The notes under the pieces: generated by a model
Databases searched by the model: none
Told to the model about the DNA's origin: nothing
Seen by the model: only the letters and a program-made list of their open reading frames with translations
Shown: piece after piece, positions 1 through 64,000 of the stretch
Numbering within the stretch: the stretch's first letter is position 1
How the letters are laid out: each line of letters starts with the position of its first letter
Made by a program: the position numbers and the translations under genes
Assembly: GCA_039815375.1 (NCBI GenBank)
Contig: JBCBZJ010000007.1
Coordinates: 1-64,000, forward strand
Length of the DNA stretch: 64,000 nt
From: Verrucomicrobiota bacterium
Lineage (GTDB): Bacteria > Verrucomicrobiota > Verrucomicrobiia > Opitutales > Coraliomargaritaceae
Direction of reading: 5' to 3'

Positions 1-856
1 CGAAGAGACCGAGTGTAAGATCGAAACGAGAAAGCTCACGGTGTGCCTTGCCCCAACCCTTGGCTTTTAGACTATAGGGTAGAAGGAAAGTCATGTTAAT
101 TCCAACGGCTGAGCCAAACGCACCAATAATAATGTTACGTTGATTGTTGGCGATATAACTCGTCCAGAAACCTGCGTTTTCGCCGGTGGCAGCAATTGCA
201 TCGGAGTATGTGGCAGTCGGACGAAAAAGGGCGCCGAAGTCGGGAATAAGACCTTGGAGCAGGGCGCCCCAGGCGATTGCACCATTGGACGCGAGAACAA
301 CGACAACACCCATGAAGGCAAGAACCACAACAGCGACCAGAGCTTTAAGAACGTAGTCGATAGCCTTTGCCGCCGCACCGCCTTGTCGCGAAAGCCAAAG
401 GAGCGTGAGGCTACCAATTGCGAAAACCGCAGTGATTGCATAGGGCTGCTCGACTCCGGGAAGCACCCCTAGATTATTTTGAGCAGCGTCTGTCCCGAGC
501 GCAAACTGTGCCGAGCAGAAGACGACGTTTGCAACGACTGTCGCAATGAGCCAGCCCCACGCAAGAACAGGCGAAACATTCTTTTTGACGGAGACGAATG
601 GCCGTTCTTCAGACGAGAGTGTAACATGGGAAATGGCCGCTAGCATGATCACACCACATAACATCGCCAGAGGCTGTAGCCACATGAACTGGTAACCGCC
701 AATAACTCCGAGATAGAGCGCGCCGACGAGAGAGCCTCCGCCGAGCGTAACGGCCGCCTGCACCCAGCCCGGGCCTGTAAGTCCAGCGTATCCGCTGAGT
801 CGACCTAGAAATTTGCGCTGCTGAATCTCTCCAATTTTAGCACGATCAATAGACAT
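1..856 (-). CDS. Nramp-like divalent metal cation transporter (runs off the left edge; missing from the ORF track)
   Basis: Manual translation from ATG at 856: MSIDRAKIGEIQQRKFLGRLSGYAGLTGPGWVQAAVTLGGGSLVGALYLG..., open to position 2, many hydrophobic helices, later AVGINMTFLLPYS. The GPGW..A.TLGGGS start is typical of Nramp-like proteins of Planctomycetes/Verrucomicrobia. Confidence 0.75.
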   Translation of the reverse strand, partial: MSIDRAKIGEIQQRKFLGRLSGYAGLTGPGWVQAAVTLGGGSLVGALYLGVIGGYQFMWLQPLAMLCGVIMLAAISHVTLSSEERPFVSVKKNVSPVLAWGWLIATVVANVVFCSAQFALGTDAAQNNLGVLPGVEQPYAITAVFAIGSLTLLWLSRQGGAAAKAIDYVLKALVAVVVLAFMGVVVVLASNGAIAWGALLQGLIPDFGALFRPTATYSDAIAATGENAGFWTSYIANNQRNIIIGAFGSAVGINMTFLLPYSLKAKGWGKAHRELSRFDLTLGLF

Positions 857-879
857 AATCAGATCTTTCTTAATCCTGT

Positions 880-2214
880 TTAAAGTTTCCGGATCAGAAC
901 GTTTCGATACCAGACTTCATCGAGATGATCCTGCAGTAGGATAGGGCCGGTCCATGTGCCAAAACCCTCATTCTTATGATACTTGCTGGCTACAAACTTT
1001 TCGTTCCAATCAACGCTGCCAATCTCTGCGATAACTACTTTTTCTCCATTCAACCAGTGCTCGATATGATTACCCTTGGCCACGATACGGCCGTTGTTCC
1101 ATTCCCCCGCCGGGCGATAGGATTTACCGTCAGGCGCGGCGTAGAGATCATACAATGATGCGGTGCGATGCGTAGGATTCTTACGATCCCTGTGGCGTTC
1201 GTCATCGAGGATTTGATATTCCAGGCCGAGACGTTTCTCAGGGATTACTCGGTATTTGATGCCTGAGTTGCCTGAAGAAGAAACCGCCCATTCGAATCTC
1301 AGTTCAAAATCTGAATATTTATTTTTGGTAACAATGGCACCTGGTTTCAGGCCGCCACGAAAAACGACGCCGTCACGTATCGTCCATCCGCTCGATACCG
1401 GTTTTCCATCAAAGCGAGTCCATGCAGAAAAGTCGCCGGATTCGAAAAGATCGACAAAAGAGTCATTCAATTCCTTGATTTTGATTTTACGGAAGTGAAC
1501 TTCGCCGCCTGAGCCTGAGTGGACTTGAAGGGAGATATGTCCTTCCAGGTATTCCTGAGTTTCGTAATGCGCTGCTGGAATGCCATTGACCCAAGTCTTG
1601 ATCGTAGGTCCGTTGCAGGAAATAGTAACGCGGTTCCACTCATCTTTTTTGAGTGCTTTGCGAACCTCTGCATGTGCGTCCAACCAGAGCGGGTAATACC
1701 AGCCGCCTGCAGATTGCCCGTAGATGCCACCGGACCAGCCCCGATTGTTGCTTGGAAAGCCTTCCATCTCAACTTGTGTTCCGTAAACAACTTTGTTCTC
1801 TCCCTCACCATCGCGTAGTTTGGCCCGAACCATGATACCGCTGTTTGAATTCTCTGCCCAATACAGCTCGGCAGTCAGGATGAAATTCGTGTAGTTGCCA
1901 CCATCTGTCGTGAGGTAAGCGCTCTTCTCGCCTTTGACTACTTTACCAACAATTTTAGAGGGCAGGGGTTGGTAGATCATCTCACCGCCGTAAATCGTCC
2001 AGCCCTCAAGATCTTTACCGTTATAAAGATCGACAAAGTCGCTGGTGATGGCCGGTTCGGAATCGGTATTAATCAATGCTTCTTCCGGAGCAACTTTGTC
2101 TTTCTGATTCTTGTATTTGTTGATGAATCTTTGCTGACTTTCGGAAATATTGTCAGCAGGAAGCCAGCTGACAAAGCAGCATACCAGAATTAAAAGTAAG
2201 GGGTATTTTTGCAT
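880..2214 (-). CDS. Secreted tandem DUF1080 (3-keto-glycoside hydrolase-like) protein
   Basis: Two repeats with LYNGKDLEGW / NSGI / WN / LQ.H / (F/Y)R.I motifs. Start moved to MQKYPLLLILVCC (ATG 2214), which gives a signal peptide and removes the overlap with the upstream gene. Confidence 0.85.
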   Translation of the reverse strand: MQKYPLLLILVCCFVSWLPADNISESQQRFINKYKNQKDKVAPEEALINTDSEPAITSDFVDLYNGKDLEGWTIYGGEMIYQPLPSKIVGKVVKGEKSAYLTTDGGNYTNFILTAELYWAENSNSGIMVRAKLRDGEGENKVVYGTQVEMEGFPSNNRGWSGGIYGQSAGGWYYPLWLDAHAEVRKALKKDEWNRVTISCNGPTIKTWVNGIPAAHYETQEYLEGHISLQVHSGSGGEVHFRKIKIKELNDSFVDLFESGDFSAWTRFDGKPVSSGWTIRDGVVFRGGLKPGAIVTKNKYSDFELRFEWAVSSSGNSGIKYRVIPEKRLGLEYQILDDERHRDRKNPTHRTASLYDLYAAPDGKSYRPAGEWNNGRIVAKGNHIEHWLNGEKVVIAEIGSVDWNEKFVASKYHKNEGFGTWTGPILLQDHLDEVWYRNVLIRKL

Positions 2215-2236
2215 ACAATCAATTGAAGGATAAGAT

Positions 2237-3697
2237 TTAAGTGTGCATCGTGTAGAACTCTTCCCAACCAACACGTGGCGCAGGATCGAGCAGCGCATTA
2301 CCTACGGCACTGTTAGTGATTTTCTTTTCAGCCGCGTCAAAGGCAATTTCCCCGCCGATACGTTGGGCGATAACACCGAGATTAAATACCTGAGTCAGCG
2401 GACCACTCACGCTGAATGGAGAACGGGTTTCTTCTTCACCCTTACATGCCAGCAAGAAGTTTTCATAGTGGTTGCTGTTCTTCTGCGAGAAGGCTGGAAG
2501 CGATTTACGCATATCCATAAACTTCTGGCGCGGCACGATCTGAAGAACGTCGGCGTGTGAGCCTCCTTTGAAGACGAGGTCCTTTCCGTAAATGATTTTC
2601 CCGGGGTTACCAACCACTTCTGGTTTTCCATCTCCAGTATACTTTGCTTCCAAATTCGGCTTGTTTTGGGTGCCGTCATACCAGGTAACCTTGCAGGCAG
2701 GTAAATCGGGACCACGCGCGGCGAAGGAAAAGTCAATAGTCGAGGCCTGTGGGTAGACGAGATCGTTAGTGCCTTCGCGTTTTACTGCGGTGATGGTCTG
2801 CGGCATGCCTAGCTCAAGAAAGCGGTGGCATGTGTCGAGGATGTGCGGGCCCCAGTCTCCAAATGCGCCACTGCCATATTCGAACCAACTGCGCCAGTTC
2901 TTCGGATGCAGTTTTCTACTGAAGGGACGCTCTGCAGAGACGACATCATACCATTGATTCCAATCGATGTCGGATGGCTTAGAATCACTGGGATACTCCG
3001 TCACACTTTGCCCCCATCCGTGCCAGCGGCGCTTGTTGTTCATATGCGCTGTAATGCGGGTAACGTCTTTGATTACACCGGCTTCACGCCAGGCCTTAAA
3101 CTGAAAATAATTCCCGCCAGAGTGACCCTGGTTGCCCATTTGGGTGGCTAAGTGAGGGTTTTTTACTGCCATCTGTATCAGGCGCTCGCACTGTCCGAAA
3201 GTGTGTGCGAGTGGTTTCTCGACATAGACATGCTTACCCAGAGACATGGCGAGCATGGTTACGGCGAAGTGGGCATGGTCCGGGGTCGAAACGAGAATCG
3301 CATCGATCTCGTTACCCATCTCGTCGAACATTTTCCGAAAGTCTGTAAAGGTGCGTGCCTTGTGGTTCGGGTAGACTTTCTGCAGGTTGTCATTCTTTTG
3401 GGGGATCGGAGGAATAACACCAAAGCGTATCAGCGCTTCCTGTGAATGCTTGCCGTCGAGATCGATGTCGCAGAGCGCGACAACATTACACAGGCCAGTT
3501 TGCATTGCAGCCTTCCAGTTGCTGTTGCCACGATTACCAACACCAATCACGGCAAGATTCACTTTTTCGCTTGGTGCAATGCCAGTGGAGGATTTCGAGC
3601 CAAGTGCGATATAGGATGGAAGGATTGTGATAGCGCCGAATGCCGCAGATGACTTTACAAAGCTCCTTCGAGTAATACGGGGGATTGTCTGATTCAC
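2237..3697 (-). CDS. Gfo/Idh/MocA family oxidoreductase with Tat signal
   Basis: TRRSFVK twin-arginine leader, IGVGNRG Rossmann motif, STPDHAH, VEKPLA, GDWGPHILD. GTG start. Confidence 0.9.
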   Translation of the reverse strand: MNQTIPRITRRSFVKSSAAFGAITILPSYIALGSKSSTGIAPSEKVNLAVIGVGNRGNSNWKAAMQTGLCNVVALCDIDLDGKHSQEALIRFGVIPPIPQKNDNLQKVYPNHKARTFTDFRKMFDEMGNEIDAILVSTPDHAHFAVTMLAMSLGKHVYVEKPLAHTFGQCERLIQMAVKNPHLATQMGNQGHSGGNYFQFKAWREAGVIKDVTRITAHMNNKRRWHGWGQSVTEYPSDSKPSDIDWNQWYDVVSAERPFSRKLHPKNWRSWFEYGSGAFGDWGPHILDTCHRFLELGMPQTITAVKREGTNDLVYPQASTIDFSFAARGPDLPACKVTWYDGTQNKPNLEAKYTGDGKPEVVGNPGKIIYGKDLVFKGGSHADVLQIVPRQKFMDMRKSLPAFSQKNSNHYENFLLACKGEEETRSPFSVSGPLTQVFNLGVIAQRIGGEIAFDAAEKKITNSAVGNALLDPAPRVGWEEFYTMHT

Positions 3698-4239
3698 CTA
3701 GTTGATGAGTTTAACGATGAACAAATTGTTTCGCCAAAAAACAGAGGTCGATCTTAAGATTAGCTGACTAACAAAAAGTTTATGGATTCCAGGCTTTAGC
3801 AAGTGAAAAGAATTTTGTCCGTCTGCTTTATGCCTAGATTTGTGAACACTAGGGTCGCAGTAATATAAGAAGCCTCAAACTGTTAACATTCTGGACCAGT
3901 CAGGAGGTAACGGTCCTGTAAAGCTTGTAGATGTTTCAAGTCGGCTAATAGCTACCGTTTTCAGCTTTGAGAAAGATTCACTAACTTGAGCACTCGCGCT
4001 GGATGCCAGAAAGTTGAAAAAATTACAAATCGCACCTTTTAAGAATTAAGTAGAACAATAATCCGAAGGACCAATGCGATTTGGAAAATTTCCATTATTT
4101 TGTAATCAAATAGCTCATTTTCAATGGTTTGAAGATTATGTATATGTAAGAAAATCTAGCTTTTTGTCTAATTCAGGAAGGCCGAAGAGATTAAATTCTT
4201 GTCATATCGCGTCAGCTACTGCTTCGTTAAGACACTGCT

Positions 4240-5079
4240 ATGACAACTGCCCCCCCTGCCAGTGGATCAAGCCTAAGCGACCAAAAAGCTTTTCTCGAGA
4301 GCTTACGACCAGGCCAGCTGATGGAAGCTCTCTTTGATAATATTGAGGGAGCGCACTATTTTGTAAAAGATCGGAAAAGTCGATTTATGGGAGGCAGCAA
4401 GAGTTTTGCGGCGACTCTGGGTGAAGATTCAATTAAAGCCATGGTCGGAAAGACGGACTACGATTATAGCCCCGATTTCTTAGCCGATGTTTTCTCTACC
4501 GATGATCAGCAGGTAATGAAATCGCGTAACCCGATTTTCGATAAGATCGAGCTGGTTCCTTCCGCAGATGGATCTCTTGACTGGCTCTGCACAACCAAGA
4601 TACCTCTCTTCGGGCGGGACAACGAAGTTGTGGGCCTCGCAGGCTTGGCTCGAATTATTAGCGATTCGGACAGTGTTTATGCCGAACATCCCGAAATGCA
4701 TCGAATTGTTGACTATGTTCGAGTCCATTATCGTGAAAAGCTAACTGTTGCTGACATGGCGGAGGTCGCTGGTATTTCCGTCAGTTCCCAGGAGCGCTTA
4801 TTTCGAAAAATGTTTGGACTCACTCCTCTAATGTATTTGCGTAAAACTCGTTTAAATGCTGCCTGCAAATTGTTGCGTGAAAGCGATGTATCTTTGGCTG
4901 AAATTGCCAGTGCCTGCGGCTTCAATGATCAAACAAACATGACTCGCGCATTCCGTCTGGAATTAAAAATAACACCGCTCCGTTATCGGCGCCGTTTCAG
5001 TCATTCGTCACCGAAGCCCAAATCGAAACAGAACCAAGTTCATTCATCATCTCGCGACCTCGAACTCGCATTCAATTAA
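4240..5079 (+). CDS. AraC-family transcriptional regulator with N-terminal PAS domain
   Basis: PAS-like YFVKDRKSRF...GKTDYD...TTKIPL; C-terminal AraC HTH (LFRKMFGLTP, IASACGFNDQ, ITPLRYR). Confidence 0.9.
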   Translation: MTTAPPASGSSLSDQKAFLESLRPGQLMEALFDNIEGAHYFVKDRKSRFMGGSKSFAATLGEDSIKAMVGKTDYDYSPDFLADVFSTDDQQVMKSRNPIFDKIELVPSADGSLDWLCTTKIPLFGRDNEVVGLAGLARIISDSDSVYAEHPEMHRIVDYVRVHYREKLTVADMAEVAGISVSSQERLFRKMFGLTPLMYLRKTRLNAACKLLRESDVSLAEIASACGFNDQTNMTRAFRLELKITPLRYRRRFSHSSPKPKSKQNQVHSSSRDLELAFN

Positions 5080-5091
5080 CACACACCTATC

Positions 5092-6642
5092 GTGAAACAT
5101 AGTAAAAACGACCAAATCGTCTTCTGGGGCTCTTTTATCGCCCTGATCACAACCTCGATGGCCTTCATCATACGCGCCATTCTTATTAATGGTGGCATGT
5201 GGCCAGAACAATTCGGCCTCGATAATACGCAGGCTGGTGCTCTCTTTGGCGCAGGCATCTGGCCCTTTGCAATCAGCATCATTGTCTTCAGTCTGGTTAT
5301 CGACCGTGTTGGCTATAAGTTCGCGATGTTTTTTAGCTTCGGCTGCTACGCCGTCTTTGGAGCTATGGCTATGATGGCCTACAGCACGATCAACGGCGAG
5401 GTAAGTGATCTCGCTGCGGCACAGGCAAAAGCTTACACGCTTCTCTACTGGGGCTCGGTGATTCTTGGTCTCGGTAATGGAACCGTCGAAGCCTTTATCA
5501 ATCCTGTGGTGGCGACACTCTTTAAAGATGAGAAATCGAAATGGCTTAATATCCTTCATGCCGGTTGGCCGGGTGGTTTGGTTCTCGGTGGCGTCCTTAC
5601 AATCATGCTTAGTGGTGCAGTAGGCACTGACTGGCGCATCTTTATCGGTCTGATCTTCCTCCCTGCCTTCGTTTATGTGATCATGCTGACCAAGGCTCAA
5701 TTCCCGGTAAATGAACGTGTTGCTGCCGGCACAAGCTACCGCGAGATGCTCGCCGAATTCGGTGCAATTGGAGCTCTGATTGCGTTTGCACTCATTTTTG
5801 TCCAGCTTGGTCAGGTCTTTGCCTGGCCTGCAGCACTGACATGGGGCCTCACTGCGATTACCGTAGCGGCTTATGGTTTTTACTGCCGTTCGATTGGAAA
5901 CATCCTCCTAATTGTAATGGTCATTATCATGATGCCACTTGCGACGACTGAAATCGGCACAGACGGCTGGATCTCCGGGCTTATGGAGAAGCCCATGCAT
6001 GAAGCGGGTTATAATGCTGCTTGGGTGCTTGTTTATACTTCTGCGATCATGATGGTTCTTCGCTTCTTTGCGGGCCCAGTCATCGCTTTCTTCAAACCAC
6101 TTGGATTGCTCGCGATTTGTTCCGTTCTTGCGATCATTGGCCTTTATTTGCTCTCGTTCTCAAGAGGTCTTGCGATGATTTTTGCTGCAGCAACGCTCTA
6201 TGGTGTTGGCAAGACTTACTTCTGGCCGACCATGCTTGGCGTCGTCGCGGAGCAAACTCCGAAGGGTGGTGCACTTACTCTAAATGCAATTGCCGGTATC
6301 GGCATGCTCGCAGTTGGTATTCTGGGCTTTCCATTCATTGGCTTCCTTCAGGACAGCTCCGTCAGTAATTCGGTTAAAGAAGAGATACCTGCCGTCTACG
6401 AACAGATCGCGGTTGAGAAGGAATATGTTCTGGGTAACTACAGCTCACTCGATTCCGAAGCGGTTATGGCATTGCCTGAATCCGCTAAAGAGCAAATCAG
6501 TGCGATTTCCGAGCGTGAGTCACAAGGCGCACTGGCGAAGATGGTTGCTTTCCCAGCATTTATGCTCGTTTGCTATCTTGGATTGATCGCCTACTTCAAG
6601 TCCCAAGGCGGATACAAGCCGAAGGTTCTGGCTCAGCATTAG
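5092..6642 (+). CDS. MFS transporter, probably sugar
   Basis: About 12 TM helices; IDRVGYK MFS loop motif; GNGTVEAFINPVVA and LHAGWPGG as in fucose-permease-like MFS. GTG start. Confidence 0.85.
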   Translation: MKHSKNDQIVFWGSFIALITTSMAFIIRAILINGGMWPEQFGLDNTQAGALFGAGIWPFAISIIVFSLVIDRVGYKFAMFFSFGCYAVFGAMAMMAYSTINGEVSDLAAAQAKAYTLLYWGSVILGLGNGTVEAFINPVVATLFKDEKSKWLNILHAGWPGGLVLGGVLTIMLSGAVGTDWRIFIGLIFLPAFVYVIMLTKAQFPVNERVAAGTSYREMLAEFGAIGALIAFALIFVQLGQVFAWPAALTWGLTAITVAAYGFYCRSIGNILLIVMVIIMMPLATTEIGTDGWISGLMEKPMHEAGYNAAWVLVYTSAIMMVLRFFAGPVIAFFKPLGLLAICSVLAIIGLYLLSFSRGLAMIFAAATLYGVGKTYFWPTMLGVVAEQTPKGGALTLNAIAGIGMLAVGILGFPFIGFLQDSSVSNSVKEEIPAVYEQIAVEKEYVLGNYSSLDSEAVMALPESAKEQISAISERESQGALAKMVAFPAFMLVCYLGLIAYFKSQGGYKPKVLAQH

Positions 6643-6650
6643 TTCTAACT

Positions 6651-7289
6651 TTGGATAAATTTGTTAAAGTATTTCTAGCTCTCGCCGTTGCAATGATTGC
6701 TTCGGCGGGGGCTTCCTTGCCCAAATACTCAAGCATCGACGAGGCAATTGCTCGAGGCGATGTCGCGGATGTAAAGGCACATGTCGCGGCGTTTCCAGAG
6801 CGGGCTGTCAAGGGTAAGCATCCTAAGCTGACACCCCTGAACCAGTCGATTCTAAGAAAGCAAACGGAAATTGCACTCGTCCTGATTGCTTCCGGTGCTG
6901 ACGTAAATGCCACGGATCCGAGCAAGCGCACACCGCTACATCTCTGTGTTGAAAGAAACCTACCGAAAGTTGCCGAGGCCTTGTTGGAAGCGAAAGCAAA
7001 ACCCGATGAGCTCGACAAAGGAGGTTGGACGCCACTGCACAATGCCGCAGCAAAGGATCGCCTTGAAATGGCGACTGTTCTTGTCAAAGGAGGTGCAAGC
7101 TTGGCTGCTCTTTCCGAGCGGGGTGGGTCTCCTCTTCATGAAGCAGCGGCAAGTGGCGGTCTGGAACTGGTTCAGCTGTTTCTTGATAACGGCGTCGATC
7201 TTTCGATAAAGGCTGCTGATGGAAGCACCGCCTTAGACGTAGCAAAGCGATATGAGAACTCTGCGGCGATCAAGCTCCTGTCAAAGTAG
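6651..7289 (+). CDS. Secreted ankyrin-repeat protein
   Basis: Repeated TPLN/TPLH/SPLH ankyrin motifs. TTG at 6651 gives a signal-peptide-like leader and avoids overlap with the MFS gene; start uncertain. Confidence 0.8.
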   Translation: MDKFVKVFLALAVAMIASAGASLPKYSSIDEAIARGDVADVKAHVAAFPERAVKGKHPKLTPLNQSILRKQTEIALVLIASGADVNATDPSKRTPLHLCVERNLPKVAEALLEAKAKPDELDKGGWTPLHNAAAKDRLEMATVLVKGGASLAALSERGGSPLHEAAASGGLELVQLFLDNGVDLSIKAADGSTALDVAKRYENSAAIKLLSK

Positions 7290-7308
7290 GGAGCTTGATC
7301 GCCAAGAG

Positions 7309-10122
7309 CTACTGCATTTCGATTGTAACGATCTTTCCGTTCGATACTGAAAGCTGAATTGCACCTTCAGAAAGTTCAATGGCTTCGCCCCGAACTTCGT
7401 TTAGGTTGGTCAGCCAAGCTTCTTTGATGCCGAGACCCGGCTTGATTTTGACGGATTGTTCGCTGCCGGACGGGTTGTGCAGACGCATGATGACAGAATT
7501 ACGGTCTGCCGCTTTCTTGAAAGTCGTCATGACAACCGCATCATTATCGATTGAATAGTGTGAGGCCGAAACTGGCAGATTGCCGCCCTTGTTATTCGAA
7601 ATCTGGACCGGTGTGATGGGTGCATTGAGTTTGTCGGCTTCGGCATAGACCTTCCCTTCGACCCAGTCGCCCTTATGCGGGTAAATCGCATATTCGTAAT
7701 CTAGAGTCTGGAGCATCTGGCTACCGAGTTTCTCGGGGAACTCAGAAGAGACGCGCGATTCAGTGCAAATTCGATTACGAATCGCCCGGAGCAAGGTGAG
7801 TGCAAGTGTGCCGCGATCATCTTCAAGCAACTGAAATTCAGTAAGACAGTTGTTTAGCACAGAAAGACCATTTTCACCGTTATTGACAGAGCAGAACTCG
7901 GCCATCGGACGAAGTGCCATTTCCGGATAGAATTCTCCACCGGCGTCCTTCTCGTGGACGACACCACGGCGGTCGACTGTAAAGTGACCCGCCGCATCGG
8001 AAAAGTCGGCTTGGATGTCTGTCGGGATCATCAAACGGACCCGGTGGTCTTTTGCCTGATTGTCGATGGTAGTCTTTACCTTCAGGTGCTTGCTGTCTTT
8101 GTTTAGCGTAACCTTGGATACAATCTTCAAGTCTACCAGATCTTCGCTGCGCTTGCCATAGCCCTGATGCGTGACCGTGCCGTATTCGGCTCGGGCGGGA
8201 ATTTTCATTATGGTTTCGATTCCGATTGTCGCACTCAGCGGACCATTGTCCTCCATCCAAATGCGTGAACCGAAACCGCGACTGCTGATAATCTGGTTGT
8301 TGTAGGGTGCGAAATAAGCCCAGTAGTCACCCGTATCACCTTCGTCCTCAAAAGCATGCATGTTGCTAATGGTGCGTCCGTCGGACTTATCAGTTAGATC
8401 AAACGTGCCGTCAGGATTGACCACTACTTTGAGAAAATCGTTCTCAAGTAGGTGAGTGCCCTTACCAATAAAACCGCCGGGGCTCTTACGCATTGCAGGC
8501 CACCATTCCTCTTCACGCCAGAATTCCGATTCGTGGGTGACTTTCACAACCTTATATCCGCCAGCAGGGATTTCACCGGTTTCGAGATAGACAAAATGAC
8601 GGTCGACATTGAAAGGCCATGGACGGGCCTCAATGTCGTGAACGGGTTGCTTGTGTTGATCACGCGAAATTGCCTGAACGGACAGTTTCGAGCCATCGGC
8701 TTCTTCGGCGCCAATAGCCCAGACGTTTTTCTCCTCAGGAGTGTCTACTACGATCTTAATGATCTCATTAACAGGTCGTGGCTGTGGATTGTGAAGTAGC
8801 AAAAGCTGATCGTCCTGCGCAAAAGCCGAGAGGTCGAGGTTCGTCAAAAGACTGGCGACACTGTCTTCATAGATGGTTTCGCTGATCTCAATCGCTTGAT
8901 TAAGACGGTAGATGTTATCATCAACTGTCTTGTCCTGCGTGACTCCGTTGATCGAATCGTGTGGATGAGCTTTTAGGAGGTAATCCCAGCCACGCTTGAA
9001 GAAGCCCTCGGAATACCCGAGGCCAAGTGCATTGAGCGATGCTGCAAGTGGCTCGGTTCGGCGGATAAGCGAGTTCTCAGCCTTCTTATTGAGCTGTTTG
9101 ATGTGTATGCGTGTTGCTAATGCATTGGCAGAAGCACCACAAGGTTCACCATCCCGCAGCTCGCCTTCGACGACCGGCACCTGGCTCCGGTCAATTTTCT
9201 CTTCGAGGACATCGAAATACTCATGCAGTGAACCCATACGGAACTCAATGTCCTCGATGGCCTCGTTACAGTCGGCCACCATTCTGGGCAAGTAAGGATT
9301 CGGAGTCGAAAAGTCGCAGCCGCACATGAGCAAACGCCAGTCGTCCACGAGAGTTTCGCCCATATTGTCCCAGGTCCGTTGTGCAGCATCTTTGACGTTT
9401 TCCTTGAAATATCCGTCTTCGTGATCAATGCGGAAATAGTCGTTTCGTGCCATATCGGCATCCGCACGGTGGAAGGCGACTCCGGTTTCACCCCATTTCC
9501 AGGCAAACTCGTTGTCGTCGTAAATATTATTCAAGCGGACAGGGAAGTGCAGATAGAAATAGCCATTCTGACGGGTAAAGTGCCCGAGTCTTGAGGTTAA
9601 AACCTGTGAACCATCCGGAGCAGTCCACATGAATTCACAGTGCGGCGCGCGCTCTTTGGAGACTTTTTTGGCAGCAACCGCATAGTTGATTCCGAGGCTT
9701 TGATAAATTTGCGGGAACTGCGCGGTCTGGCCCCAACCAAATGTGTGGTAAGCAATCGGGTTGTAACCCCCAAACTCTTCGGCAAAGCGCATGCCTCTAT
9801 TTAGGTTACGAATTAGACACTCGCCCGCGATTGGAAAGAGATCGGGGAGGGTATACCAAGGGCCGATTACCAGCTTGCCGGATTTTACCTGCGCGGCAAT
9901 ACGCTCACGATTCTCAGGCTTGATCTCAAGGTAGTCGTCGAGGCAGACGGTTTGTCCATCCAGCAGAAATCCCGAATAATTCTCATCTTTTTCCAGAATA
10001 TCGAGAAGCCAGTCCATGAACTCGATCAGGAGGGCGCGATTTTTCCAGATCGGGTAGCGCCACTCGCGATCCCAGTGTGTGTGTGCGACGACGATCGCAG
10101 TTTTAGAAACCTTTTTGCTCAT
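7309..10122 (-). CDS. Glycoside hydrolase family 38 (alpha-mannosidase/MngB-like) protein, atypical active site
   Basis: AHTHWDREW, FLLDGQT, IGPWY, HDSING and a C-terminal beta-sandwich. The nucleophile motif reads YHTFGWGQ instead of PD(S/T)FG. Confidence 0.85.
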   Translation of the reverse strand: MSKKVSKTAIVVAHTHWDREWRYPIWKNRALLIEFMDWLLDILEKDENYSGFLLDGQTVCLDDYLEIKPENRERIAAQVKSGKLVIGPWYTLPDLFPIAGECLIRNLNRGMRFAEEFGGYNPIAYHTFGWGQTAQFPQIYQSLGINYAVAAKKVSKERAPHCEFMWTAPDGSQVLTSRLGHFTRQNGYFYLHFPVRLNNIYDDNEFAWKWGETGVAFHRADADMARNDYFRIDHEDGYFKENVKDAAQRTWDNMGETLVDDWRLLMCGCDFSTPNPYLPRMVADCNEAIEDIEFRMGSLHEYFDVLEEKIDRSQVPVVEGELRDGEPCGASANALATRIHIKQLNKKAENSLIRRTEPLAASLNALGLGYSEGFFKRGWDYLLKAHPHDSINGVTQDKTVDDNIYRLNQAIEISETIYEDSVASLLTNLDLSAFAQDDQLLLLHNPQPRPVNEIIKIVVDTPEEKNVWAIGAEEADGSKLSVQAISRDQHKQPVHDIEARPWPFNVDRHFVYLETGEIPAGGYKVVKVTHESEFWREEEWWPAMRKSPGGFIGKGTHLLENDFLKVVVNPDGTFDLTDKSDGRTISNMHAFEDEGDTGDYWAYFAPYNNQIISSRGFGSRIWMEDNGPLSATIGIETIMKIPARAEYGTVTHQGYGKRSEDLVDLKIVSKVTLNKDSKHLKVKTTIDNQAKDHRVRLMIPTDIQADFSDAAGHFTVDRRGVVHEKDAGGEFYPEMALRPMAEFCSVNNGENGLSVLNNCLTEFQLLEDDRGTLALTLLRAIRNRICTESRVSSEFPEKLGSQMLQTLDYEYAIYPHKGDWVEGKVYAEADKLNAPITPVQISNNKGGNLPVSASHYSIDNDAVVMTTFKKAADRNSVIMRLHNPSGSEQSVKIKPGLGIKEAWLTNLNEVRGEAIELSEGAIQLSVSNGKIVTIEMQ

Positions 10123-10189
10123 GTAATGTCTTTTTTATCAGATAGTAAAACTGATCATAAAGTTATTAATTATAGTGCCCTTTTTGCGG

Positions 10190-10201
10190 GTAAACGTTTT
10201 A
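10190..10201. promoter_or_regulatory. Possible LacI-family operator
   Basis: Palindrome AAACGTTT (10192-10199) in the AT-rich divergent gap between the GH38 and sulfatase genes; resembles the AAxCGxTT core of LacI operators. No LacI gene in the window. Confidence 0.3.
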
Positions 10202-10392
10202 TCATCAAATAAAATTCACGGCTGTAAATGAATTTCATTCGATTGCTTCTTATTTCTTTTTTTCCAAACTTTGCACGTTGATCTCACACTGAGATTAACA
10301 ATTTTGCTTTTCTGCTTTGGATCTCGTTCGCCATGATTTAGAGTCGATCAATTCAATGGAGTCTTTATTTCTACCCGCACCATATTGATTAA

Positions 10393-11835
10393 ATGAAACT
10401 GCTGAAATGCTTTACCATCTTGCTTCTCGGTCTACTGCAGGCCGATGCCAAGCCGAATGTCGTTTTGATTATGGCAGACGATTTTGGCGTTGGTAGTATT
10501 AATACTTACGGCGCACCGAAGGCATTGATACGCACTCCTGCTTTGAATCGGCTTGCTGAAGATGGCATGCGGTTCACCAATGCAAACACTCCAGGCTCGA
10601 TCTGTTCACCAACAAGATATGGCCTCGTAACAGGAGAATATGCCTGGCGCGGGCCACTTCCTTTTGGCGTGGTCAATACCGATGATCCGCTGGTTGTGGA
10701 GACGGATCGTATGACGATGCCAAAATATTTCCAGAAGCTTGGTTATCAAACTGCGCAGATTGGCAAGTGGCACTTGGGTTACACTGATCAGAAACCGGTC
10801 AACTATCTCTCAAAGCTTACACCTGGACCGAATGATGTCGGATTTGATTATCATTTCGGCTTGCCACAAAATCTGGATGACAAAATGCGAGTCTGGATTG
10901 AGAACGACGGCATCTACGGCCTCCGTTCAAAGAAAGTCAGCCCATACGCGAGAAGCTTTTATGGGGGCAAATACATGGGATTCGACGCACCGCAACGCGT
11001 CCGGGAAGAAGCCATGGAATACCTCACTGATAAAGCAATTGAATGGATCAAGTCGGCACATCGGGGAAATCCAGATCAGCCTTTTTTCATCTATTTTGCA
11101 CCACCTTCTGTCCACCATCCAATTGTTCCTTCGGAGACCATGCGAGGTGCCAGCCAGGCTGGTGCCTATGGCGACTTTATTCAGGACACAGACTTGTCTG
11201 TCGGACGGATCATGGAAGCTCTCGAGTATGAAGGCATCGCTGATGATACCATCGTAGTTTTTACCTCGGATAATGGTGCAGATATTCCGGCCAATGATGA
11301 AATGCGGCCTGAGAATCAGGCGATCAAGGCCGGCTTGAAAGCGAATGGCGTAAATCGTGGCGACAAACACACCATTTATGAAGGAGGCGCTCGCGTGCCG
11401 CTGATCTTCCGCTGGAAGGGTAGAATTGAGGAAGGTTTGACCAGCGACCGTATGGTGAACATCACTGACATTTATTCGACCTTGGTTGAAGCCGTAACCG
11501 GCGAAACGCCCTTAGCTGAAGACGCACCTGATAGCATCAGCTTCGCACCTACCTTGTTCGGTCAATCGCAAGAAGATCGTGTTGCTATGATTACAAGTAA
11601 CGCAGCTGGTATGCACGCTATTCGCCATGGCGACTGGAAGTATATTGATGCTAGATATCCGGACGGCACACCAGAGAACTTTATCAAAACAACTAAAGAG
11701 CAGGCTGAAAAAGCCTTGTTCAATCTTAAGGAAGATCCTTCCGAGAAAAATAACCTGATTGCGGATTATCCGGAAGTAATCGAGCGCATGCAGCAAATGC
11801 TGGACACACTTCGCGCAAATCCTAGTCGAAATTAA
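10393..11835 (+). CDS. Formylglycine-dependent sulfatase (S1), secreted
   Basis: Signal peptide, PNVVLIMADD, CSPTR (CxPxR), GKWHLG, FTSDNG, YEGGARVP. Confidence 0.92.
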   Translation: MKLLKCFTILLLGLLQADAKPNVVLIMADDFGVGSINTYGAPKALIRTPALNRLAEDGMRFTNANTPGSICSPTRYGLVTGEYAWRGPLPFGVVNTDDPLVVETDRMTMPKYFQKLGYQTAQIGKWHLGYTDQKPVNYLSKLTPGPNDVGFDYHFGLPQNLDDKMRVWIENDGIYGLRSKKVSPYARSFYGGKYMGFDAPQRVREEAMEYLTDKAIEWIKSAHRGNPDQPFFIYFAPPSVHHPIVPSETMRGASQAGAYGDFIQDTDLSVGRIMEALEYEGIADDTIVVFTSDNGADIPANDEMRPENQAIKAGLKANGVNRGDKHTIYEGGARVPLIFRWKGRIEEGLTSDRMVNITDIYSTLVEAVTGETPLAEDAPDSISFAPTLFGQSQEDRVAMITSNAAGMHAIRHGDWKYIDARYPDGTPENFIKTTKEQAEKALFNLKEDPSEKNNLIADYPEVIERMQQMLDTLRANPSRN

Positions 11836-11876
11836 CTTTTATAAAACCCACTCAGACTACATTAAATTATACTGCT

Positions 11877-12515
11877 ATGTTATCGATACCACGAAACCTC
11901 TTCCTTCTTTTCCTTTTTCCATCGCTTCTCATCGCAGGTGAAACATGGCATACACTCTTTGATGGCTCGAGTCTTTCCGGTTGGAAATCAAACGACGAGA
12001 TACCGGCCGTGTTTTCCATTACTGAGGCAGGCGAGCTAAAAGTATCCGGCGGCCGTGCACATCTTTTCTGGATGGGGAATGATGCGGTGCCGGCTGATCT
12101 GAAAAACTTCGACATCAAGATGAAGGTTAAAACCACCGCAGGTTCGAACTCAGGCTTCTTTTTGCACACCAAATATCAGGAATCGGGTTGGCCGGATTAT
12201 GGAGTCGAAGCTCAGGTTAATACGACTCATAAAGATAAAAGGAAAACCGGAAGTATTTATGCGATTCAGGATATCCTCAACGATGCTCCTTCAACGGATG
12301 ATCAATGGTTCGAATACAGAATTCGTGTCGAGGGCAAACAGGTTACCGTTTATATCGATGGAAAAGTCGTAAATGAATACACGGAACCGACGCCTCCGGC
12401 CCCACCATCGAAACGTCCGAACGTGCGCCTGAGTGAGGGGACATTTGCCATCCAGGGGCATGATCCGAAAAGCACGGTTTTTTACAAAGACATCAAAGTT
12501 CGCCTGCTCGACTAG
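11877..12515 (+). CDS. Secreted single-domain DUF1080 protein
   Basis: LFDGSSLSGW, NSGFF, EAQVN, TGSIY, IQGHDP, FYKDIKV. Confidence 0.88.
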   Translation: MLSIPRNLFLLFLFPSLLIAGETWHTLFDGSSLSGWKSNDEIPAVFSITEAGELKVSGGRAHLFWMGNDAVPADLKNFDIKMKVKTTAGSNSGFFLHTKYQESGWPDYGVEAQVNTTHKDKRKTGSIYAIQDILNDAPSTDDQWFEYRIRVEGKQVTVYIDGKVVNEYTEPTPPAPPSKRPNVRLSEGTFAIQGHDPKSTVFYKDIKVRLLD

Positions 12516-12532
12516 AATCCCCTGGTCCCAAG

Positions 12533-13456
12533 CTATTTCCACTCCCAAGTATCTTCGGGAATAAGGGAGTTGCGCGCGTTCTCCGAACGAAGCCATGCGA
12601 CTGCATTCACGTCGTTTTTAAGGTAGGCTTCGAGGAAATTGGTTGTGATTTCGAGTATAGCGACATGGTAGCGGGGGTCATTTCTTCGATAGTCACCGAA
12701 GATGGAATGTTTGCCCTCATGGAAAACAATCTGGTATGCGTTGCCTGCAGGCAATGCCCCATAGACATTCTTACGTGACTCCGGAGTTACTTCTTTGCGC
12801 AATGGGCTGTTATCCTGAGTGCCTGTCATGGCCAGGACTGGTTCGTCAATATGCCCGAAGGCGATCGAATTACTCATGAGTTTACTCTGCGACGGACTCA
12901 TTAATATGAAGCAGTCAATTCGCGAATCGTGAAAACGACTTTCGCCCGGTTCAATGAAGCTTTGTCCCATTAGCGCTTGGGCAGTGACTGCACCAAAACT
13001 GTGACCTACCATTGCAATTCGCTCCATATCAAGCTTGTGATAAAAATCACTTTTCTTCGATGCGGTGACTTCCTCCAGATAGTCGATGACGATACTTACA
13101 TCATCTATTCGATGGTAAAAAGACTCTGCACTTGCCGCTTTTTTAAGGGCACTTCGAATTCGCCATTTCGGGACATCGTTCCAGACTGAAGCATCACTTC
13201 CCGGATGCTGTAGCATTACGACCGCATAGCCGACCGCTGCCCAATGCTCAGCTAAATATTGGGAACCCTCGCGGGAGCCTCCCAGGCCATGAGAGAAGAG
13301 AACAACTGGAGCGGAACCATCTTCATTTTCGGGAAGATAAATCTTAATCGGCACCTGATGGGATGAACCATCCAATTTCAAGTAGATGATTTCGCCAAAA
13401 GAAGAGGCACTGAAAAGTGCAAGGCTCGCCAGTAGAAAGCGTCGTATCAAGATCAT
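12533..13456 (-). CDS. Secreted alpha/beta hydrolase (dienelactone hydrolase/PAF-AH-like)
   Basis: FSHGLGGS, GHSFG nucleophile elbow, TGTQD, GKHSIF; signal peptide. Confidence 0.85.
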   Translation of the reverse strand: MILIRRFLLASLALFSASSFGEIIYLKLDGSSHQVPIKIYLPENEDGSAPVVLFSHGLGGSREGSQYLAEHWAAVGYAVVMLQHPGSDASVWNDVPKWRIRSALKKAASAESFYHRIDDVSIVIDYLEEVTASKKSDFYHKLDMERIAMVGHSFGAVTAQALMGQSFIEPGESRFHDSRIDCFILMSPSQSKLMSNSIAFGHIDEPVLAMTGTQDNSPLRKEVTPESRKNVYGALPAGNAYQIVFHEGKHSIFGDYRRNDPRYHVAILEITTNFLEAYLKNDVNAVAWLRSENARNSLIPEDTWEWK

Positions 13457-14131
13457 GATTTGTTAAACGAAGGGATCCTCGAATAGTTGCATATGAATTG
13501 ACTTGAAAACTCTTCAATATGGATACCTCAAGATTTTCTAATTCCACCTAATTCGCAGAGTTTCTCGCTATAGCTTTCAAATGTTTGAGCATCTGAATAA
13601 CTATCTAGAGTGATTTAGGCGAGTGCGCTGAGACATGGTAGTTTCAATATAATTGGAGTATAATTTTCTGCTGTGATCTAGAAAAGCTTCAGTTTCAAAA
13701 CGATCTCGTCGCGGAGTCTCTTGAATCGGAACAGATCGGTTTGAATAGTTCATCAAACATCGGCATCATTGGCCGGAGTAGGTGATACAGCAGTCGAAGA
13801 TATCCATATTGAATACAGCAATTTCTTGATTGGTGGCAGCACTGCTGGCATCGTTGCCGAAGAAAGAAATTACTTCTAGATCTACATTTTCAGTAGATGT
13901 CAGGCCCGATTATCTGTTTATTGACGATCGCCTGCAACGTGAGGAATAAACGTACAGGCCAGCGGCTTATCGTAGCTTTATCTGATTCCTTGAATCTGTT
14001 GTATTCTTGGGGGGCACTGCACTAGATCTTTTTGCCTTCTTTCACTCCTTCAGTTTGCAAAACGCTCGGTGCAAGCTATTATATTATAGTGCCAAAAAAT
14101 TAGACCGATCAGATCGGATGGCTCATCTATT

Positions 14132-14863
14132 ATGGACGTTTCTGAGGATTCTCTAGCGCAGGTTCAAAAACCGTCTGAGAAGGGTCTTTTTGCCGGAAAA
14201 CGTAGATACTGGTATATTGGAATTATCGTGTTCGCACTGTCTATACTGGTCATTCGCACGAGCATTGTCGACTGGAGCTGGATACCCTCCGGCTCGATGA
14301 GCCCCACGGTCATTCAGGGGGATATTGTTTTAAATAACAGGATGGCTTATGACATCAGAATACCTTTGACCTCATGGAGGATTCACCACGCCGACCCGAA
14401 ACGCGGTGACATTGCTATTTTTAGGTCTCCCGAAAACGGGATAGGCCTTCTCAAACGAGTCATTGGCATTCCCGGTGACACTATTTCGATGAAGGACGGT
14501 GCGCTTTTCATAAATGGAAAACCTATTGCCTACCAGCCGCTCACCAATGAACGCTTTCAGGATTTGCCCTCACATTTCCTAAACTATGCACATTTTCAGC
14601 AGGAATTGCTCGATGAGAATCCCCACGATATCATGTTTGTTTCCGGAGCACCTTCTGTTCTGAGAAATATTCCTGATATAATAGTGCCTGAGGGCAAATA
14701 CTTCATGTTAGGCGACAATCGGGATTTCAGTCGGGATTCGCGAATGTATGGCTTTGTTGATCGTGAGAGCTTTATCAGCCGAGCCACTTCTGTCCTTTTC
14801 TCTTTCCGCAAGGAGGCGAGCTATGAACCAAGGGTAGACCGGTTTTTTCATGCGCTTCGTTGA
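14132..14863 (+). CDS. lepB: Signal peptidase I
   Basis: One TM helix, IPSGSMSPT (catalytic Ser), LLKRVIGIPGD (catalytic Lys), GDNRDFSRDSR. May be a paralogue. Confidence 0.88.
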   Translation: MDVSEDSLAQVQKPSEKGLFAGKRRYWYIGIIVFALSILVIRTSIVDWSWIPSGSMSPTVIQGDIVLNNRMAYDIRIPLTSWRIHHADPKRGDIAIFRSPENGIGLLKRVIGIPGDTISMKDGALFINGKPIAYQPLTNERFQDLPSHFLNYAHFQQELLDENPHDIMFVSGAPSVLRNIPDIIVPEGKYFMLGDNRDFSRDSRMYGFVDRESFISRATSVLFSFRKEASYEPRVDRFFHALR

Positions 14864-14963
14864 AGTTGCAGTGAAAAGGACCATAAACCAGTTTTGTGCC
14901 TATTCTTGGCCGCTTTTAATCGATGGGAATTGCCTTTCGTATGAGTTATGTCATCTGAAAGGC

Positions 14964-15338
14964 ATGGATACATATGCTAAGGTTGGTGTTGCTACCGGAT
15001 TATTGCTCATACTTGTTGCCCTCGGTGGCTATCTTGGAAGTGGGATGGAGAGCTGGACGGCGCTCATCCCTTCATTTGTAGGAATCCCAATTTTCATCTC
15101 TTCCCTGATCGCACGGAATCCCGATCGTCTCAAACTCGGTATGCACATCGCAGCTACCTTTGGGCTGCTTGGTTTTTTTGCGCCTCTTGGTCGGATTATT
15201 CCAACCGCAATCAAAGGTGAGTTTGAATGGTCCATTGCGACTTCCGCAATGGCCGCTATGCTTGTAATTTGCGGCGTTTTCGTTGTTCTTTGCGTGAAGT
15301 CATTTATTGACGCGAGAAAGAAGCGATTGGCCGGTTAG
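14964..15338 (+). CDS. Small four-TM membrane protein
   Basis: MDTYAKVGVATG..., four hydrophobic segments, TALIP and MHIA motifs, basic tail SFIDARKKR. Start moved to ATG 14964. Confidence 0.75.
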   Translation: MDTYAKVGVATGLLLILVALGGYLGSGMESWTALIPSFVGIPIFISSLIARNPDRLKLGMHIAATFGLLGFFAPLGRIIPTAIKGEFEWSIATSAMAAMLVICGVFVVLCVKSFIDARKKRLAG

Positions 15339-15863
15339 CACCTTCCAATAGATCTGAAACAGACCGCCGTTTTTTGGGCAAAGATATCAGGAATCTGAAC
15401 TTCACTGCGATGCCCTCAATGTTCGTTTAAACACTAAAAGTGTTGAAGCGCTGTCTACATGGATCGACTCCGCGCAGACGTTTAGAGATCAAAAAAGGTT
15501 AAGCCATGCCTGAAAAATCAACGGCACTCTTATAAAGAAAAAGGACTTCCTTATAGAGCCTCTTCAAAGTGGATAGTTGAGACGCCTGAGGCAAGGAGCC
15601 TTACTCTATTGCTTAGCTGCATCCGAGTGAAGTTCCGCAATTGAGACAACAAGCACAGGCTCCTGTTACTTTGACCTTACCACTGCCGCATTCGGGGCAG
15701 GTTAGGTTTCCCTCTGATTGAGTTAATAGTTCCAGTTGTTGTGCATCCAGTTTTGGAGCCTTAAAGGATCACACCTGCCGAAGGTGCAGGCATAGAGCTT
15801 CGTTCGAAAGACTATAAAACAACACAGCGTGGCTCCAGTGGAACCAATTGCTGCTTCGAAAAG

Positions 15864-16289
15864 CTAGTTTGCTTTAACGAACGTGAATTCCAACTCCTCT
15901 GTGCCGTGTTTATTAAATGCGGCAGGCAATTTAAACGATTTCCAAATGCAGGTTGAATTATCGTCCAAGGAGACGGCGCTCTGCCCGACAAGTATGATCG
16001 GATAGCAATCTGGGTGGGACACGACGAGACCTACAGACGAATCTGAAGTGCTTGATGTTGCTCCTTTAGCTGCACCTCCCGATAACTTCTCAAGGTCGAC
16101 AAGTGTATACATTTGCTCATCTATCGGAGTTGCTCCGAGTACATAATCCGGTGATGCAGGAACTTGCTGGATGGCATCGACCATGATCACGGCACCGATA
16201 AACTCTTTCGGACATGCAAATACCTGCAAGCCTGCGCTAATTCCAAGTTCCAGTTTTGGTGGAGCATTTGTTGAGACTAATTGTTGCAT
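15864..16289 (-). CDS. Divergent CheW-like protein
   Basis: Last gene of the chemosensory operon; VPASPDYVLG...LVDLEKL resembles the CheW VP..P..V.G...(V/L)DL pattern. Confidence 0.55.
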   Translation of the reverse strand: MQQLVSTNAPPKLELGISAGLQVFACPKEFIGAVIMVDAIQQVPASPDYVLGATPIDEQMYTLVDLEKLSGGAAKGATSSTSDSSVGLVVSHPDCYPIILVGQSAVSLDDNSTCIWKSFKLPAAFNKHGTEELEFTFVKAN

Positions 16290-17065
16290 GCGTGTGGAGA
16301 ATTGCGAAGTTCGCCGAGGATTTTATCAAAAGAAACTGAAATGTTCGGCTCGGCATCAGCTTCTGCAGACTCCCAGTGGTAGCCGTTCCAGTCTTGGCTA
16401 TTTCCTATGGCTTGTAGCGCTTCAATGCCGTACTCTGTACCATGGCTGGCGTAGGTTGGGTGTCCAAGGGTTAAACCGATACAAGCCTCTCCCATATGCC
16501 CGTTGAGCACAAATTGACCGGTCCGTTTTTGCGCATGTAAAATACTCAATCCGTAAGTGAGCCAGTTTCGTCCGTTCAGGGCCAGGGGTATCTCTTCGAT
16601 ATCTTTCTTGGCTTTGTTTGAGCCTCCTAAGTTAATCTGGTTCGCAGATTCTGGAAAGCGTCTTTCCAATTGGGAAACGTCGACCAGTTGATAGATCGTA
16701 TTGCCTTCCACAAAACTCTTACTGAAAAGTAGTGAGATATCGTTCTCATAGACAGGACTATCTTGAACTTGAATCTGATGCCTAAGCTGATCAATTGAGT
16801 CTGACTGCAATGCGAGAAGAGAATCGTTTTCCGGATTTCGCAGGATAATAATTGAAATCGTTTTCCCGACACTTGTTTCTCCAAGTAGTTCGACAACCTT
16901 CCACTCTTCGTCATTTAGCTGATAGAGCCCGATTGACATGCCCTTGCGGTTGAGTTGGCTACCGGTTTTTTGGCCTTTGGTGAGGCGTTCGACGAAGTTG
17001 GAATCAACCGCGAGATGGTAACCATTACACGTAAATGTAATAACGGACAGGGGGGAGGTCGTCAT
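16277..17065 (-). CDS. CheW-like domain fused to a DUF4388 (PatA_N-like) domain
   Basis: N-terminal ITFTCNGYHLAVDSNFVERL is CheW-like; C-terminal LSILHAQKRTGQFVL...GHPTYASHG..GIEAL is DUF4388-like. Confidence 0.6.
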   Translation of the reverse strand: MTTSPLSVITFTCNGYHLAVDSNFVERLTKGQKTGSQLNRKGMSIGLYQLNDEEWKVVELLGETSVGKTISIIILRNPENDSLLALQSDSIDQLRHQIQVQDSPVYENDISLLFSKSFVEGNTIYQLVDVSQLERRFPESANQINLGGSNKAKKDIEEIPLALNGRNWLTYGLSILHAQKRTGQFVLNGHMGEACIGLTLGHPTYASHGTEYGIEALQAIGNSQDWNGYHWESAEADAEPNISVSFDKILGELRNSPHACNN

Positions 17066-17085
17066 ACCAATGAATCTCTATTGCC

Positions 17086-19992
17086 TCAGACTGCCTGGAG
17101 CAGGTGATTTTCGATGGACTGTAGCAATTGTTCTCTGGAAAATGGCTTTCCGATGCACTCACGTGCGCCTAGAGCCATCGCTTTTTCCTGATGCTTCGCA
17201 GTGGTCCGCGACGTGATGATGAGAATAGGCGTCGAGCTCGTTGCAGAGTTTCGTTTCAGTTCTGCCATAAGGTCGAGTCCGTTGAGGCGTGGCATTTCGA
17301 GGTCACTCAGAATCAAATCGTATTGAGTCGTTTTGGTTTTGTTGAGTGCTTCCAAGCCATCATTGGCAGTTTCAACGAGATATCCACTTTTGGAGAGATA
17401 ATCTTCACAAACTTTACGGACACTTAGCGAGTCATCAACAACAAGAATTCGTGGTTCTTTTCTATCACCGATCTCATCGATCAATTCAAATGAGGTCGAC
17501 ATTTCCGACTTTGCCGAGTCATTGGACCCTTCGAGACGGCTGATATCAATAATCGGGACAACCTCGCCATCACCATAAATAGTTGCAGAGCTGAAATAGC
17601 GGTGGTTTTCGAAGAAGGGGCCGAGGCTTTTCACGACAACGTCATCCTGATAGAAGACGCGATCTACTTTGAGCGCGACACGGTTGTTAAGATAGCGGCA
17701 GAGAATGATCGATTCACGGCGCACGTCTTCTGTCGGTGAGACCTCGAAGAGTGTTCGAAGATCAATCACCGGGACCGAGCTCTCGCCTTCGATGAAGACG
17801 ATTTCTTTTCCTCCGGACTGTTCGAAGGTCAGGTCGCTTGAGAAGTAGACCTGTTCAACTGCTGCCATAAAGATCGCGTAAAGTTGATCGCCGACGTAGA
17901 AATACATACCCCGATCAATCGCGAGTGTCAGTGGCAGGTGCAGCGAGAAAGTGGTGCCAACGTCTTGCTCGGACTGCACCTCAATCGAACCGCCGAAGCC
18001 TTCGATCGTTGAACGAACCGCATCAAGGCCGATTCCGCGGCCCGCAACCTCGTTTGCGACTTCAGTAGTTGTAAAGCCAGGACGGAAGATGAGATCAACA
18101 AGCTGTGCATCATCTGCCGAGGCAGCGTCGAGTAGGGCGCTTTGCTCGGCGACTTGCCTTATCCGTGCGAAATCTAGCCCACATCCATTATCGCTGACAC
18201 TGATGAGGATTCGCCCGCCCTGTTGTCTCGCTTGGATCGAGATCTTGTTCTTCGATTCTGGCGCATCGGTAAATCCGTGAACAACAGAATTGCGGACGAT
18301 ATGTAACATCGGGTGGAAGAGGTCATCCAGAATGGACTTATCGAGGAGAAGGTCGTCACCGGTAGTGAGCAGTTCGACCTCGCGACCAGACTTAATAGCA
18401 GCGTCGCGGACAGAGCGTTCGATTCGTTTGTAGAGAACAACAATTGGCGCAAGTCGAGTGCTGGCGATTTCATCCTGAATCTGGCTGATATATCCACCGA
18501 GGTGTGTGGATTCGCGCTGAACTTCCCGTCCGCCACGGAGAATCTCGCGGATTGCAAGATCGGTATCATCGCCGATTTCCGTAATCTGGCGGCTCAGGAT
18601 GTTGAACTCGTCGTAACGGTCCATTTCAAGCGGGGCAAAGTCGCCTGACTGGTCAAGATTGCCAGACTCCTTCGAAGCGACTCGGCGGCGACCGTTCTTT
18701 GTGTATTCGAAACGTTCTGCAAATGTATTAAGTGTATCACGCATACGGATACGTGATTTCGTTAGCTCGTAACAAAGATCGATCAGTTCATCCATCTTGT
18801 TACCCAGACGGGTCCTGCTAATGATCAGTTCACCGACTGTATTGAGAAGTCCGTCAACCTTCTCAGCTTCGATACGAAAGGTGTTGGCTGTTGCGTTGTG
18901 GGCGATGTCCGTATCATTCAGATCGATCGCAGCTGATTCATGGTTTTCAGTTTGCTTTGGTTCGGAGAGTCGGGTTTCGCTGACAGCATTACTTGCTTCT
19001 GTGCTTCCCAGTGAGGGTAGAAGATTAAGATGAGCTTCAAGTTGCTCGGCGAGTCCGTATACGGATTCACCTTTCTGAGTTTCCTGAAGGATGGTGCGAA
19101 TCAGATCGGTAGTTTTGAGAATGATCGAGTAGTCACTGGAGTGAAGATGCAGCGACTCTGCTTCTATATGCTCAAAGAGCGCCTCTGTTTCGTGCATGAG
19201 CGTTGCGATGCGAAACATGCCCATTGAGTTGGCTGCACCTTTTGTCGAGTGGGTCAGGCGCAGGACCTCGTTGCGGGCTGCGGTGTCTCCTTTTTCGAGA
19301 GCCAGAAGGGCTTGTTCGAAGGCTGTGAGATTTTCGTCAATCTCCTGATAGAAATACTGCAAGACGTCCCACTCAGCAGGTTCATCCCCGTCAGGGCCTA
19401 AGCTTGAGAGTTTATTGGAAACTTCTCCATCTTCGTTGTCATCGTCCTCTTGCTCTCCTTCTAGAAAAGCAGGTTGATCTGCTTCAACCATGGCAAGAAA
19501 ACTGTCGAGGTCTTCTGCTGGCTGAGTAGGGAGCTCTGGCTTGTCCTTCGGGGAAGAATCATTGTCGCTTTTGAAGTAATCTCCGTAGCTTTCACGAATC
19601 ACTTCAACGAGTTCGATGTATTCGAGTGAACTCTGCTCGACGTTCTTGAGCTCAACATCACGCTCGATTTGATCGAACAGTGCTTCAGCCTCTTTAAGAA
19701 AACCGATCAGGTTTTTGTAGTCCGAGCCTTTACTAACTGCAAAACCTTGCCCGACCTCGGCGACTCGGTGAAAGGTTTCTGCGAAGTCGAAGGCCAGTTT
19801 GAAATCGATGGCACCTGCAGCACCACGCAGCATATGCATTGCGCTGAGAGTTTCAGACATAACCGTAGCGCCGTCACTGTTTGTGCCAAGCGCGTCTGCG
19901 AGTTGTTTTCTCGCTATAGCCAGATCACCGAGGAATGACGCTTCGAAATCGTCGTCATGCAAGGGTTCCGGAAAGGCGTATATGTTTTCCAT
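17086..19992 (-). CDS. cheA: CheA/ChpA-type hybrid kinase (2 Hpt, dimerisation, HATPase, CheW, REC)
   Basis: Hpt motifs AMHMLRGAAG and LTHSTKGAAN; VDGLLNTVGELII; HIVRNSVVHG; DNGCG; PGFTT..VAGRGIGLD; LPLTLAI; C-terminal REC (VVDDS, SDLEMP, KPF). Start moved to ATG 19992. Confidence 0.92.
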   Translation of the reverse strand: MENIYAFPEPLHDDDFEASFLGDLAIARKQLADALGTNSDGATVMSETLSAMHMLRGAAGAIDFKLAFDFAETFHRVAEVGQGFAVSKGSDYKNLIGFLKEAEALFDQIERDVELKNVEQSSLEYIELVEVIRESYGDYFKSDNDSSPKDKPELPTQPAEDLDSFLAMVEADQPAFLEGEQEDDDNEDGEVSNKLSSLGPDGDEPAEWDVLQYFYQEIDENLTAFEQALLALEKGDTAARNEVLRLTHSTKGAANSMGMFRIATLMHETEALFEHIEAESLHLHSSDYSIILKTTDLIRTILQETQKGESVYGLAEQLEAHLNLLPSLGSTEASNAVSETRLSEPKQTENHESAAIDLNDTDIAHNATANTFRIEAEKVDGLLNTVGELIISRTRLGNKMDELIDLCYELTKSRIRMRDTLNTFAERFEYTKNGRRRVASKESGNLDQSGDFAPLEMDRYDEFNILSRQITEIGDDTDLAIREILRGGREVQRESTHLGGYISQIQDEIASTRLAPIVVLYKRIERSVRDAAIKSGREVELLTTGDDLLLDKSILDDLFHPMLHIVRNSVVHGFTDAPESKNKISIQARQQGGRILISVSDNGCGLDFARIRQVAEQSALLDAASADDAQLVDLIFRPGFTTTEVANEVAGRGIGLDAVRSTIEGFGGSIEVQSEQDVGTTFSLHLPLTLAIDRGMYFYVGDQLYAIFMAAVEQVYFSSDLTFEQSGGKEIVFIEGESSVPVIDLRTLFEVSPTEDVRRESIILCRYLNNRVALKVDRVFYQDDVVVKSLGPFFENHRYFSSATIYGDGEVVPIIDISRLEGSNDSAKSEMSTSFELIDEIGDRKEPRILVVDDSLSVRKVCEDYLSKSGYLVETANDGLEALNKTKTTQYDLILSDLEMPRLNGLDLMAELKRNSATSSTPILIITSRTTAKHQEKAMALGARECIGKPFSREQLLQSIENHLLQAV

Positions 19993-20091
19993 GGAAGAGC
20001 GATTTTGGATGTCGAAAGTTAGGAAAAATGCACCCATTAGCCGGCCCGCATATTGCACCGGCCAATGGATGCATGAGTAGGGTAGAAACGT

Positions 20092-22557
20092 TTAAGTCTT
20101 GAACCGGCCGGTTGTTTCCAAGAGCAGCTTTGCCTGCTGGTCCAGATACTCGGTTGATTCTTTATTGTTATCAGCCGTAGCCATGGCCTCTTCGGAAATT
20201 CCGGAGATCAGCTGCATGGTGTCCACAACCCCGACCGCGCCCGCAACCTGCTCCTTGGCGGAGTCGCTAATCTGGTTAATCAGCTGCGAGGAGTAGACTG
20301 AAGACTGAGCAATCTCGGAGAGCGACTCACCCGCTCGTGTAACGACCAAAGTTTCGTTTTCCACATTACCGATTTGAAGCTCCATGGATTCAACGGACTG
20401 ATTTGTTTCAGCTTGAATACCGCTGATGAGCTCTTCGATTTCCGCGGTTGCTGATGCAGCACGTTCTGCCAGTTTACGAACTTCTTCCGCAACGACAGTG
20501 AATCCTCGGCCATGCTCACCCGCACGAGCCGCCTCAATTGCGGCATTCAACGCCAACATATTGGTCTGTTCAGAAATGTCCTGAATGGTTCCGACAATTG
20601 AGGAAATCTCCATAGTGCTCTCACCGAGCTGCTTGATCTTCTTTGTGCTCGACTGCACGTCCTGCCGGATACGATCCATTCCGTCGATAACCGCGTTAAC
20701 CGCTTCCTGGCCAGCTTCCGCATGCTGCTGGGTGGTTTGCGCCGCTTCGGCCGCCTGGGTTGCGTTGTTCGCCACGGCTTCAATCATTTTCGCCATGTTT
20801 TCAACCGCACTCCGGGCTTTAACAATCTCTTCGGTCTGTTTACTCGCACCCTCACGCATATTTTCTGTTGAGGAGTTAATCGTGGTGGCTCGTGTCGCTA
20901 CGTCAGAAGCTGAATTTTTAATGTCGTTAATCGCGTCGCCGAGTTCTTCGGCCATAAGGTTGAACGCGTCGGCCACGTTACCCAGAGTTCCTTCCGTAAC
21001 GGGCGCACGCACAGTTAGGTCGCCGTCTGAACCATCGCTGGTAGCCATCAGAAGATTCTGGATACCGGATTGAAGTTGCGCACGCTCGGCTTCCGCCTTT
21101 TCACGACGTTCTTCCGTGGCACGTTCTGCGGCAACGAGGTTGGTAACCATCTGGTTGAAGTTATTTGCTAGAAGGCCAATTTCGTTGGAAGATGCAACCT
21201 CAGCCCGGATATCGAGATTACCCTGTGCAACCTCCTCGGAGACCTTCGAGAGGCTGGTGACCTTTTCCACGATGCCTTTCCTGAACCAGAAGAAAACCAC
21301 ACCGAGCACTACGACCACAACGACTGCACCAAAGGCACTGCGGGTAAACTCCTGTTGAGCAATCTTTGCCCCAAGTGCTGTTGCTGCAGTTCCTTCTTCA
21401 CCGGCGAGAAGCGAAATATTCGAAGCCAGCTTAATTGTTGCACCCGCTTCACCGAACCATTCAGCCGGTGTTTCTTTATAGACCGATTCGATTTCTACAG
21501 GTTCAAGAATTTTTGCTGTCTCCATTTCTTTTGAATCATTCGATTCAACGGCAGGCGCTGTTGGCGTTTCCGCTACCGCGAGCGCTGCTTCACTTTCGCT
21601 GATGCTGCTGTCGACATCGAGTTCTAAAGGCTCAAGAACCTCTGCACTCTCTGTTACTTCTGGATCATCCAGCTCAACTGCTGGTGCAGTTGGCACTTCC
21701 GCTATCTCAAGTGCTGCTTCACTCTGGCTGCGGATACTGTCAACAAAGTCTTTGAAACTGCCGTTGTAGCGTGCACGGAAGGCACGAATTTCATCTGCAA
21801 GCACTTCAGATGTCGCAGCCCGGTCCTGAATTTCGCTGAGCTTCTGGATCGCAGCGGTAACACGTGCGCTAAGCACCGAGAGGCGGGCATCGTTTACATC
21901 CGTGATCGGTACCTTACTGGAAAGCGTCGCACCGTAAACCGCACGTTGTTGACCAAGATAGTGAATGATGTCGGTGGCAGAAGCACGAACGATTGCATTA
22001 TAGAATGTTGTTTTTTCTGCTGCGTCACGAGGTGCGAAAGCAACCGCAATGAGCGCCTTTTCAGCATCGATATTTGCATTTGCAAGACCAAGCCATTCTT
22101 TTGAAGTAATGTCTTTCGCTTTTATGCGCTGACGTGCGGTGGTAAGTGCAATGTAAGAGTCTTTCCAGCTTTGCAGTGCAGTATCGAAGTCAGAATCATC
22201 CAGTTTCGTCTGAAGCTTTTCGGCCAGTTCGATGGAACGCTCAACGCGCTCGTCACCACGACTGCGGTTGAGCAAGTTAATATCAACGATTGCCTTACTG
22301 GGTTCACCAGCCGCCGCAATCATCGTATTACCCGATCCACGCTCAATCGCCTGAAAGGAGATCGCTTCCGAAAGCTCATCGGAAAGAGTGTTCAACTCGG
22401 ATAGTTCGAGCGAACGGGCTTGTTCGGCCCTGGACTTTTCCAGACTGGAGAAAACCGGGAATAGGATTACAACCGCGAGAATAATAATCGCGATAAGGAG
22501 CTCCGCAACCAGTGTACGGGAGCCTGTCTTGGTGCTGTCATTTTTTGGCGTATTCAT
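20092..22557 (-). CDS. Methyl-accepting chemotaxis protein (PilJ-like) with NIT-like sensor and HAMP
   Basis: Two TM helices; signalling hairpin [57 protein letters not shown] is PilJ-like; periplasmic QAIERG, LGQQRA and AEWF resemble NIT motifs. Confidence 0.92.
21478..21724 (-). repeat. Imperfect 129-bp (43-aa) tandem duplication inside the MCP sensor domain
   Basis: GCTGCTTCACT at 21584 and 21713 (129 apart). Protein: [35 protein letters not shown] / [35 protein letters not shown]. Confidence 0.85.
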
Positions 22558-22573
22558 GATCGTGAATTGTTTG

Positions 22574-23023
22574 TTAGCTTGAGATTTGGCCGATTTGGTG
22601 AATTAAAGATTCTACATTGATTGAGGTGAAAATCGTGCCGTCTGCCATGGCAACGAGGTGCGAGAAATATCCCGTCTCAGCTTCATATGGGTGAGGGTGA
22701 TGTGCAGATTCCTCTGCGACGAGAACACCTTTGGTTCGATCAATCTGGATGCCGAAGGTGATCTTGTTATGCGAAATCACAATGATGGGCTTCTCTGGGT
22801 CATACTCTATCGCATCGGTCAGCAGCCATCTGTCAGGAAGTAGGATCGGCAAAACCGTATTTCTGAGATTCACTACACCAACGAGCTCAGGGCGAGTGCC
22901 CGGGAAAACACGGAGCTGATCAAGATTCGAAGATTCGCGTACATAGTTCGTGTCGAATCCGAAGAGCTGATCGCCACGTTGAGCTACGTAGTAGGTTGTC
23001 GCCTGTGATTCCGCTGTACTCAT
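22574..23023 (-). CDS. cheW: CheW/PilI coupling protein
   Basis: [10 protein letters not shown]...[21 protein letters not shown]...GIQID; lies between the CheY-like and MCP genes. Confidence 0.85.
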
Positions 23024-23028
23024 CAGAC

Positions 23029-23391
23029 TTAACTTAAGGCGTTGCCGACCGAAGCGAGGAGGGCAGCTTCTTCGATTGGTTTGGTTATATAGTCAGATGC
23101 GCCTTGTTTCATGCCCCAGAACTTATCGGTCTCCTCGGACTTAGAGCTGACAAGAATAACCGGTATATCTTTAGTCTCTCCATTGCGCTTCACCTTGCGA
23201 CAGACTTGGAAGCCATCGAGCTTCGGCATGACAATATCTGATACAATCAGGTCTGGCATCTCCTTACCCACAAGTGCGAGTCCGTCTTCACCATTGTCAG
23301 CATTGATCACAGTGTGGCCGATCGATTTAAGCATTTTATTAACAACTAAGCTATCTGTTTGCGCGTCTTCGATTAGTAGTATTTTCGCCAT
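23029..23391 (-). CDS. Single-domain response regulator, PilH/CheY-like
   Basis: ILLIED, SDIVMPKLDGFQVCR, TKDIPVILVSSK..ETDKFWGMKQGASDYITKP: PilH-like signature. Confidence 0.9.
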   Translation of the reverse strand: MAKILLIEDAQTDSLVVNKMLKSIGHTVINADNGEDGLALVGKEMPDLIVSDIVMPKLDGFQVCRKVKRNGETKDIPVILVSSKSEETDKFWGMKQGASDYITKPIEEAALLASVGNALS

Positions 23392-23427
23392 TTTGATTTG
23401 TTAATTTAAGTTTATTTGGGTTGGTGG

Positions 23428-25371
23428 TTAAAAATTCTCCTGCAGGATCTCCAGCCGTGCGCGCTCTTCTTCGAATCGATTGCAATGTTCGAAAAACAAT
23501 TCTTCGTTGTGGAGAAGTTGGTTCTCGCGCTTTTGTAATTCGCGTTCGACTGCATCCAACTTTGCCTCTCTTGCCTGGAGGCGCTTATTGATGCTCTCGA
23601 GCTCGTTGGGATCAGTGTTGATGGGGTGTGTCCGCGAACGCAATTTCTCGATCACGCGTCCGAGCAGTTTATCGAATTCACGCACACGAAATGGAGCCTT
23701 TTTGTATTCGTCAGGCTTCATCCGAATGATCTCTTCAAAATCACTATCCTCCCCACGTGGATCGGCAACGATTACAATCAGCTCTTCGTCCCGGGTGCGA
23801 AGTTTTTGGATGAGCCCGGATGTTTCTTTTGGCATTATAGCTCCGCCGTCGATCACGATTGCGATATCACCTTTTTCGGCTGCGAGAATAGCGTCTTTCT
23901 CACATGTCGAAAATTGTATGTCTAAGTCTTCCTTCGAGCTTTGGTTTTCAAGGATTGAAATTAGGGAATGATCCGTTGTCAGAGCGAGCACACCAATTTT
24001 TTCCGAAATCATGTTTCGAGTAGAAAGCGGCTCAGGTTTTCCGATCTTCTCGAGGAGTCCAAAGCGGTAGAGTGTGTGAATTGTATCCGACACACGAGAG
24101 GGTGCTTCGCCAAGAGTAGACGCCAATTCCGTGACAGAATATTCAAACTGAAGAAAGTCATAAACCACGACCTCAAATGAAGTCAGAAAGGGGATATGCC
24201 ATTTTTTCTGCGCTTTGTAGCGATGGCCGAAACGATTAACCAAATCGCCGATTTCACGACTTACGAGCCCCCATCCATGTATACGGCGCAGAGACCTGAG
24301 AACGAAATCAGCGACATCACAGTTCAGGCTGTTATCGATTGCCCAGCTCGGCGCGATCTCATCCTCCCAGAACTTGAACTGACATTCACTTATAAACAGC
24401 CGACTGAGGAAGGTTTCGGACCCTTCTACAAGCATAGTGAAGAGGTCGGCTCCTGAGCCAAAAAGTGCAGGGTCCTGAAGAAGGGCGGGCTTTCCATCTT
24501 CCTCCTGAAGATTTTTCGCACGAAGTAAAAGCTTCTCATCGAAATCAGACGGATCGATGGGCAGAGAAGCCAGATAAGAATTGGCATTCTTTGTACCGAT
24601 ACCAACGACCATTCCTTTGTGGAGATGGATCTCGGCGCGGATCTCTGAACCAAGTAACTCAAGACGACCGGTTTTATTACCTTCGGAAAGAAAATGGAGC
24701 AACTCAAAGGTCGATTCGCTATCAAAATGCCCTGTTTTGTCAGGATGTTTTGCTTCGTTAGCAGATTCATCCGATAAATTTGTCCGATCAAGCGATTTGA
24801 TTAATTCCGGATGGAGCAAGAAGGGAAGATAGTAATCACGCGGATTCGCATTCCCGCGCTTTGCCTCCAATGCCGGAATATGAGGTGTGGCTCGCTTCAG
24901 GCCTTTTTCGAGAACAATCTGCAACTGGCTCGGGTTAGCCTTGCTGTTTTGCTGCGAGCGCCCCGTGGTCCTGCTGAGACTTTCAAAGTTGCCCAGTCCG
25001 AATGCTGATTCCGCTGTCTCGAGGACAGCGTCCCTGGTAAAAGGCTTGGTCAGGGTTTTAATAACATTTTCTTGAAACTTTGAAAGGCGCTCGATTTCGG
25101 CGCCTTTACTACTCATTAACACAACTGGAACCTCCGTGTAATGCATGTTGACAAGGAGCGCTTCGAGGAATTCCGATGCGGTAGAGTCCGGAAGCATATA
25201 GTCCAGAAAGATGAGATCGTAATAGGTGCGGTTCAGCTCTTCCAAACCTGCTTTTGCAGAAGCACACTCCTTAACTTCTGCTGTGCTCGACTCAAACGAC
25301 TTTAAGATAACCTTCCTAACGGTAAGGCTGTCATCTATGACCATGATCCGTTTTTTCGAATTACTAGTCAT
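23428..25371 (-). CDS. PatA-like response regulator: REC + DUF4388 + degenerate REC + coiled coil
   Basis: N-terminal REC (VIDDS, FLDYMLP, KPF); DUF4388-like FELLHFLSEGNKTGRLEL...LHKGMVV; second REC-like segment (IVIDGG, KAPF); heptad C-terminus. Start moved to ATG 25371 because the upstream ATGs overlap the sigma-54 site. Confidence 0.8.
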   Translation of the reverse strand: MTSNSKKRIMVIDDSLTVRKVILKSFESSTAEVKECASAKAGLEELNRTYYDLIFLDYMLPDSTASEFLEALLVNMHYTEVPVVLMSSKGAEIERLSKFQENVIKTLTKPFTRDAVLETAESAFGLGNFESLSRTTGRSQQNSKANPSQLQIVLEKGLKRATPHIPALEAKRGNANPRDYYLPFLLHPELIKSLDRTNLSDESANEAKHPDKTGHFDSESTFELLHFLSEGNKTGRLELLGSEIRAEIHLHKGMVVGIGTKNANSYLASLPIDPSDFDEKLLLRAKNLQEEDGKPALLQDPALFGSGADLFTMLVEGSETFLSRLFISECQFKFWEDEIAPSWAIDNSLNCDVADFVLRSLRRIHGWGLVSREIGDLVNRFGHRYKAQKKWHIPFLTSFEVVVYDFLQFEYSVTELASTLGEAPSRVSDTIHTLYRFGLLEKIGKPEPLSTRNMISEKIGVLALTTDHSLISILENQSSKEDLDIQFSTCEKDAILAAEKGDIAIVIDGGAIMPKETSGLIQKLRTRDEELIVIVADPRGEDSDFEEIIRMKPDEYKKAPFRVREFDKLLGRVIEKLRSRTHPINTDPNELESINKRLQAREAKLDAVERELQKRENQLLHNEELFFEHCNRFEEERARLEILQENF

Positions 25372-25417
25372 CTGCGGTGTGATTTCGGTCAGTTCAATAA
25401 GAGGAAGATTCATACCG

Positions 25418-25433
25418 TGCATTTGACGTGCCA
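25418..25433 (-). promoter_or_regulatory. Sigma-54 (-24/-12) promoter of the chemosensory operon
   Basis: Minus strand TGGCACGTCAAATGCA = TGGCAC-N5-ATGCA, exact GG-N10-GC spacing, one mismatch to TGGCAC-N5-TTGCA, about 47 nt before ATG 25371, with a long AT-rich region upstream. Confidence 0.7.
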
Positions 25434-26191
25434 GTTTAGATTTTTAGATAGCGTATGGTGTTAAAAGAAATTGCGTATCATACCTAGGGGTTACATGGAA
25501 AATGCCACTTGTATAGCCTTATATCGCGTGTCCTATTTCATTTACTTGTTTTTGATGATTTGAAATGGATTTCGGAATAATCAGTAAAATTCAGGTCTGC
25601 GGGACGATTTGACAATTTTAAGCAAATCAAATTCGCTAATCTTATTTTAATTTGTTAAAATGATTTAAAACATAAACATGTATTCATAAAAAATAAAACT
25701 ACACTTCATGAACGACGTTCATCTGTTGATTAACTTCTGGATTTCGCATGAATTATAATAATGCAAAACGTATTTAAAAGATAAATACTTCTCAAAGAAA
25801 CCGCTCTTCTTATGATTTAGGGAGCCTTCGACCTCTTATCCGTTTCGATTAAGATTGTGACCCATCAAACGAGATCTGACTAATCGATGCTCGGGAAAAT
25901 AGCCCTTTGCGAATTGGCACAGATTTTGAAATTCGCGGTTTCGTGAAAATCCGACTACAATTCCAACCGAAATGAGATATCAGCCCGCAGGTGGGTGAAA
26001 TGAATACAATCCGGATCTTTTTTGATTTTTTATGTTGGATTCCAAGATCAAGTAGCTCTGTCAGGCATTTTCACGACTTCAAATTAGCCTAAAATTGCAC
26101 ATATTCTGGTTTATCCAGAAATTTGGCCACTTCGAGAAGGGGTGCAATTGGGGCAAAACCTTAATTTTTTAAGTAAATAGCGTGAAATAAA

Positions 26192-28990
26192 TTAAATGCT
26201 GAGTAGCTGCTTTGCCTGAGCTTCTAGCTCAGAAGCGCTTTCAAGCTGGGTGGCAGCGCCACGGGCCATATCCGGTTTGCCTCCGCCTTTGCCGCCTGCT
26301 ATCGGAGCGAGTGACTGGATCAGGCTGCCAGCGTTGTGATCGTTACCACCAAGTGCGCCTAAGTGTAGCTTCTCACCATCGTTGACGATAAGGAAAGCTG
26401 TATGATTGAATTGGCGCGACTTAAGTCCATTCAACAGCTCTTGGAGTAATGCGGCGGGTCCTTTCGTGGAGATGATCAGATTTTTGTCCAGGTCCAGATT
26501 CTCGATTAGAGAGGTCGCTGTTTTGGCAGCTCCGGCAACCTGAACTTTCTTCAATGCCTTGTCGGCCTGAACAGTGGTTTGTTTCAAACCTTCAAGATGG
26601 CGGAACGTCTCTTTGAAAACCTTGTTCTTTTGTTCGAATGTTCCCGTAACCAACATGCCCGCCATAATATGAGGGAACTGCGGATAAGTGACTTGATTCG
26701 ATCCAAGCTCTTTGAGTTGCAGGTTAATACCGTCCAACTTGGCTCGAAGCTCTTCATCCTGTTGGCTTACTTTTTCAAGATTGCTGTGAATCCAGTCGTA
26801 TGCCGCTGTGCCGCAAACAGCCTCGATCCGGCGGATGCCTGCAGCGATTGCGCCCTCGGATTTGATTTTGAAAAGACCGATTTCGGAAGTGTTGCGCACA
26901 TGAGTCCCGCCGCAGAGCTCCATGGAGTAACCGTTGAGTTGTCCAGACTCGCCGCCGATTTGTACGACACGGACGAAGTCACCATACTTATCACCGAAGA
27001 ATTGCTGAATATCGCTCCTCTCCTTGACCGCGGTGTGTGGCACTTCTTTCCAGCTCACGGTATCGGCAGCTTCAATGCATGAATTCACCTTCAGCTCAAT
27101 TGCATCGATTTGATCCTGGGTTAATGCACCGGAGTTGAAGTCGAAGCGCAGACGTGTGCGGCTGACAAGTGAGCCCTGTTGAGCTGCGTCGGTTGAAACA
27201 ATTTCATGTAAAGCCCAGTGCAAAAGGTGAGTGGCACTGTGATGCGCTTCGATGGGGCGGCGACGTTCAGGATCAAGCGTAAGTGTGACCGTGTCGCCAA
27301 CTTTGACTGCAGTATCCAGCGGTAGGCTGTGCGCTCGCGCGGCGCGGAGTTGTTGAACTGCACTTACGGGATAGTCGATTCCATCGGCAGTAAGCGTGCC
27401 TTGGTCGCCCAGTTGGCCACCCATTTCAGCATAGAAAGGAGTGCGGTCGGTGACGATGAGAAGGGCATCTTCCTGAGTGTGAATTTCGAGAACGGTGGCG
27501 GTGCTTTCGTCTTCTTCGAAGCCAGTAAACTCAGTCACCGCTTCGGTCGCGATCTCGGCAGCCTTAACGAGCTGCTGGGTGCGTGCAGCACGTGCACGTT
27601 CGCGTTGCGCTTCCATATGAGCCTCAAAGGTTACCATATCCACTGAGACGCCGCGTTCGGAACAAAGCAATTGCGTCAGATCGATCGGAAAGCCGTAGGT
27701 ATCGTAGAGTTTGAAGGCGAATTCACCGCATAGCTCTCTCTGGCTGCTCGAGACTTCTTCTTCGAACATCGCCAACCCGCGGTCGAGGGTTTCGTTAAAA
27801 CTGGCTTCTTCACGTTGAAGGTTTTCCTTAATCGCAGCGGCGCGTTCTTTTAGTTCAGGAAATACGCCACCCATCTCGCGAACGAGTGTATCCACAAGCT
27901 TCGGTAAAAAGGTCTCAGAACTCGAAAATCCGAGTGTTCGGCCATAGCGCACCGCCCGTCGAAGGATTCGGCGGAGCACGTAGTTTCGGCCTGTATTCCC
28001 AAGTAGGATACCGTCGGCGAGTGAGAATGAGAGAGTGCGGATATGATCGGCAATGACACGAAAGGCAATTGCTTCCTTCATGACGGTGGAGAGCGTGGAC
28101 TTATCGCTGTTCACCGATTCCGGATAAATATCGTGGTAGGTCTTGCCCGATAGCTCCTCAAGTGTGCGGAAAATTGGCTGGAAGACGTCAGTTGCGTAGT
28201 TGCTCGGCTTGTTCGAGAAGTCAGTAAAGCCTTTGGTGTTTTGAATGAGTGAGCAGGCGCGCTCGAAGCCCATACCAGTGTCGACGTGTTTGGCCGGTAA
28301 CTCCCGGAAGCTACCATCGGCTTCAGCATTGAATTGAATAAAGACGAGGTTCCAAATCTCGATGCAGAGGTCAGAGTCCTGATTGACAAGTTTGCCCCTG
28401 GTGTCGCCTTTAGGCGTGAGGTCAACATGAAGCTCGGAGCAGGGCCCGCAAGGGCCCGTTTCGCCCATCATCCAGAAGTTGTCCTTCACGTTGCCGTTGA
28501 CGATATGGACCTTAGGATCAAGTCCCTTGGATTCGAAGAGCACTGCCCAATAGTCGTAGGCTTCCTGATCGAATTCGGAAGGGTCACCTTCGCCCGGTGC
28601 GTAGACGGTAGCGTAAAGACGCTCTGCAGGGACGCCCCAGTGTTCCACAATGAGCTCCCAGCCCCATTCAATGGCCTCCTTCTTGAAGTAGTTGCCGAAA
28701 GACCAATTGCCCAGCATCTCAAAGAAAGTATGGTGGTAGGTATCATAACCGACGTCCTCGAGGTCGTTATGCTTACCACCCGCACGAATACATTTCTGCG
28801 TGTCTGCTGCGCGTGGTGGATCATAAGGGGCCTTTTCCGTGCCGAGAAAGTAGGGCACGAACTGGTTCATTCCCGCATTGGTGAAAAGTAAACCGGGTGA
28901 TTGCGGCATGAGAGATGCAGATGGCACAATGCTGTGCTGCTTCTCTTTGAAGAAATCGAGGAAGGACTGGCGAATCTCGGCGGAGGTCAT
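26192..28990 (-). CDS. alaS: Alanine--tRNA ligase
   Basis: LLFTNAGMNQF, HHTFFEMLGNWSFG, DTGMGFER, editing motifs HSATHLLH and ELCGGTH, GGKGGGKPDMARG. Confidence 0.98.
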   Translation of the reverse strand: MTSAEIRQSFLDFFKEKQHSIVPSASLMPQSPGLLFTNAGMNQFVPYFLGTEKAPYDPPRAADTQKCIRAGGKHNDLEDVGYDTYHHTFFEMLGNWSFGNYFKKEAIEWGWELIVEHWGVPAERLYATVYAPGEGDPSEFDQEAYDYWAVLFESKGLDPKVHIVNGNVKDNFWMMGETGPCGPCSELHVDLTPKGDTRGKLVNQDSDLCIEIWNLVFIQFNAEADGSFRELPAKHVDTGMGFERACSLIQNTKGFTDFSNKPSNYATDVFQPIFRTLEELSGKTYHDIYPESVNSDKSTLSTVMKEAIAFRVIADHIRTLSFSLADGILLGNTGRNYVLRRILRRAVRYGRTLGFSSSETFLPKLVDTLVREMGGVFPELKERAAAIKENLQREEASFNETLDRGLAMFEEEVSSSQRELCGEFAFKLYDTYGFPIDLTQLLCSERGVSVDMVTFEAHMEAQRERARAARTQQLVKAAEIATEAVTEFTGFEEDESTATVLEIHTQEDALLIVTDRTPFYAEMGGQLGDQGTLTADGIDYPVSAVQQLRAARAHSLPLDTAVKVGDTVTLTLDPERRRPIEAHHSATHLLHWALHEIVSTDAAQQGSLVSRTRLRFDFNSGALTQDQIDAIELKVNSCIEAADTVSWKEVPHTAVKERSDIQQFFGDKYGDFVRVVQIGGESGQLNGYSMELCGGTHVRNTSEIGLFKIKSEGAIAAGIRRIEAVCGTAAYDWIHSNLEKVSQQDEELRAKLDGINLQLKELGSNQVTYPQFPHIMAGMLVTGTFEQKNKVFKETFRHLEGLKQTTVQADKALKKVQVAGAAKTATSLIENLDLDKNLIISTKGPAALLQELLNGLKSRQFNHTAFLIVNDGEKLHLGALGGNDHNAGSLIQSLAPIAGGKGGGKPDMARGAATQLESASELEAQAKQLLSI

Positions 28991-29001
28991 TTCGGATAGA
29001 T

Positions 29002-29075
29002 TTTCTAAACCCGTAGATCACGCAGATTTGCGCAGACTAAATCTGTTAGAATCCGTGCTCATCTGTGGATAGAAA
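29002..29075. repeat. Triple-6-mer imperfect inverted repeat A (RCAGAT class), leuB-alaS gap
   Basis: TTTCTA aaccc GTAGAT cac GCAGAT ttgc GCAGAC taa ATCTGT taga ATCCGT gctc ATCTGT gga TAGAAA. Confidence 0.8.
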
Positions 29076-29076
29076 T

Positions 29077-30177
29077 TTAAAGATTATTCAGAACGGCGTT
29101 ACCCATCGCTTTGGTGCTTACGGCATCGAGTCCGAAGGCGATATCGCCTGTGCGGGTGCCAGAGGTGACAGCTTTTTTGACGGAGGCTTCGATGGCCGCG
29201 GCAGCTTCGACCTCGCCGAAACTATAGCGGAGCATGAGGGCACCGGAAAGAATTTGCGCGCAGGGATTGGCAATGCCTTGGCCGGCTATATCCGGAGCGG
29301 TGCCACCGGATGGCTCATAAAGGCCGAAGGGGAAACCAAGACTGTTCTTTTCTGCACCGAGGGATGCAGAAGCCAGCATACCCAGAGAACCGCAGATCAC
29401 ACCCATTTCATCTGAGAGGATATCGCCGAACATATTTTCGGTAAAGAGTACATCGAACTGATTTGGGTCTCGAGCCAGCTGCATGGCAGCATTGTCGACA
29501 TACATATGAGAGAGCTCGATTTCGGGAGCGTGTTTCGCGAAGTAATCCGTCACAATCTTACGCCAGAGGACCGAAGTTTCGAGAACGTTGGCCTTGTCTA
29601 CCGAGCAAACGCGCTTGCCGCGGGACATAGCGGTGTCGATCGCGACCTGTGCAATACGTTCGATCTCGCTGGTTTTGTATACCATCGTATCGATGGCTTG
29701 CTCTTCCCCGTTATCCAAAGTCGTAGTCGCCTTTGGTTGGCCGAAATAGATGCCACCAGTGAGCTCACGAATGCAAACGATGTCGATGCCGGTAGGAATA
29801 CGCTCTTTTTTCAGTGGGGAGGCGTCGGTTAGCTCAGGATAGAGTAGGCCCGGTCTGACATTGGCGTAGAGTGAGTAGGCTTTACGGATTGGCAACAGAG
29901 CAGCACGCTCGGGTTGTTCCTTCGGTGGAAGCGTCTCCCATTTCGGGCCTCCGACCGAACCGAAGAGAATCGCCTCACTCTTGTCGCAGACCGCCTTGGT
30001 GCTATCTGGAAAGGCAACGCCATGGTTGTCGATCGCGGCCCCACCGATGTCGGCGTTCTCGTATTCGAGAGTAAAGCCGAACTTTCCGCCGGCGGCTTTA
30101 AGGATGTCTAGCGCGACCTCCATGACTTCGGGCCCGATACCATCGCCGGGTAGAACTGCGAATTTAAGCGTCTTCAT
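29077..30177 (-). CDS. leuB: 3-isopropylmalate dehydrogenase
   Basis: LPGDGIGPEV, GSVGGPKW, RELTGGIYFG, VDKANVL, NMFGDILSDE, EPSGGTAPDIAG. Confidence 0.97.
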   Translation of the reverse strand: MKTLKFAVLPGDGIGPEVMEVALDILKAAGGKFGFTLEYENADIGGAAIDNHGVAFPDSTKAVCDKSEAILFGSVGGPKWETLPPKEQPERAALLPIRKAYSLYANVRPGLLYPELTDASPLKKERIPTGIDIVCIRELTGGIYFGQPKATTTLDNGEEQAIDTMVYKTSEIERIAQVAIDTAMSRGKRVCSVDKANVLETSVLWRKIVTDYFAKHAPEIELSHMYVDNAAMQLARDPNQFDVLFTENMFGDILSDEMGVICGSLGMLASASLGAEKNSLGFPFGLYEPSGGTAPDIAGQGIANPCAQILSGALMLRYSFGEVEAAAAIEASVKKAVTSGTRTGDIAFGLDAVSTKAMGNAVLNNL

Positions 30178-30255
30178 TTATGGAAAAAGCGGGTAATCTG
30201 CCCCGCAGTTCCGACGCTTCAAGACTATATTCTTTCCTGCAAGCTTCTGCCGTGC

Positions 30256-31068
30256 TTAGCCAAGACCCTTTTCACGGCAAACATTGCAGATTGCTACGAC
30301 CTTTCCATCGACCGTTTTATATCGGAAATCGCGGTCTGGATGGGACTTTTCTGTCGCGCCACAGACATAGCAAACGTGTAAGGCCTCTTCAGCTCGCTCC
30401 TGCCTTTGCACTTCAAATTGTTTTCGGCGCTTCTTCGCTTGCATGGATTGAGCGAGCGCATCCTTGAAGAAAAGGAAGTAGTTTAACAGCGGCGCAAGTA
30501 TGGCCACGCGATCACCCATACTAGGGGCACTGATGAAGGATAGGGCAGTCATGGCGGCGACAAACCATGCGAGCCATTTTACCTTCATGGGGATGACGAA
30601 GAAAATCAGGAACTCAATGTTTGGGTTGAGTGTGGCAAAGGCGAAAAAGACACTCAAATACAGAAAATAGGGCGATATGACGATAAGCGTGCCCGGCGAG
30701 ATAAACTGCCCCAAAAATGCGCCAAAGATGCTTAGCAGTATACCGACAAGAAGAAAGACGTTGAAGCGAAAGACACCCCATGCCGACTCGAGAGCGGAAC
30801 TCATCATCCAGAAAATATACCAGAAAAAGGCTAGAAAAAGGCCTTGAATCAATGTGACTGGCACATGCGGTGGGGCTATCAGGAACGAAGCCAGACGCCA
30901 CCACTCACCGGCCAAGATCGCTTTAGGGACGAGCAAAAGGGAAGTGAACTCAACACGCCCTATCAGGATCATTGCATAGATAAACAACTGCGCGACAATG
31001 AGAACGAGGACAACATTAGGCACAGCTAAATGACCAAAGCGTTTTTCCAGCGAATCGAGGAACTTCAT
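30256..31068 (-). CDS. Conserved membrane protein (rhomboid-like topology) with C-terminal Cys-rich tail
   Basis: GEWWRLASF, LESAWGVFRFN, FFVIPMKVKWL; tail HVCYVCG...ICNVC. Confidence 0.7.
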   Translation of the reverse strand: MKFLDSLEKRFGHLAVPNVVLVLIVAQLFIYAMILIGRVEFTSLLLVPKAILAGEWWRLASFLIAPPHVPVTLIQGLFLAFFWYIFWMMSSALESAWGVFRFNVFLLVGILLSIFGAFLGQFISPGTLIVISPYFLYLSVFFAFATLNPNIEFLIFFVIPMKVKWLAWFVAAMTALSFISAPSMGDRVAILAPLLNYFLFFKDALAQSMQAKKRRKQFEVQRQERAEEALHVCYVCGATEKSHPDRDFRYKTVDGKVVAICNVCREKGLG

Positions 31069-31086
31069 TCGTAAGAGTGTTTGCGC

Positions 31087-32328
31087 CTATTCGCCCGGAT
31101 GCAACTCGATCATCGGGAGCTCCCAGATTTTTTCCTCATTGCCCTCGATGGAAAACGCAGTGGTCCAGTATCGGGTTAGGCTGCCTATTGTCCATAAGGA
31201 AGGATCATTCCATCCGTTGGTGGAAATTTCGTGAACCATGAAGCGTGCGCCACCCTCAGCTGGCCGAGTCACGAAAAGAAATTTCCCGGTCACACCGTCA
31301 GGACTGTATGGAATCAAGACTGCAGGATTCCGTTTGAAGGAACGCTCAAGTATTTTCCGACCCTCGTAGCGTGCTGTATCGCGCGCAAAGTCTTCGTCAT
31401 TTCTTGCATCTGCACGACTACACCAAAGCCATCCAGCCTTTTGTCCTGCTGCCTCGATACGCCCATATAAAGCGAGGAAGTCACCTTCATGTTTTGGCAC
31501 CACAGACATGATTTCCTCAATGAACTGATCGCTTGCGAGAGGCCCAGCTTCCTGCGGTGCAATTATTGCGATGCCGTATCCATCATAAGAGAGGTCAAGG
31601 TAGCTTTTCTTGAACTTATTGCCCCAGGGGTTGTGAAGTGAGAATTCTTCACGTCCATCATCATAACCTACAATCACACATCCGTGCCCTGAATCACCAA
31701 AAACACCAGGCCTGAAAGAGATGTAGACCGGACCTTTCTCAACCAGAGCACGCTTGATCGCCTGCGAAGGGCCAGAATTGAATTCCTCCTGTTTCCAATG
31801 GATCAATTGCCCATCAAAACCGAGCTTCTTCATCGCAAACAACATATCACGCGGATAGGTACCTTCATTGCTCTCTGACATTCCCGACGACATTCTCGCA
31901 ATTTCATACTGGTCGGTTTTTAGGCCGTGAAAACTTGCGATCATGGCTGCAGATGCCGGGACGCAGTAGTTCAACTCCTGTTTCACCATCGGAACGTTCC
32001 TGACGGTAAATCGCTTCGGTAACTCGGCAATCTTCTTCGCGGTTTCCAGGTCAGCTATTTCAGAGTTGTTGGCTTGAGGCTGCCAGGCTTCGAGTTGCTC
32101 ATTATCCGTTGTTGAGAGTTGATCGAACTGGATCGTGAATCGCATTCCGTCGGTGCGTTGCAAGCGCACGGTTCGATCCGAATGATCAATACTCAATACT
32201 TTTGCCTCAATTCTGCGACCATCGACACTTTCCCAAATTCTTGTGTCTGATGGATTTTGCGCCAGGGATGTGGCGAGTAGCTGTAGGGAAACTCCACAAC
32301 AGCAGAAAAATCTCTGCGAAAGGGGCAT
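31087..32328 (-). CDS. SHD1-domain, C39-like cysteine peptidase
   Basis: RIWESVDGRRIEAK (SHD1-like); QELNYCVPASAAM (catalytic Cys), GHGCVIVGYD (His), HNPWG. Start uncertain. Confidence 0.7.
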   Translation of the reverse strand: MPLSQRFFCCCGVSLQLLATSLAQNPSDTRIWESVDGRRIEAKVLSIDHSDRTVRLQRTDGMRFTIQFDQLSTTDNEQLEAWQPQANNSEIADLETAKKIAELPKRFTVRNVPMVKQELNYCVPASAAMIASFHGLKTDQYEIARMSSGMSESNEGTYPRDMLFAMKKLGFDGQLIHWKQEEFNSGPSQAIKRALVEKGPVYISFRPGVFGDSGHGCVIVGYDDGREEFSLHNPWGNKFKKSYLDLSYDGYGIAIIAPQEAGPLASDQFIEEIMSVVPKHEGDFLALYGRIEAAGQKAGWLWCSRADARNDEDFARDTARYEGRKILERSFKRNPAVLIPYSPDGVTGKFLFVTRPAEGGARFMVHEISTNGWNDPSLWTIGSLTRYWTTAFSIEGNEEKIWELPMIELHPGE

Positions 32329-32350
32329 TCGGGGTAGTTTAGAGCGACGA

Positions 32351-33241
32351 CTAGCGGGTAAGTAGTGCAACTTCCTTGCTGGAATTCATCACCCGCGCCA
32401 ACGTGTATTCGAAAACTCTCGTATCACCGCTGGTTGCGACCCACTCAAGATGTCGCCGAGCTGCATCAGGAGTGCCATCAGCGCGAAGCTTTAAGCCGAT
32501 GTAGGTGTGGGCTTCGGTTTCCTCAGCACTGTTAGTCACCCAACTGATCAGCTCTGAAACATCAATCTTTCCCGCCGCGTAGGCGAAAACCGGTGATGGC
32601 CATTTGCCATTTTGCTCGAGGTTCTTTAGCGCATAAGAAAGTGTTCGATTTGCACCCGAGACATCTCCTTGTTCCAGGCTTGAAAAATAGGCAATTAACA
32701 ATGGATAGCTCGATTTTTCACCATTCTGATGATACATCAATGTGGCCTGTCTGGCGGTTGCAATTGCTTCGGAAAACTCGCCACGGCACATGTGCGTCCA
32801 AGCGAGTGATTCGTAGAAGAACCCGTTGATCGGTTGATCTGCGGTGGCCTGCTCAAAAGAACTTAGCGCTTCATCAAAATCTTCCATATTGAAAGCGGCG
32901 AGACCACGGCCATTCCATGCGAAGGCATGCTGAGGATAATTTTGAACGATGATATCGTAAGAGGAAAATGCATCAGCATGCCGTTGTTGATCTGCAAAAA
33001 TCATAGCCTGCCCAAGCCTTGCGGGTAGATCTTGACCATTTGCCTCTAGGGCTTGATTGAATGCTTCTAGGGCCAGATCGGGTTTTCCTGCCTCTAGGTG
33101 GGCGTAAGCGTCGGAAACACTGGTGCTGGGCTCAATCGTGTTTTCGATTTCCTGAGATTTAAGTAGCGGGAGAACAAAAATAAAGAGAGCGAGCGGAAGA
33201 CTTGCTGTTCGTATATGGCTCTTGGCGCGTCTAAAAAACAT
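32351..33241 (-). CDS. TPR protein, NlpI-like
   Basis: Several TPRs (AWNGRGLAAF, FYESLAWTH); C-terminal WPSPV...EAHTYIG...FEY resembles NlpI. Confidence 0.75.
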   Translation of the reverse strand: MFFRRAKSHIRTASLPLALFIFVLPLLKSQEIENTIEPSTSVSDAYAHLEAGKPDLALEAFNQALEANGQDLPARLGQAMIFADQQRHADAFSSYDIIVQNYPQHAFAWNGRGLAAFNMEDFDEALSSFEQATADQPINGFFYESLAWTHMCRGEFSEAIATARQATLMYHQNGEKSSYPLLIAYFSSLEQGDVSGANRTLSYALKNLEQNGKWPSPVFAYAAGKIDVSELISWVTNSAEETEAHTYIGLKLRADGTPDAARRHLEWVATSGDTRVFEYTLARVMNSSKEVALLTR

Positions 33242-33248
33242 CTTAATA

Positions 33249-34430
33249 TTAATAATCAGCTTTGGCTAAATCCGAAGAGATGTCAAATGATGGCAAGTTT
33301 TGTTCCAGCTTGCTTGCTTTGTCTAAAAGAGTCGAAAAATGATCGATTGTTTGGTCCCAAGGATACTTTTCGGCACTAGCACGCGCTGCGCGTCGGACTG
33401 TTTTTAAGTTCAAATGTGTGCTGACAACCTCGCTCACGAGCTGACGGAAGGCCTCCTCGTCCCCCAAAGGTGATAAATAGCCGTTTTCGCCGTGAACAAT
33501 GAATTGATGCCCCGCCGCATAATCACATGTCACTACAGCAAGTCCACTGGCGAGGGCCTCAATAACAACGTTTCCGAACGTTTCGCTTTCACTGCCGAAA
33601 ACAAAGATGTCCGCAGAAGCGTAGTGTGCGGCCAGATCTTCATCAAATCGCATGCCTGCGAATTGCGCCTCGGGCCATTTGCGCTCCAGTTTCTTTAGGA
33701 CCGGGCCGTCACCAACCACAATCATCTTGAGCTCAGGGCAAGTCTCACGGGCCTGTTGCCAAGATTCCAGCGCCAAGGGAATCTTCTTTTCTGCTGCCGC
33801 CCGACCCACATAGATGGCAACCGGTGTGTTTTCATCGGCACCCCAGCTTGCTCGCAGTTTCTGGCTACGTTTTTTAGGGTCAAAGAGTCGAGTATCTGCG
33901 CCACGGCCAAGGTATGCAAGGCGCTCGACTCCGCTCTTTTCCAAACGATCAATCAAGTTATGGTCCGGAACTGTGGTCAGCGCGCATTTATTATGGAACC
34001 ATTTCAGGTAGCGCATCATTACCCGTCCTGCCCAGGCTGCACCATAATCGGCGCAGTAGTCCTGAAAATTGGTGTGAAAGGTCGAAGTGGCGGGCAGGCC
34101 AAGTTTGCCTGCTGCTCGAAGCGCAGAGAATCCAAGTGGTCCTTCGGTTGCAATGTGGATAATGTCTGGCTGGTAGTCTTCGAAAGCATGTTCGAGGAGT
34201 CCTGGAGCTGGAATACCAATCTTGAGACCCGGATAATTCGGGATTGGAAGACCAAAGACCTCAAGCAGGGAAAGGCTCTCTGATTCAATATCCGGTGCGT
34301 CGGATCGACGCGGTTTAACTAGAAGAACTTTATGGCCGAGCTCGATTAGGCCGCGAACAAGGCGCTGATTTGTCATCGCGACTCCGTTGACTTCCGGAGG
34401 GTAGGTCTCGGTAACGAGGGCAATATTCAT
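33249..34430 (-). CDS. GT4 glycosyltransferase
   Basis: VTETYPPEVNGVA, HIATEGPLG, FHTNF, SETFGNVVIEALASG (EX7E). Confidence 0.9.
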   Translation of the reverse strand: MNIALVTETYPPEVNGVAMTNQRLVRGLIELGHKVLLVKPRRSDAPDIESESLSLLEVFGLPIPNYPGLKIGIPAPGLLEHAFEDYQPDIIHIATEGPLGFSALRAAGKLGLPATSTFHTNFQDYCADYGAAWAGRVMMRYLKWFHNKCALTTVPDHNLIDRLEKSGVERLAYLGRGADTRLFDPKKRSQKLRASWGADENTPVAIYVGRAAAEKKIPLALESWQQARETCPELKMIVVGDGPVLKKLERKWPEAQFAGMRFDEDLAAHYASADIFVFGSESETFGNVVIEALASGLAVVTCDYAAGHQFIVHGENGYLSPLGDEEAFRQLVSEVVSTHLNLKTVRRAARASAEKYPWDQTIDHFSTLLDKASKLEQNLPSFDISSDLAKADY

Positions 34431-34540
34431 CGATAGATCCTTTAAATTGGTGTGATTGCTACAGGTGGCAAGAAAAGATCTGATCGGCCCGGGTAAGATT
34501 ACATATTGAAAGGATGGATCAGTCCTGCATCGTGTTGCTG

Positions 34541-35173
34541 ATGGTTATTGAATCTCAGGAGTTGCCGCCAATAGGAACGAATGCCTTTGCATTGATCGAT
34601 CAAAAACGTAGCGAGTGCGTGATTATTGATGCGCCGTCTGAGGCCTACGATTGGGCCAAGGGTGTAGCTGACCGGTATGCCTGCAGGATCGTTGCACTGG
34701 TTTTGACTCACGGACACTGGGATCATATTCTCGATGGGTGGAAGTTTGTTGAGGCGGGCATCCCAACTTATGGCCATGCCAGTGATACGAAAATGTTTTC
34801 GGAACCCTCAAGGATGTCGAGCTATGCTATGCCGGGTATTACTTTTAACGCTGTCAGAATCGACAACTGGATCTCCGGCGGTAGAACGCTGGAACTGCTT
34901 GGAACGGAAATGGAAATCCGTCACGTGCCTGGACATTGCCCGGGCAATATTCTCGTTTATTTGAAATCCGCTGCGGCTGTTTTTGTTGGCGACGCCATCT
35001 TTGCGGGAAGTATAGGTCGCTACGATCTTCCTGGAGGTGACTTTAGTGTATTGGAAAAATCGATACGTGAGCAAATTTACAGCTTGCCTGACAAGACAAC
35101 GATCTACCCCGGACATGGCCCAGCAACGAGTGTCAGTGCCGAAAAACAAAGTAACCCTTATGTGCGCCCATGA
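34541..35173 (+). CDS. MBL-fold metallo-hydrolase (glyoxalase II-like)
   Basis: THGHWDH, PGHCPG, GDAIFAGSIGRYD, PGHG. Start moved to ATG 34541. Confidence 0.9.
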   Translation: MVIESQELPPIGTNAFALIDQKRSECVIIDAPSEAYDWAKGVADRYACRIVALVLTHGHWDHILDGWKFVEAGIPTYGHASDTKMFSEPSRMSSYAMPGITFNAVRIDNWISGGRTLELLGTEMEIRHVPGHCPGNILVYLKSAAAVFVGDAIFAGSIGRYDLPGGDFSVLEKSIREQIYSLPDKTTIYPGHGPATSVSAEKQSNPYVRP

Positions 35174-36291
35174 GTTTGGCAGTTCAGGATGATGAGCGGT
35201 TCATGGCTCACGCCATTGAATTGGCTCGTCAGGCATGGGGACGGACGCATCCAAATCCGATGGTTGGTGCCGTCGTTGCAGACGCTGGCAAGATCATCGC
35301 GGAAGGTTGGCATAAAGCAGCCGGCCAGCCGCATGCAGAAGTGGAGGCTCTTGCTTCCCTTGCCGAACAGCCTTCGGAGAATGCATCGCTTTATGTGACT
35401 CTAGAGCCTTGTAGCACCTGCGGGCGAACGGGTGCCTGCACTAAAGCGATAATCAAATCCGGGATTCGACGTGTCGTAATCGGTGCGGTCGATCCGAATC
35501 CTGAACATGCGGGAGCGGGTTTGGATATCCTGCGCAATGCGGGCATCGAAGTTGTTTCAGGGGTGCTGGAAAATAAATGTGCCGACCTTAATCTCATCTT
35601 CAATCACTGGATTGTCGATAAGACGCCCTTCATTGCTTCAAAGATGGCGATGACTTTAGATGGAAAGTTCGCGGCATCTTCAGGCCATTCACAATGGGTA
35701 ACTGCTGAAGCAGCGCGTGAAGATGTGATGCATTGGCGACGGTATTTTCCTGCGATTGCAGTTGGGGCGAACACCATCATCAAGGACGACCCGAGCCTAA
35801 CGAGCCGGATCAAAGAATCTGTTTTCTGTCCCACACGATTCGTATTTGACCGCCACCTCAAGACTGCGGATTGCGCACGCTTGCCAAGACTCTATTCGGA
35901 TCAATACAAGAATCATACGGTTGTGTTGTGTCTTAAAAGTGCCGACCGCACGCGTAAGAAGGCTATACTCGAATTAGGGCTGGCGCTCTGGGAACTGAAT
36001 GAGGAGGACGGCCACCTGGATTGGTCGCAACTCCGGCAGCTCTGTGCTCAGGAAGGTATCATCGGTATCTACGTAGAATCAGGGCCAACGCTTGCTACTG
36101 AATTAATCGAAAATCGAAAGGTGGATTATTTATTTATCTACAAGGCACCGAAGTTCATGGCTGATTCTGTTGCACCGGGCATCGGCTCAAAGCGAGGCTC
36201 AGCTAAAATGAGCGATGCATTCGAGTTATTGGGTGTCCATCACGAGATTTTCGGTGATGATGTTCTGATCAGGGGGCGGCTTGCGAAGTGA
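35170..36291 (+). CDS. ribD: Bifunctional riboflavin deaminase/reductase
   Basis: [17 protein letters not shown]...[21 protein letters not shown]. Confidence 0.95.
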
Positions 36292-36875
36292 AGACTCTGA
36301 TCATCGCAACAGGCAACACACATAAAACCGGGGAGTTCGCTCAGCTCCTGGCGAGCTTAAATTATTCTGTGCAATCAGCAGCAGTCTGCGGCGGCATGCC
36401 TTATGTCGAGGAGAACGGTTCGAGCTTCGCTGCTAACGCCGAGCTTAAAGCGAAAGCACTTCGCGCTGCTGCGCCAGCAGAAGCATGGATTCTAGCTGAC
36501 GATTCCGGTTTGGAAGTGGATGCACTCAACGGTGCCCCGGGAATCTACTCTGCTCGCTATGCAGGAGAGAAAGCCAGCGATAAGGACAATTTAGAAAAGC
36601 TACTCGCTGCGCTATCCGGAGTTCTTGAAGCGAAACGAACGGCACGTTTCCGCTGCGCGCTTTGCGTGATTGGGCCGGACGGCAGAAGCCACTTCTATGA
36701 GGGATCCTGCAAAGGTTACATCAGCCTTAGTCCAACCGGTTGTACAGGTTTTGGCTATGACCCTGTTTTTATACCAGAAGGCTACAGTCAGAGTTTCGCG
36801 GAGCTCGGAGAATCTGTTAAGGATCGGCTCAGCCACCGCGCAAAAGCAGTCGCCGCATTTATGGCAGAAGCCTGA
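36288..36875 (+). CDS. rdgB: Non-canonical purine NTP pyrophosphatase
   Basis: [44 protein letters not shown] overlap with ribD. Confidence 0.95.
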
Positions 36876-37560
36876 TCGGACTAAGCTCCAGCTTTTTGAC
36901 TGCGGCTTCAAAGACTGAATCATCGCAAGCTGTAACGTTTATGCGTTCCTCGCTCTTGCAATGGGTGAAGGTCAACTCGGTCGCGCGTAACATCAGCATT
37001 TGAGAACCGCACCATTTACGGAAGAATCGATTTTGCACACCATCGCCATGCCGAGTATCTCCAATGATAGGATGTCGTATGTGGGCGAGATGTCGACGGA
37101 GTTGATGTTTACGACCCGTTTTGGGACGCAATTCAAGATAAGAAAAGCGGGCAGTTGGATAGCGCCCAAGAGATTCATCCAGCTCACTCTGTTTCAGCAC
37201 TCTGTACTCAGTGAATGCCGATTGCACCTTTTCTGGCTCTTCCTCGGAACGCAGATCATAATTAATGCTTCCGGATTCCTCCGTCCAACCGCGTACTACA
37301 GCACGGTATGTTTTCGCACAAGCTTGCCGGGCAAATTCATTTTGAGTGAAACGCAACGCATCTTGGTTGAGGGCAAATAGTAGAACACCACTGGTCGGTC
37401 GGTCCAACCGATGACAGGGATACACCAGCTGACCGATCTGCTTTCGAAGAAGCTGAAGGACAAAGACCGTCTCAGAGGCATCCAGAGGACTTCGATGGAC
37501 GAGGAGGCCAGCGGGTTTGTCGATCACTACGTAATCCTGGTCTCTGTAGAGAATGTTCAT
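36859..37560 (-). CDS. truC: tRNA pseudouridine synthase C-like (RluA family)
   Basis: [44 protein letters not shown]. Start at 37560 or 37596. Confidence 0.85.
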
Positions 37561-37660
37561 CTGTATTTCGGCATCCATTGCCTTGAATTGTATCATTTCA
37601 ATTACGTTTAGTTTAAAGTTGCATTATCCGATCAGATGTAGTGACATTAAACTAGTATAA

Positions 37661-38572
37661 ATGAGCCCAGATTCCCAGCCCAGCGTTCTTGTTGTTGATG
37701 ATAGCGAGACCGACTTAGAAATCATCTCTATGGTTTGTAGTGGGCTCGGCTGCAATGTGGATTTGGCATCGGATGGCTTCGAAGCGCTCAGGCTCTACGA
37801 GGAACGGCGCCATGATCTGATTTTAACAGACTATTTCATGGAACCGATGAATGGGATCTACGTAATCTCACGCATCAAGGAGCTAAATCCCAATGCTGTT
37901 TGCCTGATTGTAACTGGTTTTCCAAACCACACCTTAAGAAGGTTTGTCGAGGAGGGTGGGGTCAAAGACCTCATCGTAAAGCCAATTCAAGCTACACTTT
38001 TGAAGGAGACGATTCGCTCGGCTTTGAAAGGTGTCGGGGAGGGCACGAAAAGGCTGAGCGGCATCGCCTTGAGCAATCGTATGGATAACTGCCCGGCCCT
38101 TGTGGGAGATTGCACCGAGATCAATGCGCTCCGCAAGCAAGTCGCCCCGCGCGTGGTTTGCGAAAAGCCGCTTTTATTGATCGGTCCTCACGGTTCAGGG
38201 AAATATCAGATTGCGGATTTCATTCACCAGAACGGACCGAATGCAGACCGACCGCCGATACATGTTTCCTGTGCAAATATGGGCGAGAAAAGCCTGCGTT
38301 ATGATCTCATCGCAGAAGGTGGCGAATGGCGATCGATTCTTCGCCAGGCCGAAGGCGGCACCTTGATTCTCGATCAAATACTTGCTCTACCTTTGTCCGT
38401 TCAGGCGGATCTGGCCAAGCATTTCGAGGCGATTACCACAAAGATGCATCTCATTGCATTGACAGATCAATCGGTCGACGACGCGCTCCAGCGCGGTGAA
38501 ATTGATGACGCCTTCTATTTTAAGCTGACAACTGATCTGATCGAGGTGCCCCTTGTAGGCGTGATCGCGTAG
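37661..38572 (+). CDS. Response regulator with degenerate sigma-54-activator AAA domain, no HTH
   Basis: REC (VVDDS, TDYFM, KP); Walker A GPHGSGK; AEGGTLILDQI; FYFKL; no GAFTGA loop; ends right after the AAA core. Confidence 0.8.
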   Translation: MSPDSQPSVLVVDDSETDLEIISMVCSGLGCNVDLASDGFEALRLYEERRHDLILTDYFMEPMNGIYVISRIKELNPNAVCLIVTGFPNHTLRRFVEEGGVKDLIVKPIQATLLKETIRSALKGVGEGTKRLSGIALSNRMDNCPALVGDCTEINALRKQVAPRVVCEKPLLLIGPHGSGKYQIADFIHQNGPNADRPPIHVSCANMGEKSLRYDLIAEGGEWRSILRQAEGGTLILDQILALPLSVQADLAKHFEAITTKMHLIALTDQSVDDALQRGEIDDAFYFKLTTDLIEVPLVGVIA

Positions 38573-38654
38573 AGGCTGCGAACATTTCAGAAATCCGGCT
38601 CGACAAAATCGAACGGCCTGAGACCCTTTCCGCTTCACTAAATCTAGCGGAACC

Positions 38655-39695
38655 ATGCAAGAAGAGTTAAATGCTATCGTAGCGGGCGTCCGGGACAAAG
38701 CTCCCGGCATTGTCACGCGCGCAGAATTTGAGGCCTACAAAGCCACCATTTCAGGGCCTAAGGGCTCTCTTACTGAAGTCATGAAGGGCATGGGCAAAGT
38801 GCCCAAGGAAGATAAGCCCACGATGGGTAAGCTCATCAACGAGGCTAAGACTGCCGTCACGGCTCAATTTGATAAGGTCATTGAACGCCTCGAAGCTGCA
38901 GAGCTCGCTGCGAAACTAGGCCCGGCTATCGACCCAAGTCTTCCGACCCCGGATTCAGCCCGGGGCACAATTCATCCGATCGCTCAGGTGCGTGATGAAG
39001 TCGTCGACCTGTTTCGCAGGATCGGTTTTTCCGTCGCCGAGGCCACTGAAGTGGAAACGGAGCATTACTGCTTCGATGCGTTAAACATCCCTTCCGATCA
39101 CCCGGCCCGCGACATGCAGGATTCTTATTATCTGCCAGAGGAACTCAGCGTCAGTAATGTCGCTAAACACGGTGAAGAGAAATACCTCCTCCGCACTCAT
39201 ACCTCGACTGTGCAAATCCGCACCATGCTGAAGGAAGAGCCACCAATTCGTATCGTCGCTCCCGGCCGTTGCTTCCGTCGTGATACACCTGACGCAACAC
39301 ATAGCGCGAATTTTCACCAAATTGAAGGCCTTTATGTCGATAAAGATGTCAGTCTACTCGACCTCAAGGCGACGCTGGACCACTTCGTCAAAACCATTTT
39401 CGGGCCAAAGGCCAAGACACGCCTCCGTCCGAGTTTTTTCCCCTTCACTGAGCCGAGCTTCGAGATGGACTTCTTCTCGCCGGACCTCGGCAAGCTGAGC
39501 AACAAATGGCTTGAGATCATGGGCTGCGGCATGGTCGATCCGGAGGTATTCAAGGCGGTCAACATCGATCCGGAAGTTTACACAGGCTACGCTTTCGGCA
39601 TGGGAATCGAGCGCATCGCGATGATCCTACAGGGGGTCGATGATATCCGCTATTATTATCAGAACGACGTCCGCTTCCTTAAACAATTTGCATGA
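38655..39695 (+). CDS. pheS: Phenylalanine--tRNA ligase alpha subunit
   Basis: HPARDMQD, LLRTHTS, FHQIEG, FPFTEPS, GFG-like AFGMGIER, DVRFLKQF. Confidence 0.98.
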   Translation: MQEELNAIVAGVRDKAPGIVTRAEFEAYKATISGPKGSLTEVMKGMGKVPKEDKPTMGKLINEAKTAVTAQFDKVIERLEAAELAAKLGPAIDPSLPTPDSARGTIHPIAQVRDEVVDLFRRIGFSVAEATEVETEHYCFDALNIPSDHPARDMQDSYYLPEELSVSNVAKHGEEKYLLRTHTSTVQIRTMLKEEPPIRIVAPGRCFRRDTPDATHSANFHQIEGLYVDKDVSLLDLKATLDHFVKTIFGPKAKTRLRPSFFPFTEPSFEMDFFSPDLGKLSNKWLEIMGCGMVDPEVFKAVNIDPEVYTGYAFGMGIERIAMILQGVDDIRYYYQNDVRFLKQFA

Positions 39696-39790
39696 CGTTT
39701 CTTTTAGTTAACGGCTATCTCATCAATTTTAATGTTCCCTTGTTGAAAGACGGCATTCGCCGAGTCGTGAACAATCACCCTGCATCTTAA
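39692..39790 (+). pseudogene. 3' remnant of a GxxExxY-family gene (32-codon ORF)
   Basis: ATG overlaps the pheS stop (ATGA). Reads MTFLLVNGYLINFNVPLLKDGIRRVVNNHPAS*; G.LINFNV.LLKDGI.R.VN is the C-terminal signature I recognise from GxxExxY proteins. Confidence 0.8.
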
Positions 39791-39804
39791 TTTTCTCCAT
39801 TCTC

Positions 39805-39833
39805 CTCTGTGTCCTCCGCAGAACTCTGCGGTT
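39805..39833. repeat. Right arm only of triple-6-mer element B (RCAGAG class), pheS-pheT gap
   Basis: CTCTGT gtc CTCCGC agaa CTCTGC ggtt, starting 15 nt after the remnant stop and ending 20 nt before the pheT ATG. Reverse-complement-like to the left arm of element C. Confidence 0.75.
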
Positions 39834-39850
39834 AGAACATTCTTTTTTCC

Positions 39851-42313
<2,463 letters not shown>

Positions 42314-42315
42314 TC

Positions 42316-42807
42316 ATGCCCTTCATCGACCGCATTCTCATCGTTTCCTTAATGATTTTCTCGTTTTCATCCTTGTCAGGTGACAGTTCCGAGATGACTG
42401 GAGCTTCATTGGAATCGATCATACGCGAAGTTGCGGTCGAAGATGTGAACGTAAATGGCAACATCATTGAGTTTGCCTTTCAAGGAGTGTCTTTAGTCTG
42501 TATTTATGATCAAACGCACAATCGCATGCGTATTATTTCGCCGATTGTGGACTATGCTGAGATAACCAACGAGCAGAAGGATCGCATGATGCAGTCTAAT
42601 TTCCACAGTGCACTGGATGCGCGTTATGCGAGTAGTGGAGGCGTGCTCTATTCAGCATACATCCATCCTCTCGCTTCGTTGAGTCGTGAAGATGTGCTTT
42701 CGGCGATTTATCAAGTGGCGAGTTTGAGCCTGAGCTTCGGTAAGGAATACAGCAGCGGAATACTCACTTTTGGTGAAGAAGCTCCAGATCCTGAGGAGCT
42801 GATTTAA
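42316..42807 (+). CDS. Exported hypothetical protein (possible YbjN-like fold)
   Basis: Signal peptide; NRMRIISPI...ANF-like SNFHSALDARYA...YSSG pattern; directly follows pheT. Confidence 0.6.
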   Translation: MPFIDRILIVSLMIFSFSSLSGDSSEMTGASLESIIREVAVEDVNVNGNIIEFAFQGVSLVCIYDQTHNRMRIISPIVDYAEITNEQKDRMMQSNFHSALDARYASSGGVLYSAYIHPLASLSREDVLSAIYQVASLSLSFGKEYSSGILTFGEEAPDPEELI

Positions 42808-42886
42808 ACGGCATGGATTCCCGACTACTTTGCATCTAGAAATGCAAAGCCTTGGAATATTTTGACCATGTGGAGGTCCCATTTAC

Positions 42887-43423
42887 ATGAAACGGATTTA
42901 CTTTTCTGCATTATTTTTCGCAGCTATTCTTTCTTTGCCAGTTACTACATGGGGCCAAGAAGCTCCTGAGTTGAAAGTAGATTCATGGGTGCACTTGCCC
43001 CAAGGTATGGAGACTGGTCCTACTCTGAAAAAAGACTGGGCGGGAAAGGTCGTTTATCTCTACTTCTTCCAGTCGTGGTGTCCGGGGTGTCACTCGTCGG
43101 GGCTACCTGCTTTGCGTTCGGCCATTGATACGTATGGTGACAATGATCAAGTGCGTCTCGCTGCAGTGCAGACCGTATTCGAAGGCTTTTACACTAATAC
43201 CGAAGATGCAGCGATTGAGATTGTTGAGCGCTATCAATTGGAGTCCATTCCAGTGGGGCAAAGTGGAACACGTGAATCAGCCTCTAAAGTGATGATAGAT
43301 TTTCGCACCCGAGGTACACCTTGGACCGTTATCATCGCGCCTGACGGAGAAATCGTATACTCCGATTTTCATATCAGCCCGGACAAAGCGAGGCACTTGA
43401 TTGATGGTTTACTTGAGCAGTGA
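42887..43423 (+). CDS. Exported thioredoxin-fold (TlpA/redoxin) protein
   Basis: Signal peptide, GKVVYLYFFQSWCPGCH, QTVFEG, RGTPW. Confidence 0.85.
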   Translation: MKRIYFSALFFAAILSLPVTTWGQEAPELKVDSWVHLPQGMETGPTLKKDWAGKVVYLYFFQSWCPGCHSSGLPALRSAIDTYGDNDQVRLAAVQTVFEGFYTNTEDAAIEIVERYQLESIPVGQSGTRESASKVMIDFRTRGTPWTVIIAPDGEIVYSDFHISPDKARHLIDGLLEQ

Positions 43424-43424
43424 T

Positions 43425-43907
43425 TTAGAGTCGGAAGTGAATACGTGAATGTTCTTTGATCCGTCGAATTCCGAGTGGGCGCCACGTGATGACTAAGTCT
43501 TTGATCAAGTAGCCAACAATTAAGGTCCCCGAATATAGCATGGCAGAGAGAAGCGTCGGCAACTGCCATTTCCAATCGGGTAGGACGACTGCAAGCATTA
43601 CGCCAAGAATTACCAACGGAAGCCCCAGAGTCGACTCGAGGCACATGCAGCGTAGTTCGATTGCCGGCTCGGTTGATTTTCTCAAGCGCATTTCGATCAA
43701 TCGATAAATATCACGTATAAAGCCATGAAGTAATAGAGTCAGTGCGAGACTTGTTATCAAGTTTCCCGCAATCATGCGTTCTGAGAGTTGTTCGCGGAGC
43801 AAGAAGAGCAGCGAGACTGCTACAGTGATGAGACATAACTCAACTTTATCGGCCTTACTGAGTCTGAGCATGCGATTAAGAAAGAGTTTCATCGGAGAAT
43901 ATTCCAT
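43425..43907 (-). CDS. Four-TM membrane protein with CMCLES motif
   Basis: Four hydrophobic segments; RCMCLESTLG in a loop; divergent from the radical SAM gene. Start at 43907 or 43892. Confidence 0.7.
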   Translation of the reverse strand: MEYSPMKLFLNRMLRLSKADKVELCLITVAVSLLFLLREQLSERMIAGNLITSLALTLLLHGFIRDIYRLIEMRLRKSTEPAIELRCMCLESTLGLPLVILGVMLAVVLPDWKWQLPTLLSAMLYSGTLIVGYLIKDLVITWRPLGIRRIKEHSRIHFRL

Positions 43908-43983
43908 AAACGACGGAGGACCCGGAATTTCGGGAATAAATGGATGCGTCTTTGATCATTAACTTAGGCGCTGATCCGAAAAA

Positions 43984-45396
43984 ATGACTGAAACACCACA
44001 ACAAGAGAGAACGCGTCTCTTGGCCGCCCGATGGGAAAGCCTTGCGCCTGAACTAAAGACGAAAACTCAGCTTATTGGGAAGACTGCGGTTGCCTGCGGT
44101 GCAACGCACCACGTTATGGAGCGGTGTAACTTTTCGTGCACGTGTTGCTATTTAGGCGCGGATGCGAATAAGACGGAGCCATTGCCTTTTGAAGATGTCG
44201 CGAAACAGCTCGACGCCATTCGTGAGCACCTTGGAGATGGAGGAAAAACTCAAATTACTGCCGGAGAGGTGACACTTCTGCCGCTTGAAGAACTTGGCCG
44301 CATCGTCCGCTATGCTTTGGAAATTGGCTTGGATCCAATGGTGATGACACATGGGCAGCGATTCCTCGATGAGCCGGAGTATCTGATCGCTCTAGTCCGT
44401 GATTATGGACTGAGTAAAGTTAGCATTCACGTGGATACAACGCAGCGAGGGCGTCATGGCTGCGATAGCCGGATGTCTGAAGCCGACTTACATCGCGTGC
44501 GTGATGCGTTTGCGCAGTTGATACGACGTGTGCGTCGCGAAACCGGCTTACCTTTTGAAGCGGCATCAACGGTTACCGTCACTCAAGGGAATCTCGAATC
44601 GATGCACGCTGTGGTCGAATGGTTTTTATCGAATTGCGATGCGTTTCGTATGCTGAGCTTCCAACCAGTTGCGGATGTTGGCCGAACGCGTAAACATCAG
44701 TCTGCAGTTGAGGTTCAAAACGAAGCCCTTTGGGAGGAAGTGACTTCTGCTTGCGGGCGCGTTCTAAACGCGACGCCCATGCATTTCGGACATCCCAAGT
44801 GTAATACAACGGTCCCGATGGTGATTGCTCGTGTCGGGCGTGAACGCGTGATTTTTGAGGCGATTCGTGAAAAATCGGACGCAGATGAATCCATTTTTCA
44901 AGCAGCAGTTGAAACGATTGGCCCCGCGATGGACTGGACACGATCAATCGTCGGAAATTTACCAGCACTGCTGAAAATCATGTATTCCAAGCCTCGCTTT
45001 ACGCTCGGTGTGATGAACTACAGTATCAGACGTGTGTGGGATGAACGCCAACGAATCCTTAAACTCATCGGGCTTTCAGTGTATCAGCTCAAGCTCCCCA
45101 AAGTTAAACCTTTCATCCTCGTTGTGCATAATTTCATGAGCCCCGGCGAGATGGATACTGAAGTCGGTAAAGCACGTCTTGAGGCCTGCGTTTTTAAAGT
45201 GCCCGTCGATGGCCAAATGATTTCAATGTGCGAAATGAACGCGTCTGGACTTCGGGCCAAGATTGATCAGATGCAACTCAAGCGACCTAAGGTAGTTGAA
45301 AGCGCGCCTGATCGTTTAGCGCCCAGTCGTATTCGAGAAAGTCGATTGCATACTCCGACGCCAGAGCCTGGTCCAGTTCCGTTTGCTGAGCTTTAG
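43984..45396 (+). CDS. Radical SAM protein
   Basis: CNFSCTCC (CxxxCxxC), ITAGEVT (GGE-like), SFQPVADVGR, three further Cys in HPKC, ACVF and MCEMN. Confidence 0.9.
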   Translation: MTETPQQERTRLLAARWESLAPELKTKTQLIGKTAVACGATHHVMERCNFSCTCCYLGADANKTEPLPFEDVAKQLDAIREHLGDGGKTQITAGEVTLLPLEELGRIVRYALEIGLDPMVMTHGQRFLDEPEYLIALVRDYGLSKVSIHVDTTQRGRHGCDSRMSEADLHRVRDAFAQLIRRVRRETGLPFEAASTVTVTQGNLESMHAVVEWFLSNCDAFRMLSFQPVADVGRTRKHQSAVEVQNEALWEEVTSACGRVLNATPMHFGHPKCNTTVPMVIARVGRERVIFEAIREKSDADESIFQAAVETIGPAMDWTRSIVGNLPALLKIMYSKPRFTLGVMNYSIRRVWDERQRILKLIGLSVYQLKLPKVKPFILVVHNFMSPGEMDTEVGKARLEACVFKVPVDGQMISMCEMNASGLRAKIDQMQLKRPKVVESAPDRLAPSRIRESRLHTPTPEPGPVPFAEL

Positions 45397-46132
45397 ACAA
45401 GTAAGGTCTCAGGTAATGAACCAATGCAAGTTTCCGGCCTTTGCCGCCAACATCAGTGAAATCCTCGTCATACCAATCGTAGATAGATGATATCAGAATG
45501 GTGCGCGCTTCGTGGTCTATTTGAAATTGCTCTGCACTACGGACGAATTTTTCTGTTTCACGCTCCAGCTGTTGTTCCAATTGACCCGCTTCGAACGCCT
45601 CCCGTGGCAGTGCTGGACAGCCCTCGGATGCGCAGTTTAAAGCGAAATGTAATCTCGGGTCTTTATAGCGCTTGCGAATCAGTTTGTTCTCGAGCCAATA
45701 AAGGCTTCTCCGTTTGCCACCAAATTCGAATTTTTGAGCTGCAAAGAAACCACCTCCAGCAAATAGGCTATAGGCCGAGAATTTCTTCACGTCTCGAACC
45801 GATTCGATGGGGTAATGCCTGACAACTCCGTAGACCGCGGCGATATTGTAGGCGTTGAGCCAGTAGGCATATGCGGCCGCCTCGCTGCCGAAGAGCTCTG
45901 GATGAGAATCCGGTGAATACGCTCGGATCCACTCATAGGCGGCATTCAGTGTCTCGGGTTTCCTCTGGACCTCACCGTAGTTGATACGGCCTTCATTATC
46001 TACGCTCTCATGCAGAAAAGCGTTCCAGAGTGAGGTGAGTTCATGGTCTTTGGAAGCTGCGGAGGCGTTGATCAGACTGTAAAACGAGAGAACAAGAAAA
46101 AGACAGATGTTTCTGTGAGTAGAGTAGGTCAT
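45287..46132 (-). CDS. DUF547 domain exported protein
   Basis: GRINY, AYWLNAYN, DPRLHFALNCASEGCP, SSIYDWYDEDF, YDWALN. Start moved to ATG 46132. Confidence 0.9.
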   Translation of the reverse strand: MTYSTHRNICLFLVLSFYSLINASAASKDHELTSLWNAFLHESVDNEGRINYGEVQRKPETLNAAYEWIRAYSPDSHPELFGSEAAAYAYWLNAYNIAAVYGVVRHYPIESVRDVKKFSAYSLFAGGGFFAAQKFEFGGKRRSLYWLENKLIRKRYKDPRLHFALNCASEGCPALPREAFEAGQLEQQLERETEKFVRSAEQFQIDHEARTILISSIYDWYDEDFTDVGGKGRKLALVHYLRPYLSKAQQTELDQALASEYAIDFLEYDWALNDQARFQLP

Positions 46133-46267
46133 TGAGCTTAAGAGCCGACAGATTCGTTGGAATTCCCGCGGCATCGAAAGATTGAGCCTCTAAGCACTCT
46201 GAAGTCAGACGTATTTTATTTTAATGGGTAGTTCTTGTCCGTAAAGATTGATTACCTGAGGCTGAAC

Positions 46268-46410
46268 CGACGTGCCCCCAAAGTTAGTCCCAGCTAAAAT
46301 GAGAGAACTGAAGGTCTAAGTTCTAGTTGTGGTTGTGTAGTTGTAAGCCTGTTGATGCCTTCTTGCTCCCCTAGGCGCGCGCGATTTTTCCGCGAAGGCA
46401 GGTTCTTTGG
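46268..46410 (-). mobile_element. Remnant right end of an IS3-family element
   Basis: Minus strand ...TCTCTCATTTTAGCTGGGACTAACTTTGGGGGCACGTCG resembles IS3/IS407-group right ends (CTCTCA...GGAC...GGGGGCA.GTCA) with the terminal CA changed; preceded by EPAFAEK, like the P..FA tail of OrfB. No transposase present. Confidence 0.45.
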
Positions 46411-46599
46411 TTTACCTCGTCGACAAGACGATCCAGCACTCGGTTTTGACTGCTGTCGGCTTAAAAGAGAGGCAAGAGTAAAAGACCCGACGTCTTTATA
46501 GGGCTCTCAAACTCAGTTACAGTTATCCTCATAGTCAGCCATGTGGCGCTGCAGTGATCCCGTGCCAGATGTCGAACGGTTGCTAGAATCTAAAGAATT

Positions 46600-47595
46600 C
46601 TACGATTGGAAGGGATGAGGTAAATCAAGGTTCGCAGCCTCTAACAGACGGTTGAGCATCTCTAAATCATTATCCCGCAGTTCAAGTTGCCCAGCCTTCG
46701 CATTCTCCAAAGCCTGAGCCCGGTTACGTGCGCCACAGAGCACATGTGTCACGGTTTGCTGAGCAATTGTCCATGCAATGACAAGTTGAGCAATCGTCAC
46801 TCCGTAAGACTCAGCCATAGGACTTATGCTGCTGAGAAAGGAATTCACTCTCTGTCGGTTCTCAACCGTGAAACGAGGACTCCAGGAACGGACGTCATCT
46901 GCTTCAAATTTTCGGCCTGTGCTCACTTTTCCGGTCAGCATTCCCATAGCCAAGGGAGAATACGCGAGAACAGAAGCCCCTGAGGTGTGTGCAAGTGGTG
47001 CGAGCTCTGCCTCGATCTCCCGGTCGATCATACTGAATTTTTCCTGAATCGAATCAAGCGACGTCACCGTCTCGTAACGCCGGAACAATTCCGCGTCCAC
47101 ATTGCAGGCGCCAATCGCCAGAATTTTTCCTTCTTCCTTCAACTTCAGCAACTCCGACATCGTCTCTTCAACTTCGGTCGTGTTGTCCGGCCAGTGGGTT
47201 TGAAGGAGATCAATTCGATCCGTTCGAAGGCGGTGCAGAGATCTTTCGACCTCCTCTCGAATTCGGACGGGTTTGAGGTTTCTGTAGATTCGAATGTCTC
47301 CATTTTCGAAAGCAAATTGACCTTCTTCGATGTCCCAGCGCATCCCAACCTTCGTTGCGATGCAGAGCTGTTCCCGTCGACCCTCAATGGCGCGGCCGAC
47401 AAGCTCTTCGGCCAGCCCTTGACCGTATATTGGTGCCGTATCAATAAAGTTTATTCCCTCATCAATCGCAGCGTGAATCGCTTCGATTGAAGCATTCTCG
47501 TCAGTGCCACCCCATTCGGAACCGCCGATTGCCCAAGTGCCTAGTACAAGCACGGATCCTTCGATCTCGGTGGTTCCTATCTGTTTCGTCTGCAT
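46600..47595 (-). CDS. Aldo/keto reductase
   Basis: LGTWAIGG, IDTAPIYG, IATKVG, SLHRLRTDRIDLLQTHWPD, AYSPLAMGMLTGK. Confidence 0.93.
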   Translation of the reverse strand: MQTKQIGTTEIEGSVLVLGTWAIGGSEWGGTDENASIEAIHAAIDEGINFIDTAPIYGQGLAEELVGRAIEGRREQLCIATKVGMRWDIEEGQFAFENGDIRIYRNLKPVRIREEVERSLHRLRTDRIDLLQTHWPDNTTEVEETMSELLKLKEEGKILAIGACNVDAELFRRYETVTSLDSIQEKFSMIDREIEAELAPLAHTSGASVLAYSPLAMGMLTGKVSTGRKFEADDVRSWSPRFTVENRQRVNSFLSSISPMAESYGVTIAQLVIAWTIAQQTVTHVLCGARNRAQALENAKAGQLELRDNDLEMLNRLLEAANLDLPHPFQS

Positions 47596-47614
47596 GGTAT
47601 AAAATGGCTTTATT

Positions 47615-48772
47615 CTAATTTCTGAATGCTTCGTCGTCGATCATGCCATACTTGACAAGCAGCGCGGTGACTTCGTCCCAGCGGTCGGCTGACATATGCA
47701 GAAGAGGAAGCTCGTCATCACCGCGAACGTATTCACGCTCGATATCGAAACGCCTTTTCACCTCATTCGGACTATAGTCCACATCGGTTGAGTAGCGGCT
47801 CGTGATCTCTGCAGCTTGGTCCGGCTGCTCGAGGTAAAAGTCAACCGCCTCGGCGAGTGCGGCGAGAAAACGGCGAGGCAGGTCCGGATCCTTTTCGAGT
47901 GTTTCACGGCGCACCACGACGATATCGCAGTATTGCTTCCAGCCGAGGTCGTGGAAAAAGAAAGGACGCCAGTTCTGATAGCCGTTTTGCTCCAACATTC
48001 TCGGTTGTGCCAGAATCCAAGCTGCCCAGTGATCGACCACTCCGGTAATCAATGCATCCGGGGTGGAGCCGGTCCAACGAACCCGGACCCGATTCGGATC
48101 AAGATTGAAATGGTCGACCAGAAACTCAACGTAGTGGGTGCGTCCGCGAATGACGCCAATGGTAGTGTCGAGAAAATCCTCGGGTCTTACAATGTCATCG
48201 CTTGACTCCGATTGCTCGACTCCCGAGTCAAGGGAAAGATAGGCCACCGGATTTTTCTTTAGGAAAGATGCGAGGCCAACCACATCGCCGGTCGTTCGAC
48301 TCGCAGCAAAGACCGGAAGATTCATGCCGTCTGCCGTAATCGCGAAGTCCACCTGTCCGCCGACGAGTGTCTGGAGGTGGTCCCGACCTGGACCACCGGC
48401 GAATAGATCAACTTCCAAGCCCACTTGTTCAAAGAAGCCTTTCTCAATGCCGATGTAGATAGGCGAAAAACCGTCACTCATGATCCACGGCATGCCGACC
48501 CGAATCTTCCGCAACCCGGTCTTTGATTCCGCGAATCGCTCAAAGTCTTCTTCGGCAGGGAGGTATGCGTTACTCATGTATTTTTGCGCAGGAAAACGCT
48601 CTTTCACGGTGGCCAATATTTCCTCGTATTCCAAATCCGATTTCCGATCTTCGAGTTCGGTGACCTGTATCCCGGAGGTATCCGAACCGGACTTATCTCC
48701 ACAACCCGCACTAATTGAGCAGATTAAAATCGAGAAGCAAACAAGTGTAAGATGAGGAGATTTTTTCATCAT
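47615..48772 (-). CDS. ABC substrate-binding lipoprotein, NMT1/THI5 family
   Basis: Lipobox ISAGC; GMPW....FSPIYIGIEKGFFEQVGLEV...GGPG; LVGGQVDFAI. Confidence 0.85.
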   Translation of the reverse strand: MMKKSPHLTLVCFSILICSISAGCGDKSGSDTSGIQVTELEDRKSDLEYEEILATVKERFPAQKYMSNAYLPAEEDFERFAESKTGLRKIRVGMPWIMSDGFSPIYIGIEKGFFEQVGLEVDLFAGGPGRDHLQTLVGGQVDFAITADGMNLPVFAASRTTGDVVGLASFLKKNPVAYLSLDSGVEQSESSDDIVRPEDFLDTTIGVIRGRTHYVEFLVDHFNLDPNRVRVRWTGSTPDALITGVVDHWAAWILAQPRMLEQNGYQNWRPFFFHDLGWKQYCDIVVVRRETLEKDPDLPRRFLAALAEAVDFYLEQPDQAAEITSRYSTDVDYSPNEVKRRFDIEREYVRGDDELPLLHMSADRWDEVTALLVKYGMIDDEAFRN

Positions 48773-49788
48773 TCAGGTTCTTTAAAATAGCGGACCGTGG
48801 GCAAAAGCTGTGACTCGGGTAGTTCGCCCAGTTCCTCATGAAAAATACGTTCGGCTTCTTCAAGACTCTCGGCAGACCGTAGCTTCATGATACCGTGCGA
48901 TACGGTTTTCGCCATCACGGCCGGATCGAAAAACAACATTACCGCAGCGAGAGGACCGACATGAACCGGTGTGCCCCACGGGCCATGGGTGTTGACCCGC
49001 CGCAGGCCGAGCTCGCCCTTCGCCGCAAGCGGTGCCAGTGGCTCGACCGGATCGGGATAAGCCTCGCAGGCTGCGATCATTTCGGCAACGTCGCCCTGGG
49101 TTAAACCATGAGCTCCGAGATAACCGCCAGCTGCCATGACAACGCCAACGCGCTCATCGAGTTCGGAAATTTGCATTTCACCATCACAACCGTAACCGGA
49201 TACCCCGTAAAAAACCGGGCAGGGCAGTTCAAGTAGTGCACCGATCGACATGAAGTCGACCAATGAGGTATGCGCGAGTTGGACTTCGTCACCGCGATGA
49301 AAGGAGTCGGAGCCAATGTCGACGCCGACGACCAGATCAATCTGCCGCTCTTCAACGAACTGTTTCAATCCGTGCGCGAGCCCGACCGGACCATTGAGAA
49401 GACTTGCGACGAATGGAGTGCCCGGAAGCATATCGGCAAGAACAGCCTCTGCCGGCTGGCAACCATTCAACTGACTATTTGTTGTGACTTTGCGAATATT
49501 CGGTGCCAACAAATCGGTCCTGCTGAGTTGGTCGATATCGTAGAGGGTCGGCCCGAGAACGGAGACACCAAAAACATCGGATTGCGGTTTTCCATCCGGC
49601 ATCCACCACTGGCAATTCACACCGCCAATGTAAACCTCCTCAAAGTTAAGTTGCCTGAAGAGTCGACCGAGCGGGATGCCCTGTATAACGTCGCCGCCGC
49701 CTCCGAGACCCATAATAAGTGCACGCTTGCTTCTCATCGCCACCTCAAGGAGTGACGGCCGAATCTTGGGTGCGGATTCCTCTTTCAT
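48769..49788 (-). CDS. DUF1152 family protein
   Basis: GLGGGGDV, VGVDIGSDS, SLVDF, GYGCDGE motifs. Confidence 0.75.
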   Translation of the reverse strand: MKEESAPKIRPSLLEVAMRSKRALIMGLGGGGDVIQGIPLGRLFRQLNFEEVYIGGVNCQWWMPDGKPQSDVFGVSVLGPTLYDIDQLSRTDLLAPNIRKVTTNSQLNGCQPAEAVLADMLPGTPFVASLLNGPVGLAHGLKQFVEERQIDLVVGVDIGSDSFHRGDEVQLAHTSLVDFMSIGALLELPCPVFYGVSGYGCDGEMQISELDERVGVVMAAGGYLGAHGLTQGDVAEMIAACEAYPDPVEPLAPLAAKGELGLRRVNTHGPWGTPVHVGPLAAVMLFFDPAVMAKTVSHGIMKLRSAESLEEAERIFHEELGELPESQLLPTVRYFKEPE

Positions 49789-49809
49789 GTATCAGAAAGT
49801 ATAGCTGGA

Positions 49810-50562
49810 TTAATCAAGTGAATGATCGGTTTTCCACCGGAAGATACGTTGGTCAGCCACACGGATGCCGATGTAGAAGACGACCGAAAGCAAACTGGCA
49901 ATCAGGGCGACCGCGTAGAGTCGATCTGCACGATACTCCGTAGTCGATTGAACGATCAAATAGCCAAGACCCTCGCTGGCAAAAAACCACTCAGCGATGA
50001 TAGCTCCAATGATGCTTCCGGTGAATGCAATTTCGTGCGCAGCCATGTAAAAGGGCAGCGCTGATGGCCAGCGAACCTTTAAAAAGACCTGCCAGCGCGA
50101 GGCGTTCAAGGTCCGCATCCGGTCCAGCAGGACATCCGGTGTGGCACGAAGTCCTTTCTTCAAGTTGGCAAGTAGTGGAAAGAAAGTAACCAGAACGACG
50201 ATAATAAGTTTCGGCCCGATCGTATCCCCCATTGTCACGATCAGGATACTCGCGATCGCGACATAGGGAATATTCCGGATAATTACCGTCCAGGGTGTGA
50301 TGAAATGCTCCAGCCCCCGAACGTATAAAAAGGAAACCGCCAGACTGACCGCGAGCAGGTTTGAAATGATATAACCTAGAATTGCAACTTTGAGCGTTGC
50401 TACGGTATGGCCGAAAAGGCTGGTGCGTTCCTCCCACAAAAGCTCCGCAACCATCTGCGGCGGCGGTAAAATGGAAGAGGGGAGCTGACTCAACGCAGTC
50501 GCCACGAACCAGACGATGGGAAGGGAAACAAGAACGAGAAGGTAGCTCTTGAATTCTCTCAT
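49810..50562 (-). CDS. ABC permease (SsuC/TauC-type)
   Basis: ILPPP, IPYVAIA, FFPLL, NASRWQVFLKVRWPSALP, GAIIAEW...GLG. Confidence 0.92.
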   Translation of the reverse strand: MREFKSYLLVLVSLPIVWFVATALSQLPSSILPPPQMVAELLWEERTSLFGHTVATLKVAILGYIISNLLAVSLAVSFLYVRGLEHFITPWTVIIRNIPYVAIASILIVTMGDTIGPKLIIVVLVTFFPLLANLKKGLRATPDVLLDRMRTLNASRWQVFLKVRWPSALPFYMAAHEIAFTGSIIGAIIAEWFFASEGLGYLIVQSTTEYRADRLYAVALIASLLSVVFYIGIRVADQRIFRWKTDHSLD

Positions 50563-51344
50563 TTCGCCATTCCTTCCGTGATCTCGTAGAGCTTACTTCG
50601 AATCTCGGCAACCAACTCCAAAAAGTCTTTTTCGCTGCGCAACTTCCGCGAGCGCGGTTGGGCAAAAGGGATGTTGATAATCTCTGAAATACGCCCCGGG
50701 CGGGGTGAGAGTAGGGCGATACGGTCTGCCAGCATAACGGCCTCGTCGACACTATGGGTAATCAAGACTGCCGTTTGCTTGCTCTCCTGAAGAATCGAAC
50801 TCAGCCATTCGCCAAGTAGCTCCCGCGTCAACTCGTCGAGTGCTCCAAAAGGCTCGTCCAGCAAGACCAGCGACGGATCATGGACCAGTGCACACGCGAT
50901 GTTAGCGCGTTGACGCATCCCGCCGGAAAGTTCGTGCGGGTAAGCGTCCATGAATTCACCAAGCCCAAACTGCTCAAGGATCTCCTCGACACTCCGTTGT
51001 GGTTGAGCACCGGTCACTTCGAGAGAAAGGGCAACATTGCGTCGCGCACTGCGCGAATCAACCAGGGCCGGTTGTTGGAAAGCGACACCAACCTGTGCGC
51101 CACGGCAAGCCTCTTCCGGGGACACTCCAAAGACCTGAACCTTTCCGTCAGTGGGAGTTTCCAGACCGGCGAAAATACGCAGCAGGGTCGTTTTTCCGCA
51201 GCCCGAAGGCCCGATCAGCGCGACGAATTCACCTGAATCGATACTAAGGTTGATATCGCGCAACGCCTCGACTGTTCCATCGAAGGATTTTGACAGTTGA
51301 GAGGCAACGACTGCTCCGCCTGGGCTCATGTTTGGTGCAAACAT
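50559..51344 (-). CDS. ABC ATP-binding protein (SsuB/TauB-type)
   Basis: GPSGCGKTT, LSGGMRQR, LLDEPFGALD, ITHSVDEA, SPRPGRI. Confidence 0.95.
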   Translation of the reverse strand: MFAPNMSPGGAVVASQLSKSFDGTVEALRDINLSIDSGEFVALIGPSGCGKTTLLRIFAGLETPTDGKVQVFGVSPEEACRGAQVGVAFQQPALVDSRSARRNVALSLEVTGAQPQRSVEEILEQFGLGEFMDAYPHELSGGMRQRANIACALVHDPSLVLLDEPFGALDELTRELLGEWLSSILQESKQTAVLITHSVDEAVMLADRIALLSPRPGRISEIINIPFAQPRSRKLRSEKDFLELVAEIRSKLYEITEGMAK

Positions 51345-51457
51345 CTAGGAAGAGTGGGGATCAGGACCTTCTTCGTCGGCTTCCAAGGCAGTAACCAACA
51401 TGGCATAGTGTCAGGAAAAAGTAGCAGTGAGCCTTACCCGTAAACATAGCATCGGGG

Positions 51458-51473
51458 AGCTTTTTCCATGCCA
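51458..51473 (-). promoter_or_regulatory. Possible sigma-54 promoter for the ABC operon
   Basis: Minus strand TGGCATGGAAAAAGCT, GG-N10-GC; the TT before GC is replaced by AA. Confidence 0.35.
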
Positions 51474-51547
51474 ATCGCCCTTTATGCCACTACGAAAGGT
51501 CTCGGTCGCACGGTCTGCTCCGCCCTTCAATCCGGAGGGTCCGACCT

Positions 51548-51563
51548 TGGCTTGGATTCTGCT
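51548..51563 (+). promoter_or_regulatory. Possible sigma-54 promoter for the deaminase-P450 pair
   Basis: TGGCTTGGATTCTGCT, GG-N10-GC, about 75 nt before ATG 51637. Confidence 0.35.
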
Positions 51564-51636
51564 CAACAGTCATTGTGGCCCACCGTTCGACCTTTTTCTT
51601 AAAACTTCGTTTAGGCCCCTTCTGGCATATGATTCG

Positions 51637-52674
51637 ATGAGTTCGATGGAGAGACCTGGTGTTACCCAAGCAAGCGAATTGCAGAAGTTTCGGGAACTTA
51701 TGCAGAAGCTTCCAAAAACGGATATGCATTTGCACATTGAGGGCTCCATCAGCCTTTCTGAATATGCTGAGGTCAACGAGATCAAGGCCGGCTGGGAGCC
51801 ACCGGGATGGGGCCTGGATTATCGTTATCCGAACTTTACTGTTTTTGAAGAATTCATTTTAGGTTATGCCGATCAATGGTTCAACAGTCCCGAACGCTAC
51901 GCCCGCTCGGCGAAAAGTTTATTCGAACGAAAGATCGCGGAGGGTGTTCGCTACCTCGAATGCAGTTTTGCCTTCATTGTTTGCGAGCAACAGGAACTTC
52001 CGGTTGATGAGATTGTTGATGCGATTATTTCAGTCGTGCCGAATGGGCTGCATGTCCGTCTTTTCTGCGGACTTCATCACACGAGTTGGTCCACGAAGAC
52101 GCGACCCGCTCTTGAGCGGTTGATTGAACTCAACGCTCTAACCGGGATCGATCTGCACGGTCCTGAGCTCTATCCGGTTCGTGAGTGGATGTTGGACTAT
52201 TGGCCAGCGGCACAGGATCGGGGTAAATTCACTAAAGCACATGCGGGCGAGCTGGGAGGTGCATGGCATGTCACCGAGGCGGTCGAAAAGCTTGGCGTGC
52301 GTCGTATCGAGCATGGGTTTCGAGCCATTGAAGACGATGCCGTCGTCGATTTACTACGTGCTGAGAATGTCCTCCTCGATGTCTGTCCAATTAGCAATTA
52401 CAAGCTTCAGACGGTGAACTCGTATCAGGACCATCCGATGATTCAGTTGCTTGAAAGAGGTATTTCAATGACCATCAATACCGACGACCCTTTCATTTTT
52501 GGGAATACGATCACCGACGAATTCGATGTGCTTGCAAGAGAAACTTCGCTTTCAAAAAAGACACTTTTGCAACTGGCCCGCAATGGTTTCGAATATGCCC
52601 TTCTTTCAGATGAAGAGCGATGCGTTTTACTAGCTGAATTTGATGAGACGGTAGAGGGGGTGGCCTTATCTTGA
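51637..52674 (+). CDS. Adenosine/adenine deaminase family protein
   Basis: LPKTDMHLHIEG, AHAGE, RIEHG, CPISN, NTDDP all intact. Start moved to ATG 51637 (51646 possible). Confidence 0.9.
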   Translation: MSSMERPGVTQASELQKFRELMQKLPKTDMHLHIEGSISLSEYAEVNEIKAGWEPPGWGLDYRYPNFTVFEEFILGYADQWFNSPERYARSAKSLFERKIAEGVRYLECSFAFIVCEQQELPVDEIVDAIISVVPNGLHVRLFCGLHHTSWSTKTRPALERLIELNALTGIDLHGPELYPVREWMLDYWPAAQDRGKFTKAHAGELGGAWHVTEAVEKLGVRRIEHGFRAIEDDAVVDLLRAENVLLDVCPISNYKLQTVNSYQDHPMIQLLERGISMTINTDDPFIFGNTITDEFDVLARETSLSKKTLLQLARNGFEYALLSDEERCVLLAEFDETVEGVALS

Positions 52675-52677
52675 GCC

Positions 52678-54045
52678 ATGGCTGAAACCATCGAAGTTGA
52701 AGCTGTTGCACCGGGAGAAGCGGCTAAGCCAGCCTCCAAAATTCCTTTTTTTGCTCCAGAGGGATCGCTCGACGGCTCTTCCGACGAGGCTTTTCGTCAA
52801 AATCCAACGCATGTCTTCGTCGAGGGCTATCGACGCTTCGGTCCTATATTCAAAGTCCGTCTGTTCGGAACGGAACAGATTGCAATGGGTGGTCTTGATG
52901 CGAACGAGTTCACCTGGAAGAATCACGAATTGTGGGATTACTTTCGCACGAACCGGCACTTCAGAGAACAATTTAGCGACCGGTATCTAAACCAACTCGA
53001 AGGAAAGCCTTACTCGTCAAAACGCCGCCGGATCGGTCAGGCGTTCCGCCCCAGCATGTTGATGTCACACACGGATCAAATGAGTAAAGCGGTCTTTCGG
53101 GAAATTGATCGTCTGCCGGATGGCGTAACGAACCTTAGAGTTTTTTGCATGCGGGTTATGATCGCGATGATATCGCGGGTTTTGATCCAGAAAGACCTGC
53201 CCGATGGCATGGACGAGACCATGGCAATCAGCAATAAGGAGATGCTGAAGTCGGCTAGTCTGGGCTGGAAACGCTGGCTCTGGTATTACTACCCGCCGAA
53301 GCGGTTACGTCGTCGAAAGGTCTTTCGGTTTCTCGGGTCCGTCCTTGATGAGAGAGAACGCAAAGTTGGACCCGGCAAGGAGGATATGCTCGCGGCCGTC
53401 TTGATGGGAAGCCAACCAAACGACCCGGAAATCCCGCGTTACGAGAAGATTCATGACCTTTCGCAGCTGTTCATGGCTGGGTCCACTACTTCGTCGATGA
53501 TCGTTGCCTGGGCACTGCTTCATTGCTACAAGGATAGGGAATGGTTGAAGGAACTCAGAACGGAGCTGGAAGCCTGGGATCCATTTGGGTTCGAATCGAT
53601 CGATCCGTTTCCCAGGCTTAGGGCAACTTGTCTCGAGATTGAGCGTTTACGGCCGGGTGTGCCGGTTTTCAACCGGATCACAGCGAAGTCCTTTACCTAC
53701 GGTGGTTATGAAATCCCGCAGGGAGTCGATGTGCTTCACCTCCATACGCTAACTCACTTTCTTGAGGAGATCTACCAGGACCCCGATCACTTCAAGCCAT
53801 CCAGATTCGTTGAAAACCCGGATTTACCGCCGAAGCATGCGCACGGAACCTTCGGGGGAGGCAAACATCGCTGTATCGGCAGCCCACTCGCACGAATCCA
53901 ACCGCCTCTTTTTGTGGCTAATGTGATCTCTCGCTACGATTTGGAGTTTATGACCGAACCAAGCATGGGCGCGAAATACGATGCAGCGGTCGCTCCGGCG
54001 GAAGAACCTCTGCTTGTACGTTTTCATCGGCGGGAATCAACTTAG
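52678..54045 (+). CDS. Cytochrome P450
   Basis: FGPIFK, I-helix AGSTTS, EIER (ExxR), FKPSRF, heme ligand FGGGKHRCIG. Confidence 0.95.
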   Translation: MAETIEVEAVAPGEAAKPASKIPFFAPEGSLDGSSDEAFRQNPTHVFVEGYRRFGPIFKVRLFGTEQIAMGGLDANEFTWKNHELWDYFRTNRHFREQFSDRYLNQLEGKPYSSKRRRIGQAFRPSMLMSHTDQMSKAVFREIDRLPDGVTNLRVFCMRVMIAMISRVLIQKDLPDGMDETMAISNKEMLKSASLGWKRWLWYYYPPKRLRRRKVFRFLGSVLDERERKVGPGKEDMLAAVLMGSQPNDPEIPRYEKIHDLSQLFMAGSTTSSMIVAWALLHCYKDREWLKELRTELEAWDPFGFESIDPFPRLRATCLEIERLRPGVPVFNRITAKSFTYGGYEIPQGVDVLHLHTLTHFLEEIYQDPDHFKPSRFVENPDLPPKHAHGTFGGGKHRCIGSPLARIQPPLFVANVISRYDLEFMTEPSMGAKYDAAVAPAEEPLLVRFHRREST

Positions 54046-54177
54046 GAGCATGGTGTGATCCACGAAGATTCGGACAGCAGATCCCTTGCGCGGTAAAAAA
54101 GCATAAAGCAATCCTATCGAATCGGGGGTTGCAGAGAAAGCCGGTGGCTATTTCTTGGTCGTTTTTAACAAAACATC

Positions 54178-54471
54178 ATGTCCACAAAACCACACATCGA
54201 TATCGACTACGTCGCAAATCTTGCACGCATCGAACTTTCAGACGACGAAAAAGCCAAGCTCGGTGGTCAACTCGACGACATCCTCGGTTATTTCGAGAAG
54301 CTTAACGCGGTTGATGTCGACGGCGTTGAGCCCATGGCCCACGCCCAAGCCGTCTACAACGTCTGGCGCGAAGGCGATGAAGCAGGGGAGACCTACGCCC
54401 CAGAAGTGCTCAAGAAGATGGCCCCTGAATTTCGCGACGGTCAGGTCGTCGTCCCAAAAGTTGTCGAATAG
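54178..54471 (+). CDS. gatC: Asp/Glu-tRNA amidotransferase subunit C
   Basis: IDYVANLARIEL...ILGYFEKLNAVDVDGVEP...VPKVVE; precedes gatA. Confidence 0.95.
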   Translation: MSTKPHIDIDYVANLARIELSDDEKAKLGGQLDDILGYFEKLNAVDVDGVEPMAHAQAVYNVWREGDEAGETYAPEVLKKMAPEFRDGQVVVPKVVE

Positions 54472-54483
54472 CCCAAATCTATA

Positions 54484-54573
54484 AATCGCAGAGAGCACAG
54501 AGGACGCAGAGAGTCCATAGAGCTCATGCATACAAAACTTTCTCATACTCCGCGCTTCCCGCGAACTCAGCGT
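54484..54573. repeat. Triple-6-mer imperfect inverted repeat C (RCAGAG class), gatC-gatA gap
   Basis: Left GCAGAG agc ACAGAG gac GCAGAG (54488, 54497, 54506); 36-nt spacer; right CTCCGC gct TCCCGC gaa CTCAGC (54548, 54557, 54566). Confidence 0.8.
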
Positions 54574-54578
54574 CGAAA

Positions 54579-56045
54579 ATGTCTGAATTACATTTCAAAA
54601 CTATCACCGAACTCTCTGCTTCGCTCGAAGCGGGTGAGCAGACTTCGGTAGAACTCACCCAAGCCATTATCGACCGCACCGCCTCGGTTGATGGCAAGGT
54701 AAAAGCCTTCATCTCGTACGATGCGGAGGACGCGCTTGCTCAAGCAAAGACCTCCGATGAGCGTCGTGCAGCAGGCAAGGCGCTCGGCCCGCTCGACGGT
54801 ATCCCTATTGGTATCAAGGATGTGCTTACCGTGAAGGACCAGCCCGTCCGCTGCGCATCGAAGATGCTGGAGAACTATATTTCTCCGTTCGATGCGACTT
54901 GTATCGCTAAGCTCCGTGAAGCAGGTGCCATCATTTGGGGGCGTCTCAATATGGACGAGTTTGCCATGGGATCCTCGACGGAAAACTCAGCTTACCAAAC
55001 CACAGCGAATCCCTGGGACCTTGAAACCATCCCCGGCGGTTCTTCCGGCGGTAGTGCAGCGGCGCTTGCGGCAGGTGAAGCGATCGCCACTCTCGGCACA
55101 GATACCGGTGGTTCCATTCGTCAACCGGCTGCGCTTTGCGGTGTTGTTGGCATGAAACCGACCTATGGTCTGGTTTCCCGTTATGGCCTAGTGGCTTTTG
55201 CATCGTCCTTGGATCAGGTCGGTCCCTTTGCACGAACAGTTGAAGACGCTGCCATCCTAATGGAGGCCATGCTCGGCAAGGACGACCTCGATTCGACTTC
55301 CATCGAACCGCAGGGGGAGACGAACTACGCGGCCGCCCTTAAGGAAAAGAAGGGCCCGTGGAAGCTCGGCGTGCCGCAGGAGTTCTTTGGCGAAGGTATC
55401 GACCCGGAAGTGAAGGCCAGTATCGAGAAGGCCATTGACTGGTATAAGTCCCAGGGCTGTGAAATCGTGGATATTTCGCTCCCACACTCCGATCTGGCCG
55501 TGCCGGTTTACTATATTGTCGCGACGGCGGAGGCGTCCTCCAATCTTGCACGTTTCGATGGCGTGCGCTACAGCCACCGCAGTAAGGACGTCAACGATGC
55601 GCTCACGCTATTCACCAAGAGTCGGGGCGAGGGCTTTGGGGACGAAGTAAAGCGCCGCATCATACTAGGCACCTACGTGCTTAGCTCCGGTTACTACGAC
55701 GCCTACTACCTGCGCGCGCAAAAGGTTCGTCGTCTCATCCTTGGCGATTTCGAAAAAGCTTTCGATCAGGTCGACGCGATTCTGACGCCGACTTCACCTA
55801 CACCGGCCTTCAAGCGAGGCGAGCGCAGCGATGATCCACTCGCGATGTATCTCAGCGACATCTATACGATCTCGGTTAATCTCGCTGGTCTTCCCGCTAT
55901 TTCCGTTCCGAGTGGTTTCACGGAAAGTGGATTACCCATTGGTCTGCAAGTCATTGGCAAAGCCTTCGGCGAAGCTGACATGTTCGCCGTAGCGCATGCC
56001 TTCGAGCAAGCGCACGACTACCATAGGCAAACTCCAAATCTTTAA
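54579..56045 (+). CDS. gatA: Asp/Glu-tRNA amidotransferase subunit A
   Basis: NMDEFAMGSSTENS, PGGSSGGS, GTDTGGSIRQPA, EVKRRIILGTYVLSSGYYDAYY. Confidence 0.98.
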   Translation: MSELHFKTITELSASLEAGEQTSVELTQAIIDRTASVDGKVKAFISYDAEDALAQAKTSDERRAAGKALGPLDGIPIGIKDVLTVKDQPVRCASKMLENYISPFDATCIAKLREAGAIIWGRLNMDEFAMGSSTENSAYQTTANPWDLETIPGGSSGGSAAALAAGEAIATLGTDTGGSIRQPAALCGVVGMKPTYGLVSRYGLVAFASSLDQVGPFARTVEDAAILMEAMLGKDDLDSTSIEPQGETNYAAALKEKKGPWKLGVPQEFFGEGIDPEVKASIEKAIDWYKSQGCEIVDISLPHSDLAVPVYYIVATAEASSNLARFDGVRYSHRSKDVNDALTLFTKSRGEGFGDEVKRRIILGTYVLSSGYYDAYYLRAQKVRRLILGDFEKAFDQVDAILTPTSPTPAFKRGERSDDPLAMYLSDIYTISVNLAGLPAISVPSGFTESGLPIGLQVIGKAFGEADMFAVAHAFEQAHDYHRQTPNL

Positions 56046-56057
56046 TCATTTTGATCG

Positions 56058-56118
56058 CTCACAAATTTCACGAATTTTCACAAATTCTGGATTAGTTGGA
56101 ATGCTTGTAATTCGTGGG
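56058..56118. repeat. Triple-6-mer imperfect inverted repeat D (ACRAAT class), gatA-gatB gap
   Basis: ctc ACAAAT ttc ACGAAT tttc ACAAAT tctgg ATTAGT tggaatgcttgta ATTCGT ggg; middle right-hand unit degenerate. Confidence 0.65.
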
Positions 56119-56145
56119 TAAACACTCTCAAAACTAGATTCCATT

Positions 56146-57612
56146 ATGGACTACGACGTTGTCATCGGACTTGAAATTCACGTGCAGATTAAGACCCGCA
56201 CGAAAATGTTTACAGCCGCGCCTTACAGTTATGGTGCTGAGCCAAATACCCTGATTGATCCGGTTGTGCTGGGTCTTCCCGGAACGCTCCCTGTGCTTAA
56301 TCACGAAGCGATCGAGAAGTGCACGTCTCTTGGCCTGATGCTCGGCTGTGAGATCGCGGAGGTCTGCAAGTGGGACCGTAAGAACTACTTCTACCCGGAC
56401 TCTCCCAAGAACTATCAGCTTACACAAAACGAACAACCACTCTGCATCGGTGGCGAGATCGAGATTGAGCTGGCCGATGCAGCGCGAAATGCAGCAGGTG
56501 AGCATCGCTGGGTGAAGCTCAATCGAATCCATCTTGAAGAGGACCCTGGCAAGCTCACACACGAATCCTTTGATACACTGATCGATTTCAACCGTGCCGG
56601 TGTGCCGCTTGCGGAAATCGTAACCGAGCCGGACATGAGCTCATCTGCTGAGGCCGTCGCCTTCCTCAACGCACTGCGCAACCTCATCATCTACGCAGGC
56701 ATCTCCGACTGCGACATGGAGAAGGGTCAACTTCGCTGCGATGCCAACGTTTCGCTCAAGCCGAAAGGCAGTGAAACACTCGGCACCCGCACCGAGATGA
56801 AAAACCTTAACTCCATCTCCAACGTCAAAGCTGCAATCGAATATGAAATCGAGCGCCAGGCCGACATCCTCGACGAGGGTGGGGAGGTGACACAGGAAAC
56901 CCGCAGATGGGATGTCGATCAGGGCTGCAGCTTCTCGCTCCGCAGCAAGGAAGAAGCCCACGACTACCGCTACTTTCCCGACCCCGACCTAATGCCGGTG
57001 CAGATGGACCGCACCCGCGTCGACGAGCTCAAGTCTACCTTGCCTGAGCGCCCCTTCGATAAGCAGCGCCGCTTCGAGGCCGACTTTGGTCTGCCCTACA
57101 CGGTGACCACCGTGCTGTGCCCGAACCGCGAGCTCAGCGAATTCTTTGAAGCAGCACTGGAAACACACAATGCACCGAAGCTCATTGCAAACTACGTGGC
57201 CAACGACCTGCTGCGTGAGCTGGCTGATGCTGCGGCACACGGTGAACAAGACCTCGACGTGAGCGAGTCCAAGCTAACGCCGGCCCACATCGGTACCCTC
57301 GCCAAGATCATTGAGGACGGCACTATTTCCAAACAGATCGCGAAAGAAGTCTTCACCGATATGTTTGCGACCGGTGAGATGCCCGACGCCATTGTCGAGA
57401 AGAAGGGCCTGAAGCAGAGCAACGACTCGGAAGAGATCGAAGCCCTCTGCCGTGATGCCATTGCAGGCAACCCGAAGGCCGTGGGCCAATACAAGGACGG
57501 CAACGAAAAGGCGATCAACGCCCTCAAAGGGCCAGTCATGAAGGCGACCAAAGGTAAAGCGAATCCCGCGATGCTCGATCAGCTGCTCAAGAAGCTGATT
57601 GATGAGGGGTAA
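56146..57612 (+). CDS. gatB: Asp/Glu-tRNA amidotransferase subunit B
   Basis: VIGLEIHVQ, RKNYFYPD, HLEED, RCDANVS, DYRYFPDPDL, TKGKANP. Confidence 0.98.
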   Translation: MDYDVVIGLEIHVQIKTRTKMFTAAPYSYGAEPNTLIDPVVLGLPGTLPVLNHEAIEKCTSLGLMLGCEIAEVCKWDRKNYFYPDSPKNYQLTQNEQPLCIGGEIEIELADAARNAAGEHRWVKLNRIHLEEDPGKLTHESFDTLIDFNRAGVPLAEIVTEPDMSSSAEAVAFLNALRNLIIYAGISDCDMEKGQLRCDANVSLKPKGSETLGTRTEMKNLNSISNVKAAIEYEIERQADILDEGGEVTQETRRWDVDQGCSFSLRSKEEAHDYRYFPDPDLMPVQMDRTRVDELKSTLPERPFDKQRRFEADFGLPYTVTTVLCPNRELSEFFEAALETHNAPKLIANYVANDLLRELADAAAHGEQDLDVSESKLTPAHIGTLAKIIEDGTISKQIAKEVFTDMFATGEMPDAIVEKKGLKQSNDSEEIEALCRDAIAGNPKAVGQYKDGNEKAINALKGPVMKATKGKANPAMLDQLLKKLIDEG

Positions 57613-58093
57613 TTTACTTCAAGGTAATGGCCGGGTGCCTAAAAGCGCCGTGGGCTTTTTACGGATGTGGAGCTGAAAGAACCCAGAGGACAGACAACCC
57701 GTCTGATGAGTTAGAAGTCCAGTTGATTTTTAGAGTTTTGCGGACGGGTTATGGTGTTGTCCTGCTACGACTGGTTCAGGATTTAATCGTGCAGGTGGTC
57801 CAGGATTCGACAAGTCTCTCATGCTGTTCCTTTCAGCATAGCTGGAGACCTCTTATACTCGCTCATAAACGCTTATGTTTCTTCCTTTAACTTTGTTATT
57901 TTAAGGCGCCTAAGGAGCCCGCAGGAAACGCAAAGGCCCCATCAGATTCCTTGTATGCTTTAGACAGAATTGGATTGGCGCATAATTCCGAACAAATTTT
58001 GCCCTTCAGCAGTGTTTAATTTTCACTGTGCCATATTATTCTCTTGAGCTGGACCAGTATAAGGCTAACGCTTAATAGAAATTTTTTACGATT

Positions 58094-59071
58094 ATGGAAT
58101 ACTTCATTGCCTGGTGGAATCTTGAAAATTTGTTTGATCTGGAAACGTCAACCGAACGACCGGAATGGTTGCGAAAAAAGTTGGCCTCTGAACTGAAAGG
58201 CTGGAACGACACTGTGCTGAATAAGAAGCTCAATCAATTGGGCAGCATCATCACTCAGATGAATGATGGCGCAGGTCCAGATGTGCTTGGTGTTTGTGAA
58301 GTTGAGAATCGAGCCGTGTTGGTAAAGTTGGTTGCAGTCCTGAAGACGAAACTGCCACAACGTGACTACGGTATCGTGCACGCAGATAATAAGGATGCAC
58401 GTGGTATTGATGTCGCATTCATCTATGATAAGCAGCTGTTTTATGCGCCAACTGCAAAGGATGTCTTCAACCATGTTGTGCTGAAGCGAAATGCGACCCG
58501 TGATATCGTGCAGGTGAATTTCAAAACGAAAACCGAAACAAAAGAAGACCTGGTGCTGATCGGTAACCACTGGCCGAGCAAGCTGGGTGGTGATCTGGAG
58601 TCTGAGCCCTACCGAATTTTGGCAGCAGAAACGCTTAGTTACTGGATAGAACGAATTCTGGAGAAGTATGCGTATGATGTGCCCATTATCGTGATGGGAG
58701 ACTTCAATGATGAGCCGTTTAATCGTTCGGTTACCAGCTATGCTCTGGGTCTGAAAGATTCCAAGCGAGTTAAATCAAAGCGTTCCAGGAAGCCGTATTT
58801 GTATAACCTTATGTGGGATGTACAGACTGATGGTAACGGCACTCACTTTTACGACAGTTGGGGTATTTTGGATCAGATCCTGATTAATCGCCCTTTGCTT
58901 CGAAGTGAGAGTCCTTTGCGTCTCGTTGCTGATTCCTGCGAGATCTTCAAGCCGAGTGAATTACTTAAATACGGAAAGCCGCGGCGGTTTGGCCGTCCTT
59001 CCAAGAAGAGCTCTCACGATACAAGTGGTTATAGTGATCACTTGCCGGTAACTGTGCGCATACGTAGCTAG
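58094..59071 (+). CDS. Endonuclease/exonuclease/phosphatase family protein
   Basis: WNLENLFD, GVCEVEN, RGIDVA, NHWPSK, MGDFND, LDQI, YSDHLPV. Confidence 0.9.
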   Translation: MEYFIAWWNLENLFDLETSTERPEWLRKKLASELKGWNDTVLNKKLNQLGSIITQMNDGAGPDVLGVCEVENRAVLVKLVAVLKTKLPQRDYGIVHADNKDARGIDVAFIYDKQLFYAPTAKDVFNHVVLKRNATRDIVQVNFKTKTETKEDLVLIGNHWPSKLGGDLESEPYRILAAETLSYWIERILEKYAYDVPIIVMGDFNDEPFNRSVTSYALGLKDSKRVKSKRSRKPYLYNLMWDVQTDGNGTHFYDSWGILDQILINRPLLRSESPLRLVADSCEIFKPSELLKYGKPRRFGRPSKKSSHDTSGYSDHLPVTVRIRS

Positions 59072-59190
59072 CAGGTGCCTCATTCTAAAGAATTTCTTTC
59101 GGATGTGGCTATTGACCGGTAGCACGAGCAGCTGAATGGAACTTAGTATAAGATTTCGACGGTGCAGCGAGGTATAGAGAATACGCTGTC

Positions 59191-60150
59191 TCACCTTGTC
59201 TCAGCGGAAAGCACCTTGAACGCACCCCCGGCTCCGGAGGCTGCGGCGAGAAATCTAAAGGCTTCATCGGACTTCTGATGTGCCTCGAAGTCATTGAGCT
59301 GTGATTTGAGGAAGTCGGCTTGGTTAGTGACTTCTTGGATATTTAATCCGAGCTGTTGGCACCAACGTATCAGGTCAGTGAAATTGACGTCGCAAGTGAT
59401 GTCGCGTGCACCTGGTTCATCGTAGACGTCGATACCTTCGTAACGTTGCTGTCCAGCATAGGCACGACATTCACGGGCTGGGCGTTCGGCTCCATAGTCT
59501 ATAAAGAGGAGGGCACCTTGCTTAAATGCAGGAATATTGCCCTTCATCCAGCTATGGAAAGAAGGGTGCACATAGATCGTCTCGCCCTCCTTGGGATGTG
59601 CGGGTGCATCAGCATCAATACTGCGTTCGAGTGGTGCGAGGATTTCCCGTGGCAATCCATTTTCATAGTGCACACCGACTTCCCGCCAGTCATTCTCTAT
59701 CCAGCGCAGCTTTACTGCAGGAAACGCGTCAATGAATTCATTGGCGACAATGAGCCCAAAGCCCTTCGTTTCTTCCAATGCGCTCTGTAGGTCTGTATAA
59801 TGTTGAAAGTTTCTACCTTCGAGTTGTTCGGATTGTATTCTGCGTAGTGGTTCGGACTTCTCGACAAGATGTAACGGCCAATCCGGAAGTTGCAGGGAGA
59901 GCTCTTTAGCCAAAGCGCCGTTGCCAGGACCGAGTTCGATCAAGGGGCAGCAAATTGGTAACCCGAGCCGTTTGGCGTGTGCTTTTGCCCAATTTGAAAT
60001 AGCCTGAGCAAAGGCCGGGCTAAGTGTAGCACTGGTGGAGAAGTCTCCTGATTTGCCTACGGAAGCACGAGTTGTGTAGTAGCCTTCTTCGGGATCGTAA
60101 AGCGCCCGTTGCATAAAGGTTTCGTGAGAGACTGGTTCAGGGAATTCCAC
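59191..60150 (-). CDS. SAM-dependent methyltransferase, MidA/NDUFAF7 family
   Basis: FMQRALYDPEEGYY, GDFSTS, ELGPGNG, NEFIDAFP, IDYG, DITCDVNF. GTG start. Confidence 0.9.
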   Translation of the reverse strand: MEFPEPVSHETFMQRALYDPEEGYYTTRASVGKSGDFSTSATLSPAFAQAISNWAKAHAKRLGLPICCPLIELGPGNGALAKELSLQLPDWPLHLVEKSEPLRRIQSEQLEGRNFQHYTDLQSALEETKGFGLIVANEFIDAFPAVKLRWIENDWREVGVHYENGLPREILAPLERSIDADAPAHPKEGETIYVHPSFHSWMKGNIPAFKQGALLFIDYGAERPARECRAYAGQQRYEGIDVYDEPGARDITCDVNFTDLIRWCQQLGLNIQEVTNQADFLKSQLNDFEAHQKSDEAFRFLAAASGAGGAFKVLSAETR

Positions 60151-60383
60151 TTGGTAATTAAGTGCAGGATTAAACTGGCCCGATGCAATGATTTAACCGG
60201 AGTCATGGAAACGGACTTTGCGAATATCCTACTCGGCCACCTGTGAAGTTGGTGGTTCACCCGGCCTTCATTTGCCGACACTTTATCCTATCGCATAGTC
60301 GGTTTAAACATAGAGTAGGGTGTCAGGAACACGAAGAAATGGATTGTGAGGCTTCGTATTCTTTGTGCACTTTATCGTGAACA

Positions 60384-61355
60384 ATGGATATGGACTCTTT
60401 TATTTGCTCGGCGATGAGTGCGAAGGCTCTGGGAGCCTCTTCAAAGGTGCAGTCGCTTTGGAGCGGATACGGTTCAATCGTTCGCTACAAGCTGGCCGGT
60501 GCCGAGAGTAAGAGCGTCATTGTGAAGCATGTCTCTCCACCAAATATGACTAACCATCCGAGAGGGTGGAACACAGATCTCTCGCACCAGCGAAAACTTC
60601 GCTCCTATCAAGTCGAAACGAAGTGGTATCAAAACTTCTCCGACCGCTGTAGTAATCATTGCCGTGTTGCCAAGTGCTTTGCTGTTGAGCGTTCCGGAAA
60701 TGAAGTTGTTTTGATTTTGGAAGACCTCGACGCCGTCGGCTACCCAGCGCGCCGAACTCGAGTGAGCGATGTAGAACTAAAAGCCTGCCTCGATTGGCTG
60801 GCTCACTTTCACGCCTGTTTTTTGCAGGTTAATCCTGACGGTCTCTGGCCGACAGGTACTTATTGGCATCTGGAAACACGGCCGGATGAGCTCGAAGTGT
60901 TGCGAGGCGAAGATCCGGAACTGGCAGCTGCAGCCAGTGAACTTGATAGGCTTTTGAGCACAGCAAGGTTTCAAACTCTTGTTCATGGCGATGCAAAGTT
61001 GGCCAATTTCTGTTTCTCATCTGATGGAGCTGCAGTGGCCGCGGTTGACTTTCAATATGTGGGCGGTGGCTGTGGGATGAAGGACCTCGCTTATTTCATC
61101 GGAAGCTGTCTCGACGAAGAGCAATGCGGTCAGCGCGAAAGCGAACTGCTGGATTACTATTTCGGAACGCTCCGCTCTGTGCTTCGGCCCAAAAGCCACA
61201 AGGTCGATGTCGTTGCCGTCGAGCAAGAATGGCGATTGCTTTATCCGGTTGCATGGACCGACTTCCACCGATTTCTGAAAGGCTGGAGTCCCGGGCACTG
61301 GAAGATCAACTCTTACAGTGAGAAGCTGGCTCATGAGGTGCTCTCTAAACTTTAA
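60384..61355 (+). CDS. APH/choline-kinase-like phosphotransferase
   Basis: [25 protein letters not shown]. Confidence 0.85.
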
Positions 61356-61361
61356 TACCCT

Positions 61362-62252
61362 ATGAATCTTTCTTCGGAACAACTGACAGAACTTACAGCC
61401 ATAGCCAGTTATGCTGCTGAGCGAGCGGGTGCGTTGATCCGTGAATATGCGAATCGCGAGATCGAAATATTCCGAAAAGATGCGGGGGATAGTCTCGCCA
61501 CTCAAGTTGTGACAGAAGTCGACGAAAAGGCGCAATCTATAATTTTGGATGAGTTGGAGCAGAGTATTTTCAAATACGATCTAGCTTTGCTTACAGAAGA
61601 GTCCGAAGATGACGGCAGTCGCCATCAAAAGGACTACTTTTGGTGTATCGACCCGATGGACGGGACGCTGCCTTTTACCCGCCGTAAGCCAGGTTATGCA
61701 GTGTCGATTGGGCTCGTGGGTCTTGACGGAACGCCTTCGGTCGGCGTGATTTTTGATCCGGTTGAAAATTGCATGTATACCGCTGCTGTAGGTCTGGGAG
61801 CTCGAATCAATGGAAAGCCCTGGCGCCTTCTGAATCAAAAACCGAGAGCTTCGGCATGCTTACGGTTTTTCTGTGACTGCACCTTCGAAGACGATCCCGA
61901 CCGGGAGATGATGACAGCAAGAATGCTAAAGTTTGCAACGGACCAAGGATATGCGAGCGGCGAGGTGATTCTTGGCGGTGGCGCGGTGTTGAATGCCTTA
62001 CAGGTCTTATTGAATAGTCCAGCCGTATACTTCAAACGTCCCAAACCAAAGACTGGAGGCGGGTGTTCATGGGATTTTGCAGCAAGTTCGTGTTTCTTTA
62101 CTGATGCTGGCGGATATGTGTCAGATTTTTGGGGAAAACGTTTGGAATTGAACGACGCCAAGCATCAATATTTCAATCATTGCGGGGTCTGTTTCAGCAC
62201 GGATGCCTTGCTTGTCGCATCGATCGCAGAATACTTCGGAGAAATCGAATAA
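61362..62252 (+). CDS. Inositol monophosphatase/CysQ family phosphatase
   Basis: VVTEVD, TEES, WCIDPMDGT, WDFAA. Confidence 0.88.
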   Translation: MNLSSEQLTELTAIASYAAERAGALIREYANREIEIFRKDAGDSLATQVVTEVDEKAQSIILDELEQSIFKYDLALLTEESEDDGSRHQKDYFWCIDPMDGTLPFTRRKPGYAVSIGLVGLDGTPSVGVIFDPVENCMYTAAVGLGARINGKPWRLLNQKPRASACLRFFCDCTFEDDPDREMMTARMLKFATDQGYASGEVILGGGAVLNALQVLLNSPAVYFKRPKPKTGGGCSWDFAASSCFFTDAGGYVSDFWGKRLELNDAKHQYFNHCGVCFSTDALLVASIAEYFGEIE

Positions 62253-62293
62253 TCGGTTTACGCTAAAGGGTGGAAAGTCTCTAATTTGTATAG

Positions 62294-62935
62294 ATGAAGA
62301 TTGAATCAGCGAAGTTGCGGGCCAGTGCAAAGAGTTTGGAGGATTGTCCGTCGTCCAATTTTCCGGAGTTTGCTTTCATCGGGCGCTCCAACGTGGGCAA
62401 GTCTTCACTGATTAACATGCTGACCGAGCGAAAGGAGCTGGCGCATACCTCAAGTAAGCCCGGGAAGACACAACGGATTAATCTTTTCAGTGTAAACGAT
62501 ACCTGGACCCTAGTCGACTTGCCGGGCTACGGATATGCGAAACTCTCAAAGGAGAAGCAGGGCGACTTCAATCGCGACATCAGCGCCTACTTGACTGAGC
62601 GGTCGAATCTGAAGCACGTTTTCCTCTTGGCGGATTCGCAGATTGAGCCGCAAGACGGCGATTTGGCTTTTGCGAATTGGTTACAGGAGTGCGAGGTGCC
62701 TTACTCGATTATCTTTACTAAGACCGACCGTGGTTCTGAGAACAAACTGGCCAATTACAGCGATCAATTCATTGCCGAACTTGAAGCCTATGGGCTTAAG
62801 CCGAAAAATGTTTATGCCTGCTCCGCAAAGACCAAGAAGGGGCGCGGCCCAATTCTTCAGTGGATCGACAGACAGCTTCCGAAAAAAACGAAAAAAAAGT
62901 CAGGTAAGCAAATTAACCTGAACTGGATGAAGTAG
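62294..62935 (+). CDS. yihA: Ribosome biogenesis GTPase YihA/YsxC
   Basis: GRSNVGKSSLIN, PGKT, DLPGYGYA, TKTD. Confidence 0.95.
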   Translation: MKIESAKLRASAKSLEDCPSSNFPEFAFIGRSNVGKSSLINMLTERKELAHTSSKPGKTQRINLFSVNDTWTLVDLPGYGYAKLSKEKQGDFNRDISAYLTERSNLKHVFLLADSQIEPQDGDLAFANWLQECEVPYSIIFTKTDRGSENKLANYSDQFIAELEAYGLKPKNVYACSAKTKKGRGPILQWIDRQLPKKTKKKSGKQINLNWMK

Positions 62936-62941
62936 GGCGAC

Positions 62942-63895
62942 CTACATCAGCTGCTTACGTTGGCTTGGGCTGAGCCATTTTGAAATCATGTCTATATCTT
63001 TGCTGGCCAGAGCAGCATTAATCTTTGTTCTTTGCACTGGATTCAGTGGTAGGTTCCTGACTTTGGAGAACTGAAGATGACGTTTCTGGTCGCTGGCGCG
63101 TGCAGAGCGGTAAGCATTAACGTCGTAGAGCCGTGCGACCGAGGTAAGTTCTTTCGGTGTTGCAGCCAAAGCTTCTATATCAGGTGCATAGACTCGTTTT
63201 GCGCATCCATGTGACTGAGCGGAGCGAACCAGTTTAGACCATTCGACTTCTTCCGGATTGTATCGAACTCGAACCACCTCACGTCCGTCCAGCCATCCGG
63301 CTTCTGTTTCGGCAACACCATCAATACTGCCAAGCTTTGCCTCACCATCCCAAAAACAATACATACTAAAGACGGCAGTTTTGAGCATGCTGGCCTCCTG
63401 TGCAGACAAGGCGACAGTCTTGAGGTATTCGGGAACAGGGCGCTTTGCAGATTCGAGCGCTTGAACCATTCGTGCCGCAGTCGCATGAGGTGTCCAGATG
63501 CGGTCTCTCCGTGGTATGATATCTTTACCATCAACATCAATGAAACGCATGACCTGGTAGTTCCATGCAGGCTCTTTAAAACGTTTCAGAATTTCGCGAT
63601 CGTGCCCTGAGGAGACATTGTTGCGAATCGCGAGTGGGACAAAATCGTTTTCGATTGCATCGACAATGAGCGGGTGTGTGAGCGTCTCTTGTCCGTATTT
63701 TACACAACCCTGACAGCCGGGCACTTCCTGGAAGAGAATCAAGATGGGTTTTCCGCTTTCCTTGGATTGCTCGATGGCTTGGTCGTAGTTTCGTAACCAA
63801 TCCACATCGCCTAGCTCTTTATGCGTTGCTGCCTGCGCGGCAGCAACGCTGATTATTAAAGATACCCCAAAGTGAAAATTTCTTAGAAGACTCAT
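62942..63895 (-). CDS. Exported VPGCxxC thioredoxin-like protein fused to an MsrA-like domain
   Basis: Signal peptide from ATG 63895; FQEVPGCQGC; EPAWNYQV; then TAVFSMYCFWDGE...EAGW...EVVRVRYNP, MsrA-like. Confidence 0.8.
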   Translation of the reverse strand: MSLLRNFHFGVSLIISVAAAQAATHKELGDVDWLRNYDQAIEQSKESGKPILILFQEVPGCQGCVKYGQETLTHPLIVDAIENDFVPLAIRNNVSSGHDREILKRFKEPAWNYQVMRFIDVDGKDIIPRRDRIWTPHATAARMVQALESAKRPVPEYLKTVALSAQEASMLKTAVFSMYCFWDGEAKLGSIDGVAETEAGWLDGREVVRVRYNPEEVEWSKLVRSAQSHGCAKRVYAPDIEALAATPKELTSVARLYDVNAYRSARASDQKRHLQFSKVRNLPLNPVQRTKINAALASKDIDMISKWLSPSQRKQLM

Positions 63896-64000
63896 ATTGA
63901 ATATGGAGGCAGGAGCGTCCGAGTTATTCCTGAATGAGTCGTTTTCATATTTTGCATACAACGATACGATAGCTTGCGTAGAGAATCGCGACACCGCCAA

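Follow-up and report, generated by a model that had tools for sequence, protein, structure and literature searches.

The four intergenic repeat elements (A-D) of this window, the 64,000-nucleotide stretch of DNA analyzed here, are copies, either broken or lacking the gene, of a cassette whose full form carries a GxxExxY gene. The full cassette runs from a left arm through the gene to a right arm, and the arms are mirrored, each composed of three heptamers. With slightly better than even confidence, we read it as a selfish element acting at the DNA level: its product would be a nuclease that recognizes its own arms, full cassettes would spread by homing-like allele replacement, and empty copies would be generated in trans. 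Literature searches returned no description of the cassette.

The elements occupy the junctions named in the preliminary description, between host genes recognized by Pfam. Element A lies on the minus strand between leuB (29077-30177) and alaS (26192-28990). Read from leuB to alaS, its left arm (29041-29067), three heptamers of the CRCRGAT type with a period of 10, is separated by a 3-nt spacer from the right arm (29013-29037). The other elements are on the plus strand. Element B (39805-39833), between pheS (38655-39695) and pheT (39854-42313), retains only a right arm (39805-39830) of CGCAGAG type and period 9, with a terminal GGTT. It is preceded by a 32-codon open reading frame (39692-39790, plus strand) that overlaps the pheS stop and ends in a stub, ~26 codons long, of the C-terminus of an alpha-clade GxxExxY gene (20 profile positions matched), which bears out the remnant proposed earlier. 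Between gatC (54178-54471) and gatA (54579-56045), element C has the same arm type and period, with left (54487-54511) and right (54548-54572) arms 36 nt apart. Element D, between gatA and gatB (56146-57612), combines a CACGAAT-type left arm (56060-56085; periods 9 and 10) with a degenerate right arm (56091-56116) that falls under the profile threshold in the scan of junction states. From arm end to the next start codon there are ~21, ~23, ~6 and ~30 nt for A, B, C and D, respectively. Other gaps had been thought free of clear copies; a fifth, one-armed copy of CGCTTAT type in fact lies 3' of gatB (57834-57876, plus strand; arm 57850-57876), with a small hairpin in front, and belongs to a multi-copy unit of ~130-170 nt.

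All four elements are genuine, and controls place them far beyond what chance would give. An assembly that may be the source of this DNA has B, C and D together on a single contig. An initial scan with a strict 6-mer pattern found 0 elements in the genome, missing even A-D, and was replaced. With a looser, sequence-agnostic scan, the 3.56-Mb genome yielded 15 paired elements, A and D among them but not B and C, against 0 in two genome-sized Markov controls. A profile scan (score at least 17) recovered all of A-D among 74 non-coding arms, compared with 10-16 in five intergenic controls. The arm proved to be a direct repeat of three CRCNNAK heptamers with a 9-10 bp period, in which C1, C3 and A6 are conserved at 91-99%. 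The geometry is thus conserved, as first described; the unit is a 7-mer rather than a 6-mer, and the idea that its sequence is not conserved fails on this consensus. Co-directional gaps hold 18 of 25 strong-arm loci of this genome, not clearly enriched over the 64% background.

Every state previously envisaged for a cassette between co-directional genes (bare, empty, partly deleted and full) occurs at the same junctions in relatives. Full GxxExxY cassettes are present at leuB-alaS in 16/52 family genomes, at pheS-pheT in 5/61, at gatC-gatA in 5/54 and at gatA-gatB in 13/54. Other family genomes have empty, one-armed, partial or bare forms there, and the gap is at most 35 nt in 6, 14, 16 and 17 genomes, respectively. 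Of 137 family cassettes, 76 have both arms, a count that falls to 0 when the flanks are shuffled; among distant loci the figure is 35 of 80, again against 0. The analysis covered 138 distinct GxxExxY genes, compared with 175 matches in the search. Cassette clades, assigned from a quick tree, are mostly faithful to one junction, and arm type tracks cargo clade on that tree. Because the cassette lies in the operon direction, it is expected to be expressed from the operon promoter.

The special tie to tRNA charging that was suggested for these elements is not supported, and we reject it: junctions A-D make up only 4 of the 29 strong-arm loci in the genome, whose three full cassettes lie at gyrB-gyrA, at metK-ahcY and within a tRNA array, and relatives carry full cassettes at many further junctions. 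The elements could also be T-box- or attenuator-like sites by which the host regulates its tRNA-charging genes. This would account for four copies placed just 5' of alaS, pheT, gatA and gatB, yet it is scarcely credible given that an Rfam search of the window matched no family, no terminator-like site was found at C or D, many relatives have no element at these junctions and most copies are elsewhere.

The histories of the individual elements can be read in part from their relatives. Element A is likely a deletion relic of a full cassette, because the same leuB-alaS junction is occupied in relatives by full GxxExxY cassettes that have CRCRGAT arms. The stub ahead of element B has its closest DNA match in a full cassette at gatA-gatB of another genome (G052); it has no NCBIfam match and is too short for that profile search. 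The arms of element C are most like those of alpha cassettes of gatA-gatB, and none of the five full cassettes at gatC-gatA shares their type, while element D has its closest counterparts in cassettes of the metK-ahcY junction in relatives. Since the three intact cassettes of this genome carry arm types other than those of A-D, these four elements are likely orphaned and decaying.

We next consider the cargo, a protein of ~125 aa. The three intact genes of this genome exceed the cut-offs of both TIGR04256 and PF13366 (PDDEXK_3). The GxxExxY motif is present in 132 of 138 proteins and a D..ExK motif in 127 of 138, and D75 and K87 are invariant across 97 sequences. A structure model (pLDDT 91) was used in a fold search (VIA) whose top matches were mostly PD-(D/E)xK enzymes. 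No single nearest enzyme stood out (Z at most 7.6; Foldseek gave no match at E 0.001), and a sequence search of solved structures returned only T7 endonuclease I at a non-significant E of 0.18-0.26. The cargo is predicted to adopt a PD-(D/E)xK nuclease fold. It is under purifying selection, with median pN of 0.08-0.17 against a saturated pS of ~0.8. The family is listed as of function unknown with multiple transfers (PMC3424549); its entry there does not mention flanking repeats, whereas here repeat arms bracket the gene.

How the arms vary suggests recognition by a protein. Mismatches between left and right arms concentrate at positions 2 and 4 of the heptamer, with C1, C3 and A6 fixed, as expected of a recognition motif, although in the distant set this clustering is far less pronounced. 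The preliminary description offered two mechanisms, and phased protein-binding sites seem to fit better than an RNA stem. An RNA-level element similar to the intervening sequences (IVSs) of rRNA, in which the arms would pair in the operon mRNA under selection for the stem, and RNase III would cut to release or insulate the cargo, is in our view unlikely. It would explain a layout shared with ORF-bearing IVSs of 23S rRNA, described as having complementary borders and being excised by RNase III (PMC4990558), and the fact that the four-helix-bundle family of IVSs, PF05635, forms an unrelated cassette with arms of 7-nt period that alternates with GxxExxY at leuB-alaS (12/52 genomes). A paired stem would also fit the partner-specific complementarity of linkers in full cassettes, which match their pairing partner at 0.58 vs 0.32 (0.50 vs 0.34 in the distant set). 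However, empty copies have no such partner-specific signal (6.07 vs 6.14), and G-U pairs are fewer than A-C pairs in the mRNA-strand heptamers of both full cassettes (18 vs 34) and empty copies (15 vs 36); in distant taxa the difference, 25 vs 36, is not significant. Transversions are the largest mismatch class in full cassettes, and elements A, C and D fold on the mRNA strand no better than shuffles (z of -1.6, -1.4 and -0.05). An RNA stem would moreover leave the triple phased heptamers and the spread of the cassette without explanation.

Empty copies have properties of their own. Their spacer measures 18-22 nt in 14 of 27 cases, a concentration reached in 0 of 20,000 uniform draws, and compared with the full cassette of the same genome they score 33.3 of 42, against 30.9 for permuted genomes (p 0.0075, n 24). 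Genome-wide arm counts are higher where the cognate gene is seen (p 0.017 and 0.009, with cognate sets assigned by hand and kin genomes not independent), and the 14 genomes that lack the gene, which are also the small, streamlined ones, have only 1 and 3 arms in total. Cognate empty copies occur alongside intact genes and are therefore not efficiently cut.

The cassette could instead be passive cargo, moved by ordinary homologous recombination between the conserved flanking genes, with the arms serving as autoregulatory operators and the empty copies representing decay. This would be consistent with internal deletions of the cargo that keep both arms (L021, L022 and L101), with a start codon at most 11 nt from the left arm end in 43 of 58 cassettes, with clades that mostly keep to one junction, and with gene tails that are mosaic at these junctions whatever the junction contains. 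We nonetheless judge it distinctly improbable. Random decay gives no peak of spacers at 18-22 nt, and at pheS-pheT none of the 9 empty copies has the alpha type of the five full cassettes seen at that junction. The swapped tracts, too, are merely tens of bases long: the pairs G040/G016 and G029/G049 have near-identical cassettes, and the shared tract reaches ~30 nt into gatA and 25-65 nt into gatB; their distal flanks are only 78-81% identical, and the sister species G016 and G049 carry different cassettes. Judging from these flanks, these are two recent cross-species swaps with co-converted tracts of tens of bases. It counts against the selfish-element reading that, among same-clade pairs, cargo is mostly of the same age as its flanks or older, and clearly younger in only 4 of 85. 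Inspection of sister genomes by eye established no target-site duplication and showed older relics being replaced rather than clean insertion.

Gene cassettes of the attC kind place the gene outside a single downstream hairpin that has an invariant AAC...GTT core. A reading of the arms as attC-like single-strand recombination sites for an integron integrase or similar recombinase, with GxxExxY as a mere gene cassette, gains from the three integron integrases of this genome and from the antisense strand pairing better in 54 of 75 decided cases of the family set. A minority of genes also lie between two complete hairpins, sometimes direct repeats, with a right-gene-left order in 6 family and 5 distant loci. 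It is very unlikely all the same: the inverted repeat usually encloses the gene (at 62 family loci and 21 distant ones), only about one arm in two has the AAC outside the first unit (29 of 60 on the left, 27 of 60 on the right), and the antisense bias is absent in distant taxa. Bottom-strand folding, suggested by the family set, was thus rejected as a general property, and a strict scan near CGCTTAT-type copies found 0 attC-like palindromes.

Under the selfish-element reading that we favor, the GxxExxY protein likely binds DNA at arms of its own type, where it likely also makes cuts or nicks. Through break-driven repair, related species would then acquire the full cassette at the same junction, and empty arm pairs would be seeded in trans at other junctions. 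The cassette may be delivered on chromosomal DNA, with natural transformation as one route, given the scarcity of the cassette on phages and plasmids: one query of 50,697 phage records gave 0 matches, 8 of 72,556 plasmids matched (all predicted non-mobilizable), and IMG/VR held 2 loci. The DNA contigs searched for junction variants gave none that were usable, and no RNA data set was listed as containing the sequence, a result with no bearing on expression. More tentatively, and at rather less than even confidence, we propose a class of chromosomal selfish elements of bacteria and archaea in which a 125-residue PD-(D/E)xK nuclease would assemble on arrays of phased heptamers that match its type, home between species to one operon junction with only tens of bases of flank, and seed gene-less arm pairs ~20 bp apart as landing sites for later cassettes; a parallel system in the same niche would be formed by the four-helix-bundle cassettes and hence by the IVSs of rRNA.

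For a protein family of function unknown that is very abundant (one clade alone is estimated at ~22,000 stretches stored in the GTDB collection), these results offer a role that can be tested, and they account for a common kind of unannotated intergenic repeat. They also tie the long-puzzling four-helix-bundle genes of IVSs to the same junction niche. If the mechanism holds, this mobile element lies outside all tested classes and exchanges the ends of essential genes between species; it would also supply a very small nuclease whose natural variants differ in specificity and come paired with heptamer arrays that can be read.

Insertion sequences with MITE derivatives have terminal inverted ends with repeated sub-sites and exist in autonomous and gene-less forms. 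The cassette likewise has inverted ends and both forms, but it has no DDE, HUH, serine or tyrosine transposase, its cargo is only ~125 aa, and its clades mostly keep to one junction. REPINs, thought to be moved in trans by a nearby nuclease, RAYT, are similar in having two inverted arms with a preferred spacer, an extragenic location and groups of arm sequences (PMC3337134), and the inverted doublet with preferred spacer is found here as well. In contrast to that system, the enclosed genes are GxxExxY rather than the RAYT HUH tyrosine transposase, each arm is a direct triple heptamer rather than one palindrome and has no palindromic core, the gene lies inside the inverted repeat and moves between species, and copies number in the tens, not hundreds. 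IVSs of 23S rRNA share with the cassette a small ORF, complementary borders and a sporadic presence at conserved sites (PMC4990558). Unlike them, the cassettes lie between protein or tRNA genes and not in an rRNA helix (no rRNA was found in the window or at loci L001-L004), their cargo is under strong purifying selection, and selection for mRNA-strand pairing has left no sign.

There are close parallels, too, with the T4-like free-standing homing endonucleases seg and mob, described as promoter-less nuclease genes distributed patchily between conserved genes (PMC2988022). Cassette genes are similarly intergenic between conserved genes and patchy, are replaced by unrelated genes at one site, show flank co-conversion and leave remnants. 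Co-conversion on transfer is seen here in two recent pairs with short tracts, with no deep signal: gene tails are not associated with cargo clade (0.68 vs 0.68), and there is therefore no T4-like signature of resistant alleles. In contrast to the T4 enzymes, the cassette is chromosomal in bacteria and archaea, and its protein, which matched only TIGR04256 and no GIY-YIG or HNH family, has a predicted PD-(D/E)xK fold. It further differs in its repeat arms, in tracts of only tens of bases and in the gene-less copies that it has elsewhere.

All four inverted-repeat elements of the preliminary description lie where it had placed them, at leuB-alaS (A), pheS-pheT (B), gatC-gatA (C) and gatA-gatB (D), with the flanking genes identified by Pfam. 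A genome-wide pattern search of the kind that it had called for, which was sequence-agnostic and required three 7-mers spaced at 9-10 bp with the complement after them, returned 15 elements, A and D among them, compared to none in two genome-sized Markov controls. A profile scan recovered A-D together with a fifth arm 3' of gatB, and counted 74 non-coding arms in the genome vs 10-16 in five controls. The arm unit has the consensus CRCNNAK, with C1, C3 and A6 fixed at 91-99%. Aminoacyl-tRNA junctions (A-D themselves) account for only 4 of the 29 strong-arm loci in the genome, and no Rfam family matched within the window. A low-depth contig from run X4 has a 17-base insertion where the right arm of C ends (window 54572).

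The copy 3' of gatB (window 57770-57880) is of CGCTTAT type and belongs to a multi-copy unit, with 14 other pieces found by BLAST; copies in the source genome (G000) lie at C4:24918, C11:421120, C12:144189-146215 and C58:11618 and on contigs C28, C38 and C62. The unit has a small outer hairpin and often adjoins runs of small same-strand genes. It resembled an ORF-less integron cassette, but a strict attC-like scan returned nothing. Three integron integrases exceed the TIGR02249 cut-off in this genome (C10:102309-103247, C51:51440-52378 and C24:38892-39821), and a weak arm lies ~250 nt downstream of the one on C10.

The anatomy of these elements is that of a cassette, in which a left arm, a GxxExxY cargo gene and a right arm follow one another. 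Of the three full GxxExxY genes in the source genome, one lies at gyrB-gyrA, another at metK-ahcY and the third within a tRNA array; each is bracketed by heptamer arms. Sixty sampled family genomes gave 175 GxxExxY matches, the source genome's three included, from which 138 distinct, near-full genes were analyzed. Both arms score at 76/137 family cassettes and at none with shuffled flanks, and paired arms occur at 35/80 loci in distant bacteria and archaea, again vs 0 shuffled. Where both neighbors were called, 97 of 126 cassettes are co-directional with both; these neighbors include metK-ahcY, purM or cmk with plsC, rseP-ispG, gyrB-gyrA, znu genes and restriction-modification genes. The left-gene-right layout is commonest, and a minority have the gene between two whole hairpins.

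We observed several more elaborate arrangements. The tRNA array broken by a cassette has at least 12 genes (L003 429-2241), and this cassette has near-identical copies in two family genomes (G038 and G010). Several right arms are stacked at the intact gyrB-gyrA cassette (L001 1230-1460), and four empty copies of its arm type lie within 15 kb (G000 C12:18211-23107), neighbored by small genes that by eye form toxin-antitoxin-like pairs. At five loci (L321, L341, L342, L325 and L045), the gene has a near-identical hairpin on each side or is flanked by repeated right-left junctions, a configuration expected from a circular intermediate or a tandem duplication. At L115, L100, L027 and L091, arms are nested and stacked, with a newer cassette inside or beside an older one, which suggests that older elements serve as targets.

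Related genomes switch between states at the same junctions. When the few genes broken by a stop or a frameshift are counted as full and sub-threshold relics as none, leuB-alaS in 52 genomes is full in 16, partial in 3, empty in 2, one-armed in 1, occupied by another repeat in 1 and without an element in 17, and carries a four-helix-bundle cassette in 12. Likewise, pheS-pheT (61 genomes) has 5 full, 1 partial, 9 empty, 6 one-armed, 4 other and 36 none; gatC-gatA (54 genomes) has 5, 2, 9, 3, 5 and 30; and gatA-gatB (54 genomes) has 13, 1, 8, 3, 2 and 27. The proposal that relatives would show no element, an empty one or one enclosing a full gene is thus borne out. All 12 four-helix-bundle genes match PF05635, 10 of them over the cut-off; their cassettes have inverted arrays of 7-nt period (e.g. 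L098, L116) and alternate with GxxExxY cassettes at this one junction. The source genome has an Avd-like PF05635 gene in an intergenic gap between similar arms of the same period (L004 1390-1890). Some empty forms have a period of 6 nt or 11 nt (L007, L012, L083), and a weak PIN-domain ORF occupies gatC-gatA in one relative (L241, G002).

Arm type is coupled to cargo. In a quick tree, arm type tracks cargo clade, and most clades stay at one junction, although the alpha clade is present at gatA-gatB, pheS-pheT and rseP-ispG. The C-terminal GxxExxY remnant before element B and element C are both of alpha type, D matches the clade found at relatives' metK-ahcY, and A belongs, less specifically, to the type whose full cassettes occupy leuB-alaS. 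None of A-D matches the source genome's three intact cassettes well. Spacers of 18-22 nt occur in 14/27 empty copies. Empty copies resemble a full cassette of their own genome more than those of permuted genomes (p 0.0075), a test weakened by kinship, streamlining and unlisted genes, and their close matches (at least 37/42) are full cassettes at a different junction. Two arm types are commoner genome-wide where the cognate gene was seen (means 10.2 vs 5.0 and 7.3 vs 1.4) and total 1 and 3 across the 14 genomes without it, a comparison subject to the same three weaknesses.

Short tracts have also been swapped between species, as two pairs attest. The sister species G016 and G049 carry different gatA-gatB cassettes in flanks 91-98% alike, and each cassette has a near-identical counterpart in a more distant species. 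The near-identity within these pairs takes in ~30 nt of gatA together with 25-65 nt of gatB, but their distal flanks are only 78-81% alike; of 496 background pairs, 0.2% show comparable identity of the tail. As a chimeric assembly would also require the shared tail, at least the tail appears to have moved. In gatA, an essential gene, the 3' end is a recombination hotspot, identical or near-identical in G037/G025 and G032/G054 despite different junction content. We found no deep association of gene tail with cargo clade, and the GxxExxY gene is rare on phages and plasmids. Among same-clade pairs, cargo is clearly younger than its flanks in 4/85 and clearly older in 41/85. Passive recombination followed by decay is an unlikely explanation of the elements.

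The cargo protein is under selection, as within-clade median pN is 0.08-0.17 against a saturated pS of ~0.8. No variation was seen among 97 sequences at G32, D75 or K87. The core is modeled (pLDDT 91) as a PD-(D/E)xK fold with no clear nearest enzyme; structural matches include the BpuSI nuclease domain (Z 7.6), Cas4 (7.4) and Hjc (6.3). PDDEXK_3 is given in one paper as of unknown function with multiple transfers (PMC3424549). For TIGR02436, we found no paper in the literature searched, consisting of main texts and few subscription journals.

The arms could instead act as an RNA stem, as in rRNA intervening sequences. Linkers of full cassettes do agree with their pairing partners (0.58 vs 0.32), which is compatible with pairing or with conversion between arms. 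However, on the mRNA strand, A, C and D fold no better than shuffles, and G-U pairs within heptamers are not enriched, being fewer than A-C in the family (18 vs 34 and 15 vs 36) and 25 vs 36 in distant taxa (p 0.20). Family mismatches concentrate at heptamer positions 2 and 4, far more weakly so in the distant set, and an apparent antisense-strand preference is not general. We consider an RNA stem fairly unlikely.

We lean towards a DNA-level selfish cassette. The GxxExxY protein probably binds the phased heptamers cognate to it and is likely to cut at the arms. The anatomy, the selection on the cargo, the switching of states, the swaps of short tracts and the coupling of types are shown by the data, from which binding, cutting, drive and delivery are inferred. 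Cutting could then drive homing-like replacement at a fixed junction, and empty copies may be delivered in trans by REPIN-like seeding. That the arms are attC-like sites is very improbable, and a role in host regulation is barely credible; attC and IS are compared here by their generally accepted definitions. In its working, the cassette would resemble a blend of two known systems, T4 free-standing homing endonucleases (PMC2988022) and REPINs (PMC3337134), and it is laid out like an rRNA intervening sequence (PMC4990558), yet for each of the three a defining test failed.
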